Shown here in pieces: positions 1 to 64,000 of a stretch of DNA of 64,000 bases. The stretch covers positions 103,204 to 167,203 of the forward strand of contig OZ246405.1 in assembly GCA_965231005.1 (NCBI GenBank), written 5' to 3'. The position numbers were made by a program, and so were the translations under genes. The first letter of the stretch is position 1. Every line of letters begins with the position of its first letter. This DNA comes from an uncultured Gammaproteobacteria bacterium. GTDB taxonomy: Bacteria > Patescibacteriota > Patescibacteriia > Magasanikbacterales > UBA922. The notes under the pieces were generated by a model, which was not told where the DNA came from, made no database searches, and worked only from the letters and a program-made list of their open reading frames with translations.

Positions 1-207
1 CAACCAAATAGTAAGTCCCAACTATGCTCTGCCCTATTAGGACTGCAATCAATATTGGATTTATAGAAAGTCCAAGCCAGTACAATGCCAAGAGCGTAAT
101 CCATGTGGCGCTCACACTTAGACATAGCACACAAAATTTCATTTTTGTAATCTGCTTTATACCAAGAAGAATCAAAAAAGATATTGTAATGCTAATGAAT
201 ATAATAA

Positions 208-732
208 TCATAATCCAAATTCAATGATTAGCGCAGCAGCAGAAAGAAGAAGAAATGTAATTGCTATCCCCTGATAAGGGATCATCTTTCCTTTTCTTTT
301 TTCTTTTATCCATGAACTCATATATGGAGAAGCTACTAAGATTACAGCTCCAATAATACTCCCTACGAAAAATCTATTTACAAGATACACATTGTGCAAA
401 ATCGATCCGTATTCGCCATAGATTCCTACATACACAGAGCCTGCGTCTGTCATTAGAGAAATAAGCGGAATAACTGTTGTAACAAAGGAGATGATGGCAA
501 TAAGGAGATCTTGATGCGGAATATATTTCTTCTTTATGAGTCGTGCAATCCACAAACCCATTGCAACAGAAAATGCACCAACAAATATCCCAATACTTGT
601 TTGACCAATACCAAGCCAAGCAGCCCCCACTGCTGCAGCACCAGCACCTGCTGTACAAAGTGGACAGTGTGCAAATGCTGCAGCTGGGAAAAGGAGAAGC
701 AATGGCATGATTATTGTGTATATTTTTTTCAT
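208..732 (-). CDS. Polytopic membrane protein with N-terminal HCPLC (CxxC) motif; possible metal-handling membrane protein
   Basis: 174-aa ORF, signal/TM segments, AHCPLCTAGAG motif. First gene of a cluster with DUF411, DsbA-like and Met/His-rich proteins. Confidence 0.45.
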   Translation of the reverse strand: MKKIYTIIMPLLLLFPAAAFAHCPLCTAGAGAAAVGAAWLGIGQTSIGIFVGAFSVAMGLWIARLIKKKYIPHQDLLIAIISFVTTVIPLISLMTDAGSVYVGIYGEYGSILHNVYLVNRFFVGSIIGAVILVASPYMSSWIKEKRKGKMIPYQGIAITFLLLSAAALIIEFGL

Positions 733-734
733 AC

Positions 735-1211
735 CTATAATTTCATGAATTCAGTTTTGTTTCCTTCTGCGTCCATTCCAAAGATATGAAACTCTTCTGT
801 TTTTCTGCCTGGCATTCCTGGAGATCCAGACGGCATTCCTGGCATAGCAATACTAGCAAGGCCACTGTCGTCATTAACAAATGCTTCTACTGCTTCTAGT
901 GGAATATGTCCTTCTACAACTTTGTCTCCAAATACAGATGTGTGACAACTTTGTAATTCCAGAGGGATATTGTACTTGTCTTTTATACTGTTCATGTCAT
1001 GTGTTTCAACAATTTCAACATCATATCCTGCACGTTTTAGATAACTCGCATAGTTTCCACAACAACCACATGTTGGTGATTTGTATACTGTTACAGTTTT
1101 AGCCGAGACGATTTCTGTTGGTTTTACTATTTTTTGTTCTGGAGAATAGACAAGCATAATTCCCACAACAACAAAAACTCCAACAAAAAACCAAATAATA
1201 TTTTTAGTCAT
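735..1211 (-). CDS. DUF411 (CopG-like) metal-binding protein with CGCC motif
   Basis: 158 aa, N-terminal TM anchor, SPTCGCCGNY motif typical of DUF411 proteins found in copper-resistance loci. Confidence 0.55.
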   Translation of the reverse strand: MTKNIIWFFVGVFVVVGIMLVYSPEQKIVKPTEIVSAKTVTVYKSPTCGCCGNYASYLKRAGYDVEIVETHDMNSIKDKYNIPLELQSCHTSVFGDKVVEGHIPLEAVEAFVNDDSGLASIAMPGMPSGSPGMPGRKTEEFHIFGMDAEGNKTEFMKL

Positions 1212-1220
1212 AATGAATAG

Positions 1221-1982
1221 TTATGATTGAAGGAATGCATCAATAACAGTTTTTACCTGCTCATATGGCTGAGCACCGTTAATAGGTATTTTTTCATCTC
1301 CTGCAATAAGGATTGAATATGGTGTGCCACGAAGCCCCGCAGTTTCAGCATCACGTAATTGATCCATTACCTTTTGTTTGTGTTTACCAGAATCAAGACA
1401 GGTTTCAAACTTTTTTCTGTTCAATCCTGCGTACTCTGCAATTTCCGGAAACTGTAACGCAGCAAGTCCATCATTGGACGGCGTTATCTCGAATAAACGA
1501 TCCGCATACTTCCAAAATCCTTTGTTCCCACCCAATTCTCCAGCACATTCAAGTGCTTCTGCTTCTTTTACTGCCTTTCTATGAAGCGATGTAAGTGGTG
1601 CATGACGATAAACCCATTTTACTTTGTCACCATACTCATCAATGATTTGATTCATAGTATTGTGAAATCGTTTACAGAATGGGCATTCAGTGTCAGAAAA
1701 TTCTACAATAGTAATGTCTGCATTTTTGCCTCCTTTATACCAATCTTTATCAGTGACTTCTGCAAGAGTAATCTTTCCAGATCCCTGTGGCACTGGAACT
1801 GTTGGTTGTGCAGCTGTTCCAGAATCCTTTACAACATTTCCAGAGGATGTATTTCCAGAAAGAAAAAAACCAAGAAGGATAAAAAATCCAATAGTACAAA
1901 GAACAAGTATTCCACCTACTACTCCACTTAAAAAAGCTTTTTTCGTAGATGCTTCATCTCCTTTTTTTATGTGTTGATCCAT
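1221..1982 (-). CDS. DsbA-like thioredoxin-fold thiol:disulfide oxidoreductase (membrane anchored)
   Basis: 253 aa, N-terminal TM anchor, CPFC active-site motif (VEFSDTECPFCKRFH). Confidence 0.7.
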   Translation of the reverse strand: MDQHIKKGDEASTKKAFLSGVVGGILVLCTIGFFILLGFFLSGNTSSGNVVKDSGTAAQPTVPVPQGSGKITLAEVTDKDWYKGGKNADITIVEFSDTECPFCKRFHNTMNQIIDEYGDKVKWVYRHAPLTSLHRKAVKEAEALECAGELGGNKGFWKYADRLFEITPSNDGLAALQFPEIAEYAGLNRKKFETCLDSGKHKQKVMDQLRDAETAGLRGTPYSILIAGDEKIPINGAQPYEQVKTVIDAFLQS

Positions 1983-2053
1983 AACAAAAATTTATGTAAA
2001 TAAAAAATTCTACTGCTTGTTTGCAAAATACAAATAAAGCCAGTAGAACATTT

Positions 2054-2488
2054 TTACCAAATTTTTGGATGGAGAATTCCTGTTCTAAATAATGATATCA
2101 AAAATATATTGCACTTCCATATTTCCCTTTTTAACCTCAGGTATGCCGAAGATATGGAAAATGAATATAGATTGTTAAGGTAAAAAATCGCAACAGCAAA
2201 AAATGAAACAAAGAAAAATAGAGAATGCACTTGCTCAGTTGGCAAAACAAAAAGAGGAAGTTCATGTTCTGCAGAAAACGCACCTTGCTCCACACTGCAG
2301 CAAGGCATAGTATGATTCATGTGCCCACTATCCATGTCATTCATTGTTGCAAACATCATACCAAAAGAACCACCTCTGCAAAAAAAGAGTGTTGCTGCTA
2401 ATAATAGAATTGTTATAAGTCGAAAGTATGTTTTTGACATAAAACTAATAATCAAAATTATATTAGCACAACTTCTGCCCAATAACAA
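2054..2488 (-). CDS. Met/His/Cys-rich small membrane protein (putative copper-binding); likely true start at MSKTYF about 2440
   Basis: Segment MMFATMNDMDSGHMNHTMPCC resembles Met/His-rich Cu-binding motifs. TM segments on both sides. Confidence 0.4.
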   Translation of the reverse strand: MLLGRSCANIILIISFMSKTYFRLITILLLAATLFFCRGGSFGMMFATMNDMDSGHMNHTMPCCSVEQGAFSAEHELPLFVLPTEQVHSLFFFVSFFAVAIFYLNNLYSFSISSAYLRLKREIWKCNIFLISLFRTGILHPKIW

Positions 2489-2547
2489 ACCTCCCGGCCT
2501 AAAGGCCGGGAGAGTTTTAAACTGTACTTAAAGTATTGTAGAATCCC

Positions 2548-3564
2548 TTACCACCGACTACACACTGTTTTCATAAGTGCAGAACATACTTTGTACGGAT
2601 CCATGTTTGCTGCTGGACGACGATCTTCTAAGTATCCTTTTCCATCATTTGCAGTTGTCATTGGGATACGGATTGATGCTCCTCTGTCGCTAACTCCATA
2701 ACGAAATTCATGAATGCTGCATGTTTCATGAAGTCCTGTAAGACGTTCATGATTATCTGAACCATATACAGTAATATGATCTTGATGTCGTGCACGCAAT
2801 TTTTCACAAGCCTGATTAATCACTTCAATACCACCGTCTGAGCGCATTGCTTTTGTGGAAAAATTAGTGTGTGCGCCAGCACCATTCCAATCACCTTTTA
2901 CTGGTTTTGGATCAAGTGTTGCAATGACTCCATATTCTTCTGCAATCCTATAAAGAAGCCAACGTGCTAACCAAATCTGATCTGACACAGCAAGTGGACC
3001 AAGTGGACCAATTTGAAATTCCCATTGTGCAGGCATGACTTCTGCATTGATTCCTGAAATTGATAAACCTGCTTTCATACATGCATCCATGTGTTCTTCA
3101 ACAATGTCACGACCAAACACTTCATCTGCTCCTACACCACAATAGTATCCACCTTGTGGTGCTGGAAAACCATTTTTTGGCCAACCAAGAGGTCTTGATC
3201 CTTTAAAAAAAGTATATTCTTGTTCAATTCCAAACCATGCTTCTTCATCTTTGTACATGTTTGCAATTTCTGCAAGCTCTGCACGTGTGTTGCTTTCATG
3301 AACACTTCCATCTGCATTTAAAACTTCACACATGACAATGATGTCATCTTCTCCACGAATTGGATCTGGAATAAAGTATACAGGCTTTAACATGCAATCA
3401 CTTGATTCTCCTGTTGCTTGTTCTGTACTTGATCCATCAAACCCCCAATCTGGCAAATCCTCCAAACGTTGAATTCTACTATCTAAAATTTTTGTTTTGG
3501 AACGCAGCTTTGCTGTTGGTTTTTGCCCATCGATCCAAATGTACTCTGCTCTAATCTTTGACAT
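2548..3564 (-). CDS. glnII: Glutamine synthetase, type II (eukaryote-like GSII)
   Basis: 338 aa, N-terminus AEYIWIDGQ..LRSKTK matches the GSII family; length fits GSII, not GSI. Confidence 0.85.
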   Translation of the reverse strand: MSKIRAEYIWIDGQKPTAKLRSKTKILDSRIQRLEDLPDWGFDGSSTEQATGESSDCMLKPVYFIPDPIRGEDDIIVMCEVLNADGSVHESNTRAELAEIANMYKDEEAWFGIEQEYTFFKGSRPLGWPKNGFPAPQGGYYCGVGADEVFGRDIVEEHMDACMKAGLSISGINAEVMPAQWEFQIGPLGPLAVSDQIWLARWLLYRIAEEYGVIATLDPKPVKGDWNGAGAHTNFSTKAMRSDGGIEVINQACEKLRARHQDHITVYGSDNHERLTGLHETCSIHEFRYGVSDRGASIRIPMTTANDGKGYLEDRRPAANMDPYKVCSALMKTVCSRW

Positions 3565-3745
3565 ACATTAAAATTTTAAAAATAAAAAAACCTCTGACTG
3601 ACAGGCTTATTTTTTGTTAAATTCAGTATAACAAATATACAAGGACGCACAAGTGGATAAGTACTCCCTCTTGATACCTTCTATCAGATGTGATATGTTG
3701 CCTTTGGCATTCAGGTTCTTGTAACAACAAAACAAGGAGGACACT

Positions 3746-4696
3746 ATGAAGCCGACACTTTTTGAAGAACTTCTTGCGCTCGGACGATTTCTGGAAGGCG
3801 AGCTTGGCAAGATCCCAAAGGTCCTGCTGATGACTGGCTCTGGCGAGAACGCAATCGGAGAAGCACTCGAAGGTCCGGAGAGCCTGAGATTCCAAGACAT
3901 ACCTGCCATGCAACGCATTCTGGAGGGCAAGCCCCCTCCCAAAGGGCATGGAAGGCGCCTTTTGAAGGGCAAACTTGGAGGAGAAGAAATTGTCGTTTCG
4001 CAAGGGCGATTGCACGGCTACGGTGGATTCAAAGGTCCTGAGATTGTGCTGCTTCAGCAAGCACTCATGCTCATGGGCGTGGAAATCATCTGCCTCAGCA
4101 ATGCTGCAGGTGGTGCAAGTCATCAGTACAAGAAGGGAGATCTGGCCCTGATCCAAGATCTGTGCCTGCTCTTTTGCAACAATCCACTCACAGGTGGAAA
4201 CGACAAACGACTTGGACCGCGAAATCCTCCTGTCGCACCCATGTTCTCCCCGAACCTGAGAGCATATGTTCATCGAATGGCTAAGCAGGCTGGAATTAAT
4301 CTGTCTCCTCACGAAGCAGATTACTTTCCAACATTCGGTCCCCAGTACGACACCCCCATGGATGTAAGGCTCGCAAACGGATGCGGTGCAACAGCAATCG
4401 GGATGTCGACTGTGCCAGCTGCAATTGCTGCTGCACACATGGGAGTACTCCGAATCGGATTCACCAAGATCACGAACATGTGCCCTGGTTACGAACCCAA
4501 GGGTCAGAACGACGAAGACAAGGAACTCGACCACAGTGGCGTGACTGACACCGGAGAAAGGATCACCGAAGAAAAACTCCTCCCGCTTCTCATCGCCATC
4601 CTTCCTGGACTGGTCGAAGCAGCTGGAAACGAGCTGATGATTCCTCGGTCACGACCCTACGCACGACTTCGCGCAGAAGGCTTCCCTGGCTACTAG
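3746..4696 (+). CDS. Purine nucleoside phosphorylase (PNP/MTAP family), encoded in a GC-rich island
   Basis: Motifs LLMTGSGEN, GRLHGYGGF and SNAAGG. Strong RBS AAGGAGGACACT before the ATG. GC content far above the flanks. Confidence 0.7.
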   Translation: MKPTLFEELLALGRFLEGELGKIPKVLLMTGSGENAIGEALEGPESLRFQDIPAMQRILEGKPPPKGHGRRLLKGKLGGEEIVVSQGRLHGYGGFKGPEIVLLQQALMLMGVEIICLSNAAGGASHQYKKGDLALIQDLCLLFCNNPLTGGNDKRLGPRNPPVAPMFSPNLRAYVHRMAKQAGINLSPHEADYFPTFGPQYDTPMDVRLANGCGATAIGMSTVPAAIAAAHMGVLRIGFTKITNMCPGYEPKGQNDEDKELDHSGVTDTGERITEEKLLPLLIAILPGLVEAAGNELMIPRSRPYARLRAEGFPGY

Positions 4697-4727
4697 TTCT
4701 TTTTGGAGACAACCGAACTTACGTTTC

Positions 4728-4765
4728 GAGGCGTACTACACTGTGGTACGCCTCTTTCTTTTTTA
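4728..4765 (+). terminator. Rho-independent terminator after the PNP gene
   Basis: GAGGCGTAC..GTACGCCTC stem followed by a T-run. Confidence 0.7.
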
Positions 4766-5119
4766 AACAATTAACAACTAACAATTAACAATTACCAACT
4801 TAGTATAGAAGATTTTTCGTCGAAAAGTATATTTTATATTATCTAATATCTACTATTTAATATCTAGTATTTTTAGTATAGGTTGCTCTCAACGTACAAA
4901 ACTTCTTTATATATTGCATGCGTTTATTCAATTTATCATCCATCCGGAATACAGATTCTATATATTAGATAATAGATAGTAGATATTAAAACTGTCCATA
5001 TTCTTTAAGAATTTTTCTATGCTAGTTTGTTAGTTGCTAATTGTTAATTGCTAATTTCTTTTTGTGAATATATAATTGAACTAAGCCGATCCCTCGGCAC
5101 ATATCATTAATATAATCAT

Positions 5120-5212
5120 ATGGAATGCACATATTGTGGCGCGCCAGTTGAAGAATTTGCGTGCTATGACTGTGAAGCCTGCGAAGGATGTGGATGCATG
5201 TGTGATAAGTAA
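5120..5212 (+). CDS. 30-aa cysteine-rich peptide MECTYCGAPVEEFACYDCEACEGCGCMCDK (8 Cys); apparently leaderless
   Basis: In-frame ATG..TAA. TATAAT sits 4 nt before the ATG with no SD sequence. Its own hairpin terminator follows directly. Below the size cutoff of the ORF track. Confidence 0.4.
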   Translation: MECTYCGAPVEEFACYDCEACEGCGCMCDK

Positions 5213-5235
5213 TCCATGCAGGAACTCTGTATACC

Positions 5236-5268
5236 AAAACAAGCCCGGATAAGGCTTGTTTTGTTTTT
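5236..5268. terminator. Bidirectional rho-independent terminator (Cys-peptide gene / convergent hrpA)
   Basis: AACAAGCC cggata AGGCTTGTT hairpin with an A-run before and a T-run after. Confidence 0.65.
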
Positions 5269-5326
5269 AAAAAAAATGACAGTAGAGCCAATAAAAGTCT
5301 CTTAAATTTTTTTGCCTTTTTGCCTT

Positions 5327-8300
5327 TTAAGAAAGATGTTCTGCAATCAAATCTTCTGCAGCCATTCTAATTTCATCTGCCGACAATGTCTTATCTTTTG
5401 AAATTTTTATTAATTCTGCCTGAATAGCCTTCAATCCATCGTCTGTTAATTCCCCTTCCCATTCTTTTTCCACAACAGGAACAACTGCCTTTACAATCTG
5501 ATCATATACATCATACCATCGTGTACGGACATTTCCTTCTACAAGTGCTGCTTCTCGTGCACTCCGTTTTGCATCGTTCATAACAGCATCTACTAAACCA
5601 CGAAGTCTATCAATTGCAATGCCTTCATGATCTTCTCTAATCCGTGCCACTCGTCGCGAAACATCTTTCACACGTTTTTTTGCTTTTGCTAAATTTTTTG
5701 CACCACGAATATCATGATTTCCTGCAGGCTCAGTTTCCCGAGTTGCTTGGACAAGAGCCAAAGCAAGATCTAATTGTTTTAATAATGTAGTCCTTTGGTC
5801 TTCTGACTCGTCCTCTCTACGTATTCCTTCTGAAAAAAGCATATTAGAAAGTCTTTCTGCAGTTGGATCCATTGACTTTCCACCTCGTCTCCCTTCTCCT
5901 TGTACTTCATACATGATTGTAGGGTCAATTCCTTTAGCCATAGCAACCTTTGTATCAAGACGTGTTTTTGTCGCAATAGACTCATTTGTATTTTCTTCAG
6001 CTTCTTCCTGTGTACGAAAATATCGAAAAGAAAATTCTGGATTATCACTGTGTCTACCCCATCCTTGTATCCCAAGATAAGCATATATAGGCTGGCCATC
6101 AAACCTATTTCCAATTTCGACCTTCTTTTTTAAACCATGTTCTTGTGCAGTTGGCAATGGTCGCAGTTGCCGTGAAGCAATATTCCTGGGTTGCCCTTCT
6201 TGAGTTTTATAAAAATCCCAAAATTTCTCATCAGTATCCCTACGAACAAATTCATGATAAAGCGAAACAATTGTTCGTCTATCTGAAACATGAAACGGAG
6301 AATCAACAACAGATACCTCTACGATTAATCCATCACGTGCACGACCTAGTCTAGGCATTTCTGCAGGTCCAACTTTATAAATATCTTTTGCAGAAATTTT
6401 TATTTTTGCCTCAAATTTTTCTGGCTCAGTCCGTGAATACAATCTGACCGATCTATACTCTGGCTTATATGAATATTCCACTTCAACATCAACCCCATTC
6501 ATCTGTATTGTTGTTGGATAATATTCATTAAGATCTTCCAATTGTTCAACTTCAATGAGATCTCCTTCTTCTAAAAAGAAATCATCTTGTCTTTCTTCTA
6601 AAGCTGCCTTGGTATGAATATTTCCATGTTCACGTAACTTTCTTTCATACCACCCTGCCATGTCAAAATTCACAGAACTAATTCTTCCTTTTGATCGAGC
6701 ATAATACTGATCTACTCTCTTAATCATTGCCCCATTAATTCTTGTTACTCTTGTATCAACACTCCCTTGAGCCAAAGCTTTTGCAAATCCCTCAACCGCT
6801 AATTCAACATTTCGTATCGGTTCTTTTTTTTCTCCTGGCAAATTTTCACCTGCTCCTCTCACTCGAAATTTTACTGCATTATACACTGAATCAGTTTTTG
6901 GATCATATTTTAATTCTGTTGACTGGCGTTCTAATATGTGCGGCATGACTGCAATCATTTGTTCAGCATTTACTGGATGAATCCCGTGTGCATAATTTCT
7001 TTTTACCTCCATACCTCGTTGTTTTCCACTTCCTTCTGTAATGTGAGAGGTAATTGCAAACAATGGTTTTTTTTCAAAGGCCACAGAACCAGGAGAAGGG
7101 ACGATCGCTTTATACCCTCTTCCATTACTTTCAACCATAGAATATTCAGGTAATCCAAAACCACTATGCACTAAATACATAAGCTGATCTGCATGTGCAG
7201 AAAGAATAACAGCACCCAAGTCATCTGCGCCTGTGCTCATGAGTGTATCTTGATACGTATCCAAATCAATCTTTACTCCAGCATATTTTGCAAAATCTTT
7301 TAACCTGCGCGCAATATTTTTTAAAGTTTTTGCATTTATATAATTTGCTCGACACCATTTTTCTAACTTTTTATTTGCAGCACGACCTTCATTTCCATTT
7401 CTATGAACTGCAGTAAATAATCCTTCATCAACAGCTTTAACAAGAACTGAAATATTTCTTAACCAGTCAGAATCCCCAAGATTAAATTTAGACTGAATCT
7501 CTTTTACTCTTGCACGTGCACTTGCTCTTTTTTCTCTATTATCAAAACCAAACGCCTCATCAACATCTTTTCGTGAAGGACCCATGAACACATTCCCAAA
7601 TTGATTAAACGCAGCAAGAGCAATTGTTGCATCAATACACCCACGTTTTTTTCCTTCTACAATCATTCTTGCAATTCGTGGTTCAAAACCAAGATCTTTC
7701 ATTTCCATTCCAACATCAGTCAATGCTTCTTTTTCATCAAGTGCACCAAGAATTTGTAATTCCTTTATGCCCTGTCTTACAGCATTTGGATCTGGAGCAT
7801 CTATAAAAGGAAAAGTTTTTGGATCTAAGCCATATGATTTCAATCTCAATACAACCTGCGATAAATTTGATTGATGAATTTCAGAATCTGGATGTTGTTT
7901 CAATGCTTCAAATCTCTTTTCTGGAATAAGCCTATAACAATGTCCTTCTTGAACACGACCAGCTCTTCCAGCACGCTGCTCTGCCTGATCTTTTGAAATA
8001 AATCCTGTTCCCATTTCTGTAATTCCTGTGTCTGGATTAAATTTCACAGATCGTTCCCGACATGAATCAACAACAGCAGTAATACCAGGAACCGTTAACG
8101 ATGTTTCAGCAATATTTGTACATACGATGATGCGACGCTGTATTCCTGCTGGTTTCTTTCCTCTTATCACATCTTGTCTATCATCTTCTGGCAACCCTCC
8201 GTAAAGAGGCAATACTTCTAAACCAATATCTTCAAACTTTTGTCCTCTCTGAAGAATCAAATCTTCTAGATGACCAATCGTATCCATAATCTCTCTGCGG

Positions 8301-9148
8301 CCAGGCATAAATACAAGAACATCTCCTTTTGTTTCCACCACCGCACCTCCAGCCTTTTGAGCTGCAAGTTTTGTATATGGTATTTCTCTTCCTTCATGAG
8401 ATAACTCGTTTTGATCTACAAATTCTTTTTCAACTGGGTATGTTCGTCCTTCAATTTTTTCATGATCTTCATCATCAATACCGTAATAGTCTTGATATTT
8501 TTTCTTATCAAGTGTTGCTGTGGTAAGTAAAATGAGTGGTGCATTGTCTTCTTCATGCAACATTTTTAAAAGACCAAGAACAACATGATAATCAATAGAT
8601 GCTTCATGTAACTCATCAATAATAACTGCTCCAACTTTTTCCTTATCAATGCGGCCACTTGCAAGATATTGGAGCATAACTCCAGATGTCACAACAGATG
8701 TATGTGTATCACCAGAAAATCCTTTTCGCTCAGATGTTGAATATCCAACACCACGACCCAAATCTTCTTCTGAAACAGCTGCAACGGCATTTGCAATTCC
8801 TGTTGCAGCGTCCTTACGCGGCTGCATCATAACAATTTTGTCTGGTAATCCAAGTTCTTGCAAAGCCTCTCGCATTGCAACAGGAGAATATACAGATTTT
8901 CCAGAACCAGTTTCTCCTTCTAAAAGAGAAATGCCTTTTCTTTTTGCACTTTCAGTAATAAGAGATTTCAATTCTTTAAATCTTGTTCGAACTGGCAGAT
9001 CTTGAGACTCAATAAGTCGTTTTAATTCAGCCAAACGCCGTCGCATGCTTTCTACACCACTATCAGGACGTCCTCTGTCACCACGACGAGGATCAGACCC
9101 ATATCTGTCACTATTTTTTCTCCGTTTTCCACCATTTCCGTATGCCAT
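5327..9148 (-). CDS. hrpA: ATP-dependent RNA helicase HrpA (DEAH-box family) with long C-terminal region
   Basis: 1273 aa. GETGSGKS Walker A, DELHE, TNIAETSLTVPGI and QRAGRAGR motifs, HA2/OB-like downstream region. Confidence 0.85.
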   Translation of the reverse strand: MAYGNGGKRRKNSDRYGSDPRRGDRGRPDSGVESMRRRLAELKRLIESQDLPVRTRFKELKSLITESAKRKGISLLEGETGSGKSVYSPVAMREALQELGLPDKIVMMQPRKDAATGIANAVAAVSEEDLGRGVGYSTSERKGFSGDTHTSVVTSGVMLQYLASGRIDKEKVGAVIIDELHEASIDYHVVLGLLKMLHEEDNAPLILLTTATLDKKKYQDYYGIDDEDHEKIEGRTYPVEKEFVDQNELSHEGREIPYTKLAAQKAGGAVVETKGDVLVFMPGRREIMDTIGHLEDLILQRGQKFEDIGLEVLPLYGGLPEDDRQDVIRGKKPAGIQRRIIVCTNIAETSLTVPGITAVVDSCRERSVKFNPDTGITEMGTGFISKDQAEQRAGRAGRVQEGHCYRLIPEKRFEALKQHPDSEIHQSNLSQVVLRLKSYGLDPKTFPFIDAPDPNAVRQGIKELQILGALDEKEALTDVGMEMKDLGFEPRIARMIVEGKKRGCIDATIALAAFNQFGNVFMGPSRKDVDEAFGFDNREKRASARARVKEIQSKFNLGDSDWLRNISVLVKAVDEGLFTAVHRNGNEGRAANKKLEKWCRANYINAKTLKNIARRLKDFAKYAGVKIDLDTYQDTLMSTGADDLGAVILSAHADQLMYLVHSGFGLPEYSMVESNGRGYKAIVPSPGSVAFEKKPLFAITSHITEGSGKQRGMEVKRNYAHGIHPVNAEQMIAVMPHILERQSTELKYDPKTDSVYNAVKFRVRGAGENLPGEKKEPIRNVELAVEGFAKALAQGSVDTRVTRINGAMIKRVDQYYARSKGRISSVNFDMAGWYERKLREHGNIHTKAALEERQDDFFLEEGDLIEVEQLEDLNEYYPTTIQMNGVDVEVEYSYKPEYRSVRLYSRTEPEKFEAKIKISAKDIYKVGPAEMPRLGRARDGLIVEVSVVDSPFHVSDRRTIVSLYHEFVRRDTDEKFWDFYKTQEGQPRNIASRQLRPLPTAQEHGLKKKVEIGNRFDGQPIYAYLGIQGWGRHSDNPEFSFRYFRTQEEAEENTNESIATKTRLDTKVAMAKGIDPTIMYEVQGEGRRGGKSMDPTAERLSNMLFSEGIRREDESEDQRTTLLKQLDLALALVQATRETEPAGNHDIRGAKNLAKAKKRVKDVSRRVARIREDHEGIAIDRLRGLVDAVMNDAKRSAREAALVEGNVRTRWYDVYDQIVKAVVPVVEKEWEGELTDDGLKAIQAELIKISKDKTLSADEIRMAAEDLIAEHLS

Positions 9149-9149
9149 A

Positions 9150-9716
9150 CTATTTTAATTGAAATTTATTTACAAACAATGGACCAGCTGAAAGAGAAAA
9201 CCAATTTACAGAAAACAAAAACGGAACAACTGGGGCTGAACTTGTTAATGTAACAACATCTTTTTCTGATGAATGAGAATAAATATTTGTCAAAAATGCA
9301 CGCACGTCCTCTCCCACATCTTTCCAAATTTTTTCTATATCAAGTTCTAAATCTTTTTCACTATCTTCTTCTTGTGCCTTATCAAAAGCATCAAATTCTT
9401 GCTCAGACCAAAACATTGGCTGAGAAACATTGTGTGGTCGGATTATTTCTTCATCAGCTAACAGTGTAAACAATACGGTTGCTTCTTCATCTTCGTTTCT
9501 CCTATAAATAATTTCTGTAGCAACATCTTTTAAACGCAAAAACAACATTGCTATAAACAATGGTGGGGCTTGTCCAAATATTTCTACTGGTTCATTTTGA
9601 ATACCAGAAATCATGTGACGAATAAGATCTTCAAGCTTTTCTCTATCTTCTGCATAGGATGGACTAATCTCTGGAAGATCTATTCTATTGTATTCAAGAA
9701 GTGTCTCTGCATTCAT
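9150..9716 (-). CDS. Hypothetical acidic protein, probably co-transcribed with hrpA (1-nt intergenic gap)
   Basis: 188-aa ORF, E/D-rich, no recognisable motifs. Confidence 0.45.
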   Translation of the reverse strand: MNAETLLEYNRIDLPEISPSYAEDREKLEDLIRHMISGIQNEPVEIFGQAPPLFIAMLFLRLKDVATEIIYRRNEDEEATVLFTLLADEEIIRPHNVSQPMFWSEQEFDAFDKAQEEDSEKDLELDIEKIWKDVGEDVRAFLTNIYSHSSEKDVVTLTSSAPVVPFLFSVNWFSLSAGPLFVNKFQLK

Positions 9717-9755
9717 ATAATCTGTTTATGACACAATTATAACCTAACAAATAGC

Positions 9756-9820
9756 AAAAAACAATTAACAAATAACAAACTATGTAGGACTTGTTTTTTG
9801 TTAATTATTATTTGTTTTTT
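9756..9820. repeat. AT-rich inverted repeat built of AACAATTAACAA units (intergenic hairpin/terminator)
   Basis: AAAAAACAATTAACAAATAACAAAC ... GTTTTTTGTTAATTATTATTTGTTTTTT around a 12-bp centre. Confidence 0.6.
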
Positions 9821-12192
9821 AACACTGGATGCTGTCCAAACCGCCCTCTAAGAGCAGAAACTATCTTCCCAGCATAACTAGGACGTTTTTGAGAATATAA
9901 TCTAAATTTAAATGCCTCATGAATGACTTTATCTCGGATACCCAGTTCATGTGCTGTCTTCACTGTCCATTCGCCTTCACCAGAATGATGAACCTTTCCA
10001 CTAATTGCTTTTAAATCCTCACCATACAGTTCAAATGCTTCACGCAGCCATGTAATAAGATGAGATTCAATAACACTTCCATTGTCATACACATCTGCAA
10101 CACGAGAAAGATCAAGTCTGAACTTTGCTTTTTTCATAATATGGAATCCTTCTCCAATTGCCTGCATCATGCCATATTCAATTCCATTGTGAACCATTTT
10201 TACAAAATGCCCTGCACCAACACCTTCAAAAAATTCATACCCATTTGTTTGTGACATGTCAAAAAATAATGGTTCAACTTTTTTAAATGTTTCCTTATCT
10301 CCACCAATCATAACGCATGCACCATTCCTTGCACCACCTGGACCGCCAGAAACTCCTGCATCAAGAAAATGAATGCCATGTTTTTTTAATTTCTTTTGTC
10401 GTGCAATAGTATTTTTGTAGAATGAATTTCCTCCATCAATAATAATATCTCCTTTGTCCATATGCTGAACAATACCTTCTGCACCAAAAAGCACATCATC
10501 AACTGGCTTTCCAGCCGGAATCATAAGCCAAATAAGACGTGGAGTAGATAACTTAAATACAAGTTCTTCGAGTGAGTAAGCTGGTTTCATTCCCTCACTC
10601 TTTAATTTATCTGTTTCATCTGGAGAACGATTGTATCCAACAACTTTCCATCCTTTTTCCATAATATGTCGTGCAATTCCGCCACCCATTCGACCAAGAC
10701 CAACAATACCAATTTCTTTTTTGATTTTTCCTTTTGGATGGGAAAGAAATTTTGCTGCTTTTTCACTAATTGTATGTGTATTTTTTTTGTATGAATGAAG
10801 TGGAACGAGTCTTTTTTTCCATGCTTTTTCAATTGGATCTACAAACCGCCACATTGCTGCAACTTCTTCCTTTCCAACAAACCATGTTTGGTCTCCACCA
10901 ATGCAATCATTAATAAGTTTTGCATATTCTTCTGTGTACTGACGTTTTTCTTTTTTCTTATATAGCATGAAATCCAAATTTCGCTTTTCCATTGCAAGTT
11001 CAAACCCAGGTTTTTTTGCAATAAATTCAACACGAATTCCTTCGTCTGGATGCAGTGAAAAAACAACTTTATTTTTTGTATGTTTGTCTGCAGGACAAAT
11101 GCATGGAGACGGATGTTTAAATGTGACAACAATTTCCTTATGTGCTTTCCCCATTCTTTTTCCACTTTCAATAGTAATAGGAACACCACTCCAACGTGGA
11201 TTGTCAATTTCTGTTTTTACTGCAAAAAACGTTTCAACTGTTGACGTTGGATTCACACCTTTTATCTTTGTATATCCTTTGTACTGTGCACGAAAACTCT
11301 GTACTGATGCTTCAGCCAGTGTTGGTTTGTGAAGCTGTTTTAATAATATTGTTCGCGCTCTTCGAATACTTGCAGCATCTGTTGTTTTTGGAAAATCCAT
11401 GGTCAAAAGTGCGACCATTTCTAACATATGATTCTGTCCAACATCACGAAGTGCACCAACTGTTTCATAAAATGGTCCTCTATCTTCTGCACCTATGTCT
11501 TCCCAAAGCTTCATATCAATGCGCTCTATGCTTTTGTTATTCCATGCATGTTCAAGAAGATTATTTGAAAAACGAAAATTCATGATTCCTTGAACCATTT
11601 CTTTTCCAAGATAATGATCAATTCGATAAATTTGCTCTTGCTTAAAACTTGCAAGTGTTTGCTCTAGCTGACGAGCAGTTTTTCCATCACTGCCAAATGG
11701 TTTTTCTACAATAAGGCGCGCCCACCCTTCGTCTCCACCGCACGGATCTGATAATTTTGAACGACGTAAATTCGATGCAATTGGTGTAATAAATTTTGGT
11801 GCAACAGCAAGATAAAAAATTTTATTTGAACATGTTTTCCATTCATTATCAACTTTTCCAAAATGTTTTGCGAGCTTAATGTAAGATCTATATTCTGTAA
11901 ACGATCCCTTTTGAAAATGAAACATGGATAAAAATTTTTCTGCACTTTTTCTGGAAGAAGTAATCTTTTTTTCTTTTAAAATGCTAAAAATGTGATCACG
12001 AAAATCATTATCATCAAATTTGTGATGTGAAAATCCAAGAACACGAAAAAGTTTAGGTAATCTTTTTTGTTTATATAAAAAATGAAGTGATGGAACAACT
12101 TTTTTCGTCATTAAATCTCCAGTTGCACCAAATACAACAAAAACAGTTGGCAAATTGTTGACAGGCATTTTCATAAAATTTTTTTGTACCAA
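9808..12192 (-). CDS. Fused glucose-6-phosphate 1-dehydrogenase (N-terminal) / 6-phosphogluconate dehydrogenase-like (C-terminal NAD-binding Gnd-type domain)
   Basis: 794 aa. G6PD signatures RIDHYLGKE and EKPFG. C-terminal roughly 300 aa carry GIVGLGRMGGG Rossmann and AGHFVKMVHNGIEYG 6PGDH motifs. Confidence 0.8.
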   Translation of the reverse strand: MVQKNFMKMPVNNLPTVFVVFGATGDLMTKKVVPSLHFLYKQKRLPKLFRVLGFSHHKFDDNDFRDHIFSILKEKKITSSRKSAEKFLSMFHFQKGSFTEYRSYIKLAKHFGKVDNEWKTCSNKIFYLAVAPKFITPIASNLRRSKLSDPCGGDEGWARLIVEKPFGSDGKTARQLEQTLASFKQEQIYRIDHYLGKEMVQGIMNFRFSNNLLEHAWNNKSIERIDMKLWEDIGAEDRGPFYETVGALRDVGQNHMLEMVALLTMDFPKTTDAASIRRARTILLKQLHKPTLAEASVQSFRAQYKGYTKIKGVNPTSTVETFFAVKTEIDNPRWSGVPITIESGKRMGKAHKEIVVTFKHPSPCICPADKHTKNKVVFSLHPDEGIRVEFIAKKPGFELAMEKRNLDFMLYKKKEKRQYTEEYAKLINDCIGGDQTWFVGKEEVAAMWRFVDPIEKAWKKRLVPLHSYKKNTHTISEKAAKFLSHPKGKIKKEIGIVGLGRMGGGIARHIMEKGWKVVGYNRSPDETDKLKSEGMKPAYSLEELVFKLSTPRLIWLMIPAGKPVDDVLFGAEGIVQHMDKGDIIIDGGNSFYKNTIARQKKLKKHGIHFLDAGVSGGPGGARNGACVMIGGDKETFKKVEPLFFDMSQTNGYEFFEGVGAGHFVKMVHNGIEYGMMQAIGEGFHIMKKAKFRLDLSRVADVYDNGSVIESHLITWLREAFELYGEDLKAISGKVHHSGEGEWTVKTAHELGIRDKVIHEAFKFRLYSQKRPSYAGKIVSALRGRFGQHPVLKNK

Positions 12193-12225
12193 TAGTATAA
12201 CATAAAAAAAATTCTCATTCGATGA

Positions 12226-12254
12226 TTGACGAGAAAGATTATTCCTGGTATTGT
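12226..12254 (+). promoter_or_regulatory. Sigma70-like promoter of the Zn-ribbon mini-operon (TTGACG-17-TATTGT)
   Basis: Hexamers with 17-bp spacing roughly 25 nt upstream of the GGAGGTG RBS. Confidence 0.45.
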
Positions 12255-12279
12255 CTTGTCACGAACACCGGAGGTGGCC

Positions 12280-12468
12280 ATGAGTAAGGTCAGCAATGCG
12301 ATGAAGCAAAATCGCAAACGAAGACGCAACGGATATTGGATTTGTAGCACTGAACATTGGTTTCCAAGGCTGCGAGAACGCAGAAAGTGTGGACAGGTCA
12401 ATCATCCCGGAACTTCTCACTGCTACTACTGTGGTTCGAGAAAACCCAGATCCCAACGGAGGAAGTGA
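12280..12468 (+). CDS. Tiny basic zinc-ribbon protein A (62 aa; YWIC-x14-CG-x8-HCYYCG)
   Basis: RBS GGAGGTGGCC then ATG. C4 pattern. Stop TGA overlaps the next ATG (TGATG). Confidence 0.5.
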   Translation: MSKVSNAMKQNRKRRRNGYWICSTEHWFPRLRERRKCGQVNHPGTSHCYYCGSRKPRSQRRK

Positions 12469-12692
12469 TGACGAAGAAAAAACGCCCTGGTCGCACTGTC
12501 AGAAAACGCGGGCGCAAGCCTGTCCGAACCAAGCCAGATGGTGGCAAGCTGCCCTGGGGTCGAAGTACTCCGCAGGAACGCCGACTCAACCGTCTGATCA
12601 AAAGAGGGGTCGTGAAAAAGCCCGAACCCCTCAAAAAGCGGGTCCAAAGGCGAACGCATCTTCGCGTCGTCCGAGATGGAGACCGCTGGTGA
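12468..12692 (+). CDS. Extremely basic (Arg/Lys-rich) 74-aa protein B, translationally coupled to A
   Basis: ATG overlaps the stop of A by 1 nt. About 40% K/R content. Confidence 0.45.
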   Translation: MTKKKRPGRTVRKRGRKPVRTKPDGGKLPWGRSTPQERRLNRLIKRGVVKKPEPLKKRVQRRTHLRVVRDGDRW

Positions 12693-12729
12693 AAAAAACG
12701 AGGGTTGTGCCTCGTATTGGGAGAAGCCG

Positions 12730-12954
12730 ATGAAAACCAACGAACGACTGATCCGCGCAACCCGCGGAGTCATTGCTGCAACTCGCAGAGGTCCACGCCC
12801 GAAGGTGAAGGGAAAGTCCAAGACGATTCCCTACTGGGTTTGCGAAAAATTCCGCAAGGAAGAAGACACTGAGCCGTGCGGTGCGCACAACTCCATGAAC
12901 GACAAGCGCTGTGTGACCTGTGGCAAAAAGCGCCCAAAGAGAAAGAAAAAGTGA
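12730..12954 (+). CDS. Tiny basic zinc-ribbon protein C (74 aa; YWVC-x11-CG-x8-CVTCG)
   Basis: GGGAGAAG RBS 5 nt before the ATG. Same zinc-ribbon module as A. An alternative upstream ATG lies at 12676. Confidence 0.5.
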   Translation: MKTNERLIRATRGVIAATRRGPRPKVKGKSKTIPYWVCEKFRKEEDTEPCGAHNSMNDKRCVTCGKKRPKRKKK

Positions 12955-13124
12955 GCGAGCATCCAGTTGAAAAAAACGTCAACAAAGACGCTGAAGTTGG
13001 ACTCGCTTCTGATGACGAAGCATACTGGATTTGCTCTGCAAAAATCGACGATGTAGTCTGCTGCCACTGCAACTACGACAGTGATGAGCATTGTATCCGG
13101 TGTGGCGGACCAAAAGCGAACTAG
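12951..13124 (+). CDS. Small zinc-ribbon protein D (57 aa, acidic N-terminus; YWIC-x8-CCHC-x7-CIRCG); GTG start overlapping stop of C
   Basis: GTGA start/stop overlap. Third copy of the YW[IV]C zinc-ribbon module. Confidence 0.4.
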   Translation: MSEHPVEKNVNKDAEVGLASDDEAYWICSAKIDDVVCCHCNYDSDEHCIRCGGPKAN

Positions 13125-13149
13125 TCAGAACAATTCAATAAGGAGTTAG

Positions 13150-13190
13150 CCCCTGAAGCGAACCTCTGTGTCGTCCAGGGGTTTGTTTTA
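13150..13190 (+). terminator. Rho-independent terminator closing the Zn-ribbon operon
   Basis: CCCCTG ... CAGGGG stem then TTTGTTTT. Confidence 0.7.
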
Positions 13191-13793
13191 TGTAATTACA
13201 AAATTAAGTCCATCAACAATATGATCTGCATATTTAGTTGATCCAGCATATGGATGATCTTCTGGTCGAACAACTAAATAAGTATGAACTTGAGGGTGAG
13301 CCTTTTTCACTCGTTCAACATTTTTTGGCTTATCGTCTATAAACCAAATCTCATCATATTCTTTTAAAAAAATTTCTACTACTTTTTCCTTTTGCTTTCT
13401 CGAAATAATTTTCCCAACCTCTTTTGATAAATTGCTGTGCGATATTTTTTCAGTTTGTAATTCTGCATCGCCATGAGTAGCTATAGAAATATAAAAACGA
13501 TCTTTGTGTTTTTCAATAAAATCATGTACATCAGAAAAAACAAATTCCTGTGCATGTTGTTCAATAATATCAATCATTGCGCCATGCATTGCCTCCTTAT
13601 CTGGATGAGAAAGCGATGCAATAAACTTATCAATATCAACGACAACACAACATTTTTTTAACGCATCACGTTTTGCATGGAATTCTTTTGAAGAAATACC
13701 AAAATCGTCTTTGAATCTTTTTTTCAAAACATTAACATACCGTGTTGTATTAAACACGGTATGATCAAAGTCGAGTAAAATTAGTTTTTTCAT
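13188..13793 (-). CDS. HAD-superfamily hydrolase
   Basis: 201 aa. N-terminal LLDFDHT motif (DxDxT-type) and downstream FIDDKPKN-like motif. Confidence 0.65.
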   Translation of the reverse strand: MKKLILLDFDHTVFNTTRYVNVLKKRFKDDFGISSKEFHAKRDALKKCCVVVDIDKFIASLSHPDKEAMHGAMIDIIEQHAQEFVFSDVHDFIEKHKDRFYISIATHGDAELQTEKISHSNLSKEVGKIISRKQKEKVVEIFLKEYDEIWFIDDKPKNVERVKKAHPQVHTYLVVRPEDHPYAGSTKYADHIVDGLNFVIT

Positions 13794-14491
13794 AATTCAA
13801 TAACCCCAAGTTCAGGAAAGTTAGGACGACTGCCCTTTTCTATTTTGTCATACATTGATGCAGGAATGCCAATATCTCCTAAAAAAACTTTCCCAGATTT
13901 GTCTTTTCCGTTTTCTGTCTGAAAAGCTTTTTTTGGCAAAGCAAGTGTAAGCGTTGCATCTGCTCGGACACAAGGATCAAAACACTCTCCTGTTGTAGCA
14001 TCTACGCCAGATGGAACATCATATGAAATCACAAATGCATCACTTACTTTTATCTCTTCTATCAACGTCTTAAAATTATCACGCGGCGCACCATCTAAAT
14101 GATAACCAATCAATGCGTCAACAATAACGTCTGCTTTATTTACAATCAGTGCTGTTTCATTCGGCTTCTCTTTGAAATGTATAATATGAACACCCGTATC
14201 ATGCAATTCTTCTAGATAATACTCTGGATCTGGTTTAATATCATCTGTCACAAGAATAAGTGTGACATTATGGCCCCTCTTTAAGAGATACCTTGCAGCA
14301 ACAATACCATCTCCACCCTTATTCCCTTTCCCGCATACAACTGCAACATGTGAATCTTTACTAATATCTAATGCATCAAAAACTGGAATGATGCGCTCGC
14401 CAGCAAGCTCCATCATTGTACGAATTGGCAAACCATTTGCAACAGCAATCTCATCGAGTCGTTCCATTTCTTTTGCAGTTGAGTAATACAT
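13790..14491 (-). CDS. NAD(P)H-hydrate epimerase (YjeF N-terminal domain / Nnr)
   Basis: VAVVCGKGNKGGDGIVAARYL motif; 233 aa. Confidence 0.75.
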   Translation of the reverse strand: MYYSTAKEMERLDEIAVANGLPIRTMMELAGERIIPVFDALDISKDSHVAVVCGKGNKGGDGIVAARYLLKRGHNVTLILVTDDIKPDPEYYLEELHDTGVHIIHFKEKPNETALIVNKADVIVDALIGYHLDGAPRDNFKTLIEEIKVSDAFVISYDVPSGVDATTGECFDPCVRADATLTLALPKKAFQTENGKDKSGKVFLGDIGIPASMYDKIEKGSRPNFPELGVIEL

Positions 14492-14623
14492 ATTTAAAAA
14501 ATAAAGAAATTAGGAAATTAGGAAACTAAGGGAACAAAGTAAAAAGACCCTATCCTTTTATAACTTTTGGTATCAATTTAAAGCCCCTTATTTCTTAATT
14601 TCTTTATTTCGCTATTTCTTTTT
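14492..14623. repeat. Intergenic inverted repeat AAATAAAGAAATTAGGAAATTAGGAAAC / TATTTCTTAATTTCTTTATTTCG
   Basis: Roughly 28-bp arms flanking a 60-bp spacer, between two minus-strand genes. Confidence 0.55.
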
Positions 14624-15388
14624 TTAGAGATAATCTAAAATTGCATCGTAGTTAATAAAGTCAAACCAGCTATACACAAGACTTGTCCAAACCCCGAAGT
14701 TTCCGCTTACTAATAGTATACCAAGTAAGACCAAAAGTGCACCACCAACAATTGAAATGACGTCAAGGTATTTTGAAATCCTTTTTACGTACTCAAATGC
14801 ATGTCCAATTCCCAGCGCGAGGAGCAGAAATGGAAGTGCAAGACCAAGAGAAAAGATAAATAAAAGAAAAGCTCCTGAAGCTATCTGTCCTGACGTAGAA
14901 GCAAGGACTAAAATTGAACCGAGCACAGGACCAACACAAGGTGTCCATCCAAATGCAAAGGATGCGCCAAACAAAAATGAACTCGATGGCTTCCCTGGTG
15001 TAAGTGATGAAGCAAATGATAATTTTTTTTGTTTATTCAAAAAATTAAAAAATGGAAGCTTAAAAATATGCATTAAATACAAACCAAAAAATATAACAAG
15101 TATTCCACCAATCCGTGTCAGAATAAGACGATACTTTGCCAATGCAACTCCAGCTGCTCCAAACAAAGTTCCAAAGAGAATAAATACAACAGAAAAACCA
15201 ATTACATATAACAATCCATTCAAAAATACTTTTTTTCTGATTCCTTGCAATTCTTTTTTGGAATGCCTCCCATGCACTGATACACCACTAATAAAACCAA
15301 GATATCCTGGAACAAGTGGAAATGTGCACGGAGCTAAAAACGTAAGGACTCCAGCAATAAATGCTGGGATCATGAGTGTTGTATCCAT
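14624..15388 (-). CDS. ccdA: Cytochrome c-type biogenesis / thiol-disulfide electron transporter CcdA (DsbD membrane core)
   Basis: 254 aa polytopic protein with paired Cys in TM1 (LAPCTFPLVPGY). Confidence 0.8.
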   Translation of the reverse strand: MDTTLMIPAFIAGVLTFLAPCTFPLVPGYLGFISGVSVHGRHSKKELQGIRKKVFLNGLLYVIGFSVVFILFGTLFGAAGVALAKYRLILTRIGGILVIFFGLYLMHIFKLPFFNFLNKQKKLSFASSLTPGKPSSSFLFGASFAFGWTPCVGPVLGSILVLASTSGQIASGAFLLFIFSLGLALPFLLLALGIGHAFEYVKRISKYLDVISIVGGALLVLLGILLVSGNFGVWTSLVYSWFDFINYDAILDYL

Positions 15389-15515
15389 AATTGTGAGTCA
15401 CCAATTTTTAAATCAATATGGTAATTTGTCTAGTCAGTATATCAAATCGGCTTTTATATTTGAAGATTGACGAGTTTACAATATATTGGTAATCTTACAC
15501 AACGAACTTTACTTG

Positions 15516-15565
15516 TATGGCCTCTAAAGCCTTTATGGCATTTATGGCCTTTTAAGCCTTTTAGC
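15516..15565. repeat. Copy 1 of dispersed GCCTTTAAAGGC/GGCATTTATGGCC palindromic repeat family (abuts start codon of TPP enzyme)
   Basis: TATGGCCTCTAAAGCCTTTATGGCATTTATGGCCTTTTAAGCCTTTT with 9-10-bp periodicity. Confidence 0.7.
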
Positions 15566-17206
15566 ATGAACGCAGCAGACCTTTTTGTACGAGCACTAGA
15601 AAATGAAGGAGTTGAATATATATTTGGTGTTCCAGGAGAAGAAAACCTTCGACTTTTAGAATCAATCTCAAAATCATCAATAACATTAATAGTTACCCGG
15701 CACGAACAAGGTGCTGGTTTTATGGCTGCAACATATGGCAGACTTACTGGAAAACCAGGTGTGTGTCTTTCGACCCTTGGTCCAGGAGCAACAAATTTAG
15801 TTACTGCTGCAGCCTATGCCCAACTTGGAGGAATGCCAATGCTCATGATTACAGGACAAAAACCAATTAAAAGAAGCAAGCAAGGACATTTCCAAATTAT
15901 CAATACAGTGGAAATGTTTCACCCCCTCACAAAATTAAGTAAGCAACTTACAAATGGAAACCATATTTCTGCAGCAGTACGAAATGCATTTAAAATTTCA
16001 ATGGAAGAGCGTCCTGGTGCAGTTCACTTAGAACTTCCAGAAGATATTGCAGAAGAACAAACAACTCAAGGACTTTACAAACCGAAAAAAATGAGAAAAC
16101 CAACACCAGATGAAAATGCAATGGATGAAGCAATAAAGATGATAGAGCAAGCAAAACATCCCCTCCTTCTTATTGGTGCAGCAGCAAATAGAAAAAAAAT
16201 TTCACAAGAACTCCGTAAATTTATAGACAAGACTGGTATTTATTTTTTCAATACACAAATGGGTAAAGGTGTTGTTGATGAACGACATGAACAATTTTTA
16301 GGGACAGCTGCACTTTCAGAAGATGACTACGTTCACTGCGCAATTGACCATGCTGATTTGATTATTAATGTTGGGCATGATGTTATTGAAAAACCACCAT
16401 TTATTATGAAACATCTTGGACCGCAAGTCATTCACATTAATTTTCTTCCAGCAAAAATTGATGATGTGTACTTTCCACAACACGAGGTCGTTGGCGATAT
16501 CGACAATGCACTTGAATATATAAATAACAATATTGAAGTGCAGAACCACTGGGATTCTTCGTATTACAAAAGACTAGAAATAGGACTTGAACAAGATATA
16601 GCAAAGAATACTACAAATAATTCTTTTCCTGTCCTTCCACAACGGCTTGTTGCAGATGTTCGTAATGTTATGCCCGATGATGGCATTGTCACGCTTGATA
16701 ATGGCATGTATAAAATTTGGTTTGCTAGAAATTATAAGGCACATAAACCAAACACGCTCCTGCTCGATAATGCACTCGCAACAATGGGAGCAGGACTTCC
16801 TTCTGCCATGATGGCAAAGCTGCTTTATCCAGAAAAGAAAGTACTGGCTGTTGTAGGAGATGGTGGATTTATGATGAATTCTCAAGAAATGGAAACAGCG
16901 ATTCGTCTTAAACTTGATTTGACTGTTATTGTTATTAGTGACAAAGCGTATGGCATGATTAAGTGGAAACAAGCAGAGATGGAGTTAGAAGACTTTGGAC
17001 TAGATTTTGAAAATCCTAATTTTATAACATATGCAGAAAGCTATGGCGCAAAAGGATATCGTATAAACAAAACAGAAGAATTGAAAAAATTATTAGACAA
17101 AACAATGAATGAAAAAGGAATTCATCTGATTGAGGTGCCAATTGATTATTCTGTAAATACTCATATTATTAGCCAAGAATTAAAAGAAAAGGCTTGTAAA
17201 TTTTAA
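15566..17206 (+). CDS. Thiamine-pyrophosphate enzyme, acetolactate synthase large-subunit-like
   Basis: N-terminal TPP-enzyme domain, central domain and C-terminal TPP-binding motif (GDGGFMMNSQE). The ORF track starts upstream inside the repeat; the ATG at 15566 is the likelier start. Confidence 0.75.
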   Translation: MNAADLFVRALENEGVEYIFGVPGEENLRLLESISKSSITLIVTRHEQGAGFMAATYGRLTGKPGVCLSTLGPGATNLVTAAAYAQLGGMPMLMITGQKPIKRSKQGHFQIINTVEMFHPLTKLSKQLTNGNHISAAVRNAFKISMEERPGAVHLELPEDIAEEQTTQGLYKPKKMRKPTPDENAMDEAIKMIEQAKHPLLLIGAAANRKKISQELRKFIDKTGIYFFNTQMGKGVVDERHEQFLGTAALSEDDYVHCAIDHADLIINVGHDVIEKPPFIMKHLGPQVIHINFLPAKIDDVYFPQHEVVGDIDNALEYINNNIEVQNHWDSSYYKRLEIGLEQDIAKNTTNNSFPVLPQRLVADVRNVMPDDGIVTLDNGMYKIWFARNYKAHKPNTLLLDNALATMGAGLPSAMMAKLLYPEKKVLAVVGDGGFMMNSQEMETAIRLKLDLTVIVISDKAYGMIKWKQAEMELEDFGLDFENPNFITYAESYGAKGYRINKTEELKKLLDKTMNEKGIHLIEVPIDYSVNTHIISQELKEKACKF

Positions 17207-17216
17207 TAAAATACAT

Positions 17217-18581
17217 ATGCCACTGTTATCTCACAATCCAGCGACAGGACAAGATGTTCAACATTTTGAAGAATTAAGTGATGATGCTGTTCAAGAAAAA
17301 ATAGCAAAAGCACAGACAGCGTTTGCCTCGTGGAAAAAGACAAGTTTTGAACACAGAGCTTCACTTATGTTGGAATTACAATCTGTATTATTGAGCCAAG
17401 AAAGAAAGTGGGCAGCAATCTCTACACTTGAAATGGGGCGGCCAATCACCCAATCTCTTGCAGCAGTAAGAAAGTGTGCATGGCTTTGTGAATACTATGC
17501 TGAAAACGCTGAGAAATTTTTAATTGAAGAACATGCTCAAACAGAAAACAAAGAAAGTTATGTCCAATTTGATCCGCTCGGCATTATTCTTGCAGTTATG
17601 CCGTGGAATTATCCTTACTGGCAAGTAATCCGTTTTGCTGCACCCGCAATTATGAGTGGAAATGTTGGACTCTTAAAACATGCGTCCAATGTGCCGCAAT
17701 GTTCAGAAGCACTTGAAAAAATGTTTCAACTGGCTGGTTTTCCAGAAGGTGTATTTCAGAATCTTCTTATTGGTTCTAAAAAAGTTGAAGGTATTTTGCG
17801 CGATCCACGTGTTCAAGCAGCAACATTAACAGGAAGTGAATACGCTGGAAGAAAAGTTGCAGAAACATGTGGTGACGAAATCAAAAAAACATTGCTCGAA
17901 CTTGGTGGCAGTGATCCATTTATTGTACTCGCTGATGCAGATCTTGAACTTGCATGTACTATTGGGACAACGGCACGGCTACAAAATACAGGACAAAGTT
18001 GTATTGCTGCAAAACGATTCATTGTGGTAGAAGAGCGATATGATGAATTTGTTGCCTTGTATAAAAAGAAATATGAACAGCAAATTGTTGGTGACCCAAC
18101 AGATGAAAAAACAACAATCGGTCCAATGGTTTCAAAGCAAGCAGTTGAAGAAATTGATGAACAAGTGAAAAAAAGTATTGCTCTTGGAGCAGAACTTATT
18201 GTTGGTGGAAAGAAAGTTGATCGACCAGGATATTTTTATGAGCCAACAATTTTAGGAAATGTAAAAAAAGGAATGCCATTTTATGACGAAGAAGTTTTTG
18301 GTCCTGGTGCTGCAATTATAAAAGTAAAAGATGAAGAAGAAGCAATTCGTGTTGCAAACGACACACCATTTGGTCTTGGTTCTTCTATTTGGACAACAGA
18401 TATTGAAAAAACAAAAAAACTCGCAGCAAACATAGATGCTGGCGCTGTATTTATCAATGGCATGGTAAAGTCTGATCCTCGCCTTCCGTTTGGTGGAATA
18501 AAAAAATCAGGCTATGGACGTGAACTTGCAAAATACGGGATTATGGAATTTGTAAATGCAAAGACAGTTGTGGTGGCCTAA
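17217..18581 (+). CDS. NAD(P)-dependent aldehyde dehydrogenase (succinate-semialdehyde DH-like)
   Basis: 454 aa. ALDH motifs ELGGSDP and catalytic Cys context GQSCIAAKR. Confidence 0.85.
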   Translation: MPLLSHNPATGQDVQHFEELSDDAVQEKIAKAQTAFASWKKTSFEHRASLMLELQSVLLSQERKWAAISTLEMGRPITQSLAAVRKCAWLCEYYAENAEKFLIEEHAQTENKESYVQFDPLGIILAVMPWNYPYWQVIRFAAPAIMSGNVGLLKHASNVPQCSEALEKMFQLAGFPEGVFQNLLIGSKKVEGILRDPRVQAATLTGSEYAGRKVAETCGDEIKKTLLELGGSDPFIVLADADLELACTIGTTARLQNTGQSCIAAKRFIVVEERYDEFVALYKKKYEQQIVGDPTDEKTTIGPMVSKQAVEEIDEQVKKSIALGAELIVGGKKVDRPGYFYEPTILGNVKKGMPFYDEEVFGPGAAIIKVKDEEEAIRVANDTPFGLGSSIWTTDIEKTKKLAANIDAGAVFINGMVKSDPRLPFGGIKKSGYGRELAKYGIMEFVNAKTVVVA

Positions 18582-18606
18582 AAATTTAAACAAAAAAAGA
18601 CCTGTG

Positions 18607-18900
18607 TCAATGGAGCACAGGTTCAAATCTTAGATTAACGATTTTCCCATCTTTTAATTTTTCCTTTTTTCGTACAGACGCCTTTACTGGCAAGACAAAC
18701 TCACCTTCTTTTGTTGGAAAAATACTTGTTGGCCAGGTTGTTTCTCCAATAGTTACCATAACACGAATACTCCCAAAACCACGCCGTTTTTGCTTATATC
18801 CCTTTTTAATTTTTGCAGAAAGTGTTTTATTGATTGTTAAAAAATGCCAAGAACCCTTTTCTCCGCTCCAAATCCAAAGCTTTGTTTTTGTCTTATACAT
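18607..18900 (-). CDS. DUF1905-family small protein
   Basis: C-terminus GETTWPTSIFPTKEGEFVLPVKASVRKK...GKIVNLRFE matches the DUF1905 consensus. Start placed at MYKTKTK. Confidence 0.5.
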   Translation of the reverse strand: MYKTKTKLWIWSGEKGSWHFLTINKTLSAKIKKGYKQKRRGFGSIRVMVTIGETTWPTSIFPTKEGEFVLPVKASVRKKEKLKDGKIVNLRFEPVLH

Positions 18901-18982
18901 AATGTAACTACTATCACCTATTGGAATAGTATACCAAAAAAATGCCCCTGCCCTGACTATTGCCAGGACAGGGACGAAAAGG

Positions 18983-19357
18983 TCACACTCCATGCAAAGC
19001 AAAGAGCTCGTTGATCTCTCCACTCTTGACCTTGTCCAGGTACACTTGTTCATCATTGGTGAATGACACCGGGAGCTCCTGCACAGCCGGAAGCGCCATC
19101 ACCTTCTCAGCATCTCCTTCTTCAAGACACTTGTCCTGCTCCAGAATCCGAGACACCATTGCCTGTGACTGCACAGGTGCAGGATGACGTCCAGTTCCAT
19201 CCTCTGAAATGATGATGATGTGATGGTGATCTCCTGCAGTTTCACAATCACACCGAATCGAAGCTCGTCGTGTAACAGACATACTTCCATAACATTTTTC
19301 GATCCTTATGGCATGATAGTAATCTGGATCCAAGACAACATGGTTGTGTTCACTCAT
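18983..19357 (-). CDS. Hypothetical protein in a short GC-rich (about 50%) patch (MSEHNHVVLDPDYY...)
   Basis: Strong RBS AAGGAGGAAGTC before the ATG. His/Cys-containing (CDCETAGDHHH). No family recognised. Confidence 0.45.
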   Translation of the reverse strand: MSEHNHVVLDPDYYHAIRIEKCYGSMSVTRRASIRCDCETAGDHHHIIIISEDGTGRHPAPVQSQAMVSRILEQDKCLEEGDAEKVMALPAVQELPVSFTNDEQVYLDKVKSGEINELFALHGV

Positions 19358-19569
19358 GACTTCCTCCTTATGGAAGTTGAAAAATTTTGGCAAAACCAAA
19401 ACCCTCTCTTTCGAGAGGGGGTTATGTTGATGAATAGTAAAAAAATATCAAGACAACTCACTCTCGAAAGAGAAAGTTGTTACGACGAAAATTATATTGT
19501 GAATATATCGCATTTATCATATATATTTACCCTAGCATGATTACCTATATACGTCAATACTAAATAAGA

Positions 19570-19890
19570 CTATATTACATGTAGCAGTAATATCATGAGT
19601 AATATAAAAACCAAAAAACTAACTTCTGTACCAAGCAATACAAGTGCATCTTTTTTCTTTTTTTCAAGGTACAAATAAACTGGCCCTCCAAAAACAAGAA
19701 GAAAGCAAACAAGTGCTGAGACAACAAATAGCATCAAAAACGTTATAGCACCAAATATTTCTGGTGATGATCCAAAAATTTTATCACCATTCATCATGAG
19801 TAAACTGACTAGAAATACATACCAAACAAGTCCCATTGATGTTAGCGTGCCAATTGAATACAGTTTGTGGTTGTTGTGTTTCTTTTTCAT
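19570..19890 (-). CDS. Small membrane protein (3 TM)
   Basis: 106 aa, hydrophobic. A terminator hairpin, CCCTCTC..GAGAGGG + T-run, lies just downstream at 19385-19420. Confidence 0.45.
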   Translation of the reverse strand: MKKKHNNHKLYSIGTLTSMGLVWYVFLVSLLMMNGDKIFGSSPEIFGAITFLMLFVVSALVCFLLVFGGPVYLYLEKKKKDALVLLGTEVSFLVFILLMILLLHVI

Positions 19891-19948
19891 ATTATTAATC
19901 TACAAAAAGTATAACATAAAAAATACTCGGCATAATAGCCGAGCACTC

Positions 19949-21289
19949 TTATCTTTGAGATTTTTGTCTTGATTGTGATTGGCGTCTATTTCTTCCAGAA
20001 CTTTTTCTACGACGTGAGCCAGATGAAGAATGTTGACTTCTTCCTCCATGACGAGAACCACCTCTCGAAGATCTCCCTGTTCCACCTTTTCGGCGACCTC
20101 TTGAACTTCCTCTTCCTGACCCCTGTGGTCGTTCTGGGCGTGGTGGCTTTGGTCGTTGTGGTGGAAGTGTTGGAAGTGACAATACTGGCAATGATTTGCG
20201 AATTAATCGTTCAATTTTTCTTACGTCGGCCTTTTGTGGTGGAGTAACAAAAGAAATTGCTTTTCCAAAACGTCCTGCACGTCCTGTTCTTCCAATTCTG
20301 TGGACATAATCTTCTGAATTATCTGGCAGATCAAAATTAATAACAAGTGAAATATCTTTTACATCAATTCCACGCGCTGCAATATCGGTTGCAACCATGA
20401 TACGAAACTTTCCTTTTGTAAATCCTTCGAGCGCAGCCTTACGTTGTGGTTGAGAACGATTGCCATGAATTTCTGTTGCCGTATGTCCCATGTTTCGTAT
20501 ATCACGCGCAATACGTTTTGCACCATGTTTGGTTCGTGAAAATACAAGGGTTGTATTTTTATCATACTTTTGCAAGAGTGAATCAAGCAAACGCATTTTG
20601 TCATTTTTTCTTACAACAAATATTTCTTGTTCTACATTTTTTGCAGACGTGCCTTGTGGTGCAATTTCAATTCGAAGCGGCAATTTCATAAATGCAGTTG
20701 CAAGCGATGAAATTGACTTTGGCATGGTTGCTGAAAACAACATGACTTGTCGCTCTTTTGGAATTGTCTTAAGAATTTTCTTGATCTGTGGTAAAAATCC
20801 AACATCAAGCATTCTGTCTGCTTCATCAAGTGCAATAATTTTGACTTTATTAAGCTTGTACAATCCTTGATCCATAAGATCTACAAGTCGTCCTGGCGTT
20901 GCAATAACAATATGTGGATTTGTTCTTAGCCCCTTTACTTGAGCATGTTGGGAAACTCCTCCAATGATGACTGTGGAACGCAGCCCAAGTGGACCACCAA
21001 CTTGTTTAAATGCTGCTTCTACTTGAAGCGCAAGTTCACGTGTTGGAACAACAACAAGTCCTTGCCCTTTATAAAGCGCAATCCGCTGAATCATTGGAAT
21101 TCCAAAAGCAAGGGTTTTCCCAGTCCCTGTTTGTGCAATACCAACAACATCTTTTCCTTGGATAGCCCCAGGAATAATTTGATGCTGAATTGGTGTTGGA
21201 GTTGTAAATCCTTTTTGTGTAAGGATGTCGAGAAAATTTTTCCCTATCCCAAGGTCGCTAAAACGACCTGTTTTGTTTTCTTTTTGCAT
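19949..21289 (-). CDS. DEAD-box ATP-dependent RNA helicase with C-terminal RG/RS-rich tail
   Basis: AQTGTGKT, PTRELA, DEAD, SAT and HRIGRTGRAGR motifs. The C-terminal roughly 80 aa are Arg/Gly/Ser-rich. Confidence 0.9.
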   Translation of the reverse strand: MQKENKTGRFSDLGIGKNFLDILTQKGFTTPTPIQHQIIPGAIQGKDVVGIAQTGTGKTLAFGIPMIQRIALYKGQGLVVVPTRELALQVEAAFKQVGGPLGLRSTVIIGGVSQHAQVKGLRTNPHIVIATPGRLVDLMDQGLYKLNKVKIIALDEADRMLDVGFLPQIKKILKTIPKERQVMLFSATMPKSISSLATAFMKLPLRIEIAPQGTSAKNVEQEIFVVRKNDKMRLLDSLLQKYDKNTTLVFSRTKHGAKRIARDIRNMGHTATEIHGNRSQPQRKAALEGFTKGKFRIMVATDIAARGIDVKDISLVINFDLPDNSEDYVHRIGRTGRAGRFGKAISFVTPPQKADVRKIERLIRKSLPVLSLPTLPPQRPKPPRPERPQGSGRGSSRGRRKGGTGRSSRGGSRHGGRSQHSSSGSRRRKSSGRNRRQSQSRQKSQR

Positions 21290-21419
21290 GTGTTTGTATA
21301 TATGACCCGATGTTCTTGTAGGTCATATACTGACAAAAAGATTCGAGTCGTCGTGCTGCTCGCGAGCGGCGCGACTTAAATGAATAACTTATTCTACCAC
21401 AGAAGTTGTATTTTGTCAA
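21290..21419 (-). promoter_or_regulatory. Promoter (TTGACA-17-TAGAAT) plus roughly 110-nt structured 5'UTR of the DEAD-box helicase gene
   Basis: Consensus hexamers at 21414-21419 and 21391-21396 on the minus strand. The UTR contains the GC palindrome GCTCGCGAGC and a 9-bp inverted repeat TATATGACC..GGTCATATA immediately before the ATG. Confidence 0.55.
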
Positions 21420-21434
21420 GACTTCCTTCTTTTT

Positions 21435-21863
21435 TCAATTTGTATTTACCATATACGTTTCTAAAAATTTTTTAATCGCTTCTACAGTTGCGTCCTTTAC
21501 TGTTGGATCACTTGCTGCAACCCATTTAGCAAAATTATACAGTGTTTGATTCTCCACATCAAACCATTTACCATTCCTGTACAAAAATACAAGCAACGTA
21601 GTCATTGCAATCCTTTTATTTCCATTTTGAAATGGATGATTTTTAATCATAAGATAGAAAAGAATTGCTGCTTTTTCAATTAATCCTTTGTAAAATACTT
21701 TCCGCGAAAATGTTTGAAATGGAGTGTGAAGACAACTTTCAAGAACACCCTTGTACCGCGTACTAAAATCAGGAATTGGTTCATTCCATGATAATGTTTC
21801 TTTTGCCAGTGCGTGAGACACTTCTTCCACATCCCCAATTGTAAGAATTTGTATCTTTGCCAT
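21435..21863 (-). CDS. doc: Doc (death-on-curing) / Fic-family toxin
   Basis: HPFQNGNKRIAMTT motif, which is the Doc variant of the Fic motif. 142 aa. Confidence 0.75.
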   Translation of the reverse strand: MAKIQILTIGDVEEVSHALAKETLSWNEPIPDFSTRYKGVLESCLHTPFQTFSRKVFYKGLIEKAAILFYLMIKNHPFQNGNKRIAMTTLLVFLYRNGKWFDVENQTLYNFAKWVAASDPTVKDATVEAIKKFLETYMVNTN

Positions 21864-21865
21864 AC

Positions 21866-22135
21866 CTATTCTTTTGCCAATAACTTGAGTGTTTCACCAT
21901 ATTGAGACACGGTCTTCTTAACAGCCTTCCTTATTTCTTCTTTTTCCTTATCTGAGGGTTTTTTGTCAATCAAGTGAGCCACATCTTTTTTGTCAATAAC
22001 AAAATTGCGACCGACTTTTTTAGCTGGAATATCTCCTTTTTTTATTTTTTGAAACACAGCCACACGACTAATTCCAAGTAATGCAGCCAGCTCAGTTGTA
22101 GAAATAAGATTTTTCATATAGTTACATATTAACAT
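21866..22135 (-). CDS. HTH DNA-binding protein (excisionase/MerR-like), putative antitoxin of Doc
   Basis: LAALLGISRVAVFQKIKKGDIPAKKVGRNFVI HTH. Sits immediately upstream of doc with a 2-nt gap. Confidence 0.6.
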   Translation of the reverse strand: MLICNYMKNLISTTELAALLGISRVAVFQKIKKGDIPAKKVGRNFVIDKKDVAHLIDKKPSDKEKEEIRKAVKKTVSQYGETLKLLAKE

Positions 22136-22171
22136 ATGTTAAGTGATGTGTCAAATGTTAACATATGTTAA
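22129..22171. promoter_or_regulatory. Two copies of 14-bp palindrome TTAACATATGTTAA (putative operator of the HTH-doc operon)
   Basis: Perfect palindromes at 22129-22142 and 22158-22171, 29 bp centre to centre, overlapping the RBS/promoter region of the HTH gene. Confidence 0.6.
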
Positions 22172-22232
22172 GTTTCTAGCCACGTAGCCCATTATTCCCC
22201 ATTGAGCTAGAATCTGTTATCATTAACAGACT

Positions 22233-22730
22233 ATGCAAACCCCATATAGAAAGCCTGGAAAATACGCAAACAAAAAACATGATCCCCTTTTGACCGAGGA
22301 GAAAGTTAATGCACTCAAAAATAGGCTTAAAAAATTGAAAGAGTTACATCCAAAACTTACAGCAGAAGTTGCAAAGCATGCAGAAATGGGAGACTTTTCT
22401 GAAAATGCAGAATACCAACATGCAAAGTGGCAGTTGCGGCGTACAAATAGAAGTATTCAAACAATTGAAAACAGATTAAACCATGCTGTCATTGTAAAAC
22501 CACCAAAACAGAACAACACTGTTGACTTGTATCACAAAGTTACAGTTAAAATTGGAAATGAAAAAAAGACTTTTCAAATACTTGGCTCTTCTGAGACAAA
22601 TCCAAAAAAAGGAATTATTTCAAATCAATCTCCTATTGGTCTTGCACTTATGGGGAAAAAAGTTGGAGACAAAGTAAGAATTATTCTTGCAAAGAAAGAA
22701 GTGGAATACGAGATTATTAGTATTAAATAA
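22233..22730 (+). CDS. greA: Transcription elongation factor GreA
   Basis: 165 aa. N-terminal coiled coil plus C-terminal FKBP-like domain (VTVKIGNEKKTFQILG). Confidence 0.85.
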   Translation: MQTPYRKPGKYANKKHDPLLTEEKVNALKNRLKKLKELHPKLTAEVAKHAEMGDFSENAEYQHAKWQLRRTNRSIQTIENRLNHAVIVKPPKQNNTVDLYHKVTVKIGNEKKTFQILGSSETNPKKGIISNQSPIGLALMGKKVGDKVRIILAKKEVEYEIISIK

Positions 22731-22740
22731 TCTCAAATCA

Positions 22741-22771
22741 AAAACACCCTGCAAGTCAGGGTGTTTTTAAA
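22741..22771. terminator. Bidirectional rho-independent terminator
   Basis: ACACCCTG caagt CAGGGTGT flanked by an A-run and a T-run. Confidence 0.75.
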
Positions 22772-22772
22772 T

Positions 22773-22976
22773 TTATGCTTCTGGCGCTTCTTCAAACTTT
22801 TGCTTCATTTCAGTCATCCATTTTTCTTTTTCTTGTTCTGCATTTGGATTTCCTTTCATTGCTTCCATAACATCTGCATGCTGAGTAAGCCAGTGTGGAT
22901 GAGCAGCTTCTAACCAACCTTGAAAATCTTCCCCTTGAATATCTGTACCACATTGGTCACATTGTAACGTTTTCAT
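22773..22976 (-). CDS. Small hypothetical protein (67 aa, CDQCG motif)
   Basis: ORF only. Confidence 0.35.
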   Translation of the reverse strand: MKTLQCDQCGTDIQGEDFQGWLEAAHPHWLTQHADVMEAMKGNPNAEQEKEKWMTEMKQKFEEAPEA

Positions 22977-22996
22977 AGTGTTTACATTAATATAAA

Positions 22997-23497
22997 TTAT
23001 TCTGTAATAAGTTCTCTTCTATTTTTAACAATCTCTTCTAATTCCATTATTGGTCCCATAATTGCAGCCACTTCTTCTGGAGAAGTATTCTCATCAATAT
23101 CTGGCGTTGCAAGGACTTTGTCAATAAGGTCAGGGTCTACAAATCTTTTAATAAGTTCTTCTCCTGCAGGCATGACAGTTTCATTTTGAATTGCACCCTT
23201 TGCTATTTTGATATCTCGATTTATTCTTTTCGCATTTAATTTTTTATAATAATCACTGTCTTGTTCAGAAAACTGCTGAACTTTATCACTTGGCCAAGAT
23301 TTTGCGTCCCTGTTAAGCCAGTCAAGTGCTGCGACCTGAAGAATATGTCTGGCATTGCGAACTTGACTTTCTCTATCGCCATTTAGCACTCTGTCACGAT
23401 CTTCTGCTTGTCGTTTTGCATCAGCCTTTTTTCTTTCCTCCTCCCATTTGGCCATGTCTGCTTCTGATCTCATAATATTAAATTTAAAAATACACAA
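22997..23497 (-). CDS. Hypothetical charged protein
   Basis: ORF only. Likely start at the internal MRSEAD. Confidence 0.35.
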   Translation of the reverse strand: MCIFKFNIMRSEADMAKWEEERKKADAKRQAEDRDRVLNGDRESQVRNARHILQVAALDWLNRDAKSWPSDKVQQFSEQDSDYYKKLNAKRINRDIKIAKGAIQNETVMPAGEELIKRFVDPDLIDKVLATPDIDENTSPEEVAAIMGPIMELEEIVKNRRELITE

Positions 23498-23535
23498 ACT
23501 AAGTGTATCATTTTATAAATTTAGCGCAAGTAGTA

Positions 23536-23787
23536 TTAGCGATGTTTACACCCAGGCCAACAGCACGGTCTTCGCTTTCCTTCTGCTAGTTCTTCTTTTG
23601 TTCTTTGAATTCTTTTTTTTCTTGTTTCCTCTTTTTTTGCATCTTCAACCCAACAAATCCACTCGTTTCGTGCAAGAGGCGTAATATCTTCCCATGCATC
23701 AATAATATTTGAAGATGATATAAGAGCAGTTCGTAAATCATCAGGAACCGCATGAACTACACCAGAAGCAATAACTTTTTTTTCCAT
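23536..23787 (-). CDS. YdeI/OmpD-associated-family small protein (C-terminal RRPCCWPGCKHR)
   Basis: The characteristic C-terminal Cys motif of this family. Confidence 0.5.
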   Translation of the reverse strand: MEKKVIASGVVHAVPDDLRTALISSSNIIDAWEDITPLARNEWICWVEDAKKEETRKKRIQRTKEELAEGKRRPCCWPGCKHR

Positions 23788-23795
23788 ATCGATCC

Positions 23796-24761
23796 TTATG
23801 TACTTTTCACAGGGAAAAACACACTTGTTTTCAATTCTTCTGGAGAAACTTCTTTTGGACTATTCCAATACTGTTCAAAAGGAATATCTCTTTGCTTTAT
23901 TTTCTTAGCTCTTATGTACATCATTCCCATGGACCATGCATTGCCAACAAAATCATATGATCCATTGTGTTTTATTTCAAGTGCCGTTCCTGCATTGACT
24001 GTACCCCGTACATATTCATCTCCAAGATCAACGTCCTTTAATTCTTCATCAGACACAGCTGCAATATATGTCATGGTCATCGCCTTCATATCCACCTTGG
24101 GATAAAGGCTGAGCCAATGCTTTGCTGATTTTCCTTGTTTTACTACAATGTCTTGAATCAATTGATCAAAATCTTTTGGCATTTTTTCAGCTATGTCATC
24201 AAATCCTACGGTTCTCTGAATACCAACATATGAAAATGCTTCAACATCTGTCATGCCTGCATTTGTCGTTGTTGCTTGTATAGATCCTTTTTCAACAATT
24301 TCCTTTAGCATTCGTAGTCCTCGTTTATAATCCATACCAATCCAGTTCTTCATCGTCTTGACCATAAAGAAAAGGAAAAACGGCATGCTTGAATCCATTG
24401 TCCATGTCACTGTTGTTTCTCCATTCTTTTCTTCAAAAAGAAAACTGGTTACAGCTTTTGATTTAAACGGTTTAATAAAACGCAAATCATAAGCTAATTT
24501 TCCATCTTCATTTGAAACAAGTGTGTTGTTTCCTGAACCAATAATCTCACCATCCCATGACATGGTATGTCCAGATTCACCAGCAACACCAGAGATTTCC
24601 ATTTTGCAATTTGGTTCTGCAACAGTCCATGGTGACCAACTATTCCACGAATTAAAATCTTGAACAATCTTTTTAACCGTTTCTTTGTCTGCAGCAATTG
24701 TTGTGCTTTTTTCTACATGATATTTCATAAAAGTATTGTTAAATATGTTTATAGCGATCAA
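23796..24761 (-). CDS. SRPBCC (Bet v1/AHSA1-like) domain fused to GyrI-like effector-binding domain
   Basis: N-terminus VEKSTTIAADKETVKKIVQDFNSWNSWSPW. Two-domain 321-aa protein. Confidence 0.55.
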   Translation of the reverse strand: MIAINIFNNTFMKYHVEKSTTIAADKETVKKIVQDFNSWNSWSPWTVAEPNCKMEISGVAGESGHTMSWDGEIIGSGNNTLVSNEDGKLAYDLRFIKPFKSKAVTSFLFEEKNGETTVTWTMDSSMPFFLFFMVKTMKNWIGMDYKRGLRMLKEIVEKGSIQATTTNAGMTDVEAFSYVGIQRTVGFDDIAEKMPKDFDQLIQDIVVKQGKSAKHWLSLYPKVDMKAMTMTYIAAVSDEELKDVDLGDEYVRGTVNAGTALEIKHNGSYDFVGNAWSMGMMYIRAKKIKQRDIPFEQYWNSPKEVSPEELKTSVFFPVKST

Positions 24762-24762
24762 A

Positions 24763-24966
24763 TTAGGACTTATATTTTTTCTTCACTAAACTCACAATTC
24801 CAAAGATTATAAATATAACACCTATTAATTGACCACCTGGACTGTCGTCAATCTCAGCATATACAAACATAAAACCTCCTAAGATTATTGCAAGTGTGTA
24901 GAGTAGAATTTTTACTGTTTTCATATGAGGTATATTAATGTATTCACAATAAATTAAGCTTAGCAT
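24763..24966 (-). CDS. Small membrane protein (67 aa, 2 TM)
   Basis: ORF only. Confidence 0.3.
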   Translation of the reverse strand: MLSLIYCEYINIPHMKTVKILLYTLAIILGGFMFVYAEIDDSPGGQLIGVIFIIFGIVSLVKKKYKS

Positions 24967-25041
24967 ATCCTGAAAAATAAAAAAACCAGCCAGGTATAGC
25001 CGATTCTTTTGTGTCCTCTGAAAGGAAATTGATCTACATTA

Positions 25042-25419
25042 TTAAAAATCTTCTTTAAAATCTTTCTCAATTGACAGTTCTTCACCTTTTTTAATATCTC
25101 TCAAAGCAATATCTGCTTCTTGTTCAAAATCTGGATAAACATTTGGATCGCTAAATCGATTTACATGTCTTTCAGGGTCTGGATAATAATAAATTACACC
25201 ATTTCTTTTGTGAGTAAAATGTTTTTCTTCAGATGGTAATTGGTTGTATTCTTCTTCGGTCAATGTTTTGAGATTGTATTTAATCACTATCTCTCCTTTC
25301 CTAAAATCTCTAAGAGCAAAAACACCAAGACCATCATTAAATTGTCCAATAGTAGACTTTTTTATTTCAATATCGTGGTAAATATTTTTCATATATAATA
25401 ATACTATATGATTAAACAT
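25042..25419 (-). CDS. SET-domain protein (putative protein-lysine methyltransferase)
   Basis: GLGVFA...KGEIV, NRFSDPNV (NHSCxPN-like) and GEELSIEKDF motifs. Confidence 0.5.
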   Translation of the reverse strand: MFNHIVLLYMKNIYHDIEIKKSTIGQFNDGLGVFALRDFRKGEIVIKYNLKTLTEEEYNQLPSEEKHFTHKRNGVIYYYPDPERHVNRFSDPNVYPDFEQEADIALRDIKKGEELSIEKDFKEDF

Positions 25420-25635
25420 GCTCTGTCTAGAGAAAACTTGAAAAAATCATTTGGCTAAAACGATTCATCATTGAAAACCCTTTTTTGGATGTGTTCAAAA
25501 CTAAACCATCACAAACACCAAACAAAAAACCACCTCTCTTGAGATGGACTTTTGTGTGCGCCGAATGTGAAAGTCCTCCAAGATCTTTCTCGACGCGTAA
25601 TTGTTTCTTCTGGCCAGCGCGACGATCGCGAATGA

Positions 25636-26661
25636 CTAGAAAATCCCCATGAAAGCAGCGGTACAGAACGCAAGCCACAGCACGATCTTGATCACACTCT
25701 CTGTCCGGGTGAGCGTCCAGTCCGTGATCATGAAAACCACGGCGAACACTGTTGACCCAGCCAGGCAGTACAGAATCCACTGCGAGTGCACCCACTCCAT
25801 CTGGATACCGCCCATCCATGCCACCGGAACACCGAGACAGATCAGGATATCAAATGAGTTGGATGCAAACGCGTTTGCGATGGCACCATCCGCATCACCA
25901 CGCTTGGCAGCAAGTACCGAGATCAGCGCGTCCGGCAGTGATGTCGCAGCCGCCAAGATCGTGACGCCAAGCACCGCCTCGGACATGCCATAGTGATGCG
26001 CGAGCTCGAGCCCGGCCTCGACCATGAAGTGACATCCGACACCGATGAGAGCGATGGTGACGAGCGCAAATCCGATGTGCTTGATGACGCTCCCCTCAAC
26101 CTTCTCGTCGCTGCTGTAATTCCAGCTTTGGACGATCAGACCGATGATGTACACCACGTACATGCCGATCATCACCCAGCCTTCCCAGCCGCTCAAGAGG
26201 TGGTAGCCGTCGCCGTTCGCTTTGCCGAAGTAGAGCGCACCGATGAAGAACGCCACGACCAGCAGATACATGACACCGTCGCGCTTGACCACGCTGTGGT
26301 GCACGGGCAGGCCACCGGTCGCGAATGACGAGAGCGCCGGAATCACCAGGATGTTGAAGAGGGCAGAGCCAGCGATGGCACCTGCACCTGCCTCGAACGA
26401 TCCAGCCATCAGCGCTGCGACGACAGTGAAGAACTCCGGCGAACTGCTGCTCACCGCGTCCAAGGTCGCGCCACGCACGCTCGGTGCGATGTTGAAACGC
26501 TTCCCAATCCAGTCGGTCTGCTCGCTAAGCAGTTCGCTGACTTTCCAGATTAGGATGGTGCAGACTAACACCGTTGCAATTGAAATGAACATGTGACCTC
26601 CCAGGCCGTTCGTCCGAAGAAAATATTCCCGTCGGGTCAAAAAAGTCAAAATATTCAACAA
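25636..26661 (-). CDS. CaCA-family cation/Ca2+ exchanger (YrbG-like), GC-rich island
   Basis: Two alpha-repeat regions (GATLDAVSSSSPEF.. and GVTILAAATSLPDALISV). GC content far above the flanks. Probable start MFISIATV after a GGGAGGTCAC RBS. Confidence 0.75.
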   Translation of the reverse strand: MLNILTFLTRREYFLRTNGLGGHMFISIATVLVCTILIWKVSELLSEQTDWIGKRFNIAPSVRGATLDAVSSSSPEFFTVVAALMAGSFEAGAGAIAGSALFNILVIPALSSFATGGLPVHHSVVKRDGVMYLLVVAFFIGALYFGKANGDGYHLLSGWEGWVMIGMYVVYIIGLIVQSWNYSSDEKVEGSVIKHIGFALVTIALIGVGCHFMVEAGLELAHHYGMSEAVLGVTILAAATSLPDALISVLAAKRGDADGAIANAFASNSFDILICLGVPVAWMGGIQMEWVHSQWILYCLAGSTVFAVVFMITDWTLTRTESVIKIVLWLAFCTAAFMGIF

Positions 26662-26671
26662 CTTAGAATCG

Positions 26672-26713
26672 ACGGAAACAGCTCAGTATAGCATAAAAAT
26701 CCCTCTTTGTCAA
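26672..26713 (-). promoter_or_regulatory. Promoter of the CaCA gene (TTGACA-17-TATACT)
   Basis: Consensus hexamers on the minus strand with 17-bp spacing. Confidence 0.55.
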
Positions 26714-26752
26714 GGGATCATTATCTATATTTTGCTAATATAAGCGCTTTTT

Positions 26753-26846
26753 TGCTCCTCCGGCAGGATTCGAACCTGCGACATCAACGTTAACCCCGAT
26801 AGCATTCGCTACGCTCATGTCAATCGGGACACAGCAGCGTGGCTCT
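26753..26846 (-). pseudogene. Degenerate partial copy of tRNA-Asn (3' two-thirds) with roughly 40-nt insertion
   Basis: About 80% identity to the tRNA-Asn acceptor-3', T-arm and anticodon-3' region (GCAGGTTCGAATCCTGCCGGAGGAGCA). It shares GCCACGCTG but cannot form an acceptor stem. Confidence 0.4.
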
Positions 26847-26852
26847 ATTTTG

Positions 26853-26926
26853 CTCCCCCGGTAGGACTCGAACCTACAAGCATCCACGTTAACAGCGTGG
26901 CGTTCTACCAATTGAACTACAGGGGA
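26853..26926 (-). tRNA. tRNA-Asn (anticodon GTT)
   Basis: Cloverleaf: acceptor UCCCCUG/CGGGGGA, D-stem GTTC/GAAC, anticodon stem CCACG/CGTGG with loop CUGUUAA, T-loop GGTTCGAGTCC, discriminator G. CCA is not encoded. Confidence 0.85.
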
Positions 26927-27220
26927 ATATGGAAATAAAAAATGCCGCTTTCGCGGGCATATGTAGATAACAACAAATACCCGCTATTGCGAATTATTAT
27001 TGTTGTTATTGTTTACAATTTTCATTTTCATATACATAGTATACCAGAAAACGCAGCCTATGTCAAGTTATCTTTATCCTTTTCCAAGGATGCAGGATCA
27101 ATTCCATACTTTTTCATAGCATCTTCCTGCGCCTTTTTCATCTTCATTTCAATCCCCTTGTCCATAGCTTTTCCAAAAAGCCAGCCTGTAATTTTTCTTA
27201 TAATTGCTTGTAAAGACATA

Positions 27221-28204
27221 TTAACGAATTCCAATTATTTCAATAACATCCTCCATAGTTTCTTCTGCAATTTCTGCAGCCTTGTCAGCACCATGAATCA
27301 AAATATCTGCAATTTCATTATGATTACTCATAAGTTCTTTTCTTCTCTCACGAAAATCTGCAAAATAATTTCCAATTGCTGCACTTACTTCTTTTTTCAA
27401 ATCACCGTATCGAATGTCGCCTTTCTTTTCTGCAGTAACAAATTTCTTATGCATTTTTTTATCACCAAATTGTTCAAGAAGAAGTAACAAATTTTCAACA
27501 CCTGGTGCAGCACCACCACCTTCTGTTGCTGTGACAGCTTTTTTCATTTTCTTTTCAATAACATTTGGCTCATCTGCAAGTTCAATGACATGACCAAGTC
27601 CTAAACTTTTACTCATTTTCTTTTCTGGATCTAATAAACTTTTTACACGAGCTGTTTTTGTAAGAAGTGGTTTTGCTTCTGGAAAATATTTTTTGTATTT
27701 ATTGTTAAACCACCGTCCAATTTTTCTTGTTAATTCTACATGTTGTACTTGATCTTCTCCAACAGGAACATGTGTTCCTTTGTACAATAAAATATCTGCT
27801 GCTTGAAGAATTGGATATGTAAATAATCCTGCATTAATATTTTTTTTCTGTGCACTTGATTTATCTTTAAACTGTGTCATTCTATCTAACTCTGCAATCG
27901 GTGTCACCGTATTAAAAATCCAAGAAAGTTCTGTGCACTGGGGCACATGAGACTGAACCCAAAATGTTGTTTTCTTTGGATCAATTCCTGCTGCAATTAA
28001 CTCTGCTGCTGTACGGGTAATTTGATCATGTCTCTCTTTTGCAGTTTGATCTCCAGTAAGTGAATGAAGATCTGCAATAAAAATATACATGTCATACTTT
28101 CCACTTTCTTGAAGTTCAACCCAATTTTTTACTGCACCCAAATAATTTCCTAGATGGAGATTTCCTGTTGGTTGTATACCAGATACGATAATTTGTTTTG
28201 CCAT
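27221..28204 (-). CDS. trpS: Tryptophanyl-tRNA synthetase
   Basis: HLGNYLGA (HIGH-class) and KMSKS motifs. 327 aa. Confidence 0.9.
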   Translation of the reverse strand: MAKQIIVSGIQPTGNLHLGNYLGAVKNWVELQESGKYDMYIFIADLHSLTGDQTAKERHDQITRTAAELIAAGIDPKKTTFWVQSHVPQCTELSWIFNTVTPIAELDRMTQFKDKSSAQKKNINAGLFTYPILQAADILLYKGTHVPVGEDQVQHVELTRKIGRWFNNKYKKYFPEAKPLLTKTARVKSLLDPEKKMSKSLGLGHVIELADEPNVIEKKMKKAVTATEGGGAAPGVENLLLLLEQFGDKKMHKKFVTAEKKGDIRYGDLKKEVSAAIGNYFADFRERRKELMSNHNEIADILIHGADKAAEIAEETMEDVIEIIGIR

Positions 28205-28251
28205 ATAATTTTTTAATCTCCTATAGTGTAACTAATAAATGAATGATAATC

Positions 28252-28283
28252 AAGAAAAAGAGCTTGCCACGAAAGTAGCAAGC
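28252..28283 (-). terminator. Rho-independent terminator after the small-peptide gene
   Basis: GCTTGC tactttcgtg GCAAGC followed by a T-run on the minus strand. Confidence 0.65.
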
Positions 28284-28302
28284 CCATCTCCTTTTTCTCC
28301 CT

Positions 28303-28446
28303 TTACCACAGATTTACCCCTGGTTGAAGCAATACCTTTGTCGTTGATCCCTTGGACTCTGATTCAATCTGAATCTTCATGACCGACAATGCACTGAAAA
28401 TCAACCACAGAAGAATCAACAACCTATGCAGTGTTTTCTTCTTCAT
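28303..28446 (-). CDS. 47-aa peptide with N-terminal signal/TM segment (MKKKTLHRLLILLWLIFSALSVMKIQIESESKGSTTKVLLQPGVNLW)
   Basis: Strong RBS AGGAGGTGAC 0 nt after the upstream stop and 5 nt before the ATG. Below the ORF-track cutoff. Shares a GC-rich island with the upstream ligase. Confidence 0.4.
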   Translation of the reverse strand: MKKKTLHRLLILLWLIFSALSVMKIQIESESKGSTTKVLLQPGVNLW

Positions 28447-28454
28447 GTCACCTC

Positions 28455-29213
28455 CTATGCAACAAGAGCTTGACTATCAAACCTGGCAACCTCCCAAACG
28501 AACTCTGCCCAATCAAGGACTGTTTCGATGTGCTTGGGAGTACCGAGCACGCGAAGCTCAGTCGTACCGAGAACAGTATTGCGGACAAACTCGTATCCCT
28601 GGTCGTCTGCGTGCTCAAGAAAATGATTCTCGTCACGAAAGATAATGGGCGGCACTTCTTGCGGAGCCATGCGTTCGTACAGCTGCAGACGCTTGCCATT
28701 GGAACTATCACCCATCTTCCTAAAGCGCGGCAGTCTTCTCTTGAGACGGTTACTCACCTGGACCTGATGGGCCAGATCTCTACAACCATAGTGGAAGTGA
28801 GTTCCAGCAACGCGGCACGCAGCACGGATCTTCCACTCTGGCATACTTGCTGCCATGGCAAGATACTTTGGATCTGGATAGATGTCATACGGCATATCTT
28901 CAGGAGCCGCCTCCATAGGAACGAGTAGCAGGCCCAGATACACAGCAACAGCTTCTCCTTGCTTCTTTGCTTTGTACAAACCAGCTCGCATTTCACTGAT
29001 ATTGGCGTATGGCTTTATCGGCCGAAACTCTACCTGACAACGCGAGAGTTCAAATGTCCACTCACCAGGAGCAAGCCTTGTCATGATCCTGAGAAACTCA
29101 ACTGCCTTCGGTGTTGGCAAGCCTGTTCTTGGATCTACAAGAAAGAACTCAAGTTCTGGACCAATGTACCCCACCCACTCTTGTTTGAAATGAACCTCGT
29201 TTGCAAAACCCAT
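28455..29213 (-). CDS. GCS2/YbdK-like carboxylate-amine ligase, short form (252 aa)
   Basis: GPELEFFLVD resembles the GxExE(F/Y)xLVD N-terminal motif. THFHYGC matches HVHVGC of YbdK. The C-terminal region is about 120 aa shorter than YbdK. GC-rich. Confidence 0.45.
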   Translation of the reverse strand: MGFANEVHFKQEWVGYIGPELEFFLVDPRTGLPTPKAVEFLRIMTRLAPGEWTFELSRCQVEFRPIKPYANISEMRAGLYKAKKQGEAVAVYLGLLLVPMEAAPEDMPYDIYPDPKYLAMAASMPEWKIRAACRVAGTHFHYGCRDLAHQVQVSNRLKRRLPRFRKMGDSSNGKRLQLYERMAPQEVPPIIFRDENHFLEHADDQGYEFVRNTVLGTTELRVLGTPKHIETVLDWAEFVWEVARFDSQALVA

Positions 29214-29580
29214 GATAACCTCCTTTCAGCACAGTTTTATGCTGGTCAATACCTGCACGCGCATTAACCAAAATAAAAAACTTCTCGTAATACCTGAGAA
29301 GTGTTTGAAGAACATAAACATCAGGTATTACAGATTGCGTAGTACCCACCACCAATTTTTAGAAATAATTACACGTGCATGCATATTATTTAGAAAATAT
29401 TTTTTAGGAATTCTATGAATATTACCACCAGGTCACCTAAATTTTTCACAACCAATATGACCAATAGTCCTCTTGTTATATTTTTGGAATCAATAACACC
29501 ATCCTCCTCTTCCAAACTGAATACTTCCTCCTGTCCTGGCAATAAAATTACATTTTGTCTCTTTTTCATACGCCATAAAC

Positions 29581-29613
29581 TTAAATAAAAACCACGGAGC
29601 GTACTCCGTGGAT
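29581..29613 (-). terminator. Rho-independent terminator after pspC-domain gene
   Basis: CCACGGAG cgta CTCCGTGG followed by TTTTTATTT on the minus strand. Confidence 0.7.
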
Positions 29614-29746
29614 GTTTATGTGTATGTGTTTTAACCAAACATTAACGGAGCACTAGTTTAAGTACCTTGCTCCAACGATGCGTTGTTAATATTTGATTTC
29701 TCATATGTATATACTATAGCCATTTAAACTATTGTTGTCAAACGAA

Positions 29747-29971
29747 CTATACAACCTCCCCATCTATTACAGATGGATCACCTTTTTCTGGAATAAGCCA
29801 GTATGCAATGAGGTAGAGAATGACAAGAGGAAAAAATCCTGTCAGTAATATGCCAAGCGCAAAAATGATTCGAACGACATTTGGATCGACTTTGAAATAT
29901 TCTGCGATCCCACCACAAACTCCTCCAATGAGTTTGTGTTTTTTTGATCTATATAGTTTTTTCATAAACAA
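29747..29971 (-). CDS. PspC-domain membrane protein
   Basis: KLIGGVCGGIAEYF motif; 74 aa. Confidence 0.7.
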   Translation of the reverse strand: MFMKKLYRSKKHKLIGGVCGGIAEYFKVDPNVVRIIFALGILLTGFFPLVILYLIAYWLIPEKGDPSVIDGEVV

Positions 29972-29981
29972 ATAAATTATA

Positions 29982-30518
29982 TTATTCTCTTTCTAAAAAT
30001 AAACGAAGCTTTGTTAACACTGCTATGGTCCATCCATTTTTTATTTCACCATCAACTATCATCTGCTCAATTTTTTCAATTGGAAATGTGTGGACTTCAA
30101 TTAGCTCTCCTTGATCTTGGCTTGTTTCTCCGAACTCAAGCCCTCTAGCTAGCAATATTGGTGTACTTGCACTATTAATCCCTGGATCAATTGTTAATTT
30201 CCCAAGTTCTATAACCTCTTTTGCAAAAATACCAGCTTCTTCTTTTAATTCACGTTTTCCAGCATCAATAGTACTTTCATCATCATTTCGATATCCATGC
30301 GGGAAATTCCATGTCCAATCTTTAATCGGATAGCGCCACTCTTTTAGAATAACAAGTTTTCCATCATCAGTCATTGGAACAATAAGTGGTGCACGCATAT
30401 CTCCCCTATCAATGAATGCATAGTCTGCAACTGATCCGTCTTTTCGCTCAACTGTATCAACAAAAAGCTTAACCCAATTATTTTCAAATTCTTTTCTTTG
30501 CTTAAGCTTCTTCATCAT
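29982..30518 (-). CDS. NUDIX hydrolase
   Basis: Nudix box GKRELKEEAGI. Confidence 0.75.
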   Translation of the reverse strand: MMKKLKQRKEFENNWVKLFVDTVERKDGSVADYAFIDRGDMRAPLIVPMTDDGKLVILKEWRYPIKDWTWNFPHGYRNDDESTIDAGKRELKEEAGIFAKEVIELGKLTIDPGINSASTPILLARGLEFGETSQDQGELIEVHTFPIEKIEQMIVDGEIKNGWTIAVLTKLRLFLERE

Positions 30519-30529
30519 ACAAAGAAATT

Positions 30530-32503
30530 TTATACTTCGATTACGACCGGCAATACCATTGGCCGCTTCTGTGTTTTAGTATAAATGAATTGACCAATTT
30601 TGTCTCGGACATCATTTTTAAACTGATTTGTGTCTACCCAATTTTTTGGATCACTTTCTGTTACCATTTTTTTCACTTTGTGACGGATGTCTTCGATCAG
30701 TTTTTTATTATCTTTCAAAAAGACAAAACCACGAGAAATAATATCTGGATTGTGAACCAATTTTCCAGTCTTAGCACGAACTGTTGCAATCACCACAACC
30801 ATACCATCTTCTGCAAGAACTTGACGATCTCTAAGAACAATATGCTGTGTGTCACTTACACCAAGTCCATCAACAAACACATAATCACTGACTGCTTTTT
30901 GTTTTAGTACTTCCAATCCTTTCTTGCTCAGTTCAATAACTGTTCCATTGTCTGGCACAACAATATTTTCTTTTGCAAATCCATGTTTTACAGCAAGTGT
31001 TTCTGCTTCTTTCAAAAAGAAATGGTTTGCATAGACTGGAACATAATAATCTGGTTTTACCTGATCAAGCATATCTGTAATGTCTGTTCGTGTTGCATGT
31101 CCACTAATATGAACATCCATAACATCACCGTGAATCACATTTTCACACTGTCGATAAATATTATCTTTTAAACGCTGGATAGTTCTTTCATTCCCTGGAA
31201 TGATGGAAGAGGAAAATACCACAGTATCATGCTTTCTGAGCTGTACTGTACGATGTCGTCCGCTTGCAATTCTATTGAGAACTGCATTTTCTTCTCCTTG
31301 CGCACCAGTACAAATGATAACCACTTTATTCTCTGGATATTTATCTACTTGCTTTACATCAATAAGAATTCCTTTTGGCAATTTTACATAGCCAAGCTCT
31401 TTTGCAATTTCAATATTCATTTTCATGCTATACCCATCGAGGGCAACAAGTTTCCCAAGTTTTTTTGCAGCTTCAATCACCCATTTTACTCGTTCAACTT
31501 GTGATGAAAATGTTGCAATCACAATTCTTCCAGGTGCGTCAGCAAGAATGTTCTGAAGATTCTCGTACATTTCCTTGTATGTCCCATGACGCTTTTCATT
31601 GAGAGAACCCAAACTTTCAAGCATGAGAATACTTGGGCGCTGTTTAATTTTTGCCAATTGATCGTACCGCAAATGAGTTTTTCCTTTTTCATCTCTTTCC
31701 ATAGTCCAATCACCAGGATGAATCACAGATCCTGCAGGTGTTTCTAACACAACACCCATAGAATCCATAATTGAGTGTTCAACTTGAAAAAACTTCGCTG
31801 TAAATTTTCCAAGTTTTACTTTATCTTTTAATTTTTTTACTGTAATTATTTTCAGCTTACTTGCTGTTCCCTTTTTATAATCTTCTTGCTTATGTTTTAT
31901 AAGTGCAAGTGTCAACGGACGAGCAACAATAGGTGGATTTCCTAATTTTTCTACAACAATAGGGGCGCCACCAATGTGGTCAAGATGACCATGCGTGAAA
32001 ATAACACCGCGAATATTTTTTTCTTTTCCTTCTAAGTACTTTGTATTCGGAATAATGTAATCAATTCCTGGTTGATCCTCTTCTGGAAACTGAATTCCAA
32101 TATCAATAATAACAATGTCATTTTCATATTCGAAAATGGTCATGTTGCGACCAACTTCTTCACACCCACCAATTGGAATAATACGCAATGTTCCTTTCTG
32201 AATTTTAGGGACTGCTTTTCTTTTTCCATTGTGTGCTTCACGAATATGAACACTTTTCCTTCTAGGAGGAGGGCTACTATTTCGCTTAAATTTTTTATGT
32301 CCCTTTTTTTGAGACTTAGCACGAGAAACTCCTTTCTTTGTACGAGCTTCTCCTTTTTTTGATGGACCTGTGTGTTTTCTTTGTTGCTCTTGTGAGCTTC
32401 CCTCAGAAGTACGTGTAGGCGTTCGTTTCGTCGTACTTCGTCTTGTTTTACGAGCACCACTGTTACGTCGAACCGCAGGTCCTTTTGGACGAGGTTTCAT
32501 CAT
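30530..32503 (-). CDS. rnj: Ribonuclease J (beta-CASP metallo-beta-lactamase) with roughly 100-aa basic S/T/K/R-rich N-terminal extension
   Basis: FTHGHLDHIGG motif, beta-CASP and C-terminal domain. The N-terminus MMKPRPKGPAVRRNSGARKTRR... is low-complexity basic. Confidence 0.85.
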   Translation of the reverse strand: MMKPRPKGPAVRRNSGARKTRRSTTKRTPTRTSEGSSQEQQRKHTGPSKKGEARTKKGVSRAKSQKKGHKKFKRNSSPPPRRKSVHIREAHNGKRKAVPKIQKGTLRIIPIGGCEEVGRNMTIFEYENDIVIIDIGIQFPEEDQPGIDYIIPNTKYLEGKEKNIRGVIFTHGHLDHIGGAPIVVEKLGNPPIVARPLTLALIKHKQEDYKKGTASKLKIITVKKLKDKVKLGKFTAKFFQVEHSIMDSMGVVLETPAGSVIHPGDWTMERDEKGKTHLRYDQLAKIKQRPSILMLESLGSLNEKRHGTYKEMYENLQNILADAPGRIVIATFSSQVERVKWVIEAAKKLGKLVALDGYSMKMNIEIAKELGYVKLPKGILIDVKQVDKYPENKVVIICTGAQGEENAVLNRIASGRHRTVQLRKHDTVVFSSSIIPGNERTIQRLKDNIYRQCENVIHGDVMDVHISGHATRTDITDMLDQVKPDYYVPVYANHFFLKEAETLAVKHGFAKENIVVPDNGTVIELSKKGLEVLKQKAVSDYVFVDGLGVSDTQHIVLRDRQVLAEDGMVVVIATVRAKTGKLVHNPDIISRGFVFLKDNKKLIEDIRHKVKKMVTESDPKNWVDTNQFKNDVRDKIGQFIYTKTQKRPMVLPVVIEV

Positions 32504-32626
32504 AATATTTGTAATGAATAGTATAGGAAATAGAGAAAACGTTATCTCTGTATCCTAATATAATAAAGTTAATATATTGTGTGCTGAGAAAAAGCCTCAA
32601 ACACGTGTACGGAAAATAAAGAAATC

Positions 32627-34681
32627 TTAGTTCTTATTTTTCCATTTCTTTTTAGTTTTTACGTACCATTTTGTCACGTCTGCAAAACGGTCTGTTGGAG
32701 AAAAAATATTTGTAACAGTCAATCCTTTAATCTTATCTGTTGTTGCGTATGTATATATAGGAGTATACAAGAAAATCGCAGGTTTGGCATCCAATACAAT
32801 ATCTTGAAATTGGATATATAGTTTCTTTCGCTCTTCTTCGTCTGTTGTTTCTCTTGCTTTTTCTAAAATACCATCTAATTTTCTATTTACATAACGAGAA
32901 AGATTCAATCCTGGGAAATCAATTTGACTAGAATGCCAGAACGGATACTGATCAGGATTCTCACCAACAATTAACCCATACAATAACACATCATATTTTC
33001 TGGTTTTCAATACTTCTCTTGTGATATCTTTTGATGACACATATTCAATACGTGTATTCACACCAATTTCTTGCCAATACCCAGCAATCAACTTTGATGC
33101 CTTTTCAAATTCAGGTGTATTACTTGTAACAATCGTAATTGTAAGAATATTGTCATCCTTATTTTTTCTATAAAATGTTTGCGCTTCATGCAACTCTTGA
33201 TCTAATTCCTTTTCAATCCTTTCTTCAAGCGCCAAACGAATTGATGACGTTGCATGTTCGTTTGTTGCCGCAGTATCTCCTTCTTCCCCTTCTGCTTCTG
33301 ATGCTTTCGCAGCCTCTTCTTCTTTTTTCAATTCTTCTTCAAATGATTTTAAGATATCTGCTTTACGGAGTTCACGATAATCAGCCGCACTAATGCGAGA
33401 CCATGTTTTGTCTAACAAATCATTTGCATCAGAAACACTGTATGGAACCTTTGTAATGTCAGGATTATGTCCAGGAGATCCAGGCAACAACGGACTATCA
33501 ATAACCTGTCCTTCTCCACCAATACTCTGACTTATAATTCTGTCTTTATCAAGTGCAATAGTGAGTGCTGTTCTAACATTTTTATCTTCAAGAACTGGTT
33601 GATTCTTTTGATTGAAAAATAACGCAGTATACTGTGGCAATCGCAATGTTCGAAGTTCAATATTTTTTCGCTCAACCTTTTCTCGCAAGTCATATGGTAC
33701 ATAGTTTAGAGAACCAATCTTTTGTTCTCTAATTGCACTGATTGCACCACTTGCACCTTCGTATTCAGGAAAGAAACGAAATGCAAATTCTTCAAGATAC
33801 GGAAGTTCATCATAATATGATTCAAATCGCTTCAACTCATAACTATAGATGAATCCTGTTTCGTCTTTTGCAAATTTTTTAAACATAAACGGTCCTGTTC
33901 CAATTGGCTGAATATTTTTCTGTGCCAATGTAACCCGTTCAGGACTAATATCAATCCAAATGTGTTCTGGAATGATTCCCACGACAAGAGATGAAAGAAA
34001 TGGTTGAAATGGATCTGAAAGAGTGAAGGTCACAGTATAATCATCTACTGCTTCAACAGCAATACCATCAAACGCCACACGAAGTGGACTACTTACCAAT
34101 GGATTTTGAATTGTTTCAATGGTAAAGACAACATCATATGCAGTAAATGGCTGTTCATCATGCCACAATACATCTTCGCGAAGTTTAAATGTATATACTT
34201 TTTCATCTTCACTTACTTGATAGGATGCAGCAAGATCTGGAACTAACTGTTGTTGGCTGTTATATCTCATCAATCCTGAATAAACCAAACGCACCAAATC
34301 TTTATCAACATCATTTACAGATGCAAACAAAGGATTAACACGTTGTAGAGATCCAACAACACCTTCTATATGTCTTCCACCTGATGCAGCAATTTCCTGT
34401 CGTTGTGTATTTATCAAAATCATCCCTGACCACACTATACTGACAACAAAAATAAGAAGGCTTATATGAAAAATCTGCGACTCACGACGAGTTAGAATTT
34501 TTTTAATATGTCTGATTTGATGAAAACGAGGAAATACTCGTTTATGCACTCGTCGTAACAATTCAATATCATGACGACGAGAAACCAGTGGCCTCACTCC
34601 ACGGAGACGATCAATTCGCTTTAGGAGTTTATGAAAGAATCTTTCACGCACAGTATTTATATCAACCTCGATACTCGGCAT
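32627..34681 (-). CDS. ABC transporter substrate-binding protein, family 5 (peptide/nickel type), membrane anchored
   Basis: 684 aa. N-terminal TM, SBP_bac_5-like core, E-rich insert. Confidence 0.7.
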   Translation of the reverse strand: MPSIEVDINTVRERFFHKLLKRIDRLRGVRPLVSRRHDIELLRRVHKRVFPRFHQIRHIKKILTRRESQIFHISLLIFVVSIVWSGMILINTQRQEIAASGGRHIEGVVGSLQRVNPLFASVNDVDKDLVRLVYSGLMRYNSQQQLVPDLAASYQVSEDEKVYTFKLREDVLWHDEQPFTAYDVVFTIETIQNPLVSSPLRVAFDGIAVEAVDDYTVTFTLSDPFQPFLSSLVVGIIPEHIWIDISPERVTLAQKNIQPIGTGPFMFKKFAKDETGFIYSYELKRFESYYDELPYLEEFAFRFFPEYEGASGAISAIREQKIGSLNYVPYDLREKVERKNIELRTLRLPQYTALFFNQKNQPVLEDKNVRTALTIALDKDRIISQSIGGEGQVIDSPLLPGSPGHNPDITKVPYSVSDANDLLDKTWSRISAADYRELRKADILKSFEEELKKEEEAAKASEAEGEEGDTAATNEHATSSIRLALEERIEKELDQELHEAQTFYRKNKDDNILTITIVTSNTPEFEKASKLIAGYWQEIGVNTRIEYVSSKDITREVLKTRKYDVLLYGLIVGENPDQYPFWHSSQIDFPGLNLSRYVNRKLDGILEKARETTDEEERKKLYIQFQDIVLDAKPAIFLYTPIYTYATTDKIKGLTVTNIFSPTDRFADVTKWYVKTKKKWKNKN

Positions 34682-34740
34682 ATGCCGAGTTCAAGAAATA
34701 TAATAATTAAAGGTTTTGGCAGCAAATGTTTATAAAAACA

Positions 34741-34959
34741 TTAGATGAGATGTGCTACAAGTGCAAAACCAAAGAAGAGAATAGATAGAACAATAGTGGT
34801 CTTATGTATGACCAAATCTATACCACGCTTTGTTGTAAACATTGTCCCAGAACCACCAAACGCAGCCCCAAGACCTGCACCTTTTTGCTGAAGCAAAATA
34901 GCGACAATAAGCAATATAGACAGGACAGCTTGTATAATTGTAAGAATGATTTCTACCAT
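34741..34959 (-). CDS. secG: Preprotein translocase subunit SecG
   Basis: 72 aa with LLQQKGAGLGAAFGGSG motif. The ORF track extends upstream into the repeat element. Confidence 0.75.
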   Translation of the reverse strand: MVEIILTIIQAVLSILLIVAILLQQKGAGLGAAFGGSGTMFTTKRGIDLVIHKTTIVLSILFFGFALVAHLI

Positions 34960-35049
34960 AGTGGAAGTATTATAGCAGCCATGAATGTTTCTATCAAATG
35001 GCAATACGAGAAAGATAATACTATATAGAGAGAAATTTGTCAATCCAAC

Positions 35050-35150
35050 AAAAGCCATAAAGGCCGTAAAGGCTCTAAAGGCTTTTTTAAACCCATGTTC
35101 TGTCCTGGTTAAACATTTACGGCATTTATGGCCTTTAAAGCCTTTTCGTA
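35050..35150. repeat. Copy 2 of the GCCTTTAAAGGC palindromic repeat family (two inverted half-arrays), directly abutting the rpmE promoter
   Basis: AAAGCCATAAAGGCCGTAAAGGCTCTAAAGGC ... ACGGCATTTATGGCCTTTAAAGCC. Confidence 0.7.
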
Positions 35151-35179
35151 TTGACAAGAAATTGTTCCCATGCTATACT
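35151..35179 (+). promoter_or_regulatory. Sigma70 promoter of rpmE (TTGACA-17-TATACT)
   Basis: Consensus hexamers with 17-bp spacing. Confidence 0.65.
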
Positions 35180-35234
35180 GCTGCCACTTTCAATATTAGG
35201 CAATTTGAGCCAAATTCTTATACACATTTTGTTT

Positions 35235-35570
35235 ATGAAAAAAGATATTCATCCAACAAGTCATCCTGTCGTTTTTGTCGATACTTCTTGTAATGAAGAA
35301 TTTATCACAACATCAACAATGACATCAGAAGAAACTCGAGATATCGATGGCGTAAAGCACTATGTCATCCATGTTGAAATTTCATCAGCGTCTCACCCAT
35401 TCTATACTGGGAAGCAAATTCTTATCGATACAGCACGCCGTGTTGAGAAATTTCAAGAACGTGCAAAGAAACAAGCTGCAGCTGCTGCAACAAGAAAAGG
35501 AAAAAAAGGAAAGAAAACAAAGGCTACTGCAAAGAAAGAAGAAAAAGCTACAAAAGAAACTTCAAAATAG
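35235..35570 (+). CDS. rpmE: 50S ribosomal protein L31 with K/A/E-rich C-terminal tail
   Basis: MKKDIHP..HPVVFVD N-terminus typical of L31. C-terminus is basic repetitive. Confidence 0.85.
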   Translation: MKKDIHPTSHPVVFVDTSCNEEFITTSTMTSEETRDIDGVKHYVIHVEISSASHPFYTGKQILIDTARRVEKFQERAKKQAAAAATRKGKKGKKTKATAKKEEKATKETSK

Positions 35571-35800
35571 CTTCGTCCATAGAAAGCAGGCGCGAATGCG
35601 TCTGTTTTTTATATGCTATAATGGAGCCAGATTAATAGAATCATATTATTAAAAACACTTCCCACCTTGCAATTTTGAAGAACCAAAATTCAAATAATGT
35701 TAGCGACATCCTTCGAAGCTCACCTGTATGAAGCGTGACACGTCAGTTGCGACTGACGTGCTGGAGCGAGTACAGAGATGAGCATAGGAGGATAAATTCT

Positions 35801-36871
35801 ATGAATGAAAAATATATACAATTGAAAGAAAAGTTCGAAAAACTTGAGCAAGATTTACAAAATCCTGCTGTTATTGGTGACCAAAAAAAGCTAAAAAGTA
35901 CCTCACAAGAATACAGCGAACTGAAGCCAATTGTTGAAAAAATATACATGTTTGAAAATGTTTCAAAAGAACTAGGAGAAACAGAAGCAATTATTGCAAG
36001 TGAACAAGACGAAGAGCTTCGCGTTCTTGCAGAAGGTGAAGTAATTCAGCTACGTGACAGAAAAAATACTCTTGAGGAAGAACTTACACTCCTAACACGA
36101 CCAAAAGATCCATTAGACAAAAAGAATGTCATTATTGAAATTCGTGCAGGAGCTGGTGGGGACGAAGCTGCATTGTTTGCTGGTTCACTTATGCGCATGT
36201 ATACAAAGTATGCTGAAAGTAAAGATTGGAAAACACAACTGCTCAGTGAAAATAGAATTGGTATTGGAGGATACAAAGAAGCAATCTTTTCAATTGAGGG
36301 AATAAATGTATACGCAGATATGAAATATGAAATGGGGGTTCACCGTGTACAACGTGTTCCTGAAACAGAAAAACAAGGACGAATCCATACATCAACCGCG
36401 AGTGTTGCTGTACTCCCAGAAATTGAAGAAGAAGAAATTGAAATTAAAGCGCAAGACCTTCGTATTGATACGTACTGTGCAAGTGGAAATGGTGGACAAA
36501 GTGTAAACACAACATATTCTGCTGTCCGCATCACACACGTCCCAACTGGGATTGTTGCGCAATGTCAGGATGAAAAATCTCAGATAAAAAATAAGAGCAA
36601 GGCTATGAGCGTGCTTCGAGCAAGAATCTTTGAGGCAGAGCAAGCAAAAAAGCAAGCAGAAATTGATTCAAAAAGAAAAAACCAAATTGGAACTGGAGAC
36701 AGAAGTGAAAAAATCCGTACATATAATTTCCCTCAAGACAGAATCACTGACCACAGAATTCACAAAAATTGGAACAATATAGAAACTATTCTCAATGGTG
36801 ATCTTGATTGTGTGATTAGCGCACTACGAGAAGCTGATTATGAAAAACGTGATCAAACACAAGACAGTTAA
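35801..36871 (+). CDS. prfA: Peptide chain release factor 1
   Basis: GGQ motif (GGQSVNTT) and RF1-type RVQRVPETE tripeptide region. RBS AGGAGGATAAATTCT then ATG. Confidence 0.9.
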
Positions 36872-37673
36872 ACAGCTCCTTTTGCAGGCAGATATTGATG
36901 CACTTGATGCAGAAGTACTTCTTGCACACGTACTCGCGAAACCTCGCGAGTTTGTTGTTTCCCATCCAGAATATATTGCTGATGTGATCCAAAGAATACG
37001 GTTCTTCAATATGGTTCGAATGAGGAAAAAAGGATATGCTGTTGCACGGATTATAAGAACCAAAGAATTTTTTGGTTTTGATTTTACTGTAAACAAGCAC
37101 ACACTTATTCCTCGTCCAGATACCGAAATACTTGTAGAAGCAGCACTCAAGGAAGCGGCTGATATATTGATTGATGTGGGGACTGGTACTGGATGTATCC
37201 CAATTTCTATGTTAAAAAATATAAAAAATTCATATAAAAAAGTTTTTGCTATTGATATTTCAAAGCACGCACTTCGAGTCGCAAAAAAGAATGCTCAAAA
37301 ACACAATGTAGACATTACGTTTTTTAAAGGAAATCTTTTGCAACCAATATTGCATGAAAATTTGCAAAACAAAAAAATTATTATTACTGCAAACCTTCCC
37401 TACCTTACAGAAAAACAATTTCAAGACGAGCAGTCAATTCAACGAGAACCAAAAAACGCGCTTGTTGCAAATGACAATGGATTGGAATTATATAAAAAAT
37501 TAATAGATCAAATAAAAACACTCACTGCAACAGAGATAACCTGTTTCTTTGAAATTGATCCCTCTCAATCAAAAGCATTGAGTGCATATATTAAAAAAAT
37601 ACTTTCAAACACTTCTATTGAAATAAAAAAAGATCTTGCAGGGCAAGATCGGATTTTATCATTTAAAATATAA
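36840..37673 (+). CDS. prmC: Release-factor glutamine N5-methyltransferase PrmC/HemK
   Basis: [11 protein letters not shown] motif and NLPY catalytic motif. Overlaps the prfA end. Confidence 0.8.
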
Positions 37674-37674
37674 A

Positions 37675-38742
37675 TTAATCGTGCTCAACTTGAGCCCGTT
37701 GATTCACTACTTCAATCCAAATTTTTCCTGGCTTTAATGTAATGTCGTTTCCATCGCTGTCGAGCCATCTTGTTTTTTGCTTTCTGTCAGTTTTTACCCA
37801 CGCTCCATCAATTTTTAGCCCGTCTTTAAACACAGAAACAGGACCAGTTCCAAGTGTCTCAATTTCTAGCCGACCAATTGCATCAAGAACTGTTGATTTT
37901 ACATGTTGGACAATAATTGTGTCAACAATAATGGGACGTAGATCTTGATCTACATGTCGTTTCCCAACTTGATATCGTTCGTACTGAAGTGTGGTTGTAT
38001 TAAACTTCCACGATGCTTTGTAATTAGGAGCAAGAAATGTTACATCTAATTCATGAACACATGATTCATCTTCTATACATGGCTCAACAATATCAAACGC
38101 CCATGGCTTTGTACTTGTTGTCTCTGTTTCAACATAATAATCGTCCCACGCTTTATTCCAAAGTTCACTAGATGTATACGTATTGTGTGGTGCAAATCTA
38201 TCTTTACTTCTCCAATAATACCACCCACGATAAAATTCATTTAGGTTAAATATCTTATGCTCTTTAATAAGATCCAATGCTGCTGGTGAACCGCCAACAT
38301 GCATGTACATTGGATTTCCATATTCACTGAGCCAATCAAGAAAATATGGGCGCGCACTTCTTACTGGTCCAACCTTTTTCACATCTTCATCCTTTGGATA
38401 TACAAGCATAAAACGAGAATAATTTGCCTCTACCGGCGCTTCATATACAATGGCAGCGTCAACAAGTCCAGACTGTGGGCGCGCATGAACATGGTTTTCA
38501 ACCATCACAGCAATAATCTCTGGATCAATTTCTTTTTTCTTTTCAACACACACCCCATCAATAAGACGACGGTGATCACACCCCAAATCATCTGTTTGCT
38601 CATTTGAAATTAAATTTTCAATTGCTGTTTTTGGTGAATTTCCAATAACAAATTGATATCCAAACCAAATCAAAAGAAGCACTCCGGTTAGGAATACCAC
38701 TGCAGATAATATGTAGATATAGTCAATGTCCTTATTTTTCAT
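37675..38742 (-). CDS. Membrane-anchored hypothetical protein (possibly DUF3048/YerB-like)
   Basis: 355 aa, single N-terminal TM. No firm motifs. Confidence 0.45.
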   Translation of the reverse strand: MKNKDIDYIYILSAVVFLTGVLLLIWFGYQFVIGNSPKTAIENLISNEQTDDLGCDHRRLIDGVCVEKKKEIDPEIIAVMVENHVHARPQSGLVDAAIVYEAPVEANYSRFMLVYPKDEDVKKVGPVRSARPYFLDWLSEYGNPMYMHVGGSPAALDLIKEHKIFNLNEFYRGWYYWRSKDRFAPHNTYTSSELWNKAWDDYYVETETTSTKPWAFDIVEPCIEDESCVHELDVTFLAPNYKASWKFNTTTLQYERYQVGKRHVDQDLRPIIVDTIIVQHVKSTVLDAIGRLEIETLGTGPVSVFKDGLKIDGAWVKTDRKQKTRWLDSDGNDITLKPGKIWIEVVNQRAQVEHD

Positions 38743-38820
38743 AATTCTTCTTTTGTTAGATCAGTATACTACATCACTAAAATAAAAAACAGGCATTGTG
38801 GCCTGTTCTTTGTTGAAATA

Positions 38821-39516
38821 TTATTCTTTCTTTTCAGCAGGAGCATCTTCTTTCTTTTCTTTTTCATCACCCTCTGCAGCATCGTCACCTTCCTTCTTTT
38901 CTCCATCAACCTCAACGTCTGCAACACTTGCTTCTTGTGTTTCTTCCATAGCTTTCAACTGTTCTTCAGTAAGTGGTGCTGCTACTTTTGCAACAAGTGT
39001 TGTGGGTTCATCTGTGACCTTGATTCCTTCTGGAAGAACAAGATCACCAATTGAAATTGCATCATCAAATGTTTTCAAAACAGTAAGATCAACTACAATA
39101 TTTGACACCAAATCTTTTGGAAGACATCGAACATTTACTTCTCGAACAGATCGAGACAATGTTCCACCAAGTTCTTTTACTGCTGCTGGCTCACCTTCAA
39201 ATTCAAGAGCAATAACAGCAGACATTTCTTCACCCATCTTAATTTGTCGCAAATCTACATGAGTGATTGTATCTTTTACTGGATCGTATTGGATATCTTG
39301 AATCAAAGATTTTACAGGTTCTGCACCATCTACTACAACATCAATCATGGTAGATTCACCAGCTTCTGAATAAAGTTTGTCAAATGTGTTGTAGTCAAAA
39401 GAAATAGAAACTGGGTCAATTTCTGGACCATAAAGTACTGCAGGAATAGAACCACTTTCACGCAAAGCTTGTGGACTTCCTGAATCACGTTTTGTCGCTG
39501 TAAGAGAAAAATTCAT
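38821..39516 (-). CDS. rplY: 50S ribosomal protein L25 / general stress protein Ctc with acidic/KE-rich C-terminal extension
   Basis: N-terminal L25 domain (TATKRDSGSPQALRESGSIPAVLYG). C-terminal KKEGDDAAEGDEKEKKE tail. Confidence 0.8.
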   Translation of the reverse strand: MNFSLTATKRDSGSPQALRESGSIPAVLYGPEIDPVSISFDYNTFDKLYSEAGESTMIDVVVDGAEPVKSLIQDIQYDPVKDTITHVDLRQIKMGEEMSAVIALEFEGEPAAVKELGGTLSRSVREVNVRCLPKDLVSNIVVDLTVLKTFDDAISIGDLVLPEGIKVTDEPTTLVAKVAAPLTEEQLKAMEETQEASVADVEVDGEKKEGDDAAEGDEKEKKEDAPAEKKE

Positions 39517-39542
39517 AATATTATTTAATAGTTATCAGTTCA

Positions 39543-39974
39543 TTATTTTTGTGATTGAAGCAAGCTACTAAATGGTTGTGATTGTTTATTAAGAATGTGA
39601 TGAAAATGCAATACATCATCTTCACTTATTGGTTCTTTATCGTAACAACGTACCACGTCGTCAGGATGTAAGTCAGTAAACAATCCAACAGAAGTCATGC
39701 CTATTGAAGAAAGAGTTACAATGGTCAACACTTTTCCTGAGCACACTTCACACGTAATGTGTACAAGATGCACACCAGCTTGTTCAAATAACACATCAAC
39801 TCCCTGTTCAGTATATGATTCGTCACATAAAGGACAATTTCGCATGTACGAAACACCTTGCTGCAACTTGTCAAAAAATGAACCTTGTTCAGGAGTTGGT
39901 AAAGATTTTTTTGACCCCATATAGCAATTTATTGTGTGGCCATAAATAATCTCACAGTGGCAACACTCTATCAT
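39543..39974 (-). CDS. Cys/His-rich hypothetical protein (multiple CxxC-like pairs)
   Basis: CCHCE, NCPLCDE and CEVCSG motifs suggest Zn binding. No family recognised. Confidence 0.4.
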   Translation of the reverse strand: MIECCHCEIIYGHTINCYMGSKKSLPTPEQGSFFDKLQQGVSYMRNCPLCDESYTEQGVDVLFEQAGVHLVHITCEVCSGKVLTIVTLSSIGMTSVGLFTDLHPDDVVRCYDKEPISEDDVLHFHHILNKQSQPFSSLLQSQK

Positions 39975-40022
39975 AAGTATAGAAAATCGTCAAGTATTTG
40001 TCTATGAAGAATAGAGTAGCCT

Positions 40023-40496
40023 GTGTACGAAATACCCCTTATTTTAAACAAAAGTGAAAAAAACAGGCACTTTTTGCGAATTCTTTTGACAAAAAAATAT
40101 CTGCACCTTATAGTGAATACACTATTATTAATCTCACTACATCTGCAAAAGGAGGCCAAACAACACAACCTACTACAAGAAATTTTAGAGGTTGTTATTT
40201 TTATTAAGGACAATGCTGTTTCTAAAGATGAATTCCAGGAATTTAGAAAAGAGGTAAATACTAAATTTAAAAAAATTGATGAAAGATTTGAGAAAGTAGA
40301 CGAAAGATTTGACCAGATTGATAAAAGATTCGAGAAAGTAGACGAAAGATTTGACCAGATTGATAAAAGATTCGAGAAAGTAGACGAAAAATTTAGACAA
40401 ACAGAAAATACAATCATTCATCATGTAGATGGACTTATTAAACTTCACACAAATCTTGAATCGAAAGTCAGAAAACTTGCATTGAGAAAAAATTAA
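40023..40496 (+). CDS. Coiled-coil protein with 14-aa tandem repeats (IDKRFEKVDERFDQ) x about 2.7; start uncertain
   Basis: 42-nt DNA tandem repeat at 40278-40400. A consensus promoter (TTGACA-17-TATAGT, 40086-40114) lies inside the annotated ORF, so the true start is unclear. Confidence 0.4.
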   Translation: MYEIPLILNKSEKNRHFLRILLTKKYLHLIVNTLLLISLHLQKEAKQHNLLQEILEVVIFIKDNAVSKDEFQEFRKEVNTKFKKIDERFEKVDERFDQIDKRFEKVDERFDQIDKRFEKVDEKFRQTENTIIHHVDGLIKLHTNLESKVRKLALRKN

Positions 40497-40520
40497 TTCA
40501 AAAAAACAAATAACATAATA

Positions 40521-40557
40521 AAAACACCTCGCCGCATTGGCGAGGTGTTTTGTGTTT
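40521..40557. terminator. Bidirectional rho-independent terminator
   Basis: ACACCTCGCC gcat TGGCGAGGTGT followed by TTTGTGTTT. Confidence 0.7.
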
Positions 40558-40981
40558 CCTGATCTATATGCTGACAAGCAAGATGTAGATCAGTCTCTCA
40601 CTGCTAGCAACAGCCAGACAAGGCGTATTGCGGGGAGAGAGTGCGAGTGTTTGTACTCACAAACCGTAATATGTATTGTACTGGCTGAAGCCAGCAGTGG
40701 GATAGGAAGTCTTCCCTCACTCCCCCTCTTGTAAAAAAGAGGAAGAGAGTTGGGTTGCGGACGATGGGTTTGAATACATCGTCCGCGAAACCCTCCTTGA
40801 TGAGATTCTGCTGCCGAGGCTTCGTCCTTTCAGACTAGAGGAACATCAATCACCCCTAAATGCTGTTTATGTCATCCACACAACTTCCGCCATCCCGAAG
40901 TGTGCTTCTCTATCAAGTCATTAATCTCCTGTATCGCGTTGCGATGAGTTGTTGAGCCGGACGAACCGACGAGCGGTTGAA

Positions 40982-41806
40982 CTACGCGGCGATCGCGGTG
41001 TCGGACGTGTTGGACGAGGTGTCGGGCTTGGTGGTGTCGGTCTCGAAGTTGGACGACCGACGGGGGATCTCACCGACCGGACCGCGCGGCTGGAACGTGA
41101 TCTCGTCCTGCCGCTTGGCGCCGAACCAGTTCACGCACTGCGAGCGCAGCTCGCCGTACTCGTTGCGCGGGTCGACGCGGATCGGACCGAGGTTGCCGTT
41201 GCGACCGAGGTGCTCACGACGCGTGGCCTCGAACTGCTCGTTCTCGCGCTGCCGACGCTTGTTCACGAAGTTCCGACGACGCGCGCGCTGCTTCTGCCGA
41301 TCCTGCCCCTTGCCGTTGCGCTTGGCCTCGCGCTCGCGCTGCTCAGCCGCCTTCTCCGCCTCCTCCGCCTTGATGTCGGCGACGAAGTCGTCGTAGGTGA
41401 ACGAGAAACGCTCGCACAGCTGGCGGAGCTTGTCCTGATCACCGGCGAAGTAGGCCCGACGACACGCACGGATCGCGCGCTGCAGGTCATGCTCGCGCTC
41501 GCGCATGGTACGCTGGTCGTCCTTCAGGCGCTGCTGGATCTGGGCCTCGCGGACCGCTTCCTTCAGCTCCGTCAGCTTCAGCCCCTTGATCTCGTCATCG
41601 GACATGCCAGCCTGGACGGCCTTGTTCTGCCAGTAGGACGTGGTGCGCTTGTCCGTGGACACGCCGGCCAGGCCCTTGAACATGTTCGGATCGGGCGCGA
41701 GCTCGGACATCTTGACACGCTTCAGACGCGGCGCCATGGACTTGACGTTGACGCGCTTGACGTTGGGGCGCTTGTTGGACGTGCTCTTCTTGCTGCTGCT
41801 AGCCAT
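40982..41806 (-). CDS. Highly charged (K/R/E/D/Q-rich) 274-aa hypothetical protein in a 65% GC segment
   Basis: RBS GGAGAAGAAAA then ATG (MASSSKKSTS...). Coiled-coil-like charged repeats. The antisense 325-aa ORF is Leu/Arg/Val/Gly/Ala-rich, as expected for antisense translation of a GC-rich charged-residue gene. Confidence 0.45.
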   Translation of the reverse strand: MASSSKKSTSNKRPNVKRVNVKSMAPRLKRVKMSELAPDPNMFKGLAGVSTDKRTTSYWQNKAVQAGMSDDEIKGLKLTELKEAVREAQIQQRLKDDQRTMREREHDLQRAIRACRRAYFAGDQDKLRQLCERFSFTYDDFVADIKAEEAEKAAEQREREAKRNGKGQDRQKQRARRRNFVNKRRQRENEQFEATRREHLGRNGNLGPIRVDPRNEYGELRSQCVNWFGAKRQDEITFQPRGPVGEIPRRSSNFETDTTKPDTSSNTSDTAIAA

Positions 41807-42380
41807 TTTTCTTCTCCGTTGAAATGGCAACCTATGTGTAAACTCGGTCTGAGTTCTATAGCGCACCAATCCAGGCACGCCAACCACTGTTTTCTTTCAT
41901 GCACCGTGCAATCAGATAAACACTAGGAGTTCGGTAAATCCCCCCAGCGTATACACCTATGGCTAGGCATACGTTGGGAGAATTTTCCTCAGCAACAATT
42001 GTTGACTTGATATGGAAAGAACGTTTGTTTGTTTGAGTTTGATTCAACAGAGAAGAGCGACGGACGTGTTGGGCAGGTAATATATTTTGTCCCTCAGCTG
42101 TTCGCTCTTTTCTGTTACCTCAAACATACTCTTTCTGCAATCCGGCCTTTAGGCCGGAAAACAAAACACCTTCTTGGTAGAAGGTGTGATGCGAAATGCT
42201 TGAATTTCACTATCTTGTTTATTCGAGTGTGAAACAAGATAATGTACATTTCCACCAATCCTCTCTCCAGAGATGATGAATAGTTGGGTTGTAAGGGCCG
42301 TACCTACGACAAACTCTTTTTGATTTTTAACAGCACAGTATAACACAAAAAAAAGGTTTTGTCAAGACCCTTCCCTGCTT

Positions 42381-42412
42381 GAAAAAATAAAAAAATGGCT
42401 ATACTAAGCCAA
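42381..42412 (-). terminator. Rho-independent terminator after ftsW/rodA-type gene (second of two hairpins)
   Basis: TGGCTTAGTATAGCCA followed by TTTTTTTATTTTTT on the minus strand. Preceded by a CTTGGCT..AGCCAAG hairpin. Confidence 0.7.
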
Positions 42413-42473
42413 ATATTTAGTAATCCTTGGCTACACTAAGCCAAGTTTTATTAATAATGTTCCCTCTAGGAAA

Positions 42474-43577
42474 TCACCGCTTTCCAGACAACACAACGCT
42501 TTGCACTATTCCAATCATTGCAAAATTAATCAAAAGTGAAGAACCACCATAACTAATAAAAGGAAGAGTCAATCCAGTCACAGGAAGTAGACCAACAGTG
42601 GCTCCAATATTAACAATCATTTGAATAAAAAAGAAAAGTAACACTCCCAACACAACATAGGCAGAAAAATCATCTCTTGTTTGGCGTGCTATGGAAAGAA
42701 GACGCCACAAAAGTAAAAAATATAATCCCAAAACAAGTCCTACACCAATAAATCCAAGCTCTTCCCCAATAACTGCAAATATAAAGTCAGTATGTGCTTC
42801 TGGCAAAAAATGTAATTGACTCTGAGAACCAAAACCAAGTCCCCTTCCAAAAAATCTTCCAGCACCAATTGCAATCATTGACTGCTGCACATTATATCCT
42901 GCACCAAGCGGATCACGCTCAGGTTGCAAAAACGTGACAAGACGATCTTTTTGATATGGTGCAAAAATAAAAAACCATCCGATAATAAATAATAGTAATC
43001 CTGATCCAAGAATATATCCAATGTATCTTTTTTTTGTTCCAGTCAACACAAGAGATCCAAACCATATTGCAGCAATAATTAATGCTGAACCAAAATCTGG
43101 TTGGAGCATAATAAGTGCAACAATACTGAACATAATCAATCCACTCGAAACAACAAATTGCCAACTATCAAATCGTCGATTGTATTTGTAAATCCAATTT
43201 GAAATAAAAAGAATAAAACCGAGTTTTGCAAACTCAGCCGGTTGAAAAGAAAAACCTCCAAACCGAAACCACCCTGTTGTTCCACGAATTGTTTGTCCCA
43301 AAAATAACACTGCAATTAAGAGAATCAAAGAAGCAACATAGAGCCATTGAGAAGCTGACTGGTACACACTTATATGGATAAATGATGCAACCAACAAAAC
43401 AATAATACCAAGTATGAGTGCTATTGACTGTGTTGGAAAATAAATAAGTGCCTCACCTTGGGAAAGGTCAACACTATAAATTGCTGCTAGTCCAATTGCC
43501 GTTAAAATAAAAACAAGGATCGCAAGTATCCAGTCAAATCTATAGACAAGAATGAATTTTCTTGAAAGGAGTGACAT
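42474..43577 (-). CDS. SEDS-family peptidoglycan glycosyltransferase (FtsW/RodA)
   Basis: 367 aa, 10 TM, conserved FLPEAHTDFIFAVIGEELGFIG loop. Confidence 0.85.
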   Translation of the reverse strand: MSLLSRKFILVYRFDWILAILVFILTAIGLAAIYSVDLSQGEALIYFPTQSIALILGIIVLLVASFIHISVYQSASQWLYVASLILLIAVLFLGQTIRGTTGWFRFGGFSFQPAEFAKLGFILFISNWIYKYNRRFDSWQFVVSSGLIMFSIVALIMLQPDFGSALIIAAIWFGSLVLTGTKKRYIGYILGSGLLLFIIGWFFIFAPYQKDRLVTFLQPERDPLGAGYNVQQSMIAIGAGRFFGRGLGFGSQSQLHFLPEAHTDFIFAVIGEELGFIGVGLVLGLYFLLLWRLLSIARQTRDDFSAYVVLGVLLFFFIQMIVNIGATVGLLPVTGLTLPFISYGGSSLLINFAMIGIVQSVVLSGKR

Positions 43578-43682
43578 ACGAAATTACAGTACCATATTTA
43601 AGATACAAGGCACAAGATACAAAAAACCTCTGAACGAGGTCTGATAAAATTGGAAAAGGAGGAATCAAGCAGCCTCCTTTTT

Positions 43683-43736
43683 GTCATCTCGAGCGAACGG
43701 AGTGAGCCTGCCTGCCGGCAGGCAGGTCGAGATGAC
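43683..43736. repeat. GC-rich composite palindrome: CCTGCCTGCCGGCAGGCAGG nested in GTCATCTCGA..TCGAGATGAC
   Basis: Perfect 20-bp palindrome at 43707-43726. The same 20-mer recurs at 63119-63138. Confidence 0.7.
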
Positions 43737-43760
43737 AGACAAGCCCTATTATCCTAAAAC

Positions 43761-46914
<3,154 letters not shown>

Positions 46915-46924
46915 ATAGAATCAA

Positions 46925-46958
46925 AGACAAGGCTATCACAGGCCTTGTTTTTTTATGC
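46925..46958 (+). terminator. Rho-independent terminator after gyrB
   Basis: ACAAGGC tatcacag GCCTTGT followed by TTTTTTT. Confidence 0.7.
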
Positions 46959-46996
46959 CAATTTTAGCCAAATATTCAATATTCCACCCTTTAGGC

Positions 46997-47025
46997 TTGA
47001 CAATAAGGCAAAATCTATATATACT
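46997..47025 (+). promoter_or_regulatory. Sigma70 promoter for secE-nusG-rplK (TTGACA-17-TATACT)
   Basis: Consensus hexamers with 17-bp spacing. Confidence 0.6.
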
Positions 47026-47071
47026 AACGCCATCAATTCCGGCCCAGGGCCGTTTTTAAATACTTGAAAGT

Positions 47072-47260
47072 ATGAACTTCATCAAAAAGGCACAAGACTA
47101 CTTCCGTGGAGCTATATCTGAACTCCGAAAAGTCACATGGCCAACACAGAAGCAAACAACAAATTATTCAATAGTTGTTATTGTAATGACAGTCGGAGTA
47201 GCCGTTTTCTTCGGTGTTCTCGATTATATACTAAATATTATCCTTGGATTGGTACTATAA
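47072..47260 (+). CDS. secE: Preprotein translocase subunit SecE
   Basis: 62 aa, single C-terminal TM. Sits upstream of nusG in the conserved synteny. Confidence 0.7.
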   Translation: MNFIKKAQDYFRGAISELRKVTWPTQKQTTNYSIVVIVMTVGVAVFFGVLDYILNIILGLVL

Positions 47261-47277
47261 ATCCTCACATTTTTATA

Positions 47278-47822
47278 TGGCAAAACAAACATTAGAACTC
47301 GGCCGCAGATGGTATGTGCTCCACACATACAGCGGATACGAGGAAAACGTAAAAAGAAATCTTGAACAGCGTATCGATACATTTGATATGTCTGATAAGA
47401 TTTTTACTGTTTTAGTTCCAAAAGAAAAGAAAATTAAAATCAAACATGGAAAGCGACAAGTAGTAGAAGAAAAAATCTTCCCAGGATATGTTCTTGTAGA
47501 AATGATTGTGAACGATGATTCATGGTATGTTGTTAGAAACACACCAAACGTAACCGGATTTGTCGGTTCTGGAACAACTCCTGTCCCTGTTGATCCAAAA
47601 GAAGTTGAATCACTCATGGGTCGTATGACTGTTGAAGAACCAACACATAAAATTGATGTTGCTGTTGATGACCCAATTAGAATTATTGATGGACCATTTA
47701 AGAATATGGAAGGAAAAGTATCTTCTGTTGACGAAGCACGTGGAAAAATTAAAGTATTGGTCAGCATGTTTGGAAGAGAAACACCGGTTGAGCTTGATGC
47801 ACTGCAAGTGAAAAAATTGTAA
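47278..47822 (+). CDS. nusG: Transcription termination/antitermination factor NusG
   Basis: WYVLHTYSGYE NGN domain and C-terminal KOW. Start at MAKQTLEL. Confidence 0.85.
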
Positions 47823-47881
47823 ACAATATAGAATGTCCTAACGGAGCTTCTCATTCTATTTGTAAAATATAATGTAACAAT

Positions 47882-48307
47882 ATGGCAAAAAAATTACTCA
47901 CACAAATTAAATTGCAAATTCCAGGTGGAGCTGCAAACCCTGCACCTCCAGTTGGTCCAGCACTTGGACAACACGGATTGAACATCCAAGACTTTTGTAC
48001 ACAGTTCAACAACAAAACATCTGACAAAAAAGGCGAAGTTGTTCCTGTAGTAATCAATGTGTATGAAGACAGAAGTTTTGACTTCATTACAAAAGTTGCT
48101 CCTGCTAGTGAATTGGTAAAAAAAGCAGCTGGAATCAAAAAAGGTTCTGGAAATCCATTGAAAGACAAAGTTGCTAAAATCACAAAAGCACAATTGAAAG
48201 AAATCGCAGAAAAGAAAATGCCAGACCTAAATGCAAACGATATTGATGCAGCAATGAAAATCATTGCAGGGACTGCAAAACAAATGGGTGTAACAATTGA
48301 AGGATAA
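47882..48307 (+). CDS. rplK: 50S ribosomal protein L11
   Basis: [11 protein letters not shown] motif; 141 aa. Confidence 0.9.
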
Positions 48308-48321
48308 TATAGATATATACA

Positions 48322-48355
48322 GAAAAACTCGCCAACCATGGCGAGTTTTTGTTAT
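48322..48355 (+). terminator. Rho-independent terminator after rplK
   Basis: CTCGCC aaccatg GGCGAG followed by TTTTTG. Confidence 0.7.
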
Positions 48356-48385
48356 ACTTGTTTCATCCAAGTAAATAAACTATAT

Positions 48386-49309
48386 ATGAAAAAGACATTT
48401 GCTTCGCCAAAAATTGCCATTATCGGCGCTGGAGCAGTAGGATCAACAGCTGCCTTTGCGTCAACAATAAAAAACGTAGCATCTGAAATTATTTTAATTG
48501 ATATTAATGAAGACAAGGAAGCAGGCGAAGTCATGGATATTACTGATGGTCTTTGTTTTGTTGAAACAGGATGTGTAAAAGGTGCTGACTTTAAGGACGC
48601 CCGCAATGCAGATATCCTCGTTATTACTGCAGGGGCACCACAGAAAAAAGGAGAAACTCGATTAGATCTTGTAGAAAAAAATAAACATATTCTCCGATCA
48701 ATTTTTAAGAGTATTGGAAAAGTAAAGCGAACAGCTATCATTTTAGTTGTTGCAAATCCTGTTGATGTACTAACATACGAAGCACAAAAAATTAGCAAAC
48801 TTCCACACGGACAAGTGTTTGGAAGTGGTACAACACTTGATACTGCACGACTTCGATCACATCTGTCCTCACACTTTCATGTAAGTCCACAAGATGTGCA
48901 AGGTTTTGTTCTTGGAGAACACGGCGATAGTGAATTTGTGGCCTGGAGTACTGTAAGCATTGGAGGGATTCCTGTACTAAAAAGTAAAAAATTTTCAAAA
49001 ACACTTGCAAACAAGATAGAAAAAAAAGTGAGAAAAGAAGCGTACGAAATTATTAACCGAAAAGGAGCAACGTTTTATGGAATCGGATTAGTTATCACAG
49101 ATATTTTAGAAGCAATCCTATACAACCAACATAAAATTATGCCAGTAACAACATATATGAAATCATGGAATGGAATTTCTGGCGTCTGTCTTGGTGCTCC
49201 AGCTGTTATTGGAAGAATGGGAGTAGAAAAACATTGGGAGTTGCAATTAACCACACAAGAAAAAAAGAAATTAAAAAAATCTGCAGATATAATAAAATCA
49301 TATTTGTAG
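48386..49309 (+). CDS. L-lactate/malate dehydrogenase (LDH/MDH family)
   Basis: KIAIIGAGAVGS Rossmann motif and LDH-family core. Start at MKKTFASPK. Confidence 0.8.
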   Translation: MKKTFASPKIAIIGAGAVGSTAAFASTIKNVASEIILIDINEDKEAGEVMDITDGLCFVETGCVKGADFKDARNADILVITAGAPQKKGETRLDLVEKNKHILRSIFKSIGKVKRTAIILVVANPVDVLTYEAQKISKLPHGQVFGSGTTLDTARLRSHLSSHFHVSPQDVQGFVLGEHGDSEFVAWSTVSIGGIPVLKSKKFSKTLANKIEKKVRKEAYEIINRKGATFYGIGLVITDILEAILYNQHKIMPVTTYMKSWNGISGVCLGAPAVIGRMGVEKHWELQLTTQEKKKLKKSADIIKSYL

Positions 49310-49328
49310 AACAATTTTTTTTGTCACT

Positions 49329-50150
49329 ATGCAGATTAAAAAAATAATTATTCTCTCTCTTGCACTCATACTTGTTGGTGCAGGATGTTCGGATACACCA
49401 GAAGAACCAACAAAGGTGGTTGTACAACCAATAAAAAAAGAGATAGTGAAAAAACCAGAATCCTCGCCACCAATTGAAAAAGCATATCAATTTTGTAAAT
49501 CTCAAGGATACAATATTGTTATGCATTATGACACAATCGCAAAAAAGAATGTTATTAGCTGTGTCTTTTCAAATAATACACAATGTGAAGCAGTACATTA
49601 TCTAAAAGGAATGTGTGGGCCAGATGCTGGTGCGCGTATTGCTACAGGACCAATAGACAATAACCTCACTGCTTTGAGGTATTGCGATAGAACCAGCCCT
49701 CCAGTCTGTGGTGCAGATGGACACAATTATTCAAATCACTGCGTAGCAGCACAGCAGAATGTAAAAATTCTGCATGAAGGACTTTGTACAGAAAGTGAGC
49801 AGGCAAACCCACTGACCACACAATCGCCTACAGCAGCAATTCCAAACACATCAAACAATGGTAGTGTTGTTCCTCAAAACGAACAGCAAACAAAAGAACC
49901 AGCTCCATGGCTAAGTACACTGTTTGATTTGATTCAATCTCAGCAACCACTTAATCCTCGGACATTTGTAGAACGGTGCAACTATGCTGGTGAGACCTAT
50001 TATCACTATGTTGAAGGCTGTAAAAACTGTTTCAGTATTCTCTATAATTACGATAGCACCATAGCATGTTTCCCAAATAATGATATAAATATCTCCTGTC
50101 CAGGAAACTTTAAAGGAAACTGTACAAGAATCTGGAGAGATAATCGGTAA
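49329..50150 (+). CDS. Lipoprotein with Kazal-type inhibitor-like cysteine domain(s)
   Basis: Lipobox LVGAGC. CDRTSPPVCGADGHNYSNHCVAAQQNVKILHEGLC matches the Kazal pattern C..PVCG.DG..Y.N.C...C. Confidence 0.5.
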   Translation: MQIKKIIILSLALILVGAGCSDTPEEPTKVVVQPIKKEIVKKPESSPPIEKAYQFCKSQGYNIVMHYDTIAKKNVISCVFSNNTQCEAVHYLKGMCGPDAGARIATGPIDNNLTALRYCDRTSPPVCGADGHNYSNHCVAAQQNVKILHEGLCTESEQANPLTTQSPTAAIPNTSNNGSVVPQNEQQTKEPAPWLSTLFDLIQSQQPLNPRTFVERCNYAGETYYHYVEGCKNCFSILYNYDSTIACFPNNDINISCPGNFKGNCTRIWRDNR

Positions 50151-50285
50151 ATGCTGTAAATGCCTTAAAAGCCAAAAAGGCTTTAAAGGCTGAAAGAACC
50201 CTATACATCGATAAGGAGTCTCTCAATGAAAATGCAAAGAGCCTTTAAAGCTTTTACGGCATTTATGGCCTTTTGGGCATTTTAG
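50145..50285. repeat. Copy 3 of the GCCTTTAAAGGC palindromic repeat family (two inverted half-arrays) abutting the rplA promoter
   Basis: GCCTTAAAAGCCAAAAAGGCTTTAAAGGC ... GCCTTTAAAGCTTTTACGGCATTTATGGCCTTTTGGGCA. Confidence 0.7.
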
Positions 50286-50289
50286 AGAC

Positions 50290-50330
50290 TTGACAAAAAA
50301 CCGAAACGTGGGTATAATGCGCCCACGTTT
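50290..50330 (+). promoter_or_regulatory. Sigma70 promoter of rplA (TTGACA-17-TATAAT) with 9-bp inverted repeat AAACGTGGG..CCCACGTTT straddling the -10
   Basis: Perfect consensus hexamers. The palindrome arms lie at 50303-50311 and 50321-50329. Confidence 0.65.
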
Positions 50331-50385
50331 TTATTCATGTGGGATCTGGCCAAAATCCAGAGTTTGTACCACATAATATATATTT

Positions 50386-51087
50386 ATGAAAAAAGCAAAG
50401 AACAAAGGAGTTTCTAAGCGCATGCAAGAAAACCTTGCAAAAATCGACAAGACAAGAACATATAGTCTTGACGAAGCTATTTCTCTTGTAAAAGAGACAA
50501 GTACCGTAAAATTTGATGCTGCTGTTGAAGTTCACATACGACTTGGTATTGATCCAAAAAAGAGTGACCAACAAATCCGCTCAACAGTAACACTTCCTCA
50601 CGGAACTGGTAAAACAAAAAAGATTGCAGCATTTGTAGGAAACAACGACGAAGATGCAGCAAAAAAAGCAGGAGCTGATTTTGTTTACGGAGAAGAAGAA
50701 ATCAAAAAAATTAAAAACACAGGAAAAATTGAATTTGATGTAGCAGTTGCTACACCAGAAATGATGCCAAAACTTGCAGGTATTGCAAAAGTTCTTGGAC
50801 CACGTGGGCTTATGCCAAATCCAAAGACTGACACTGTAGGTCCTGATGTGGCAAAAATGGTTGAGCAGTTGAAAAAAGGAAAATCATCATTTAAAAATGA
50901 TGATACAGCAAATATTCATCAACCAATCGGAAAAGTGAGCTTTGAAGATGGAAAACTAAGAGAAAATTTTGAAGCATTTATTGCTGTCCTTAAAAAGGTA
51001 AAACCAAATTCAGCAAAAGGAACATACTTGAAATCTGTATACCTTACAAGTAGCATGGGGCCAAGTGTAAAGATTGCAATGGACTAA
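50386..51087 (+). CDS. rplA: 50S ribosomal protein L1
   Basis: 233 aa, typical L1 sequence (VEVHIRLGIDPKKSDQQIR). Confidence 0.9.
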   Translation: MKKAKNKGVSKRMQENLAKIDKTRTYSLDEAISLVKETSTVKFDAAVEVHIRLGIDPKKSDQQIRSTVTLPHGTGKTKKIAAFVGNNDEDAAKKAGADFVYGEEEIKKIKNTGKIEFDVAVATPEMMPKLAGIAKVLGPRGLMPNPKTDTVGPDVAKMVEQLKKGKSSFKNDDTANIHQPIGKVSFEDGKLRENFEAFIAVLKKVKPNSAKGTYLKSVYLTSSMGPSVKIAMD

Positions 51088-51102
51088 TCCAACTTACAAC
51101 AT

Positions 51103-51140
51103 AAAACACCTCCGAGTATATCAGAGGTGTTTTTTTTATT
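51103..51140. terminator. Bidirectional rho-independent terminator
   Basis: ACACCTC cgagtatatcag AGGTGT followed by TTTTTTTT. Confidence 0.7.
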
Positions 51141-51149
51141 TATTGTCTA

Positions 51150-51944
51150 CTATTTAAAAAGTAACACTAATGAAGAAACAATAACAACAGCTGCAAAAAT
51201 CATTTTCACCCATGCATTCCCCTTTTTCAATGCTGTATGAATACCAATATATCCACCAACCAACATGCCAAAAAATAATGCAAATCCATATTCCCAATGA
51301 ATCATTCCATTGCTAATAAAAATCCAAAGAGAAACAATAGAAAGCGCTACACCAGAAACACGCTGAGTCGCATTTGCCTTATTAATACTAAAACCAAAGA
51401 AAAGCATCATGATGTAGAAAATAATAGTAGACGCTCCACCTGCAAAAAAAGCTGCCCATGCAGAAGCCACAAAATACAAGCCATATCCAACACCCTTTCT
51501 TAATCCTTTGTGTTCTGTATGTACAATACCTAACTTTGGTTTTATAAGAATAACAGGAAGGAGTGTCAACATTACAACTACAATAATGCCTTTGAGTACT
51601 CCTTCATCAGTATCAATGAGTATGTTTGTACCAACAAAAGCCCCCATAGCAGCAAGGATAAAAAACCAAGGTACAAATTTCCACAAAATCTCTTTTGACT
51701 TCAAAAACCTTGTTATGGCACCTATCTGAAGTCCAAAAGATCCTAATCTATTCGTTGCAATAGCAATATGTGGAGGTAAACCTAAAAAAATGAGAAATGG
51801 AATACTGACCAGCCCACCGCCGCCTACCATAGAACCAAAAAAGGCCGCAAAGGCTCCAATAAAAAATGTAGAGATAATTCCAGGTACATTCATAATTATG
51901 TTGCTAAATAGTACAGCAACAGTATACACTAGATTTGGGAACAA
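51150..51944 (-). CDS. TSUP (TauE/SafE) family membrane transporter
   Basis: Two homologous halves with GGGLVSIPFL and ATNRLGS motifs. Confidence 0.7.
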   Translation of the reverse strand: MFPNLVYTVAVLFSNIIMNVPGIISTFFIGAFAAFFGSMVGGGGLVSIPFLIFLGLPPHIAIATNRLGSFGLQIGAITRFLKSKEILWKFVPWFFILAAMGAFVGTNILIDTDEGVLKGIIVVVMLTLLPVILIKPKLGIVHTEHKGLRKGVGYGLYFVASAWAAFFAGGASTIIFYIMMLFFGFSINKANATQRVSGVALSIVSLWIFISNGMIHWEYGFALFFGMLVGGYIGIHTALKKGNAWVKMIFAAVVIVSSLVLLFK

Positions 51945-52108
51945 CCGAAGCCTTTGGCCATTAAAATCGAGTGTTTTCCCCTATTGCACTGTGTCTTCTG
52001 ATTTGATAATATTGATAAAAGAATGGCAACCTTGTTTCCTTCACATGCCAATATACACCCACTCTCTAGAGCGGGGTCGTTTCTTTTAGAAAGCTAACAC
52101 ATACTATT

Positions 52109-52591
52109 ATGAGCACAGAACATCGCCAAAATTTCATCTCTTGGGACGAATGCTTTATGCGTATGGCACGCACCATTGCAGAGCGGTCAAAAGATCCTTC
52201 TACGCAGGCTGGAGCCGTAATCACCACAAAAGATAATGTTGTTATTGGTCTTGGATACAATGGATTCCCACGCGGTGTAGATAATGAAACTTTCCCATGG
52301 GAAAGAGATACTTCTTTGCCACTCGACGAGACAAAATATGCATATATTTGTCATGCCGAAGAAAATGCAATTTACAATGCAAACAGCAATACAAAAGGCG
52401 GAAGAATTTACTGCACACTCTTTCCTTGTAATGAATGTGCAAAGTCAATAATTCAAAATGGCATTACAGAAGTTGTATTTGAAAGCGACAAATATCACGA
52501 CACACCTGTTTGTGCAGCCTCACGAAGAATGCTTGATGCGGCAAAAGTCAGTTGTCGTCAGTATAGCTCTGATTGGGACACAGAAAAATAA
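52109..52591 (+). CDS. dCMP deaminase (ComEB-type, CDA fold)
   Basis: CHAEENAI and PCNECAKSI zinc-binding motifs. Confidence 0.8.
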   Translation: MSTEHRQNFISWDECFMRMARTIAERSKDPSTQAGAVITTKDNVVIGLGYNGFPRGVDNETFPWERDTSLPLDETKYAYICHAEENAIYNANSNTKGGRIYCTLFPCNECAKSIIQNGITEVVFESDKYHDTPVCAASRRMLDAAKVSCRQYSSDWDTEK

Positions 52592-52608
52592 ATTGAAACA
52601 GCCTTTTT

Positions 52609-53154
52609 ATGAAAAAAATAATCATTGGTATTGTTGGTGAAAATGCATCTGGAAAAACAACAATGACAAATTATCTAAAAGAAAAATACGGAGCAATATC
52701 GTTTCGTTTTTCAGATATGCTCTCTGACATCCTTGATCGAGTCCATGTTGAAAAAAATAGAGAAAACCTTCAAGCGCTTTCTACATTTTTACGTCAAACG
52801 TACGGAGAAGACATTATGTCAAAAACACTGGCAAAGGATGTTGAACTTTCTACAAATAATGTTATTGTCACTGAAGGGATACGAAGACCAAGTGATATAA
52901 CCTATTTAAAAAATATGGAAGGTTTTATGCTTGTAGCAATTGTTGCAGACATGAAAGAACGATATGGCCGACTAAAATTCAGAAATGAAAAAAGCGATGA
53001 CAAAGAAAAAACATGGGAGCAATTTCAAATTGATGCAGAGCATGAGTCAGAACAAAAAATTGCTGAAATTGCAAAAGAAGCAGATGTTGTTATTTCAAAT
53101 AACGGGACGATTGAAGAATTATATGCACAAATTGATGAGATGATTCGCGTATGA
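52609..53154 (+). CDS. P-loop nucleotide/nucleoside kinase-like protein (dNMP-kinase or dephospho-CoA-kinase-like fold)
   Basis: Walker A IGIVGENASGKTT. 181 aa. Embedded in the thymidylate block. Confidence 0.5.
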   Translation: MKKIIIGIVGENASGKTTMTNYLKEKYGAISFRFSDMLSDILDRVHVEKNRENLQALSTFLRQTYGEDIMSKTLAKDVELSTNNVIVTEGIRRPSDITYLKNMEGFMLVAIVADMKERYGRLKFRNEKSDDKEKTWEQFQIDAEHESEQKIAEIAKEADVVISNNGTIEELYAQIDEMIRV

Positions 53155-53573
53155 AGCTAAAAGTAAAAATGCTCAAGGAAAATGCAAAAATGCCAAGCTA
53201 TGCTCATCCAGGAGATGTTGGTTTAGATCTATATTCTACAGAAGATTATACTCTCCAACCTGGAGAACGGAAAATATTTTATGTAGGTTTTGCGCTTGAA
53301 TTCGATTTTGGACATGCAGCAATTGTAAAAGATAAAAGTGGTATGGCTGCAGCTGGAATACATACGTGTGGTGGTGTTTTTGATGCAGGATACAGAGGAG
53401 AATATAATGCACAGTTAGTAAATTTTGGAACTGAACCATACGAGGTAAAGGAAGGACAAAAAATTGCACAACTTATTATTTACCCAGTAATTATTGGAGA
53501 ATTAGAAAAAGCTGATGAACTTTCTGATACTTCGAGAGGAGAAGGAAAAATGGGAAGCACAGGGAAGTTTTAG
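53151..53573 (+). CDS. dut: dUTP diphosphatase
   Basis: AGIHTCGGVFDAGYRGEY and C-terminal RGEGKMGSTG motifs. Confidence 0.85.
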   Translation: MKLKVKMLKENAKMPSYAHPGDVGLDLYSTEDYTLQPGERKIFYVGFALEFDFGHAAIVKDKSGMAAAGIHTCGGVFDAGYRGEYNAQLVNFGTEPYEVKEGQKIAQLIIYPVIIGELEKADELSDTSRGEGKMGSTGKF

Positions 53574-53595
53574 TTGAAAACTAAAACTTCGTTGA

Positions 53596-53686
53596 TTGGT
53601 TAATTAGTTTATTAGTTAATTAGGAGTCTAAGAAAAATTTTTCTTATTAATACAATTAACTAATTAACCAGTTAACAAATTAACGA
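53596..53686. repeat. AT-rich inverted repeat of TTAATTAG/AATTAAC units between dut and thyA
   Basis: TTGGTTAATTAGTTTATTAGTTAATTAGG ... AATTAACTAATTAACCAGTTAACAAATTAACG. Confidence 0.6.
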
Positions 53687-53690
53687 ATCT

Positions 53691-54563
53691 ATGAAGTCAT
53701 ATCTTGATATTGTTCGTCGCGTATTAAACGAAGGCGTAGAAAAAACCAACAGAACAGATACAAGCGCCATTGCAATTGCTGGCGCTATGTTTGAACATGA
53801 CATGGCAAAAGGATTTCCCCTTCTGACAACAAAAAAAATGCCGTTTAAAGTTATTGCAACAGAATTAGAATTTTTTATAAAAGGAATCACAGACAAAGAG
53901 TGGTTAAAAGAAAGAAAAAATCATATTTGGGATGAATGGGCACATCCACACAAAGCACCATATGGACATGATGAAGCGTCAAAACAACGAATGATGGAAG
54001 AACGTGACCTTGGACCAATTTACGGATTTCAATGGAGAAATTTTAATGCCAATTACAAAGATTATGATACAGACTACAGTGGACAAGGAGTTGATCAATT
54101 AAAAAAAGTAGTTGAAACACTCAAAACAAACCCAAACGACAGAAGAATGATTGTTATGGCGTGGAATCCATGTATGTTAGACCAGATGGCACTTCCACCA
54201 TGCCACTATGGTTTTCAAGTAACAGTAACAAATGGAAAACTCAATCTCCTGTGGAATCAACGGTCTGTAGATGTAATGCTTGGTCTTCCATTCAATATAG
54301 CAAGCTATGCACTTTTACTTCACCTTCTTGCAAAAGAAACTGGACTACAAGAAGGAAGACTTATTGGTTTTCTTGGAGATGTCCACGTATATTCAAATCA
54401 TGTCGAAGGTGCAAAAGAACAACTTGCACGTGATCCAGACCTTTACCCACTTTGTAAAATTGTAACAGACCCATTTACTTCAATTTTTGAATGGGAAGCA
54501 GGACACACCAAAAAAACAGGATATAAAAGTCATCCTAAAATCCCATTTCAAATAGCAGTCTAA
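53691..54563 (+). CDS. thyA: Thymidylate synthase (ThyA)
   Basis: 290 aa. Catalytic region LPPCHYGFQ and folate-binding motifs. Confidence 0.9.
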   Translation: MKSYLDIVRRVLNEGVEKTNRTDTSAIAIAGAMFEHDMAKGFPLLTTKKMPFKVIATELEFFIKGITDKEWLKERKNHIWDEWAHPHKAPYGHDEASKQRMMEERDLGPIYGFQWRNFNANYKDYDTDYSGQGVDQLKKVVETLKTNPNDRRMIVMAWNPCMLDQMALPPCHYGFQVTVTNGKLNLLWNQRSVDVMLGLPFNIASYALLLHLLAKETGLQEGRLIGFLGDVHVYSNHVEGAKEQLARDPDLYPLCKIVTDPFTSIFEWEAGHTKKTGYKSHPKIPFQIAV

Positions 54564-54735
54564 AAAGGCCAAAAAGGCTTTAAATGCCTTAAATGCCATA
54601 AACGCTAACATTGAAAAAAATAACATGATAGAGTACCTTGAGGAGGTAATCAAAATTTCTAAAAATAATTTAATTTGGTTCAGAAATATCAAATAAGCCT
54701 TTAAGGCCTTTGGAGCTTTTACGGCATTTACAGCA
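54563..54735. repeat. Copy 4 of the GCCTTTAAAGGC palindromic repeat family (two inverted half-arrays about 90 bp apart) upstream of folA
   Basis: AAAAGGCCAAAAAGGCTTTAAATGCCTTAAATGCCATAAACGC ... AAGCCTTTAAGGCCTTTGGAGCTTTTACGGCATTTACAGC. Confidence 0.7.
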
Positions 54736-54742
54736 TTTTTAT

Positions 54743-55216
54743 ATGATTTCTTTAATTGCTGCAATATCAGAAAATAATGTTATTGGTGTTGACAATGACC
54801 TTCCTTGGCATATTCCAGAAGATCTTAAACATTTCAAAGAAAAGACAAGTGGAAAAACAGTGCTCATGGGAAGAAAAACCTGGGAGTCTATTCCAGAAAA
54901 ATTTCGCCCCCTTCCAAAAAGAACAAATATTGTTATCACAAGACAAAAAGATTATAAAGTCCCTGAAGGAGTTGAATTATTTTTTGATATTGAAACGGCT
55001 CTTGAAAAACATAAAGGAGAAGATGTGGTTGTTATTGGCGGTGGAACAATTTACGAACAAACAATTGAAAAAGCAGACACACTCTACATTACTCATGTTG
55101 AAAAAACGATTGATGGCCATGCATTTTTCCCGTCTATAGATACTACCCAATGGAAAGAGACCGAACGCGACAACCGAGAAGGATTCTCGTTTGTTACCTA
55201 CAAAAAAAATGAATAA
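54743..55216 (+). CDS. folA: Dihydrofolate reductase
   Basis: ISLIAAISENNVIGVDNDLPWHIPEDLKHFK, GRKTWESIP and GGGTIYE motifs. Confidence 0.85.
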   Translation: MISLIAAISENNVIGVDNDLPWHIPEDLKHFKEKTSGKTVLMGRKTWESIPEKFRPLPKRTNIVITRQKDYKVPEGVELFFDIETALEKHKGEDVVVIGGGTIYEQTIEKADTLYITHVEKTIDGHAFFPSIDTTQWKETERDNREGFSFVTYKKNE

Positions 55217-55229
55217 CTAATAAACAAAT

Positions 55230-55273
55230 AGCCTTTTGAGCCTTTATGGCTTTTAAGGCATTTAAAGCCTTTT
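55230..55273. repeat. Copy 5 of the GCCTTTAAAGGC palindromic repeat family, upstream of tmk
   Basis: GCCTTTTGAGCCTTTATGGCTTTTAAGGCATTTAAAGCCTTTT. Confidence 0.7.
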
Positions 55274-55276
55274 ATT

Positions 55277-55984
55277 ATGTTTATCATGATCGATGGTATT
55301 GATGGCTCTGGAAAAAGTACCATCATGAATGCCTGGACAGAACAACTTATATCAGAAGGAAAGTCTGTTTTTAATATCAAGGATTATTGGAATAAACATC
55401 ATTCACATCCGCAGGCCGAAGAACTGCAGACCTACGATGTTATTATTTCTGCAGAACCTACGACAGTCTGGGTTGGTGCTGCAATTCGACAAGAAATAAT
55501 AGCAAATGATACAAATTATTCTGCTCTTGCAACAGCAGCAGCATATTCACTCGACAGACACATTTTATATACTCGCCTACTTATTCCGCTACTCCAAGCA
55601 GGAAAAATTGTTATTCAAGATCGAGGTGTTTCTACTTCTTTATGCTATCAACCAATACAAGATAGTGATTTAAGCGTAGAGCGGGTAGCAAGTCTTGAAG
55701 GAAATGCTCTTGCACTCGATCACCGGCCAGATCATTTGATTATCGCAGATGTTGATGTTGAAAAAGCACTCGATCGATTGGGTGGAAGACATGAGAAAAA
55801 AGACGATGCGCAGTTTGAAAAGAAAGAGTTCCTTGAAAAAGCAAAACAATCGTTTCTGAGTGAAACATTCCAAAAAAACTTTTTATCTCGCGGAACACAG
55901 GTACATACATTGAATACAGACGAAAATATTGATATAATGAAAACGAAAGCAATTGAATTGCTCTCAGACATTTTTAAGTCATAA
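55277..55984 (+). CDS. tmk: Thymidylate kinase
   Basis: Walker A IDGIDGSGKST and the DR(Y/H) region. 235 aa. Confidence 0.8.
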   Translation: MFIMIDGIDGSGKSTIMNAWTEQLISEGKSVFNIKDYWNKHHSHPQAEELQTYDVIISAEPTTVWVGAAIRQEIIANDTNYSALATAAAYSLDRHILYTRLLIPLLQAGKIVIQDRGVSTSLCYQPIQDSDLSVERVASLEGNALALDHRPDHLIIADVDVEKALDRLGGRHEKKDDAQFEKKEFLEKAKQSFLSETFQKNFLSRGTQVHTLNTDENIDIMKTKAIELLSDIFKS

Positions 55985-55993
55985 AAAAGTAGT

Positions 55994-56731
55994 ATGCTTA
56001 TATCAGCAAAAGATCTGATCAATCGAAGTATCGATCTTTACAAAAATAAATCAGAACATCTTCTTCCATATGTGTGGCTTCTCCTTATCCCAACAGGACT
56101 CACTGGATTAGTTCAAATGTGGACAGAATTTAATGGTGAAGTCTTTTCAATTACATCAATTGTTCTTGCAATTATCTTCTCAATCTTTAGTTTGTGGTTT
56201 ACTGTTGTCTTTATCCGTGTTATTGCAGAACTATTTGAAAATAGACAACCAAAAGGCATGAAAAAAGAACTTGAAGAAGCACGCCACCTTATTATTCCAA
56301 TTATTATCGCATCAATTTTAAGTGGTTTAGCAGTTATTGCTGGACTTATTCTATTTGTTATCCCTGGAATCATCTTTGCAATTTGGTTTGCGTTTGTAAG
56401 TCAAGCAGTTGCTCTTGATCATAAAGAAAACGGGGGTGCACTTAGAATGAGTAAAGCACTTGTCCAAGGAAGATGGTGGGCAGTATTTTGGAGACTCCTT
56501 GCACCAGGATTTGTATTTACAATCTTCATTTGGATTGTACAAGCAATTGTTGGCCTTCCACTTGGATATTTACTAGGTCTATTTGAGCCAAACTCAAGCC
56601 TCTTTATCTTAGGTTCTGTACTATTTGTCCTTGCTATGGCGCTTGTTGCTGTATTATTTGTACCGCTTGTTACAGCAGCACCAACACTCCTCTATCTTGA
56701 GCTAAAAAGAACAATGTCAAAGAAGAGTTAG
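55994..56731 (+). CDS. Polytopic membrane protein of unknown function
   Basis: 245 aa, about 6 TM. Confidence 0.45.
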   Translation: MLISAKDLINRSIDLYKNKSEHLLPYVWLLLIPTGLTGLVQMWTEFNGEVFSITSIVLAIIFSIFSLWFTVVFIRVIAELFENRQPKGMKKELEEARHLIIPIIIASILSGLAVIAGLILFVIPGIIFAIWFAFVSQAVALDHKENGGALRMSKALVQGRWWAVFWRLLAPGFVFTIFIWIVQAIVGLPLGYLLGLFEPNSSLFILGSVLFVLAMALVAVLFVPLVTAAPTLLYLELKRTMSKKS

Positions 56732-56797
56732 AAAACAAAAAATGAAAAAAGGCTCTCAATTGAGAGTCTTTTCAATTTAGCATGAGAATGGTACTAT

Positions 56798-58354
56798 GTG
56801 TCTATGAATACATATCAAGCAATCATTGGAATGGAGGTGCATGTAGAGCTCAAAACACTGAGCAAGATGTTTTGTAGTTGCAAAAATGAACCTGAACTAA
56901 AAGATCCAAATACAAATATTTGTGAAATCTGCCTTGGTCATCCTGGCACACTTCCTGTTCCAAATAAGCAAGCAATTATTTGGACAGCACTTATTGGAAA
57001 AGCACTTGGCTGTTCAATACGAGATCTGTCAAAATTTGATAGAAAACACTATTTTTATCCTGACCTTCCAAAAGGATATCAAATATCACAGTATGATGAG
57101 CCAATTGCTGAACATGGCAGCATAACACTCCGTTTCCCGCTTGAAGATAATATACGAGATGAAGCAGTCATTGGGATTGAACGGGCTCATTTAGAAGAAG
57201 ATACAGCTAAATTGCTGCATAATACTGACAAAAGCACACTTGTGGATTTTAATCGAGCAGGGACACCACTTGTAGAAATTGTTACAAAACCACATTTTCG
57301 TTCTGCGCTCGAAGCAAAAGTATACTGCCAAGAATTGCGCACACTTTTTCGATTCCTTGAAGTAAGTAATGCAGATATGGAAAAAGGACAGATGCGATGC
57401 GAAGCAAATGTGTCTGTCCAAGAGGCAGGAAAATTTGAAATTGTTGATTCAATTGTAAAACCACTTGGAGACTATGAACTTAATGCAAAAGTTGAAGTAA
57501 AAAATATAAATTCATTTAAGGCAGTTGAAAAAGCAATTGAATTTGAAATCAAAAGACAAACTGAAATGCTAGAAAAAGGAGAAACATGGGTGCAGCAAAC
57601 TCGCGGCTGGAATGAAAATACAAATGAGACAGTGCTTCAACGAACAAAAGAAAATGCTGCTGATTATAGATACTTTCCTGATCCAGATATTCCACCATTT
57701 CATCCAAAAGAACTTTCAAAAGATGTTAGCATTCCAGAACTTCCTCAGGCAAAGCGTATCCGTTTTCATGAAGAATATGGTTTTTCATATGCTGACGCAA
57801 ACATATTGGCAAATACAAAAAAATGGGCAAACTTTACTGAATCAGTCATGAGTGAATTGGTTGAATGGCTCTATGCACTTCCAGAAGTAAAAGGAGAAAG
57901 TGATGAGATTAAGGAAGAAAAGAAATCAAAGATAGCCCGCCTTGCAGGAGGATGGATTACTACAAAATTAATGGGGATCATGAAAGAAAAAGGACTTGAT
58001 GTTTCTGATCTTCAGGTGTCAGCAGAAAATTTTGCAGAATTAATTGCATTGGTATATACAAAAAGAGTCAACTCTACAAATGCGCAAAAAATTCTTTTGG
58101 AAATGGTTGAAAGTCCTACAGACAAAGACCCAACACATATTATGGAAGAAAAAGGATATGGACAAATATCTGATGAAGGTGCGCTCGGAAAAACAATTGA
58201 TGATGTCATTAAGAATCATCCAAAACAGGTTGAACAATTTAAGTCTGGAAAAGATCCTATTATCAAATTTTTGATTGGAATGGTTATGAAAGTAACAGAA
58301 GGAAGTGCTGATCCTGCTGTTGCTGAAAAGATGTTGAGAGAGAAGTTAGGATAA
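56798..58354 (+). CDS. gatB: Asp-tRNA(Asn)/Glu-tRNA(Gln) amidotransferase subunit B
   Basis: N-terminal IGMEVHVEL..CSC motif, GatB central region, C-terminal YqeY-like domain. Confidence 0.9.
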   Translation: MSMNTYQAIIGMEVHVELKTLSKMFCSCKNEPELKDPNTNICEICLGHPGTLPVPNKQAIIWTALIGKALGCSIRDLSKFDRKHYFYPDLPKGYQISQYDEPIAEHGSITLRFPLEDNIRDEAVIGIERAHLEEDTAKLLHNTDKSTLVDFNRAGTPLVEIVTKPHFRSALEAKVYCQELRTLFRFLEVSNADMEKGQMRCEANVSVQEAGKFEIVDSIVKPLGDYELNAKVEVKNINSFKAVEKAIEFEIKRQTEMLEKGETWVQQTRGWNENTNETVLQRTKENAADYRYFPDPDIPPFHPKELSKDVSIPELPQAKRIRFHEEYGFSYADANILANTKKWANFTESVMSELVEWLYALPEVKGESDEIKEEKKSKIARLAGGWITTKLMGIMKEKGLDVSDLQVSAENFAELIALVYTKRVNSTNAQKILLEMVESPTDKDPTHIMEEKGYGQISDEGALGKTIDDVIKNHPKQVEQFKSGKDPIIKFLIGMVMKVTEGSADPAVAEKMLREKLG

Positions 58355-58371
58355 AAAGGCTCCAAAAAAAT

Positions 58372-58408
58372 TCACCCCCCGACGTTGTCGGGGGATTTTT
58401 TTCCTTCT
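58372..58408. terminator. Bidirectional rho-independent terminator
   Basis: CCCCCCGACG ttgt CGGGGG followed by ATTTTTTT. Confidence 0.75.
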
Positions 58409-58416
58409 AATAGTTC

Positions 58417-59253
58417 TTACAAATCTCGAACCTTTCGGATGAAATCAGCACACCACGGCCAGTGACATTCGTAGAGATACAAGTCGAACGCTTTCTCTTC
58501 TCCGACTGGAGGTGATTCAACAAGATCAAAGCGAACGTGGACATCTCCGAGTTGGTGGAATAGCAGTTCAGGAATGCTTGTGGCACCATGTTCTGTAGCA
58601 ACCACGACTCGAACCCACTGCGCATCGGGAAGTGCTTGAGCAAGCGCTTTCATTCCTTTTGCACGAGGAGTCATGATGACATCACAGGATTCAGCCAGCC
58701 GATCCAACTTTTTATCTTTTGCCCAAGCAAAGGAACGCATTCTTCCTTGCTTGTCACCGCGTGTACCGTCTGGGAACAGTTGAATGCAGATTTTACTGCC
58801 TGGGAAACGTTGAACGCCTGAACGAATCGCAGGGACTGCCTGCGTAGCATCACCTCGATCGACAAGGACACCCCCAAGCATTTTTACAGCCCAACCAAAT
58901 GGGCCCCTTTTCAGCTCGATCTTGCCAATAGGGATAAACAAATGCTTTTTGAAGAGTTTGTCCACTGCAGCAGCGTATTCTGGAAGTTCATGTGCAAATG
59001 GATGTGGGCCCCACACCACGACTGGCCGATCTGGATCTAAGCCCATCAAATTGACCTCGAGGATTACCTTGCGGCCAAAAGCGATGCGTAAGACAGGAGC
59101 GATCCATGGGCCCCACTGATGTGCAAACCAATTGGCATGTTTTGCCGAGAGGAACACACCAGATAGGAGCGCAAGCAACACAACAAGGCTGCTAATCATG
59201 AATGCGACTAATACACCGAAAAGAACCCGAAAAGCTCTTAAAAACGCCCTCAT
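58417..59253 (-). CDS. Membrane-anchored lysophospholipid acyltransferase-like protein (PlsC/LPLAT family), GC-rich (about 50%)
   Basis: FPDGTRGD matches acyltransferase motif III (FPEGTR). The N-terminal TM is present; the HxxxxD motif is not clearly conserved. Confidence 0.45.
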   Translation of the reverse strand: MRAFLRAFRVLFGVLVAFMISSLVVLLALLSGVFLSAKHANWFAHQWGPWIAPVLRIAFGRKVILEVNLMGLDPDRPVVVWGPHPFAHELPEYAAAVDKLFKKHLFIPIGKIELKRGPFGWAVKMLGGVLVDRGDATQAVPAIRSGVQRFPGSKICIQLFPDGTRGDKQGRMRSFAWAKDKKLDRLAESCDVIMTPRAKGMKALAQALPDAQWVRVVVATEHGATSIPELLFHQLGDVHVRFDLVESPPVGEEKAFDLYLYECHWPWCADFIRKVRDL

Positions 59254-59421
59254 ATGCCCTCCTTCTTGGGAATACAGCAGTACTCAACCAAGAAATACAC
59301 TATCTCAAAGGAGATAGATGAGTGTTCTGTGAAAAGACCTTACCATGGTCTTCTGAGTAGTGTCAAAATGCGGATTTATCCCCTTGCCCTCATATGTATA
59401 GTATGATACTATCCAAACAGT

Positions 59422-60486
59422 ATGAATACTCCAGAAGCAGCAATTCAAGATGAACAGAAAACAGCGGCCACTCCGATGAGGAGTGGTCTTTTTTATGAAA
59501 AAGATTCAGATGGCTTTTATCCATGGGATTTGAAGTCTAAGTTTCTCTCTAAAGTAAAAGAGCGAGGTGGTTTTGTGAATGGACACCTTCATTTAGATAA
59601 ATCATTTTATATTTCAAAAGGAGGTCTTGAAGACAGCATGGTAGCAATGGAAAAAAAGTGGAGAATGAGTGACTCTATTAAAAGAGCAGATACACAAAAA
59701 GATATTGAAAAACGAATAGAACTTGGACTACAAATGCTTATGCATCATGGTGTTTCAAGGGCAATGAGTTTTATTGATGCTTACAGCGCAGTTGGAACAA
59801 AAGCTATCGATGCAGCAGTCATCATGCAAGAAAAATATAAAGACAACATCGAGTTTCTTACTTCAACACAACCACTCGGAGGACTTGTAGATGCTTCTGA
59901 AAGAAATCTTTTTGAAGAAGTAAGTTCAAAAGCAGACACTGTTGGTGGACTTCCCTCTTTTGACAGACCAAACGACGACAAACATTTTGATGCACTGTTT
60001 TCAATAGCAAAAAATTTAAATAAACCACTCCATGTTCATATTGACCAAGAAAACAATCCAAATGAACGGGACACAGAAAAATTAATATCATACACAAAAA
60101 AACATGGCTACGAAGGAAGAGTTGTAGCAGTCCATGCCGTGTCTACATCAGCACAGCCAAAGAAACTCCGGCAACGCATATACAAAGAACTAGCTGATCT
60201 AGGAATCGCTGTAATTGTCTGCCCATCTGCCATGCTTTCACAAAAGCAATTAGATCATTTTGTCGGACCTATTCATAATTCAATTGCAAATGTTCCTGAA
60301 ATGCTCGAGGCTGGAGTATTGGTCGGACTCGGATCTGATGACATGCGTGATTTTTACCTACCGTTTACAGATGGTGACATGTGGACAGAAATCCGTATGC
60401 TTATGGAAGCCTGCAGATTCTATGATTTTCCAGAGCTTCTAAACATTTGTACAACAAATGGACAAAAAATATTATCAATAACATAA
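59422..60486 (+). CDS. Amidohydrolase-superfamily metal-dependent hydrolase (cytosine/guanine deaminase-like)
   Basis: GHLHLDK metal-binding motif, downstream HVHID and GSDD motifs. Confidence 0.6.
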   Translation: MNTPEAAIQDEQKTAATPMRSGLFYEKDSDGFYPWDLKSKFLSKVKERGGFVNGHLHLDKSFYISKGGLEDSMVAMEKKWRMSDSIKRADTQKDIEKRIELGLQMLMHHGVSRAMSFIDAYSAVGTKAIDAAVIMQEKYKDNIEFLTSTQPLGGLVDASERNLFEEVSSKADTVGGLPSFDRPNDDKHFDALFSIAKNLNKPLHVHIDQENNPNERDTEKLISYTKKHGYEGRVVAVHAVSTSAQPKKLRQRIYKELADLGIAVIVCPSAMLSQKQLDHFVGPIHNSIANVPEMLEAGVLVGLGSDDMRDFYLPFTDGDMWTEIRMLMEACRFYDFPELLNICTTNGQKILSIT

Positions 60487-60501
60487 TTACTTACATATCA
60501 T

Positions 60502-62112
60502 ATGCAAGAAAAGACATCGTATACACACATTGCTAGTTACGAACCAAAAAGCAAGGAGGAAGTGAACAGAGTAGTATTACTCTACTCCGGAGGATTAGAT
60601 ACATCAGTCATGTTAAAGTGGATTCAAGATGTATACAATGCAGAAGTTATTGCCGTATGTGTTGACATTGGTCAACTCGCTGATAATTTAGAAGAAATTA
60701 GACAAAAAGCACTAAAACTTGGAGCTGTAAAATCAATTGTTATCGATGCAAAAGATGAGTTCGCAGAAAAATATATTGCACGAGGAATTAAAGCAAATGC
60801 ATCATACCAAGGTGACTATCATTTAAGTACTCCAATTGGTCGACCACTGCTTGCGAAGATTGCAGTAAAAGTTGCATTTGAGGAAAAAGCAGATACTATT
60901 GCACATGGATGTACTGGAAAAGGAAATGATCAAGTCCGACTAGAAGGAACTGCTGTGACACTGAATCCTGATATAAAAGTTATTGCTCCAGTAAGAGAAT
61001 GGGGCATGGGAAGAGATGAAGAAATCGCATATGCAGAAAAACATGGCATTCCAATTCCTCATTCAAAAAACAAACCATACTCTCACGATGACAATATGTG
61101 GGGTGTGACAAGCGAAGGTGGAGAAATCGAAAATCCTGAATTAATTCCACCACTAAAAAATATTTTAGAAATTTGTAAAACACCCGAAGAAGCACCTGAC
61201 CAAGAAGAGTTAGTAAACATTGAATTTGTAAAAGGACTTCCAAGAGCATTAAATGGAGAACCGATGAAATTGGCTAGTTTGATTATTAAACTCAATGAAA
61301 TAGGAGCAAGACATGGCGTTGGTGTAATTCATCATTTAGAGGATAGAGTTGTTGGTCTAAAAGTGCGAGGAGTATACGAACAGCCAGCAGCACATGCAAT
61401 TATTCGAGCACACAAATCACTCGAAAAATACGTTTGTACTCTACGAGAAAATAAATTCAAAGAAAAAGTAGATCAAGAATGGGCATATCTCTGTTATGGT
61501 GGACTATGGTATGAACCACTTATGAGAGATCTATCTGGATTTATTGATACACTCAATAAAAAAGTAAATGGAACAGTTACATTGCGACTCTACAAAGGAC
61601 GAATTGAAGTAGTTGCACTGAAAACACCAGATGCATTGTTCGATGAGAAACTTGCAACATTTAATAAGAATGACTTGTTCAATCAAAATGCATCACCAGG
61701 ATTTATTGAACTGTGGAGTTTACAAATGAAAATGGCAAAACAGACAAAGAAAAATGTGCTTCTTGCCATTGGTGGGCAAGAAAATAAGGAACGACTCCTT
61801 GAAACGGCAAAAGAATTGGAAAAACTTGGTTGTATTTTATATGCAACTGAACACACCAGTGAATATTTTGAACGAGAAGGGATACGAACGCGACTTGTTC
61901 ACAAAATTTCAACACACGGAAAGCCAAATGTTCACGACCTTCTTGCAGAAAGACGATTTGATCTGATTATTAACATTACTGCACCACATGGGAACTCAAA
62001 AGAAGACCAAGAAGTCATGAGAGCGCTTGCTGTGAAACACAATGTAACATTAATTACCAGTGTTGGTGTAGCAAAACACACGGTTGAACAACTTCAAGAA
62101 ATGCAATCATAA
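60502..62112 (+). CDS. argG: Argininosuccinate synthase fused to a C-terminal MGS-like (methylglyoxal-synthase-like) domain
   Basis: N-terminal roughly 400 aa with LYSGGLDTS PP-loop. C-terminal roughly 130 aa (VLLAIGGQENKERLLETAKELEKLGCILYATEHTSEYFEREGI...) resembles the CarB/PurH MGS-like domain. Confidence 0.75.
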   Translation: MQEKTSYTHIASYEPKSKEEVNRVVLLYSGGLDTSVMLKWIQDVYNAEVIAVCVDIGQLADNLEEIRQKALKLGAVKSIVIDAKDEFAEKYIARGIKANASYQGDYHLSTPIGRPLLAKIAVKVAFEEKADTIAHGCTGKGNDQVRLEGTAVTLNPDIKVIAPVREWGMGRDEEIAYAEKHGIPIPHSKNKPYSHDDNMWGVTSEGGEIENPELIPPLKNILEICKTPEEAPDQEELVNIEFVKGLPRALNGEPMKLASLIIKLNEIGARHGVGVIHHLEDRVVGLKVRGVYEQPAAHAIIRAHKSLEKYVCTLRENKFKEKVDQEWAYLCYGGLWYEPLMRDLSGFIDTLNKKVNGTVTLRLYKGRIEVVALKTPDALFDEKLATFNKNDLFNQNASPGFIELWSLQMKMAKQTKKNVLLAIGGQENKERLLETAKELEKLGCILYATEHTSEYFEREGIRTRLVHKISTHGKPNVHDLLAERRFDLIINITAPHGNSKEDQEVMRALAVKHNVTLITSVGVAKHTVEQLQEMQS

Positions 62113-62114
62113 TT

Positions 62115-63038
62115 ATGGCAGATAACATCAGTTTAAAAACTGAGTGCCTTGGCATTGAATTTGAAAATCCAATTGTTCTTGCATCTGGCATTATTGGTGT
62201 TACTGCTGCAAGTATGCACAATGCCATTCAAAACGGCTGCGGGGGTGTGACAATCAAATCATTGTCAAAAGAGGTGCGTACAGGGCACCCAAACCCTACA
62301 ATGATCGGCACAAAAGACTACATGCTCAATGCTGTTGGTCTTTCTAATCCAGGGATAGAAGAAGGACTAGGTGTTGTTGAAGAATATAAAACAATGACAC
62401 AAGCGCCAATGATAGGAAGTGTGTTTGCTGGCACTGCAGATGAATTTGCGCAGCTTGCTGAAAACATGGCGCAGTCCCCTGTTGATATTATTGAACTAGA
62501 CCTTTCTTGTCCAAATGTTGGTAATGAATTTGGTGATCCATTTGCATACTCAGCAAAAGCAATTGAAACAATCACAACAAAAGTAAAAGAAAAGACGAGC
62601 GTTCCAATTTCAGTGAAACTTTCTCCAAATGCTTGGAATATAGCAGATCTGGCAAAAGCATCTGAAGCTGCAGGCGCAGATATGATAACTGCTGTAAACA
62701 CAGTAAGTGGTATGGCAATAAATGTTCAAGCTCGCAAACCAATCCTTCATAACAGAGTTGGTGGAATTTCTGGACCTGCATTATTTCCAATAGCATTGAA
62801 ATGCGTGTATGATATTTATAAGTCAGTGAAAATTCCAATTATTGGAACAGGTGGAATCACAACAGGAGAAAATGCACTTGCTATGATTATGGCTGGAGCA
62901 ACACTTTTGGGAGTTGGATCTGCTGTTTATTATCGAGGCGAAGATGTATTCAAAAAAATAACAGAAGAAATGACAGAAATAATGCAGAAAGAAAACATTA
63001 ATTCACTTCAGGAAATACGAGGGATAGCCCATCGATAA
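62115..63038 (+). CDS. pyrD: Dihydroorotate dehydrogenase catalytic subunit (class 1B PyrD)
   Basis: 307 aa, FMN-binding TIM-barrel motifs (NPIVLASG.., GGVTIKS, IIGTGGI). Confidence 0.85.
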   Translation: MADNISLKTECLGIEFENPIVLASGIIGVTAASMHNAIQNGCGGVTIKSLSKEVRTGHPNPTMIGTKDYMLNAVGLSNPGIEEGLGVVEEYKTMTQAPMIGSVFAGTADEFAQLAENMAQSPVDIIELDLSCPNVGNEFGDPFAYSAKAIETITTKVKEKTSVPISVKLSPNAWNIADLAKASEAAGADMITAVNTVSGMAINVQARKPILHNRVGGISGPALFPIALKCVYDIYKSVKIPIIGTGGITTGENALAMIMAGATLLGVGSAVYYRGEDVFKKITEEMTEIMQKENINSLQEIRGIAHR

Positions 63039-63054
63039 TTTCATTCAAAGTAAA

Positions 63055-63180
63055 GTAAGATAGAACACACCCGCCCATTTGGCGGGCAGGATTAAAGCAG
63101 ATTTGCCAGGATCTAATCCCTGCCTGCCGGCAGGCAGGTGTGAAAATCCTGGACGATCCTGGTGATCCGCGTACTATCTA
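63055..63180. repeat. GC-rich structured spacer between pyrD and pyrK containing second copy of CCTGCCTGCCGGCAGGCAGG palindrome and nested inverted repeats
   Basis: Palindrome at 63119-63138. CCCGCC cattt GGCGGG hairpin at 63069-63084. GGCAGGATT..AATCCCTGCC arms. Confidence 0.65.
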
Positions 63181-63234
63181 GTCAATCATAGTTTATTTAT
63201 CCAGCATGATTCTCATTTTCACTAATGCAAAAAT

Positions 63235-64000
63235 ATGCCAGATTCCCCAATAATGATTCCAATCGCAGAAATTGTAAAAGAAACAGAACATGTAAATACA
63301 TATTATTTTGATTACCCTCTTGGGAGTGAACCAGGACAATTTGTGATGTTGTGGATTCCTGGCATTGATCAAAAACCATTTTCAATTGGATATGACGATG
63401 GAAAACGATTTGGGCTTACTATTTTTGCTCTTGGCAAATTAACACATGCACTAGCAGAAATGAAAGTTGGAGACCGAGTAGGCATCACTGGACCATACGG
63501 TACAACTTTTCGAGTTGAATCAGACCGACATTATATTATGATCGCTGGTGGATATGGTGCAGCACCACTTGGGTTATTGTCTGAACGATTACAAGAAAAA
63601 AATGTAACTGTTGATTTCTGTGTTGGAGCAAGGGGTGAAGAACATTTGTTATTTGAAGATCGAATGACAAAACTTGATTATGTTACAACGCATGTTTCAA
63701 CAGACAACGGAAGCAAAGGACATCATGGCTATGTTACTGATATACTAAAAAAACTCCTTGAGGGATATAAAGGAAGCGACAAAAATATTCTTGTTGCAAC
63801 ATGTGGACCAGAACTTATGGAAAAGAAAGTGTTAGAGCTTTGTAATGAATACAATGTTGACTGCGATGTAAGTATTGAACGATTTATGAAATGTGGATTT
63901 GGTATTTGCGGCCAATGTTGTGTTGATCCGCTAGGCATTACCATGTGTAAGCAAGGACCAGTTGTCCCTCGTGATTTAGTAAATAAAATAACAGAGTTTG
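63235..64000 (+). CDS. pyrK: Dihydroorotate dehydrogenase electron-transfer subunit PyrK (partial, runs off window end)
   Basis: In-frame translation to the window end without a stop. FAD/NAD-binding (MIAGGYGAAP) and C-terminal 2Fe-2S motif CGFGICGQCC. Confidence 0.8.
   Translation, partial: MPDSPIMIPIAEIVKETEHVNTYYFDYPLGSEPGQFVMLWIPGIDQKPFSIGYDDGKRFGLTIFALGKLTHALAEMKVGDRVGITGPYGTTFRVESDRHYIMIAGGYGAAPLGLLSERLQEKNVTVDFCVGARGEEHLLFEDRMTKLDYVTTHVSTDNGSKGHHGYVTDILKKLLEGYKGSDKNILVATCGPELMEKKVLELCNEYNVDCDVSIERFMKCGFGICGQCCVDPLGITMCKQGPVVPRDLVNKITEF

Follow-up and report, generated by a model that had tools for sequence, protein, structure and literature searches.

In Patescibacteria, genomic islands and transferred genes can make up as much as 13% of a genome's length; DNA uptake is a likely route of transfer, and most transfers were found to be within Patescibacteria (PMC12455944). 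The stretch analysed here (64,000 nt, hereafter the window) is part of the chromosome of an AT-rich Patescibacteria bacterium (CPR, Parcubacteria-like), and its seven GC-rich islands resemble the genomic islets described in that work: GC and codon usage are atypical, genes of unknown function are over-represented, the cargo includes transport and metabolic genes, the islands amount to about 13% of the window, DNA uptake is a likely route, and one island lies beside a tRNA gene. At the same time, the donors appear to be high-GC bacteria outside the CPR, and the acquired genes have a Shine-Dalgarno (SD) site while native genes do not, neither of which matches the published islets. The units are also far smaller than classical islands (0.4–1.7 kb) and lack mobility genes and flanking repeats.

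In their layout the islands recall the phage 'morons' of Hendrix, Juhala and colleagues, which are reportedly single genes with their own sigma-70 promoter and factor-independent terminator, of deviating composition and placed between conserved neighbours. The window's islands are likewise promoter-gene-terminator units of differing base composition between conserved neighbours; those neighbours, however, are chromosomal housekeeping genes and not a prophage, and the island proteins gave no significant PHROG match and no match to phage or viral contigs.

An earlier note on this DNA had described at least seven GC-rich islands in an AT-rich backbone, and sliding GC analysis bears this out: exactly seven segments of more than 350 bp stand far above background in the window, at 3696–4776 (island 1, 52% GC), 12213–13197 (island 2, 51%), 18911–19294 (island 3, 49%), 25504–26976 (island 4, 54%, tRNA-Asn included), 28419–29224 (island 5, 50%), 40514–42178 (island 6, 56%) and 58371–59286 (island 7, 49%). 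Island segments have 48–58% GC against 36–37% in the backbone; the window averages 38.1%, and the 49 backbone genes 36.4% ± 2.4. The islands are dispersed, in both orientations, among intact housekeeping genes, flanked by core genes such as glutamine synthetase, HrpA, a G6PD-6PGD fusion, a class I Trp/Tyr-type tRNA synthetase and RNase J, and also by those for ribosomal protein L25, FtsW, GyrB and GatB. The junctions of islands 1, 2 and 7 were reproduced at 100% or with one SNP in two MEGAHIT contigs (L001, L143) and a Logan contig (L002); over 10.3 kb the window and L143 differ by one SNP, in the island 7 acyltransferase gene (P196 to T). All of these contigs, like the NCBI 1.23-Mb contig, derive from a single metagenomic read set, ERR2281800, which leaves some room for chimeric assembly or for contaminating high-GC reads stitched into an AT-rich contig. 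We consider such an artefact extremely improbable, as three assemblers (NCBI contig, ENA MEGAHIT, Logan) agree on these junctions, each island fits an intergenic gap exactly and comes with a host-type promoter and a terminator, and assembly cannot credibly have produced seven single-gene chimeras of such precision.

The difference in GC between islands and backbone is synonymous and does not lie in amino-acid content. GC3 was 0.44–0.90 in island genes and 0.234 ± 0.032 (maximum 0.31) in the 49 backbone genes, giving z-scores of 6 to 21. Island-gene GC exceeded by 7–25 points the value expected from amino-acid content under backbone codon usage (0.40–0.43 expected, 0.48–0.66 observed), with the excess concentrated at third codon positions, and the uniform codon usage after amino-acid correction that the earlier note had named as evidence against islands was thus not seen. 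One could instead attribute the composition to what is encoded (amino acids, structured RNA or high expression), given that tRNA-Asn adds to the GC peak at 26852–26926, that the proteins of islands 2 and 6 are rich in Arg, Gly and Ala, and that island 6 has long non-coding flanks. The third-position excess runs against this, as do an Rfam search that found only the tRNA, and the genes for L25, GyrB and GatB, which are as AT-rich as the rest of the backbone; we give encoded content next to no weight. Codon preferences also differ from island to island: island 6 uses almost exclusively CTG, CGC, AAG and GAG, while islands 1, 2 and 7 retain host-like preferences for GAA or GCA. In composition-normalised trinucleotide signatures, islands 2, 4 and 6 are outliers and islands 1, 5 and 7 are backbone-like.

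A strong GGAGG-type ribosome-binding site precedes 10 of 10 island genes, in agreement with the earlier note's strong site per island; the fourth gene of island 2, whose start is uncertain, has none. The predicted SD-anti-SD duplex was at or below -6 kcal/mol for all ten (mean -11.2) and for 2 of the 49 backbone genes (median -0.2; Fisher p = 1e-9). This split is a second marker of the islands, absent from the earlier note. Promoters of the form TTGACA-17-TATACT, matching the consensus at 11 of 12 positions, were found in islands 4 and 6, although the total of promoter-like sites in the region does not exceed that of shuffled sequence. A scan detected hairpin and T-run terminators in islands 1, 3, 4, 5 and 6, and those of islands 2 and 7 were read from the sequence directly, which gives a terminator at all seven. 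The same promoter consensus occurs before backbone genes, so the island promoters are of native and not foreign type; since they also sit in AT-rich sequence, one cannot regard the units simply as expression modules of foreign make.

Foreign codon usage together with an SD site that native genes lack makes the islands look like separately acquired genes. Our preferred reading, to which we assign a probability of roughly 0.68, is that high-GC donors supplied the islands in several independent lateral transfers and that each was then cut down to one expression unit. The earlier proposal of repeated single-gene acquisition, and not of one large island, is supported by codon usage that is foreign but differs among islands, by their scattered positions and by their two orientations.

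Island 1 (3600–4776, plus strand) holds a divergent purine nucleoside phosphorylase (PNP) gene at 3746–4696 (316 aa; GC 53.6%, GC3 0.53; PF01048, PNP_UDP_1, 2e-25), with a promoter-like site at 3671–3699, a GGAGG site at 3736–3740 and a terminator hairpin at 4728–4754, all on the plus strand. The protein scores 166 bits against PRK08202, under the cutoff of 218. Its closest homologs share 37% identity and lie in 65% GC contigs, as one would expect of a high-GC donor. Island 5 (28255–29224, minus strand; GC3 0.49–0.54) is a two-gene unit consisting of a YbdK/GCS2-like carboxylate-amine ligase gene (28455–29213, minus; 252 aa; PF04107, GCS2, 8.5e-8, which passes the Pfam cutoff) and, downstream, a gene for a 47-aa hydrophobic peptide (28303–28446, minus), each with an AGGAGG site, and closing in a terminator at 28285–28260 (minus). 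The ligase matches only the N-terminal half of the family model and is 28–31% identical to Actinobacteria ligases on plasmid records. Island 7 (58365–59286, minus strand) carries a PlsC-like acyltransferase gene (58417–59253, minus; 278 aa), whose matches to PF01553 (2e-4) and TIGR00530 (1.6e-7) both fall below cutoff; the protein has one N-terminal hydrophobic segment, an FPDGTR motif and HPFAHE in place of HxxxxD. AGGAGG lies 4–5 bases upstream of its ATG, a hairpin read directly from the sequence (CCCCCGAC...GTCGGGGG with a T-run) ends the unit at about 58395–58366 (minus), and a search for plasmid matches gave none. The gene calls of the earlier note thus hold for PNP, the ligase and the cation exchanger described below, and for the acyltransferase at a score below cutoff.

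No family was found for the proteins of islands 2, 3 and 6. Island 2 (12213–13197, plus strand; GC3 0.55) is an operon for four small, very basic proteins, at 12280–12468 (62 aa), 12468–12692 (74 aa, no Cys), 12730–12954 (74 aa) and about 12954–13124 (56 aa), all plus, with GGAGG or GGGAG sites at the first three genes and a hairpin and T-run read directly at about 13150–13190 (plus). Three of the four proteins carry a YW[IV]C...C...CxxCG zinc-ribbon motif; family searches gave nothing above threshold, only a RanBP2-type zinc finger (0.002) and a Nup153 zinc finger (E 0.1). Island 3 (18911–19400, minus strand; GC3 0.46) is a single-gene unit with a leader hairpin at 19402–19419, a gene for a 124-aa His/Cys-containing protein at 18983–19357 (AGGAGG 5–6 bases upstream of the ATG) and a terminator at 18975–18944, all minus; the protein had no Pfam, NCBIfam, PHROG or PDB sequence match, and its AlphaFold model was unusable (pLDDT 44). 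Island 6 (40514–42370, minus strand), the most GC-rich, opens with a TTGACA-17-TATACT promoter at 42365–42337 (minus), followed by a leader of about 530 nt that contains a terminator-like hairpin (42187–42166), and then by an orphan gene for a charged helical protein at 40982–41806 (minus; 274 aa; GC 65.6%, GC3 0.90), preceded by a GGAG site. Some 430 nt of intermediate GC lie 3' of this gene, with a further hairpin and T-run seen by eye at about 40807–40766 (minus) and a terminator at 40551–40521 (minus). The orphan protein matched only itself among 5.8 billion clustered proteins and in a full phmmer search of 1.84 billion representatives; viral, phage and plasmid matches were sought and none found, and its AlphaFold model (pLDDT 73, long helices over residues 50–200) had no fold match. 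Three islands without a detectable homolog or family would fit unsampled donors, and also long residence. All tested island and backbone proteins are singletons at 90% identity, and in the genome collection the backbone proteins match at 58% at best.

Island 4 (25504–26850, minus strand) contains a CaCA cation antiporter gene (25636–26592, minus; 318 aa, GC3 0.75) with the two repeats of PF01699 (Na_Ca_ex, 1.6e-45), a TTGACA-17-TATACT promoter at 26713–26685, a leader hairpin (CCGTCG...CGACGG) at about 26673–26627, a GGGAGG site before the gene and a terminator at 25547–25530, all minus. Its best matches are 55–57% identical; two of the three top-match contigs fetched have 64–68% GC, one of them labelled Polyangiaceae, and the third, L087, is from an AT-rich genome with a GC-rich CaCA gene. 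In a neighbour-joining tree the window CaCA stands beside a high-GC clade (its homologs there come from 62–68% GC contigs), remote from Patescibacteria-annotated CaCAs (about 31% identity), and the phylogeny thus agrees with a high-GC donor. The earlier note had set the same genes at AT-rich composition in sister genomes against its islands; for CaCA the homologs in other AT-rich contigs are themselves AT-rich, so high GC is not intrinsic to the family, and this check too fails to refute the islands.

Directly upstream of island 4 lies an intact, native tRNA-Asn(GTT) gene (26852–26926, minus; Rfam tRNA, 66 bits), which possibly marks an integration site, and the upstream edge of the island carries a degenerate duplicate of that tRNA's 3' portion (about 26846–26752, minus), identical at 21 of 24 positions in T-arm and acceptor and retaining the anticodon-loop GTTAAC. 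A diverged 3' tRNA duplicate at the boundary is reminiscent of tRNA-gene-targeted integrative elements, but the remnant sits between tRNA and cargo and not at the far end, the distal boundary has no further repeat, and an integrase is absent. We also saw that the CaCA gene of L087 adjoins tRNA-Ala, with tRNA-like fragments there seen by eye. A second AT-rich contig, L101, has four consecutive co-oriented GC-rich ORFs, laid out like a cassette array; a conserved repeat of about 190–230 nt with a long palindrome precedes three of them in full and the fourth as a partial copy. These three observations could be taken as signs of a dedicated capture system that inserts single-gene cassettes, whether it resembles an integron or relies on an integrase supplied in trans and aimed at tRNA genes. 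The islands do share single-ORF units of foreign composition with integron gene cassettes and CALIN arrays, and the L101 array has a conserved repeat ahead of each ORF; yet that repeat, unlike attC, lies upstream of the ORFs and contains the ribosome-binding site, and it has no match in the window islands. In the window, moreover, the islands are dispersed and point both ways, and we found no attC-like repeats, no direct or inverted repeats above chance at the islands, no boundary motif common to them and no array, and no recombinase among the flanking genes examined or integrase flanking islands; the tRNA adjoins one of the seven, and every unit comes with a promoter and terminator of its own, unlike integron cassettes. 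A capture mechanism, which the earlier note had offered as a possibility, is therefore unsupported here, and we consider it quite improbable.

L087 and L101 also bear on why the islands are still GC-rich. In both, genes with GC3 of at least 0.44 have an SD site and those with GC3 of at most 0.36 do not, the same strict split as in the window, and among the GC-rich genes are some for small proteins, Cys-rich or basic and without a Pfam family, akin to those of islands 2 and 3. The two contigs have a common neighbourhood (ComM 91% identical, LspA 60%) in which sister CaCA genes are 61% identical and keep GC3 at 0.63 and 0.61 where the backbone is at about 0.3, even though their synonymous sites are saturated (pS 0.78; third bases 32% identical at 113 conserved fourfold sites); dN is 0.31 for CaCA and 0.29 for LspA. 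In L101 the SD site lies within the repeated leader (about 190 nt), which is of recipient origin, suggesting that the SD site may be a requirement of GC-rich messages and not a relic of the donor. Perhaps, then, GC-rich, SD-led genes are a maintained class in AT-rich, SD-less genomes and not decaying imports, kept by selection that acts on how structured or stable the message is, or on slow translation at rare GC-ending codons, or else renewed repeatedly from a GC-rich gene pool, the SD site being obligatory because structured GC-rich messages cannot initiate as unstructured AT-rich ones do. The very divergent or orphan nature of the window's island proteins, unexpected for recent imports, points the same way. 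On the other hand, a rough two-state estimate takes a gene acquired at a GC3 of about 0.9 just before the L087/L101 split to near 0.5 now, close to the 0.62 observed, and with backbone dS of only about 1.1 between the two contigs slow amelioration remains adequate for these CaCA genes. The GC3 range in the window (0.44–0.90), with its differing codon preferences, looks like different ages or donors and not like one optimum; the CaCA family elsewhere takes on host composition; and CaCA is the only window island gene with an ortholog in L087 or L101, in a different clade from the window's. We think a maintained class unlikely. Several points nevertheless sit uneasily with lateral acquisition: the nearest homologs are distant and three islands have no homolog or family, which would fit long residence, although the GC difference ought then to have faded; the promoters are native in type and sit in AT-rich sequence; the SD site of L101 belongs to a leader of recipient origin; and CaCA in the conserved L087/L101 neighbourhood stayed at a GC3 of about 0.62 despite saturation.

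Returning to lateral acquisition, we infer donors, entry and pruning as follows, interpreting the islands within the Lawrence-Ochman amelioration framework. Higher-GC organisms (at least two donors, probably more) would have contributed seven separate DNA segments, which settled in the gaps between housekeeping genes. The segments would have come in by DNA uptake and been joined to the chromosome by illegitimate recombination, or, for one of them, by integration at a tRNA gene. Later deletions would have trimmed each segment until one selected gene, or a small operon, remained, with a native-type sigma-70 promoter, a canonical SD site and its own hairpin terminator, in a host whose native genes are translated without SD sites. 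The islands probably differ in age or donor: 6, 4 and 2 would still be strongly alien, and 1, 5, 7 and probably 3 partly ameliorated towards host composition. The nearest homologs share little identity with the island proteins (37%, 55–57% and about 30%), and none of these homologs identifies a donor. Separately acquired genes are a known kind of event, which here looks to have taken an unusually clean form. We further infer that the island genes are expressed and useful to their host, and for PNP and CaCA it is plausible that the cargo would benefit a reduced genome.

A 400-nt GC profile of the window, together with a finer segmentation in 120-nt windows (GC > 0.46), placed seven segments clearly above the 36-38% GC background: island 1 (3696-4776, GC 52%), island 2 (12213-13197, GC 51%), island 3 (18911-19294, GC 49%), island 4 (25504-26976, GC 54%), island 5 (28419-29224, GC 50%), island 6 (40514-42178, GC 56%) and island 7 (58371-59286, GC 49%). 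The segments are 0.4-1.7 kb long, each holds one gene or one small operon, and together they make up about 13% of the window. Their positions are almost exactly those that an earlier note had given for all seven, and the gene contents proposed there agree with our gene calls and family searches. The tRNA-Asn gene (26852-26926) is the sole RNA gene in the window, so structured RNA can account for a small part of one peak at most. GC3 is 0.234 +/- 0.032 in the backbone, with a maximum of 0.31 among the 49 genes scored, and 0.44-0.90 in the islands, which is 6 to 21 standard deviations higher. When the island proteins were re-encoded with backbone codon frequencies, the expected GC was 0.40-0.43, as against 0.48-0.66 observed, an excess of 7-25 points over what amino-acid composition predicts. 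Codon usage that became uniform after such a correction had been named in the note as an argument against foreign origin; usage stays non-uniform, and the refutation fails.

The purine nucleoside phosphorylase (PNP) of island 1 is recorded on a 1,232,850-bp NCBI contig and in the ENA and Logan assemblies of read set ERR2281800. The MEGAHIT contig L001 covers window positions 1-14696 and the Logan contig L002 positions 3002-4725, both at 100% identity, while a second MEGAHIT contig, L143, covers 53713-64000 with one mismatch. The junctions of islands 1, 2 and 7 are agreed by three assemblers, all using the same reads. The sole difference between L143 and the NCBI contig in 10,288 bp is a non-synonymous change, P196T, in the island 7 acyltransferase gene (58668 region).

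Translation start signals separate the same two groups of genes. We surveyed the 25 nt upstream of every start codon for Shine-Dalgarno (SD) sites, scoring duplex energy against a generic anti-SD sequence. A GGAGG-type site lies 4-9 nt from the ATG of every island gene, and duplexes of -6 kcal/mol or stronger were found for 10 of 10 island genes (mean -11.2), which bears out the strong ribosome-binding sites reported at each island, as compared with 2 of 49 backbone genes (median -0.2; Fisher p 1e-9). A pattern scan added one or two possible backbone cases, such as an alternative start at 35801, and the contrast stands despite them. Backbone leaders are AT-rich and almost all devoid of SD sites (examples are the starts at 3564, 9148, 28204, 39974, 43577 and 60486), and across the roughly 49 starts a TATAAT-like box often sits only 10-20 nt upstream, suggesting that native genes have very short leaders or none. 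To judge from these sequences, the organism appears to start translation mostly without SD sites.

The promoters give another picture than the SD sites. Several islands had been credited with consensus promoters and hairpin terminators of their own. The islands do have promoter-like sites, and each is closed by one terminator-like hairpin, a class that is enriched in the window (23 and 29 found, about 13.5 expected). The promoters, however, are of host type and not foreign modules. The TTGACA-17-TATACT boxes of islands 4 and 6, which match at 11 of 12 positions, belong to a type that also precedes tRNA-Asn and several backbone genes, and they sit in AT-rich sequence at the island edges. Consensus promoters were accordingly rejected as a sign of foreignness: the backbone shares the consensus, and promoter-like sites overall are no more numerous than in shuffled sequence. 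Since promoters are shared with the backbone and hairpins close the islands, each unit is best seen as a foreign, SD-led ORF that has a host-type promoter in front and a terminator of its own behind it.

The cargo has high-GC affinities, in that the nearest relatives of both the PNP and the island 4 cation antiporter (CaCA) are found in high-GC bacteria. The island 1 protein is a divergent member of the PNP superfamily, with its function predicted from family matches: PF01048 (PNP_UDP_1) scores 89.8 bits against a cutoff of 25.1, while PRK08202 (NCBIfam) reaches 166 of 218 and TIGR01697 158 of 197. Its best homologs after the self-match are 37% identical, and the two that could be placed lie on 65% GC contigs with GC3 of 0.80-0.90. 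Island 4 encodes a YrbG-type Ca2+/Na+ antiporter of about 320 aa with the two Na_Ca_ex repeats expected (PF01699 over two stretches, E 1.6e-45); TIGR00367 was matched over its full length at 150.8 bits, below the cutoff of 179.65. The best of its 521 homologs are 55-57% identical, and Patescibacteria-annotated proteins reach only about 31%. Homolog contexts include a Polyangiaceae-labelled contig of 67.5% GC and another, of 64% GC, whose kinase and TPR genes are myxobacteria-like, and in a neighbour-joining tree the window protein forms a long branch beside a high-GC clade. In a metagenome scan CaCA genes usually shared the composition of their genome, with GC3 of 0.13-0.33 on AT-rich marine contigs, so GC-richness is not a property of the CaCA family. 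Sister genomes carrying the same genes at AT-rich composition had been proposed as evidence against import; these AT-rich contigs, the nearest available version of that comparison, do not refute it.

The remaining islands have weaker family assignments or none. Island 2 is an operon of small basic zinc-ribbon proteins and island 3 encodes a 124-aa His/Cys protein; Pfam, NCBIfam, PHROG and PDB sequence searches between them assigned no family to either. PHROG gave a single, weak match (E 0.0033), in which the fourth island 2 protein hit a family of 43 positions whose function is unknown. The island 3 protein had no PDB match, and its single-sequence AlphaFold model was unusable (pLDDT 44). Island 5 carries a partial YbdK/GCS2-like ligase and a 47-aa peptide. 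The ligase, 252 aa long, matches only positions 2-157 of the 291 in the GCS2 model, where about 290 positions and proteins of about 370 aa are expected, and it is either a truncated relative or a strongly divergent one; plasmid records gave Actinobacteria ligases at 28-31% identity only. Island 7 encodes a weakly PlsC-like acyltransferase (PF01553, 21.5 bits against a cutoff of 23), in which direct reading finds FPDGTR for the FPEGTR-like motif and, in place of the catalytic HxxxxD, HPFAHE (H-x4-E); it had no match among plasmid records.

Island 6, which encodes a charged 274-aa protein, is an orphan. Its minus-strand frame has GC1/GC2/GC3 of 0.61/0.45/0.86 over a 301-aa ORF, as expected for a genuine gene of high-GC origin, which decides among the overlapping ORFs. 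The protein matches itself alone among 5.8 billion clustered proteins and, in a full phmmer search, among 1.84 billion representatives; searches of viral contigs, phages and plasmids gave no match, and PDB sequences gave no significant one. Its AlphaFold model has a long helical, hairpin-like core (residues 50-200, pLDDT about 90) between disordered basic ends, and returned no fold match. The flanks, of about 530 nt (5') and 430 nt (3'), are of intermediate GC and apparently non-coding, and could be decaying remains of a larger insert. A terminator-like hairpin (42187-42166, minus strand) stands about 150-170 nt beyond the near-consensus promoter and far ahead of the ORF start at 41806; the stretch 42365-42166 may encode a small RNA or serve as an attenuator-type leader. 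With a permissive threshold, Rfam searches of the long leader and trailer yielded nothing beyond sub-threshold noise. Adjoining the island, at 40023-40496 on the plus strand, is an AT-rich gene (GC 29.5%) whose protein is made up of 21-nt (7-aa) tandem repeats, KRFEKVDERFDQID....

The islands differ among themselves. The codons of island 6 are almost exclusively CTG, CGC, AAG and GAG, and those of island 4 are also strongly GC-ending, whereas islands 1, 2 and 7 keep host-like GAA, GCA or GGA. In composition-normalised trinucleotide signatures, islands 2, 4 and 6 fall outside all 98 backbone windows, islands 1, 5 and 7 fall within the backbone range, and island 3 is too short for a fair comparison. 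Islands 1, 5 and 7 also have GC1 (0.62-0.65) above GC3 (0.44-0.53). By the Muto-Osawa and Lawrence-Ochman relations, a gene acquired from a donor of about 60% GC comes to have GC1 above GC3 once its third positions have partly decayed, and these three islands may be such genes, although the estimate is noisy for single genes. Together, the codon preferences, signatures and GC1/GC3 values point to several separate events, with two or more donors or different dates of entry, rather than a single fragmented island, and so favour the repeated single-gene imports from higher-GC donors that the first reading of the sequence had suggested over one large island.

As for the route, the islands are scattered along 55 kb, some in one orientation and some in the other with respect to neighbouring genes, and no gene is disrupted. 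A capture mechanism, which had been floated as an alternative, found no support in the window: the seven islands have no flanking direct or inverted repeat and no target-site duplication above chance, and no motif common to their boundaries, and neither they nor the scanned neighbours contain an integrase, transposase, conjugation gene or other recombinase. A single hint of integration comes from island 4, whose GC-rich segment includes a degenerate copy of the tRNA-Asn 3' part (26752-26846, minus strand), placed directly after the intact tRNA-Asn and ahead of the CaCA promoter. The copy keeps the anticodon-loop GTTAAC and is identical at 21 of 24 positions over the T-arm and acceptor, with a GC-richer T-stem. 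This remnant looks like the scar of an integration at the tRNA gene; at the same time, it adjoins the tRNA and not the opposite edge of the island, where a second copy is absent. Adjacency to a tRNA is seen for this one island of seven, and the other six are without a flanking repeat above chance. For those six, the most economical route would be DNA uptake and illegitimate recombination, with the inserts then deleted down to the selected gene. Entry by uptake would fit the report that competence and pilus genes are prevalent in Patescibacteria (PMC12455944).

The recipient backbone encodes glutamine synthetase, HrpA, a G6PD-6PGD fusion, a class I Trp/Tyr-type tRNA synthetase, RNase J, ribosomal protein L25, FtsW, GyrB, GatB and pyrimidine-synthesis genes. 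The fusion (9808-12192, minus strand, 794 aa) has its best matches in a species-level genome collection among Parcubacteria-type metagenome-assembled genomes, at no more than 58% identity; full-length relatives occur across many CPR metagenome-assembled genomes (43-58% identity) and in Actinomycetes and Coriobacteriia (49-50%). At 90% identity each tested protein, from islands and backbone, is a singleton, and the organism stands as an isolated lineage of Patescibacteria. Directly downstream of the CaCA island is the most AT-rich gene of the window (25042-25419, minus strand, GC 27.8%), which encodes a 125-aa SET-domain protein. Between island 1 and the next gene, at 4767-5065, there is an AT-rich nested palindrome with outer arms at 4767-4800/5032-5065 (ACAATTAACAA-type repeats) and inner arms at 4844-4870/4962-4988; similar AACAATTAAC motifs occur at 9732-9778 and 53588-53687. 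A small plus-strand ORF at 5120-5212, with no SD site and a strong terminator downstream (5235-5263), encodes a 30-aa peptide with ten cysteines (MECTYCGAPVEEFACYDCEACEGCGCMCDK). Intergenic arrays with a 9-nt period (AAAGGCYTT / TAAATGCCT type) were found at 15508-15568, 35032-35152, 50136-50289, 54564-54754 and 55228-55288, several of them inverted around a short centre (for example, 50149-50191 against 50240-50282); they make up a scattered REP-like repeat family that has no relation to the GC islands.

Two other AT-rich contigs with a GC-rich CaCA gene bear on a different explanation of the islands. L087 (L087/L091, FLOH01000043.1, 428 kb) has a CaCA gene of 54% GC between 36% GC flanks, beside a tRNA-Ala, and L101 (JGI Ga0208904_1000178) has one of 55.5% GC between 38% GC flanks. 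The two share a neighbourhood (ComM 91%, LspA 60% and CaCA 61% identical), their CaCAs are sisters in a neighbour-joining tree, and the genomes are related. Both show a strict pairing of high GC3 with SD sites, and both contain further small GC-rich genes without a Pfam family. On L087, the stretches 3342-4222 and 7440-8000 hold the CaCA gene and GC-rich, SD-led small genes, which encode a 97-aa Cys-rich protein and a basic one of 104 aa; the tRNA-Ala has tRNA-like fragments to either side. On L101, four co-oriented GC-rich ORFs (118 aa, 187 aa, CaCA and a 97-aa membrane protein) occupy 4300-7500 in a cassette-array-like layout. A conserved repeat of about 190-230 nt, with hairpins, a long palindrome (15-nt arms) and a GGGAGG SD at its end, stands in full before three of the four ORFs and as a partial copy before the 118-aa ORF. 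It had no Rfam match, and its profile found nothing in the window; ahead of the L087 CaCA stands a hairpin of like shape, with compensatory changes. At least on L101, then, the SD site is supplied by recipient-side sequence, so that the SD may be something that GC-rich messages require to function in these SD-less cells, not a relic of the donor.

This recurrence of a GC-rich, SD-led gene set in related AT-rich genomes, in one case as a repeat-separated array, favours the main rival reading, that AT-rich, SD-less Patescibacteria of this kind keep two gene populations with different expression rules. We consider it unlikely. On this reading the populations and their upkeep would be as follows: AT-rich native genes with short leaders or none; a persistent GC-rich set, with many orphans or small Zn-ribbon/basic proteins; native promoters and SD leaders ahead of that set, sometimes in repeated-leader cassette arrays as on L101; and high GC held long-term by selection or by renewal from a GC-rich host or partner pool. 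The CaCA pair of L087 and L101 is saturated at synonymous sites (pS 0.78, compared with 0.585 for LspA and ComM) with both genes at GC3 of about 0.62, but this does not prove maintained GC-richness, because a backbone dS of about 1.1 allows incomplete amelioration. By a rough two-state relaxation, a gene that entered at GC3 of about 0.9 shortly before L087 and L101 diverged would stand at about 0.5 today, and slow amelioration thus still fits. A crude GC-island scan of other AT-rich loci proved too unspecific to serve as a density control. If two populations were indeed kept, the GC/SD pairing would mark a functional compartment, possibly linked to host association, and not transient import debris, and one bacterium would have a two-tier translation-initiation system. 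Separate imports from higher-GC donors are the supported main interpretation, with a probability of roughly two in three.

Set against known systems, the islands behave as horizontally acquired islets do. Their compositional and codon deviation from the core (GC3 z-scores of 6-21) fits a classical genomic island, but such islands typically exceed 10 kb, hold many genes and lie beside a tRNA gene between direct repeats, and these, at one gene or small operon each, have no mobility genes (integrase, transposase, conjugation) in themselves or among the scanned neighbours; nor do six of them show flanking repeats above chance, island 4 having its tRNA and the degenerate tRNA copy. They resemble phage morons in their single gene, own promoter and terminator, and alien composition. 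Morons, however, sit in a (pro)phage between conserved phage genes, while the neighbours here are housekeeping genes, and phage, viral-contig and PHROG searches gave no significant phage similarity, so the islands are not phage morons. Integron cassettes and CALINs have attC-type imperfect palindromic repeats and form co-oriented, mostly promoterless arrays with an integrase, whereas the boundaries of these islands share no repeat, and the islands are dispersed, with a promoter-like site each and no recombinase seen.

Because lateral transfer into Patescibacteria is already documented, at up to 13% of genome length (PMC12455944), the basic event is an ordinary one. What goes beyond routine is the split between SD-led imported and SD-less native genes, an orphan with GC3 of 0.90, and a GC-rich, SD-led gene set that recurs. 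GC3 and the SD site are two independent, nearly binary markers of foreignness in one genome, and the pair could be used to list acquired genes across this 1.23-Mb genome and related ones without knowledge of the donors. Parcubacteria-type cells depend on others for nucleotides and ions, and a myxobacteria-like CaCA and a PNP from 65% GC bacteria offer a lead to their partners or hosts.

Follow-up and report, generated by a model that had tools for sequence, protein, structure and literature searches.

Does the 30-codon reading frame with eight cysteine codons that lies between a phosphorylase gene and a convergent helicase gene encode a protein and, if so, how is it transcribed and what might its product do? 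An earlier note on the window (the whole 64,000-nt stretch of DNA analysed here) had described the frame as a leaderless gene with its own terminator and had pointed to a copper/thiol-redox cluster upstream. The locus comprises the following genes.

735–1211: DUF411 gene, part of the thiol-redox/copper cluster upstream
1221–1982: DsbA/thioredoxin-like gene of the same cluster
3746–4696, + strand: PNP_UDP_1 gene of the purine nucleoside phosphorylase (PNP) family, the upstream neighbour (Pfam PF01048, E 2e-25)
5120–5212, + strand: peptide coding sequence, ATG at 5120, TAA at 5210–5212; product MECTYCGAPVEEFACYDCEACEGCGCMCDK, 30 aa
5327–9148, – strand: DEAH/HA2 helicase of 1273 aa with DEAD, Helicase_C and HA2 domains, the convergent neighbour

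A cysteine-rich reading frame and its relatives

The translation of the frame is exactly as the note had given it, with Cys at residues 3, 6, 15, 18, 21, 24, 26 and 28 (eight of 30 residues, 27%), arranged as three CxxC motifs and one CxCxC. None of the window's other ORFs of 20 aa or more (1038 in all) is as rich in Cys, and the GC content of the coding sequence (46% vs. 38% for the window) is indeed above that of the surroundings. In windows simulated with a second-order Markov model, an ORF with at least eight Cys amounting to at least 25% of its residues arose in two of 400 cases, and in one of 400 when an ATG start was required as well; with a looser cut-off of at least six Cys, 7% of the simulated windows contained one. 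Given these chance rates and a genome of 1.2 Mb, Cys composition alone is only suggestive, and it is conservation rather than composition that settles the coding status of the frame. Existing annotation offers no guidance, as had been anticipated: the gene is uncalled on every copy of the source contig, and no annotation pipeline calls it.

A degenerate DNA pattern in which the eight Cys codons were fixed and poly-Cys repeats excluded was run on JGI metagenomes and matched exactly one contig. There, a 29-aa ORF starts with ATG, has its first Cys as residue 3, stops one codon past the last, is followed by a strong terminator and is convergent with uvrC. A synteny walk to uvrC homologues (62–67% identical), combined with a regular expression, added three further distinct versions in or close to this position (L125, L128/L129 and L134). 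The family thus comprises the window peptide and at least four distinct 28–30-aa versions (L123, L125, L128 and L134) in related CPR contigs from uncultured bacteria. All five peptides are absent from a collection of 15 billion proteins and lack a Pfam, NCBIfam or PDB match, and the window peptide found no match among 1.84 billion cluster representatives.

Conservation in related genomes and a coding-type substitution pattern, two of the tests on which the earlier note had staked the gene, both came out in its favour. In the five-member alignment, M1, C3, C6, C15, C18, C21, C24, G25, C26 and C28 are invariant, and in all five sequences the ATG lies two codons before C3 and the stop zero to two codons after C28, yielding the pattern M-x-C-x2-C-x8-C-x2-C-x2-C-x2-C-G-C-x-C-x(0–2); small hydrophobic residues are conserved at positions 10 (V/A), 13 (F/L), 14 (A/V) and 27 (M/V/T). 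Conservation of the Cys is partly built in, as both the DNA pattern and the regular expression demanded the Cys pattern. Among L123, L125 and L128, the three closest members, dN/dS was 0.08–0.09 (Nei–Gojobori), with synonymous sites near saturation, and pN/pS ranged from 0.18 to 0.46 over all pairs; outside the Cys positions, distant pairs gave values of 0.6–1.1, near saturation. Pairwise differences fell mostly on third codon positions (from 4/3/11 to 11/9/18 at first/second/third positions; 11–18 at third vs. 1–9 at second positions over the pairs), and TGC alternates with TGT at seven of the eight Cys positions.

This pattern bears directly on the reading that the frame is no protein gene at all but either a chance frame within a small RNA or the leader peptide, with Cys codons, of a transcription attenuator. 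A terminator directly 3′ of the ORF, as seen with attenuator leader peptides, would suit it, as would the stretch 5078–5285 folding better than its shuffles (z = –3.4), a sub-threshold Rfam match to BSR0602 (20 bits vs. a gathering score of 191), and the occurrence of chance Cys-rich ORFs in 0.5–7% of simulated windows. However, frame, start and stop are kept in five organisms amid third-position-dominated change and TGC/TGT alternation, and RNAalifold detected no conserved RNA structure in the coding sequence (covariation term +1.2, a penalty). The antisense ORF, of 84 aa in the window, is reduced to 36–41 aa in L123. Since the gene past the terminator is convergent at all five loci, there is also nothing downstream to attenuate. 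We consider a non-coding origin of the frame to be hardly tenable and 5120–5212 to be very probably a genuine translated gene. Judged by sequence, the five members form a previously undescribed and unannotated family of predicted mini-proteins of Magasanikbacteria-like Patescibacteria (CPR).

Six other relatives (L126, L127, L130, L131–133, L135–138) lacked the family up to 10 kb to either side of uvrC, and it was also missing near the closest helicase homologue (L139), suggesting that it is patchily distributed or moves around the genome. The window helicase itself is 43% identical to its nearest homologue and 41% to the nearest named one, with its best named relatives in Magasanikbacteria and Parcubacteria.

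Predicted transcript boundaries and the upstream palindrome

Potential transcription signals around the coding sequence, identified as consensus matches, are listed below.

4728–4764, + strand: terminator-like hairpin 3′ of the PNP_UDP_1 gene, 12 pairs (7 G–C) and a T-run, from terminator and inverted-repeat scans
5048–5076, + strand: best σ70-type promoter of the peptide gene, TTGCTA (5048–5053), 17 nt, TATAAT (5071–5076); 10 of 12 matches
5085–5098, + strand: small hairpin GCCGA-tccc-TCGGC in predicted folds, starting 8–9 nt past the –10 box
5108–5116, + strand: TAATATAAT adjoining the ATG, an alternative promoter, with TAATAT at –12 to –7 and TATAAT 3 nt before the ATG
5235–5276: terminator, 11-bp stem CAAAACAAGCC/GGCTTGTTTTG (5235–5263), T-run (5264–5268) and A-run (5269–5276); ΔG –19.7 kcal/mol

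The PNP_UDP_1 gene, which differs from the peptide gene in its strong AAGGAGG Shine–Dalgarno (SD) site and has a GC content of 54%, is outside the peptide transcription unit. The hairpin and T-run at 4728–4764 would close its transcript, making it unlikely that PNP transcription reaches the peptide gene. The promoter at 5048–5076 predicts a transcription start near 5083, so that the mRNA would probably begin with the hairpin at 5085–5098 as a stem-loop; L134 and L125 have hairpins at the equivalent position. Four relatives share a promoter motif pair, in which ATAT[AC]CACAG lies exactly 30–31 nt upstream of TGATATA[AC]T and the latter box, analogous to the window promoter, 28–51 nt upstream of the ATG, and which occurs nowhere else in their scanned loci. 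Both the ATATMCACAG motif and the relatives' extended –10 box are missing from the window copy.

The earlier note had instead proposed a leaderless mRNA, i.e. transcription starting at the A of the ATG and driven by the TAATATAAT box, on the grounds of a TATAAT placed 4 nt before the ATG (the actual gap, from TATAAT at 5111–5116, is 3 nt) and the lack of an SD site. A –10 hexamer does sit at leaderless distance (–12 to –7) in two of the five members, namely TAATAT in the window and a perfect TATAAT in L128. In contrast, no acceptable hexamer is found at that distance in L123, L125 and L134, the box is not conserved across the five upstream regions, and TATAAT-like strings are expected by chance in AT-rich leaders. 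As SD sites are missing in 39 of the 45 window genes, their absence at the peptide gene is uninformative. Together with the conserved upstream promoter of the four relatives and the 10-of-12-match promoter of the window, these findings do not bear out a leaderless transcript, which we regard as unlikely. Like most genes of this genome, the peptide gene would be translated from a start codon that lacks an SD site.

At its 3′ end, the gene is indeed followed by the hairpin terminator that the earlier note had assigned to 5236–5268, with the stem at 5235–5263 and the T-run ending at 5268. All five family loci have predicted terminators (–13.5 to –20.6 kcal/mol), and in each the hairpin lies between an A-run and a T-run, with a convergent gene beyond. 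Rather than being the peptide gene's own, the terminator is therefore probably bidirectional and shared with the convergent gene, as judged from this arrangement. The peptide gene would constitute its own transcription unit, reaching from TTGCTA-17-TATAAT (5048–5076) to the hairpin at 5235–5263, with a transcript of ~185 nt and a leader of ~37 nt that opens with the small hairpin.

The nested inverted repeats reported upstream of the gene proved to be real and form a 290-bp palindrome, whose outer and inner arms (47 and 42 nt) are both 79% complementary.

4766–4800: heptad array of the left outer arm, five tandem units (AACAATT, AACAACT, AACAATT, AACAATT, ACCAACT)
4769–4815: left outer arm, 47 nt, pairing with 5010–5056
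4814–4826: near-palindrome TTTTCGTCGAAAA, a hairpin in the predicted fold
4834–4875: left inner arm, units at 14-nt spacing (TAATATCTAsTATTT)
4950–4991: right inner arm, 42 nt, pairing with 4834–4875 (shorter repeat of 27 nt, 89%)
5010–5056: right outer arm, with four to five copies of the inverted heptad ARTTGYT from 5024 (5024–5056)

The small palindrome of the earlier note is present, precisely at 4814–4826, yet is only near-palindromic (6+1+6, TTTTCG-T-CGAAAA). The 303-nt palindrome stretch folds with –68.1 kcal/mol, compared with –39.8 ± 4.1 for shuffles (z = –6.9), and the right outer arm extends across the –35 hexamer of the peptide promoter. Two consecutive copies of the outer-arm heptad, AACAAYT, gave seven matches in the window vs. 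0.4 expected. A MITE or a repetitive extragenic palindrome would be expected to recur in the genome and to have terminal inverted repeats. A second copy of the palindrome was not found within the 64-kb window; similar AATTAAC-like units of 7–8 nt make up two further intergenic inverted arrays (9749–9820 and 53588–53687). Comparison with plasmids and phages yielded no meaningful match. The palindrome is not conserved alongside the peptide gene and is particular to the window.

Probable metal binding and candidate functions

The window peptide is strongly acidic, with K30 as its sole basic residue, no His, and Y5, F13 and Y16 as its aromatic residues. The three aromatics and the acidity fit rubredoxin-like proteins, and a Cys content of 27% over 30 residues is just as compatible with metallothioneins.

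Without signal peptide or leader, the product is expected to stay cytoplasmic, and the scarcity of basic residues (only K30 in the window copy) makes nucleic-acid binding unlikely. It is quite likely that the peptide binds metal via its Cys, in which case its eight thiolates would hold the metal ions that organise the fold. Our favoured reading, which we consider likely, is that of a cytoplasmic Cys8 metalloprotein with rubredoxin/zinc-ribbon-type knuckles, expressed from its own transcription unit. Rubredoxins and zinc ribbons build one M(Cys)4 site from two CxxC knuckles, typically CxxCG. Two of the three CxxC knuckles of the peptide have this form, namely C21-x2-C24-G25 in all five members and, in the window and L134, also C3-x2-C6-G; the third is C15-x2-C18. 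Together with the terminal C-x-C, the knuckles would most simply provide two tetrathiolate M(Cys)4 sites for Zn(II) or Fe. In line with this, the best weak matches of the family were rubredoxin/zinc-ribbon knuckles, i.e. the designed mini-rubredoxin METP (E 0.11, non-significant) and, for L134, Zn_Ribbon_1 (E 0.023; 14.9 bits, below the cut-off of 25). A two-site knuckle architecture in place of a metallothionein-type cluster is held tentatively, as just short of probable: a single-sequence AlphaFold model was of low confidence (pLDDT 65), so that this architecture rests on motif reasoning only.

The likeness to rubredoxin, desulforedoxin and zinc-ribbon proteins (including METP), which is the only database similarity of the peptide and non-significant, extends to CxxC(G) knuckles, acidity and small size. 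Unlike rubredoxin, however, the peptide is half as long and carries eight rather than four Cys; its first two knuckles are only eight residues apart, and its CxxCGCxC block has no counterpart in this group. Haloarchaea encode zinc-finger micro-proteins such as HVO_2753, with 59 aa and four C(P)XCG motifs. These resemble the peptide in being stand-alone, shorter than 70 aa, built almost entirely of CxxC knuckles, monocistronic and missed by annotation. The peptide differs from HVO_2753 in being bacterial, half its length, of far higher Cys density and not of the CPxCG type, and there is no detectable homology.

The main rival to the knuckle architecture is a metallothionein-like buffer, i.e. 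a single-domain thionein with a polynuclear Cu(I) or Zn/Cd thiolate cluster for detoxification or storage, possibly tied to the CsoR–CopA–DUF411–DsbA cluster. Metallothioneins are proteins of low molecular weight with ~15–35% Cys in CxC and CxxC motifs and few or no aromatic or hydrophobic residues; the Neurospora copper thionein has 25 aa and seven Cys. In a comparison with Neurospora crassa Cu-MT, the mammalian β-domain, bacterial SmtA/BmtA and MymT, the family members shared very small size (28–30 aa, like single domains such as the Neurospora thionein), a Cys content of ~27–30% (27–29% by our count), CxxC and CxC motifs, a predicted cytoplasmic location and the lack of a disulfide-forming secretory context, and metal-dependent folding would be expected. 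They also lack His, which sets them apart from SmtA/BmtA with their His ligands. Further departures are a strongly acidic composition that is not rich in Lys, Ser and Gly, and the absence of matches to the metallothionein models of Pfam and NCBIfam at E values up to 10. The conserved hydrophobic/aromatic positions (e.g. F/L at 13) and the invariant knuckle Gly of CxxCG are atypical of metallothioneins as well and favour a defined mini-fold over a plastic thiolate cluster.

The upstream cluster is real, its DUF411 and DsbA/thioredoxin-like genes being joined by genes for CsoR and a Cu-type P-ATPase further left, so that the source contig does carry copper-handling genes, and the L125 copy is oriented divergently to two glutaredoxin-like genes. 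The cluster is nonetheless 3–8 kb off, on the opposite strand and separated by two unrelated genes, and the relatives do not share its link to the peptide: in L123/124, L125, L128 and L134 the peptide gene is unaccompanied by genes for copper or zinc resistance, and the loci lack a conserved adjacent metal-sensing regulator. We consider a metallothionein-like buffer unlikely; both it and the rubredoxin/zinc-ribbon type are still viable among the functions named in the earlier note, which had also listed a RiPP precursor.

For the latter, the peptide would be modified by a radical-SAM enzyme or another maturase, to a ranthipeptide/SCIFF-like or chalkophore-like product, and exported. Short Cys-rich ORFs are typical RiPP cores, and the peptide matches methanobactin and SCIFF precursors roughly in length and SCIFF/ranthipeptide precursors in being a short ORF with at least six Cys in a C-terminal block. 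Those precursors, however, have a leader of at least 15–20 aa and an adjacent radical-SAM maturase, whereas the first Cys of the peptide is residue 3, leaving no room for a leader. No radical-SAM, YcaO, lanthipeptide synthetase, protease or exporter gene adjoins any of the five loci, near which we found no maturase, transporter or co-oriented downstream gene, and promoter and terminator signals of its own mark the gene as monocistronic. A RiPP precursor is thus disfavoured and highly improbable.

Under the favoured reading of a small acidic metalloprotein, the peptide could carry electrons, sense redox state or metals, or store metal. A rival Fe–S reading would have the CxxCxxCxxC run (C15 to C24) and one more Cys ligate a [4Fe-4S] or [2Fe-2S] cluster, making it the smallest natural ferredoxin-type carrier. 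Clostridial ferredoxins bind their clusters through a motif whose core is CxxCxxC, and synthetic peptides of 16 residues with such a run assemble [4Fe-4S] clusters; the acidic composition is likewise ferredoxin-like, and redox genes (glutaredoxin-like, G6PD–6PGD fusion) lie near the relatives' copies. Yet the spacing departs from the canonical CxxCxxCxxxCP, lacking the Pro after the last Cys, Fer4 models gave no match, and 28 residues would shield a cluster poorly, rendering a mini-ferredoxin very unlikely. A broader proposal, rather speculative and less probable than not by a wide measure, is a minimal natural redox metalloprotein, a 28–30-residue double-rubredoxin or [Fe-S] carrier and the smallest known, which in genome-reduced CPR would replace full-length rubredoxin, ferredoxin and thioredoxin-type carriers and be controlled via the ATATMCACAG site. 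It would fit the repeated placement of the relatives' copies near glutaredoxin-like genes, an NADPH-generating G6PD–6PGD fusion and a PAS sensor kinase.

As the gene is under purifying selection in CPR genomes of ~1 Mb, it is unlikely to be dispensable, and it provides a concrete case of a conserved gene that is invisible to standard gene calling. The route taken here, from a repeat-excluding Cys-codon scan via a synteny walk to codon-position statistics, is reusable for other micro-proteins. If metal binding holds true, few natural Cys8 scaffolds would be shorter than these peptides, whose size permits chemical synthesis. They would then be a tractable model of minimal metal sites and might offer a handle on the metal or redox physiology of bacteria that are not yet culturable alone.

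A cysteine-rich reading frame and its relatives

The convergent genes for PNP_UDP_1 (3746–4696, +) and a DEAH/HA2 helicase (5327–9148, –) enclose a 630-bp, AT-rich gap. Within it, translation of the ORF at 5120–5212 (+) yields the 3.2-kDa peptide MECTYCGAPVEEFACYDCEACEGCGCMCDK, exactly as given in the earlier note. Among the 1038 window ORFs of at least 20 aa, this one ranks highest in cysteine content and is acidic and hydrophilic; the remaining Cys-rich frames are Leu/Phe/Cys-rich junk derived from T-rich DNA. In simulated 64-kb windows (second-order Markov), ORFs with at least eight cysteines and at least 25% Cys arose in 2 of 400 cases, and a looser cut-off of at least six cysteines returned such an ORF in 7% of windows. 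Given these chance rates and a genome of 1.2 Mb, composition by itself is no proof of a gene.

The window lies on a contig of 1.23 Mb in an ENA metagenome (ERZ930065/ERR2281800). Genes for RNase J, GyrB, PrfA, GatB and RodA mark it as bacterial. The nearest homologue of the helicase anywhere shares 43% identity, and the nearest named ones (at most 41%) belong to Candidatus Magasanikbacteria and Parcubacteria (Patescibacteria/CPR). As a search of GTDB genomes for loci related by the helicase likewise found none, the collections contain nothing closely related to the source organism, which makes a plain comparison of orthologous loci impossible.

Among 1.84 billion cluster representatives, phmmer found no match to the window peptide, with low power for a 30-aa Cys-rich query and for peptides of a kind seldom called as genes. 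Because protein-level searches are unfit for so short an unannotated peptide, DNA was searched with a degenerate pattern in which the eight Cys codons and the distances between them are fixed. Left unconstrained, this pattern collected only (TGC)n/(TGT)n simple repeats from GTDB genomes; with Cys disallowed at intervening codons, a single contig of the JGI metagenomes (L123) matched. This single match is a lower bound, as the 'not-T first base' rules of the constrained pattern miss three of the four relatives now known (Ser TCN and Tyr codons). An improved pattern, TGY-N6-TGY-N15-GAN-YTN-GYN-TGY-N6-TGY-N6-TGY-N6-TGY-GGN-TGY-N3-TGY, recovers all five family members.

The L123 ORF begins with an ATG two codons ahead of the first Cys, stops one codon past the last, and is followed by a strong hairpin terminator and then a convergent uvrC gene, none of which the search pattern imposes. 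For synteny comparison we took the contigs of uvrC homologues 57–67% identical, which revealed three more distinct versions of the peptide at or close to the equivalent place. The nearest to the window peptide is that of L134, with 57% identity.

Family members in relatives (locus, coordinates and length where listed, peptide)
L123, 170–259, 29 aa: MFCAQCEMDVAELACDTCQACTDCGCVCE
L125: MICSQCDMEASDLACDTCESCTDCGCVC
L128/L129 (GCA_030689965.1): MTCSQCYMEVAELACDTCESCGDCGCVCS
L134: MICSNCGAEVEELVCDECHACEECGCTCED

None of the five peptides turned up as an exact sequence match, and a 59-aa concatenate of two of them had no 5-mer words in common with any database protein. In six other relatives the 10 kb on either side of uvrC lacked the gene, as did the surroundings of the closest helicase homologue (L139), pointing to a patchy distribution or a variable position. 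The pattern had no match in viral contigs, and neither tblastn nor blastn gave a meaningful hit in phages or plasmids. Relatedness of these organisms to that of the window is supported by a common PNP_UDP_1 gene and by a G6PD-6PGD fusion 62% identical to its window counterpart.

Several further observations concern these genomes. The fusion (794 aa) lies at 9808–12192 (–) in the window and at 14239–16650 and 10724–11578 in two relatives (L131 and L130, respectively), shows ~60% identity among CPR relatives, and adjoins glutaredoxin-like genes in them. At 1157–3187 of the L139 contig, SAVED and SMODS genes form a CBASS-like pair beside one for a Peptidase_S24. At 54% GC and with a perfect AAGGAGG SD, the window PNP_UDP_1 gene stands out in a genome where most genes show neither; the PNP genes of two relatives are likewise raised in GC (51% and 46%) yet only 27–29% identical to it, and xenologous replacement or repeated transfer is possible. 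In a GC-rich island at 12280–13125 (52–56% vs. 37% for the genome), a strong SD, ccGGAGGtggccATG, stands ahead of a tandem run of three to four ORFs (+), all small and basic. Three of these share W-x-C...C-x3-N-x6-C-x2-C and match RanBP2-type zinc ribbons below threshold (E 8e-4 to 0.14). The island has the look of inserted foreign DNA coding for zinc-finger mini-proteins. At 2548–3564 (–), a short, 338-aa glutamine-synthetase-like protein has matches confined to the beta-grasp domain and a portion of the catalytic one.

Coding signal and transcription unit

Alignment of the five peptides revealed M1, all eight cysteines and G25 to be invariant, with conservative substitutions at positions 10, 12, 13, 14 and 27. 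Among L123, L125 and L128, dN/dS amounts to 0.08–0.09 (dS 1.4–2.2), and over all ten pairs differences at the third codon position (11–18) exceed those at the second (1–9). TGC and TGT are swapped at seven of the eight Cys positions, yet Cys itself is unchanged throughout. When only non-Cys codons are considered, pN/pS is 0.3–0.4 in close pairs and approaches 1 in distant, saturated pairs, so that constraint is strongest on the Cys framework. Cys retention was itself a search criterion for family members; register, length, G25, terminators and promoter motifs were outside the search criteria. RNAalifold detected no covariation-supported RNA structure in the CDS. An 84-aa antisense ORF (5037–5291) was not conserved and was dropped. 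We conclude that 5120–5212 is a real protein-coding gene; the earlier note's core proposal, an overlooked gene for a Cys-rich peptide, is upheld and considerably strengthened.

Predicted signals flanking the peptide gene in the window
4728–4754: terminator of the PNP gene, from a terminator scan
5048–5076: promoter-like TTGCTA-17-TATAAT, 43 nt upstream of the ATG
5235–5263: terminator hairpin followed by a T-run, 3′ of the peptide gene

The hairpin terminator previously proposed to follow the gene is indeed present, and all five copies are followed by a hairpin (–13.5 to –20.6 kcal/mol) set between an A-run and a T-run. Its form is probably that of a bidirectional terminator common to the peptide gene and the convergent gene. 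Upstream, the four relatives harbor ATAT[AC]CACAG exactly 30–31 nt ahead of an extended –10 box, TGATATA[AC]T, itself located 28–51 nt ahead of the ATG. This pair occurs nowhere else in the scanned loci of the relatives and is absent from the window, where the canonical –35/–10 pair is found instead. A dedicated regulator may bind these elements.

Motif pair ATAT[AC]CACAG-N30/31-TGATATA[AC]T in relatives
L123: 95–143
L125: 5019–4970 (–)
L128: 11441–11393 (–)
L134: 5529–5480 (–)

The suggestion that the mRNA is leaderless is not upheld. Absence of an SD site carries no weight when 39 of 45 window genes lack one, and only two of the five loci have the –10-like string at the right distance from the ATG. 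Taken together with the promoters further upstream, these points make a leadered transcript, predicted at ~185 nt for the window gene, the better-supported reading. In the window, L134 and L125, a small hairpin starts 7–9 nt past the –10 box. SD-like motifs at most 20 nt from the start were seen in only 6 of the 45 long window ORFs, and initiation without an SD site would mostly be the usual mode of translation in this organism. Directly after the stop codon, TCCAT(G/A)CA is found in the window (5213–5220), in L128 and, shifted by 3 nt, in L125.

The inverted-repeat array upstream of the gene

The nested inverted repeats noticed earlier are real: they span 290 bp (4766–5056) and fold far more stably than shuffled sequence (z = –6.9).

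Arms of the palindrome
outer arms: AACAAYT heptads, five of them opposed by four to five in inverted orientation
inner arms: units spaced 14 nt

The array sits between terminator and promoter, its right arm overlapping the –35 hexamer. From this placement, the array would more likely act as DNA, as an operator or a set of protein-binding sites, than as RNA. All relatives lack the palindrome upstream of the peptide gene, placing it outside the conserved gene unit, and its assignment to that unit was dropped. Two more intergenic inverted arrays in the window consist of 7–8-nt AACAATT/AATTAAC-like units resembling the outer arms.

Similar arrays in the window
9749–9778/9791–9820: just upstream of the gene start at 9716 (–)
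53588–53621/53654–53687: just upstream of the gene start at 53691 (+)

The three may represent a genome-wide element class, REP-like or operator-like. Other long intergenic inverted repeats (50149–50282, 14499–14609 and 19400–19478) differ in sequence and have arms of 24–43 nt that are 79–92% complementary.

Predicted function of the peptide family

Neither Pfam, NCBIfam nor the PDB yielded a significant match to the family, its top sub-threshold similarities being to rubredoxin or zinc-ribbon knuckles; Rfam had no match above its gathering thresholds and, up to E 1, gave noise alone. A single-sequence AlphaFold model was of low confidence (pLDDT 65). The peptides lack a signal peptide, a leader and His, and, save for K30 in the window copy, basic residues. 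As none of the five copies is accompanied by a maturase, an exporter or a co-oriented downstream gene, both a RiPP precursor, one of the functions first considered, and an attenuator leader peptide are argued against. Eight invariant thiols in 28 residues would instead imply metal binding and hardly any other role. Of the three CxxC knuckles in the Cys grammar, two are CxxCG, and a CxC closes the pattern. This grammar and the conservation of small hydrophobic positions speak for a defined mini-fold with two M(Cys)4 sites; a metallothionein-type cluster is the main rival and an Fe-S cluster a minor alternative.

The copper/thiol gene cluster pointed out in the earlier note exists, but its link to the peptide gene is not upheld, as relatives show no such association, and the functional tie was dropped. 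On the source-contig copy reaching left of the window (L001), the cluster occupies 3441–8237, left of and overlapping window positions 1–1982, and contains genes for a CsoR-type repressor, an HMA/P-type ATPase, two unknown ORFs, DUF411 and a DsbA/thioredoxin-like protein. Recurrent neighbours in relatives, namely uvrC, a PAS histidine kinase with a receiver-only response regulator, and glutaredoxin-like genes, provide at most a weak hint at a redox role.

Tiny Cys-rich metal-binding proteins are already known as a kind, and our search of the literature on CPR cysteine-rich proteins, small proteins and metallothioneins found nothing relevant. What is new, as judged from sequence comparison, is an unannotated family with a distinctive Cys8 pattern and no detectable homologues, so far seen only in Magasanikbacteria-like CPR bacteria. 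Its main interest lies in a peptide short enough for direct biochemical testing.

Follow-up and report, generated by a model that had tools for sequence, protein, structure and literature searches.

A lineage-restricted, directional module of five tandem 9-bp units at gene boundaries in Candidatus Magasanikbacteria

The 64-kb stretch of DNA analysed here (hereafter the window) comes from a Candidatus Magasanikbacteria genome of 1.23 Mb and carries blocks of short repeats at five intergenic sites. A first-pass annotation had described them as arrays of overlapping palindromes next to housekeeping genes, and had proposed either a MITE/REP-like mobile element or binding sites of a dimeric regulator. 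What is the repeated unit, and what holds it at these positions? We find that each array is one copy of an interspersed, directional and lineage-restricted module of five tandem 9-bp units. A search of the accessible literature returned no description of such arrays, and the 45-bp module of five 9-bp units appears to be previously undescribed.

The repeated unit and its copies in the window

All five intergenic sites lie at the coordinates first given for them, and together they hold eight arrays. Each array is made up of 4–5 tandem 9-bp units, G-C-H-T-T-T-n-n-n, and spans ~45 bp; the period is exactly 9 bp rather than the 9–10 bp first stated, and TRF returned period 9 for all eight window arrays. 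The three-unit pattern GCHTTT(N3)GCHTTT(N3)GCHTTT has 19 matches in the window as compared to 0.00 expected from 100 dinucleotide shuffles, and the four-unit pattern has 11 as compared to 0 expected from dinucleotide shuffles. A search profile trained on 50 arrays, all of them from other genomes, recovered exactly the eight arrays in the window (E 1e-9 to 4e-4; the next match has E 0.076), and found no array in 122 kb of array-free relatives. The window arrays are not an assembly artefact, because a second, independent assembly (L001) has identical copies.

Five units are present in 72 of 117 loosely filtered arrays and four units in a further 37. Positions G1, C2, T4, T5 and T6 are conserved at 97–100%, and relatives have no G at position 3; at positions 7–9 the window genome prefers A and relatives use CAA/TAA/CAG. 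Palindromes such as GCCTTTAAAGGC, by which the family was first described, are a side effect of this A preference, and none are found in relatives. The arrays are directional, and we number their units 1–5 so that unit 5 faces the ORF. As had been noted, inverted pairs occupy three of the five sites, with cores of 30, 50 and 91 bp. The features are as follows; the gene names originally assigned agree with Pfam.

15520..15564, plus strand: solo array of 5 units (profile E 5e-9; gene name by Pfam); units in order GCCTCTAAA GCCTTTATG GCATTTATG GCCTTTTAA GCCTTTTAG
35047..35082, minus strand: reverse array of 4 units, unit 5 toward secG (profile E 4e-4)
35083..35112, no strand: 30-bp core of the secG/rpmE pair, unrelated to other cores (core comparison)
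35113..35148, plus strand: forward array of 4 units (profile E 3e-5)
50146..50190, minus strand: reverse array of 5 units (profile E 4e-9)
50191..50240, no strand: 50-bp core, no counterpart in relatives, unrelated to other cores (core and relative comparison)
50241..50285, plus strand: forward array of 5 units (profile E 6e-8)
54561..54605, minus strand: reverse array of 5 units (profile E 3e-7)
54606..54696, no strand: 91-bp core, no counterpart in relatives, unrelated to other cores (core and relative comparison)
54697..54741, plus strand: forward array of 5 units (profile E 3e-6; folA by Pfam)
55231..55275, plus strand: solo forward array of 5 units (profile E 1e-9; tmk by Pfam)

The first array ends 1 nt from the ATG (15566) of the TPP enzyme gene and is probably its 5′ UTR, because a weak promoter-like site (TTGAAG-16-TATATT, 15460–15487) lies upstream. 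The secG/rpmE pair sits between divergent −35 boxes, its reverse array 3 nt from the minus-strand secG −35 (TTGACA 35043–35038, 17-nt spacer, TATTAT) and its forward array 2 nt before the rpmE −35 (TTGACA 35151, 17-nt spacer, TATACT with a TG extension); this spacer is probably untranscribed, and in one relative it is 103 bp shorter. At the next site, unit 5 of the reverse array overlaps the TAA stop (50148–50150) of a Kazal-like ORF, and the forward array stops 4 nt short of the conserved promoter of rplA (TTGACA 50290, 17-nt spacer, TATAAT, 12/12); the distances to the −35, 2 nt at rpmE and 4 nt at rplA, correct the 0–3 bp first given. The core between these two arrays contains AAGGAG followed by an ATG that opens a 17-codon ORF running through the forward array, which is probably fortuitous. 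Finally, unit 5 of the 54561..54605 array overlaps the thyA stop codon (54561–54563), its partner ends 1 nt from the folA ATG (54743), and the last array starts 14 nt after the folA stop and ends 1 nt from the tmk ATG (55277). The ‘KAFKAF’ ORFs 34985–35293 and 54480–54764 are in the ORF-finder list and are spurious, as had been supposed. Nested inverted arrays of other unit types occupy 4766–5056.

Placement and history of the arrays

The expectation of a dispersed family with more copies was borne out: the flanking genome contributes two further arrays in 18 kb, and other Magasanikbacteria carry dozens. The density in the host genome is about one array per 8 kb, and we estimate 100 or more chromosomal sites. 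The arrays are strictly intergenic, and their placement is polar. The unit-5 end abuts a start codon (30), a stop codon (18) or a promoter/−35 (6) in 54 of 73 arrays, as compared to only 11 of 74 for the unit-1 end; the commonest start-codon offset from unit 5 is +1, and the ATG can fill positions 7–9 of this unit. The module occupies the outer edge of the spacer, between the ORF and any promoter or terminator, or lies just upstream of the −35, and the polarity is strict even where 60–130 nt of spacer are free on the other side. Because unit 5 points toward the ORF at each edge, a spacer with two modules has them in inverted orientation: all 25–27 such pairs are (−,+), unit 5 outward. About 40% of all arrays are solo. 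The cores between paired arrays measure 4–384 bp and are mutually unrelated, some of them holding terminators or −10 boxes; partner arrays are 70.7% identical as compared to 70.8–72.5% for non-partners, and forward and reverse copies share one consensus.

The same module is found in a subset of other Magasanikbacteria with a different preference at positions 7–9, and its distribution is patchy. There it lies before or after unrelated housekeeping genes, including those for L20, L33, L9, Era, ScpB, DnaB, AtpC, RecR, QueA, UvrA, YidC and GpmI. When the suggested presence/absence comparison was run, the six syntenic relatives (122 kb), which are the closest, had no arrays; the answer is clear, and the sites are therefore not conserved regulatory ones. 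Their junctions are tight (thyA and folA overlap as ATGA; the folA–tmk junction reads TAG-t-ATG), and they have retained these genes along with the rplA promoter. Relative to them, the inserts measure 180 bp at thyA–folA, 138 bp at Kazal–rplA and about 102 bp at secG–rpmE, and in the window lineage the thyA–folA and Kazal–rplA cores are new sequence, acquired together with the arrays. Elsewhere, comparison of L020 with L215 reveals a homologous 240-bp core with arrays separately added beside each ATG; here the core is ancestral, and arrays and core are not one inserted unit. No arrays were found in viral contigs.

In six independent registered orthologous pairs, orthologous arrays differ at 5 of 150 positions at G1, C2 and T4–T6 as compared to 56 of 120 at positions 3 and 7–9, a test that is partly ascertained since the arrays were found by their core. 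The genes flanking these pairs are 70–85% identical, and the spacer on the unit-1 side is about random. Counted without this bias, ~5 of ~19 orthologous sites lack the array in one of the genomes. Three-unit alleles occur as well, and the constraint on array presence and copy number is not absolute. Unit number shifts in 9-bp steps (9 bp in L055/L101, 18 bp in L099/L201), and arrays in L055 and L208 are identical though both flanks differ. These comparisons show gain relative to the array-free relatives and vertical persistence at orthologous sites. Other short-unit array families (7–8 bp, AT-rich) are present in the same genomes, and the density of tandem arrays is 2.5–7.5 per 10 kb at most array-bearing loci and 0–1 in array-free relatives.

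What the arrays might do

The best explanation, to which we assign a tentative probability of about 0.4, is an array with a set direction to which protein binds cooperatively on double-stranded DNA, comparable to REP/BIME elements or to iterons. A sequence-specific protein would bind cooperatively, with one protomer per 9-bp unit, as small ribbon-helix-helix proteins do on iterons of 7–11 bp. We infer a protein footprint because an invariant core recurs at a fixed 9-bp register, with a preferred copy number and in both orientations, and because there is no partner-specific complementarity and one pair lies in the probably untranscribed divergent-promoter spacer. The DNA level is favoured by the consensus common to both orientations, by the position of the secG/rpmE pair between divergent −35 boxes and by the identity of partner arrays, which is no higher than that of non-partners, and selection in place by the excess of mismatches at the variable positions. 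Speculatively, the array may mark gene boundaries in a polar manner, insulating or stopping transcription on its way out of a gene but not on its way in, or may serve as a docking site for a nucleoid or topology function. The 64-kb window encodes no obvious candidate for the binding protein. Several observations pull the other way: most arrays are in probable UTRs and closely adjoin a start or stop codon, which points toward a role in RNA or translation, since it is not obvious why a protein that binds DNA should respect codons; the new cores at thyA–folA and Kazal–rplA look more like insertion of a composite element; and the co-occurring 7–8 bp families could stem from a general process that generates repeats and not from many binding proteins.

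A role in transcripts, as 5′ UTR (GCHUUUnnn)x5 and 3′ UTR (nnnAAADGC)x5 modules, is the least unlikely of the alternatives. The U-rich forward array could be a Shine-Dalgarno-independent ribosome-loading leader, or a reverse array could base-pair with its forward partner in polycistronic RNA; the resulting long, imperfect hairpin would bring the upstream stop codon close to the downstream AUG and keep translational coupling across the insertion, or would serve as a processing or stability site. This accommodates the 48 of 73 unit-5 ends that abut a start or stop codon with an offset peak of +1 at starts, −10-like boxes 3–25 nt upstream of unit 1, which would make the array the whole 5′ UTR, the position between stop codon and intrinsic terminator at 3′ ends, and the strand-specific orientation (sense-strand GCHUUU at 5′ ends, AAADGC at 3′ ends). 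The lineage lacks Shine-Dalgarno sequences and has many leaderless mRNAs (aT-ATG context, often a −10 box 8–12 nt from the ATG), and paired arrays form more stable folds than shuffled sequences do (z −2.6 and −3.4). However, as RNA the two orientations would differ in sequence, and yet they obey one consensus; about 40% of arrays are solo, pairs show no partner-specific complementarity, only 5 of 9 positions pair in register, and a terminator in the core keeps its two arrays off one RNA. Arrays upstream of a −35, the secG/rpmE pair included, are probably outside the adjacent gene's transcript, and an Rfam search returned no match for the arrays. Somewhat less probable is a selfish non-autonomous foldback or MITE-type element with inverted tandem-repeat arms and a variable loop, mobilised in trans, of which solo arrays would be half-elements or decayed copies. 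Presence/absence between lineages and within Magasanikbacteria, gains and losses among related array-bearing genomes, precise insertion at overlapping or abutting genes with new core DNA, the dominance of the paired form with arms always unit 5 outward and the nested arrays at 4766–5056 all suit it. Against it, target-site duplication does not exceed chance (longest shared word 3.6 vs 3.45, p = 0.25), cores are unrelated, the two arms of a pair resemble each other no more than random copies do, and similarity among copies does not exceed that among draws from the unit profile, giving no sign of recent copying. The separately added arrays of L020/L215, position-specific conservation in place, the lack of any transposase, integrase or RAYT in the 64-kb window and the array-free viral contigs weigh in the same direction. 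Of the MITE/REP-like label, the classical MITE half is not supported, given the unrelated cores, partners no more alike than non-partners, missing target-site duplications and L020/L215; ‘REP-like’ remains reasonable if taken loosely, for a repeat that is extragenic and retained by the host.

That the arrays are neutral or nearly neutral slippage-prone repeats, accumulating where a compact genome with weak selection leaves a few nucleotides unconstrained, seems improbable. The apparent rules would then be those of which insertions are tolerated, compact spacers forcing any insert against genes; the whole-unit indels between close relatives, the company of several unrelated unit families and the tandem-array density above that of array-free relatives would follow. 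Slippage, however, homogenises whole units, and here five positions are fixed and four free; dozens of independent sites, in several species, share one motif, five is the most frequent copy number, and polarity is strict regardless of free spacer. Operator or UP-like sites of a dimeric regulator co-regulating translation-related and dTMP-synthesis genes, as the first-pass annotation had it, are very improbable and already contradicted by comparative data. Three window arrays do lie 2–4 nt from strong −35 hexamers, and the window genes include rpmE, rplA, secG, folA and tmk. Yet arrays are missing from all six syntenic relatives, which keep the genes and the rplA promoter; five of the eight window arrays are not beside a promoter; elsewhere the module flanks unrelated genes and 3′ ends; and the palindromes are not conserved across the family. 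An UP-element or activator site fits only 3/8 window arrays and 6/74 overall, most arrays lying between promoter or terminator and ORF. Judged by these comparisons, the array is not the operator of a specific regulon.

Relation to known repeat systems

The protein-binding array we favour can be set beside several known systems. REP/BIME (REPIN) sequences of enterobacteria and pseudomonads are extragenic, number tens to hundreds of copies and form inverted pairs near stop codons; they are species-specific in sequence and vertically retained, dock gyrase, IHF and Pol I, and stabilise mRNA 3′ ends. Our arrays are likewise strictly extragenic, lineage-specific, vertically retained and often in inverted pairs tight against stops. 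The REP unit, however, is an imperfect palindrome forming a stem-loop with a conserved GTAG recognised by the RAYT transposase, whereas the arrays here are directional 5 x 9-bp tandems with no conserved self-complementarity, no RAYT is found in the window, and many arrays directly precede start codons. Cyanobacterial STRR share with them dispersed extragenic blocks of a short tandem unit, in many copies, lineage-restricted and, for STRR, of unknown function. The STRR unit is a heptamer in near-perfect repeats of variable number. The unit here has 9 bp, of which five are fixed and four free, and is preferentially repeated five times; the arrays are strictly polar toward ORF ends and pair in inverted orientation.

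Small ribbon-helix-helix proteins bind one dimer per unit, cooperatively, to arrays of 4–10 direct or inverted 7–11-bp repeats with a conserved core and degenerate rest: 7 bp for omega of pSM19035, 8 bp for ParG and MetJ, and 11 bp for ParR/parC of R1, where two blocks of five flank a core around the promoter (5 + 5). Contiguous short repeats, a conserved core and both orientations are common to these and our arrays. Ribbon-helix-helix arrays, however, are found at one or a few promoters of their own plasmid or regulon, unlike the estimated 100 or more chromosomal sites beside unrelated genes, mostly in UTR positions, and we know of no precedent for a 9-bp period among them. MITEs (Correia/NEMIS, RUP, Nezha) are short intergenic insertions with inverted arms and foldable transcripts, and eukaryotic foldback elements have arms of short tandem repeats and variable loops. 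Inverted arms, intergenic location and presence/absence between lineages recur here, but not target-site duplication, a conserved body or arm-to-arm similarity above background; at least one locus has arrays separately added around an ancestral core, and conservation is position-specific. Finally, Borg repeats resemble the arrays as abundant intergenic tandem repeats of an uncultivated lineage that are missing in close relatives, but are perfect, each essentially unique in sequence, recently formed and often in-frame in genes (PMC9879509), whereas here one degenerate motif occurs at many sites and persists across species.

Anatomy and occurrence of the 9-bp arrays

Inspection of the window sequence bore out the five intergenic sites of the first-pass annotation and resolved them into eight arrays of a 9-bp unit, GCHTTTnnn, the period being exactly 9 bp (TRF: 8/8 arrays at period 9) and not 9–10 bp as first described. 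We number the units from 1 to 5 in the direction that reads GCHTTT, and call the DNA between two paired arrays the core. The arrays are as follows:

15520, forward strand: 1 nt from the ATG of the TPP-enzyme gene; units in the GCHTTT direction GCCTCTAAA GCCTTTATG GCATTTATG GCCTTTTAA GCCTTTTAG
35047, reverse strand: 3 nt from the secG −35 box
35113, forward strand: 2 nt from the rpmE −35 box
50146, reverse strand: overlaps the stop codon of the Kazal-like ORF
50241, forward strand: 4 nt from the rplA −35 box; units in the GCHTTT direction GCCTTTAAA GCTTTTACG GCATTTATG GCCTTTTGG GCATTTTAG
54561, reverse strand: overlaps the stop codon of thyA
54697, forward strand: 1 nt from the folA ATG
55231, forward strand: 1 nt from the tmk ATG; units in the GCHTTT direction GCCTTTTGA GCCTTTATG GCTTTTAAG GCATTTAAA GCCTTTTAT

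Unit positions 1, 2, 4, 5 and 6 (G, C, T, T and T) are 97–100% conserved, position 3 is C, T or A, and at positions 7–9 the window has AWR-like triplets and the relatives YWR-like ones (CAA, TAA, CAG, TAG, CTG, CCA); the unit count peaks sharply at five, corresponding to approximately 45 bp. The overlapping palindromes noted earlier are present in the window copies because this genome prefers A at positions 7–9, but they are not a feature of the family, as relatives use CAA, TAA or CAG there. As in iteron-type arrays, the units follow one another in a contiguous 9-bp register with an invariant core, and both direct and inverted orientations are present.

In the window (38% GC) the pattern GCHTTT-N3-GCHTTT-N3-GCHTTT has 19 matches versus 0.00 expected from dinucleotide-preserving shuffles, and its four-unit counterpart has 11 versus 0. 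Since independent metagenome contigs of the same organism (public loci L001 and L328–L331) are identical to the window, the arrays are not assembly artefacts. A profile built from 50 arrays of other genomes only, with the window left out (A3/R1), recovered exactly the eight arrays at E-values of 9.5e-10 to 4e-4 (next match: E = 0.076), with no genic match in the window at E < 0.05; in the flanking 18 kb the array profile added one inverted pair, giving 10 arrays at six sites in ~82 kb. We estimate that the chromosome carries a hundred or more sites. By Pfam, the genes flanking the window arrays encode a TPP enzyme, SecG, L31, a Kazal-like protein, L1, DHFR and thymidylate kinase. A two-unit mini-array with an 8-bp period (5309–5330; TTTTTGCC TTTTTGCC, reverse AAAGGCAA; E 0.94), located immediately 3′ of the stop codon of a 1273-aa helicase gene, could have been the seed of an array or be what is left of one.

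When one genome per species was scanned with four consecutive units as the query, matches in unrelated phyla were mostly perfect simple or coding repeats. Degenerate arrays formed a separate class: at least five MAGs assigned to Candidatus Magasanikbacteria have them, as does one Patescibacteria bin (loci L019, L020, L023/L082/L109, L040, L101/L107 and, in STC_93, L055/L062/L099/L110), and a metagenome scan yielded ~24 more contigs of this type. The window itself belongs to Magasanikbacteria by its best protein matches, and its PrfA is 100% identical to a protein encoded on a 1,232,850-bp NCBI contig. A phage origin was rejected: 82 viral contigs match the pattern, and 0/82 are of the degenerate family type.

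Polarity at ORF ends and turnover between genomes

The contexts of the two array ends were tallied for 74 non-identical arrays.

Sequence context at the unit-5 and unit-1 ends of 74 non-identical arrays
Array end; start codon; stop codon (opposite-strand ORF); sigma-70-like promoter; other; locus edge
Unit 5; 30; 18; 6; 19; 1
Unit 1; 5; 4; 2; 63; 0

Unit 5 lies at −4 to +6 relative to start codons (mode +1), at −7 to +4 relative to stop codons and 2–7 nt from promoters, and its positions 7–9 are sometimes the ATG itself (RecR, QueA, AtpC). Two arrays in one spacer are always inverted with unit 1 inward (25–27/25–27 cases), the opposite arrangement being found only across a whole gene (AtpC in locus L236, DnaB in L020).

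The first-pass annotation had suggested comparing related genomes for presence or absence of the repeats, which it thought might co-regulate genes for translation and dTMP synthesis. In six syntenic loci of relatives (L120–L125, ~122 kb, ThyA 73–83% identical) neither pattern nor profile detects an array, and the junctions are tight: thyA and folA overlap as ATGA or are 3–9 nt apart, folA and tmk are joined as TAG-t-ATG, and 2–12 nt separate the Kazal-like stop from the rplA promoter (TTGACA-17-TATAAT), which, like the leader, is the one seen in the window. Given these tight array-free junctions, the arrays do not represent regulatory sites conserved with these genes. The net insertions in the window at the Kazal–rplA, thyA–folA and folA–tmk junctions are ~138, 180 and 60 bp, respectively; the secG–rpmE spacer, compared by length only, is 172 bp in one relative versus 275 bp in the window, a difference that fits the 102-bp array–core–array block. 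In the Magasanikbacteria relative carrying locus P0127, the spacer that houses the array pair in the window is occupied by a diversity-generating retroelement (reverse transcriptase plus bAvd) between secG and rpmE. The rplA promoter region (50290–50385) is conserved in the relatives, with TTGACA-17-TATAAT, its −10 inside a hairpin loop (aaacgtggg...cccacgttt), and then a conserved leader, gtgggatctggcc...ccagagtttgtaccac, which has no Rfam match and is probably an L1 autoregulatory leader.

Among array-bearing genomes, arrays persist at orthologous positions of contigs that share just 70–90% identity in the flanking genes. Across six independent in-register orthologous pairs, core unit positions differ at 5/150 and positions 3, 7, 8 and 9 at 56/120, and in the spacer next to unit 1 the similarity is essentially at random level; between L055 and L208 the arrays are identical and the sequence on either side is different. 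Array length changes by whole units (9 bp in L055/L101, 18 bp in L099/L201), and L020 and L215 show a one-unit shift. When sites were located via the gene flank alone, which avoids ascertainment, ~5 had an array in just one of the two genomes. The comparison resolved best is that of L020 with L215, which share a homologous 240-bp core between two divergent genes; L020 has extra material beside each ATG, L215 a lone unit-like GCTTTTATT. Here the ‘pair’ consists of two arrays that were added separately around ancestral DNA and is not a single inserted element. Some cores hold a bidirectional terminator (L330; L055/L101), others a −10 box immediately ahead of unit 1 (L231, L229, L215).

Possible nature of the arrays

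We tentatively rank first, with a probability of about 0.4, an iteron-like or REP/BIME-like array on which a protein docks, because double-stranded DNA is the only level at which every copy is one object and because the feature set matches cooperative, oriented binding of one protomer per unit. One protomer would occupy each 9-bp unit, bound cooperatively and in a defined orientation, and such binding would explain the invariant 5-of-9 core in fixed register, the preferred unit number, the use of both orientations, the fast turnover of the other positions and the persistence in place. No candidate for the cognate small DNA-binding protein was identified in the 64-kb window. The arrays resemble REP/BIME (REPIN) elements in being extragenic, multi-copy (10 in ~82 kb) and inverted when paired (25–27/25–27). 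They differ from them in that the unit is directional and is not an imperfect palindrome with a 5′ tetranucleotide; no REPIN-type RAYT (Y1 transposase) gene was seen in the window. Iteron or RHH operator arrays lie at the promoters of their own operon or regulon, whereas just 6/74 arrays abut a promoter and the genes beside them are unrelated housekeeping genes.

An element acting in RNA, as part of a UTR or as a hairpin, comes next in our ranking, though we consider it doubtful. Upstream of start codons in L120–L124 and the window there is almost no Shine-Dalgarno sequence and a strong aT-ATG context, and several −10 boxes lie only 8–12 nt from the ATG. This suggests that mRNAs with a very short leader, or none, are widespread in the lineage. 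With the order promoter–array–ATG, a leaderless mRNA would therefore gain a leader consisting wholly of array; because of this, and of the tight spacing to start and stop codons, a role in RNA or translation is still viable, and the inverted pairs can fold (z −2.6 and −3.4). The pairs are, however, without partner-specific complementarity, which argues against a selected helix, and an RNA role leaves unexplained both the single consensus of forward and reverse copies, which enter different RNAs, and the pair between the divergent secG and rpmE −35 boxes. A hairpin under selection was rejected, there being no partner-specific similarity and the z-scores being as for any inverted repeat; Rfam 15 covariance models gave no match at gathering score, with matches at E ≤ 1 limited to plant miRNA-type hairpin noise. 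As an alternative, the module could be a Shine-Dalgarno-independent translation-initiation leader; single-copy GCHTTT was not seen as a general start-codon signal in the array-free relatives. We treat three resemblances as leads only. The boxA (NusB/NusE) site is a GCUCUUUAACAA-like leader RNA bound by NusB–S10, and the 9-mer GCTCTTTAA agrees with the unit consensus at 8/9 positions; we know of no precedent for five tandem copies or for reverse copies of boxA. The unit may also resemble the T7 epsilon enhancer, and anti-SD/SD mimicry (CCUUUC/GAAAGG) is the third lead. A coding reading was rejected: in most relatives’ units the frame GCH-TTT-nnn has TAA or TAG, the commonest offset to the ATG that follows is +1 and thus out of frame, and upstream ORFs continue past their stops in inconsistent frames (thyA in frame, the Kazal ORF not). 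The mini-ORFs MASKAFMAFMAF*, ahead of the TPP gene, and AAGGAG-ATG...AFKAFTAFMAFWAF*, in the rplA core, are isolated cases.

The first-pass annotation also entertained a MITE- or REP-like mobile element; we regard a selfish foldback or MITE-like insertion as unlikely. The arrays are present or absent at orthologous sites (missing in the six syntenic relatives, and at ~5 sites among array-bearing genomes), and in the window lineage the thyA–folA and Kazal–rplA cores have no counterpart in relatives and must have come with, or after, the arrays. Closely similar arms, a target-site duplication and a shared body are lacking: partner arrays are 0.707 identical versus 0.708–0.725 for non-partners; copies are no more similar than draws from the unit profile, contrary to a common MITE ancestor; the longest direct word common to the two outer flanks of a pair is 3.6 over 25 pairs, versus 3.45 for mismatched flanks (p = 0.25), a test that a 2-bp TA duplication would escape, unit ends being TA-rich; and 26 cores of 4–384 bp are alike only between orthologous sites. 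A TA|...|TA duplication at the rplA and folA pairs was not above chance. The window encodes no transposase, integrase or RAYT, and no autonomous transposase element was found in the 64-kb window plus its 18-kb extensions. Should the module prove selfish, bacterial interspersed repeats would gain a new type whose arms are tandem arrays. Improbable in our judgement is a genome-wide polar gene-boundary system made of the arrays and a putative lineage-specific protein in this Candidate Phyla Radiation bacterium, in which the 5 × 9-bp array would form an oriented nucleoprotein block at the ORF end that RNA polymerase passes from unit 1 to unit 5 (gene entry) and at which it is stopped from unit 5 to unit 1 (exit), so punctuating transcription units in a compact genome with no Shine-Dalgarno and largely leaderless mRNAs; speculatively, such a one-way transcription barrier would fit the orientation rule in all contexts. 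Neutral slippage we hold to be improbable. The regulon-operator or UP-element idea, the latter raised earlier for the arrays next to −35 boxes, is very improbable: for an UP element the position fits 3/8 window arrays, the other 5/8 lie before start or after stop codons, and a 45-bp array with GC every 9 bp is unlike an A/T-rich block at −40 to −60. A promoter inside the array was rejected, as the 9-bp register cannot set a −35-like TTGAAA (reverse strand) and a −10 at 16–18 bp, and the spacing of a sigma-54 promoter is absent. DNA-uptake sequences are unlikely because the arrays are purely intergenic.

Candidate Phyla Radiation bacteria cannot be grown alone and have few recognisable regulators, and to our knowledge almost nothing is known about how their gene expression is organised and controlled; this lineage uses essentially no Shine-Dalgarno and apparently no long leaders. 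The 45-bp module offers a concrete handle, with its fixed grammar, strict ORF-end polarity, many estimated sites and a pattern of conservation between species that is position-specific. Its existence predicts either a dedicated protein or a mechanism of translation; it also serves as a marker for a Magasanikbacteria sub-lineage, and explains spurious ‘KAFKAF’ ORFs and shifted start-codon calls in array-bearing genomes. Either the boundary system or the leader reading, if true, would amount to gene punctuation of a kind not described in bacteria. The module falls among interspersed extragenic repeats and differs in defining respects from its nearest known kinds, REP/BIME elements, cyanobacterial STRR repeats and RHH iteron arrays; there is a modest chance that it is categorically new. 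Borg tandem repeats are perfect, unique and recent, unlike the arrays (PMC9879509). Full-text literature on intergenic repeats in Magasanikbacteria, Patescibacteria or CPR yielded no description of such arrays.

Other repeats and features of the window

An element between dut and thyA (53591–53688) has the same architecture with another unit: (GTTRATTR)x4, a 31-bp core and (AATTAACN)x4, stopping 5 nt before the thyA ATG, where relatives have a dut–thyA gap of 3 bp only. The same AATWAAC core recurs in relatives, where it runs right up to the start codons of atpG (L107, 1967–2003) and pyruvate kinase (L110, 4997–5020). Further intergenic arrays are (AACAATT)n and (TATCTAA)n nested with inverted copies in the order A-B-core-B′-A′ (4766–5056), (AACAAWT)x5 with an inverted partner (9745–9807) and (GAAATTAG)x3 facing its inverse x4 (14506–14625). 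Such arrays number 2.5–7.5 per 10 kb in most loci from genomes that carry the 9-bp family versus 0–1 in array-free relatives. Downstream of the nested AT-rich arrays, a small cysteine-rich ORF with its own terminator (5152–5247; MECTYCGAPVEEFACYDCEACEGCGCMCDK) may encode a metal-binding or RiPP-like peptide.

The palindrome TTAACATATGTTAA is present twice (22128–22172) upstream of a minus-strand gene pair (21435–22135) whose products are HTH_17 (89 aa) and Fic/DOC (142 aa) proteins; this looks like a classical autoregulated toxin–antitoxin-type operator, unlike the arrays. At 40949–41926 the GC content rises sharply to 62%, versus a 37% background; this island carries long ORFs that overlap on the two strands, matches nothing in Pfam or Rfam and is annotated in the public assembly as a 298-aa gene with no assigned function. 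Pfam and Rfam likewise gave no match for ~0.9 kb at 47% GC (12200–13100), in which the ORFs, overlapping on both strands, are all short. Inside a 148-aa ORF that lacks a Pfam match is a 42-bp coding tandem repeat (40275–40394; 2.9 copies, 96% matches); a 32-bp repeat x1.9 lies in a spacer (42396–42455). Finally, a single 794-aa ORF (9808–12192) fuses glucose-6-phosphate dehydrogenase and 6-phosphogluconate dehydrogenase domains.
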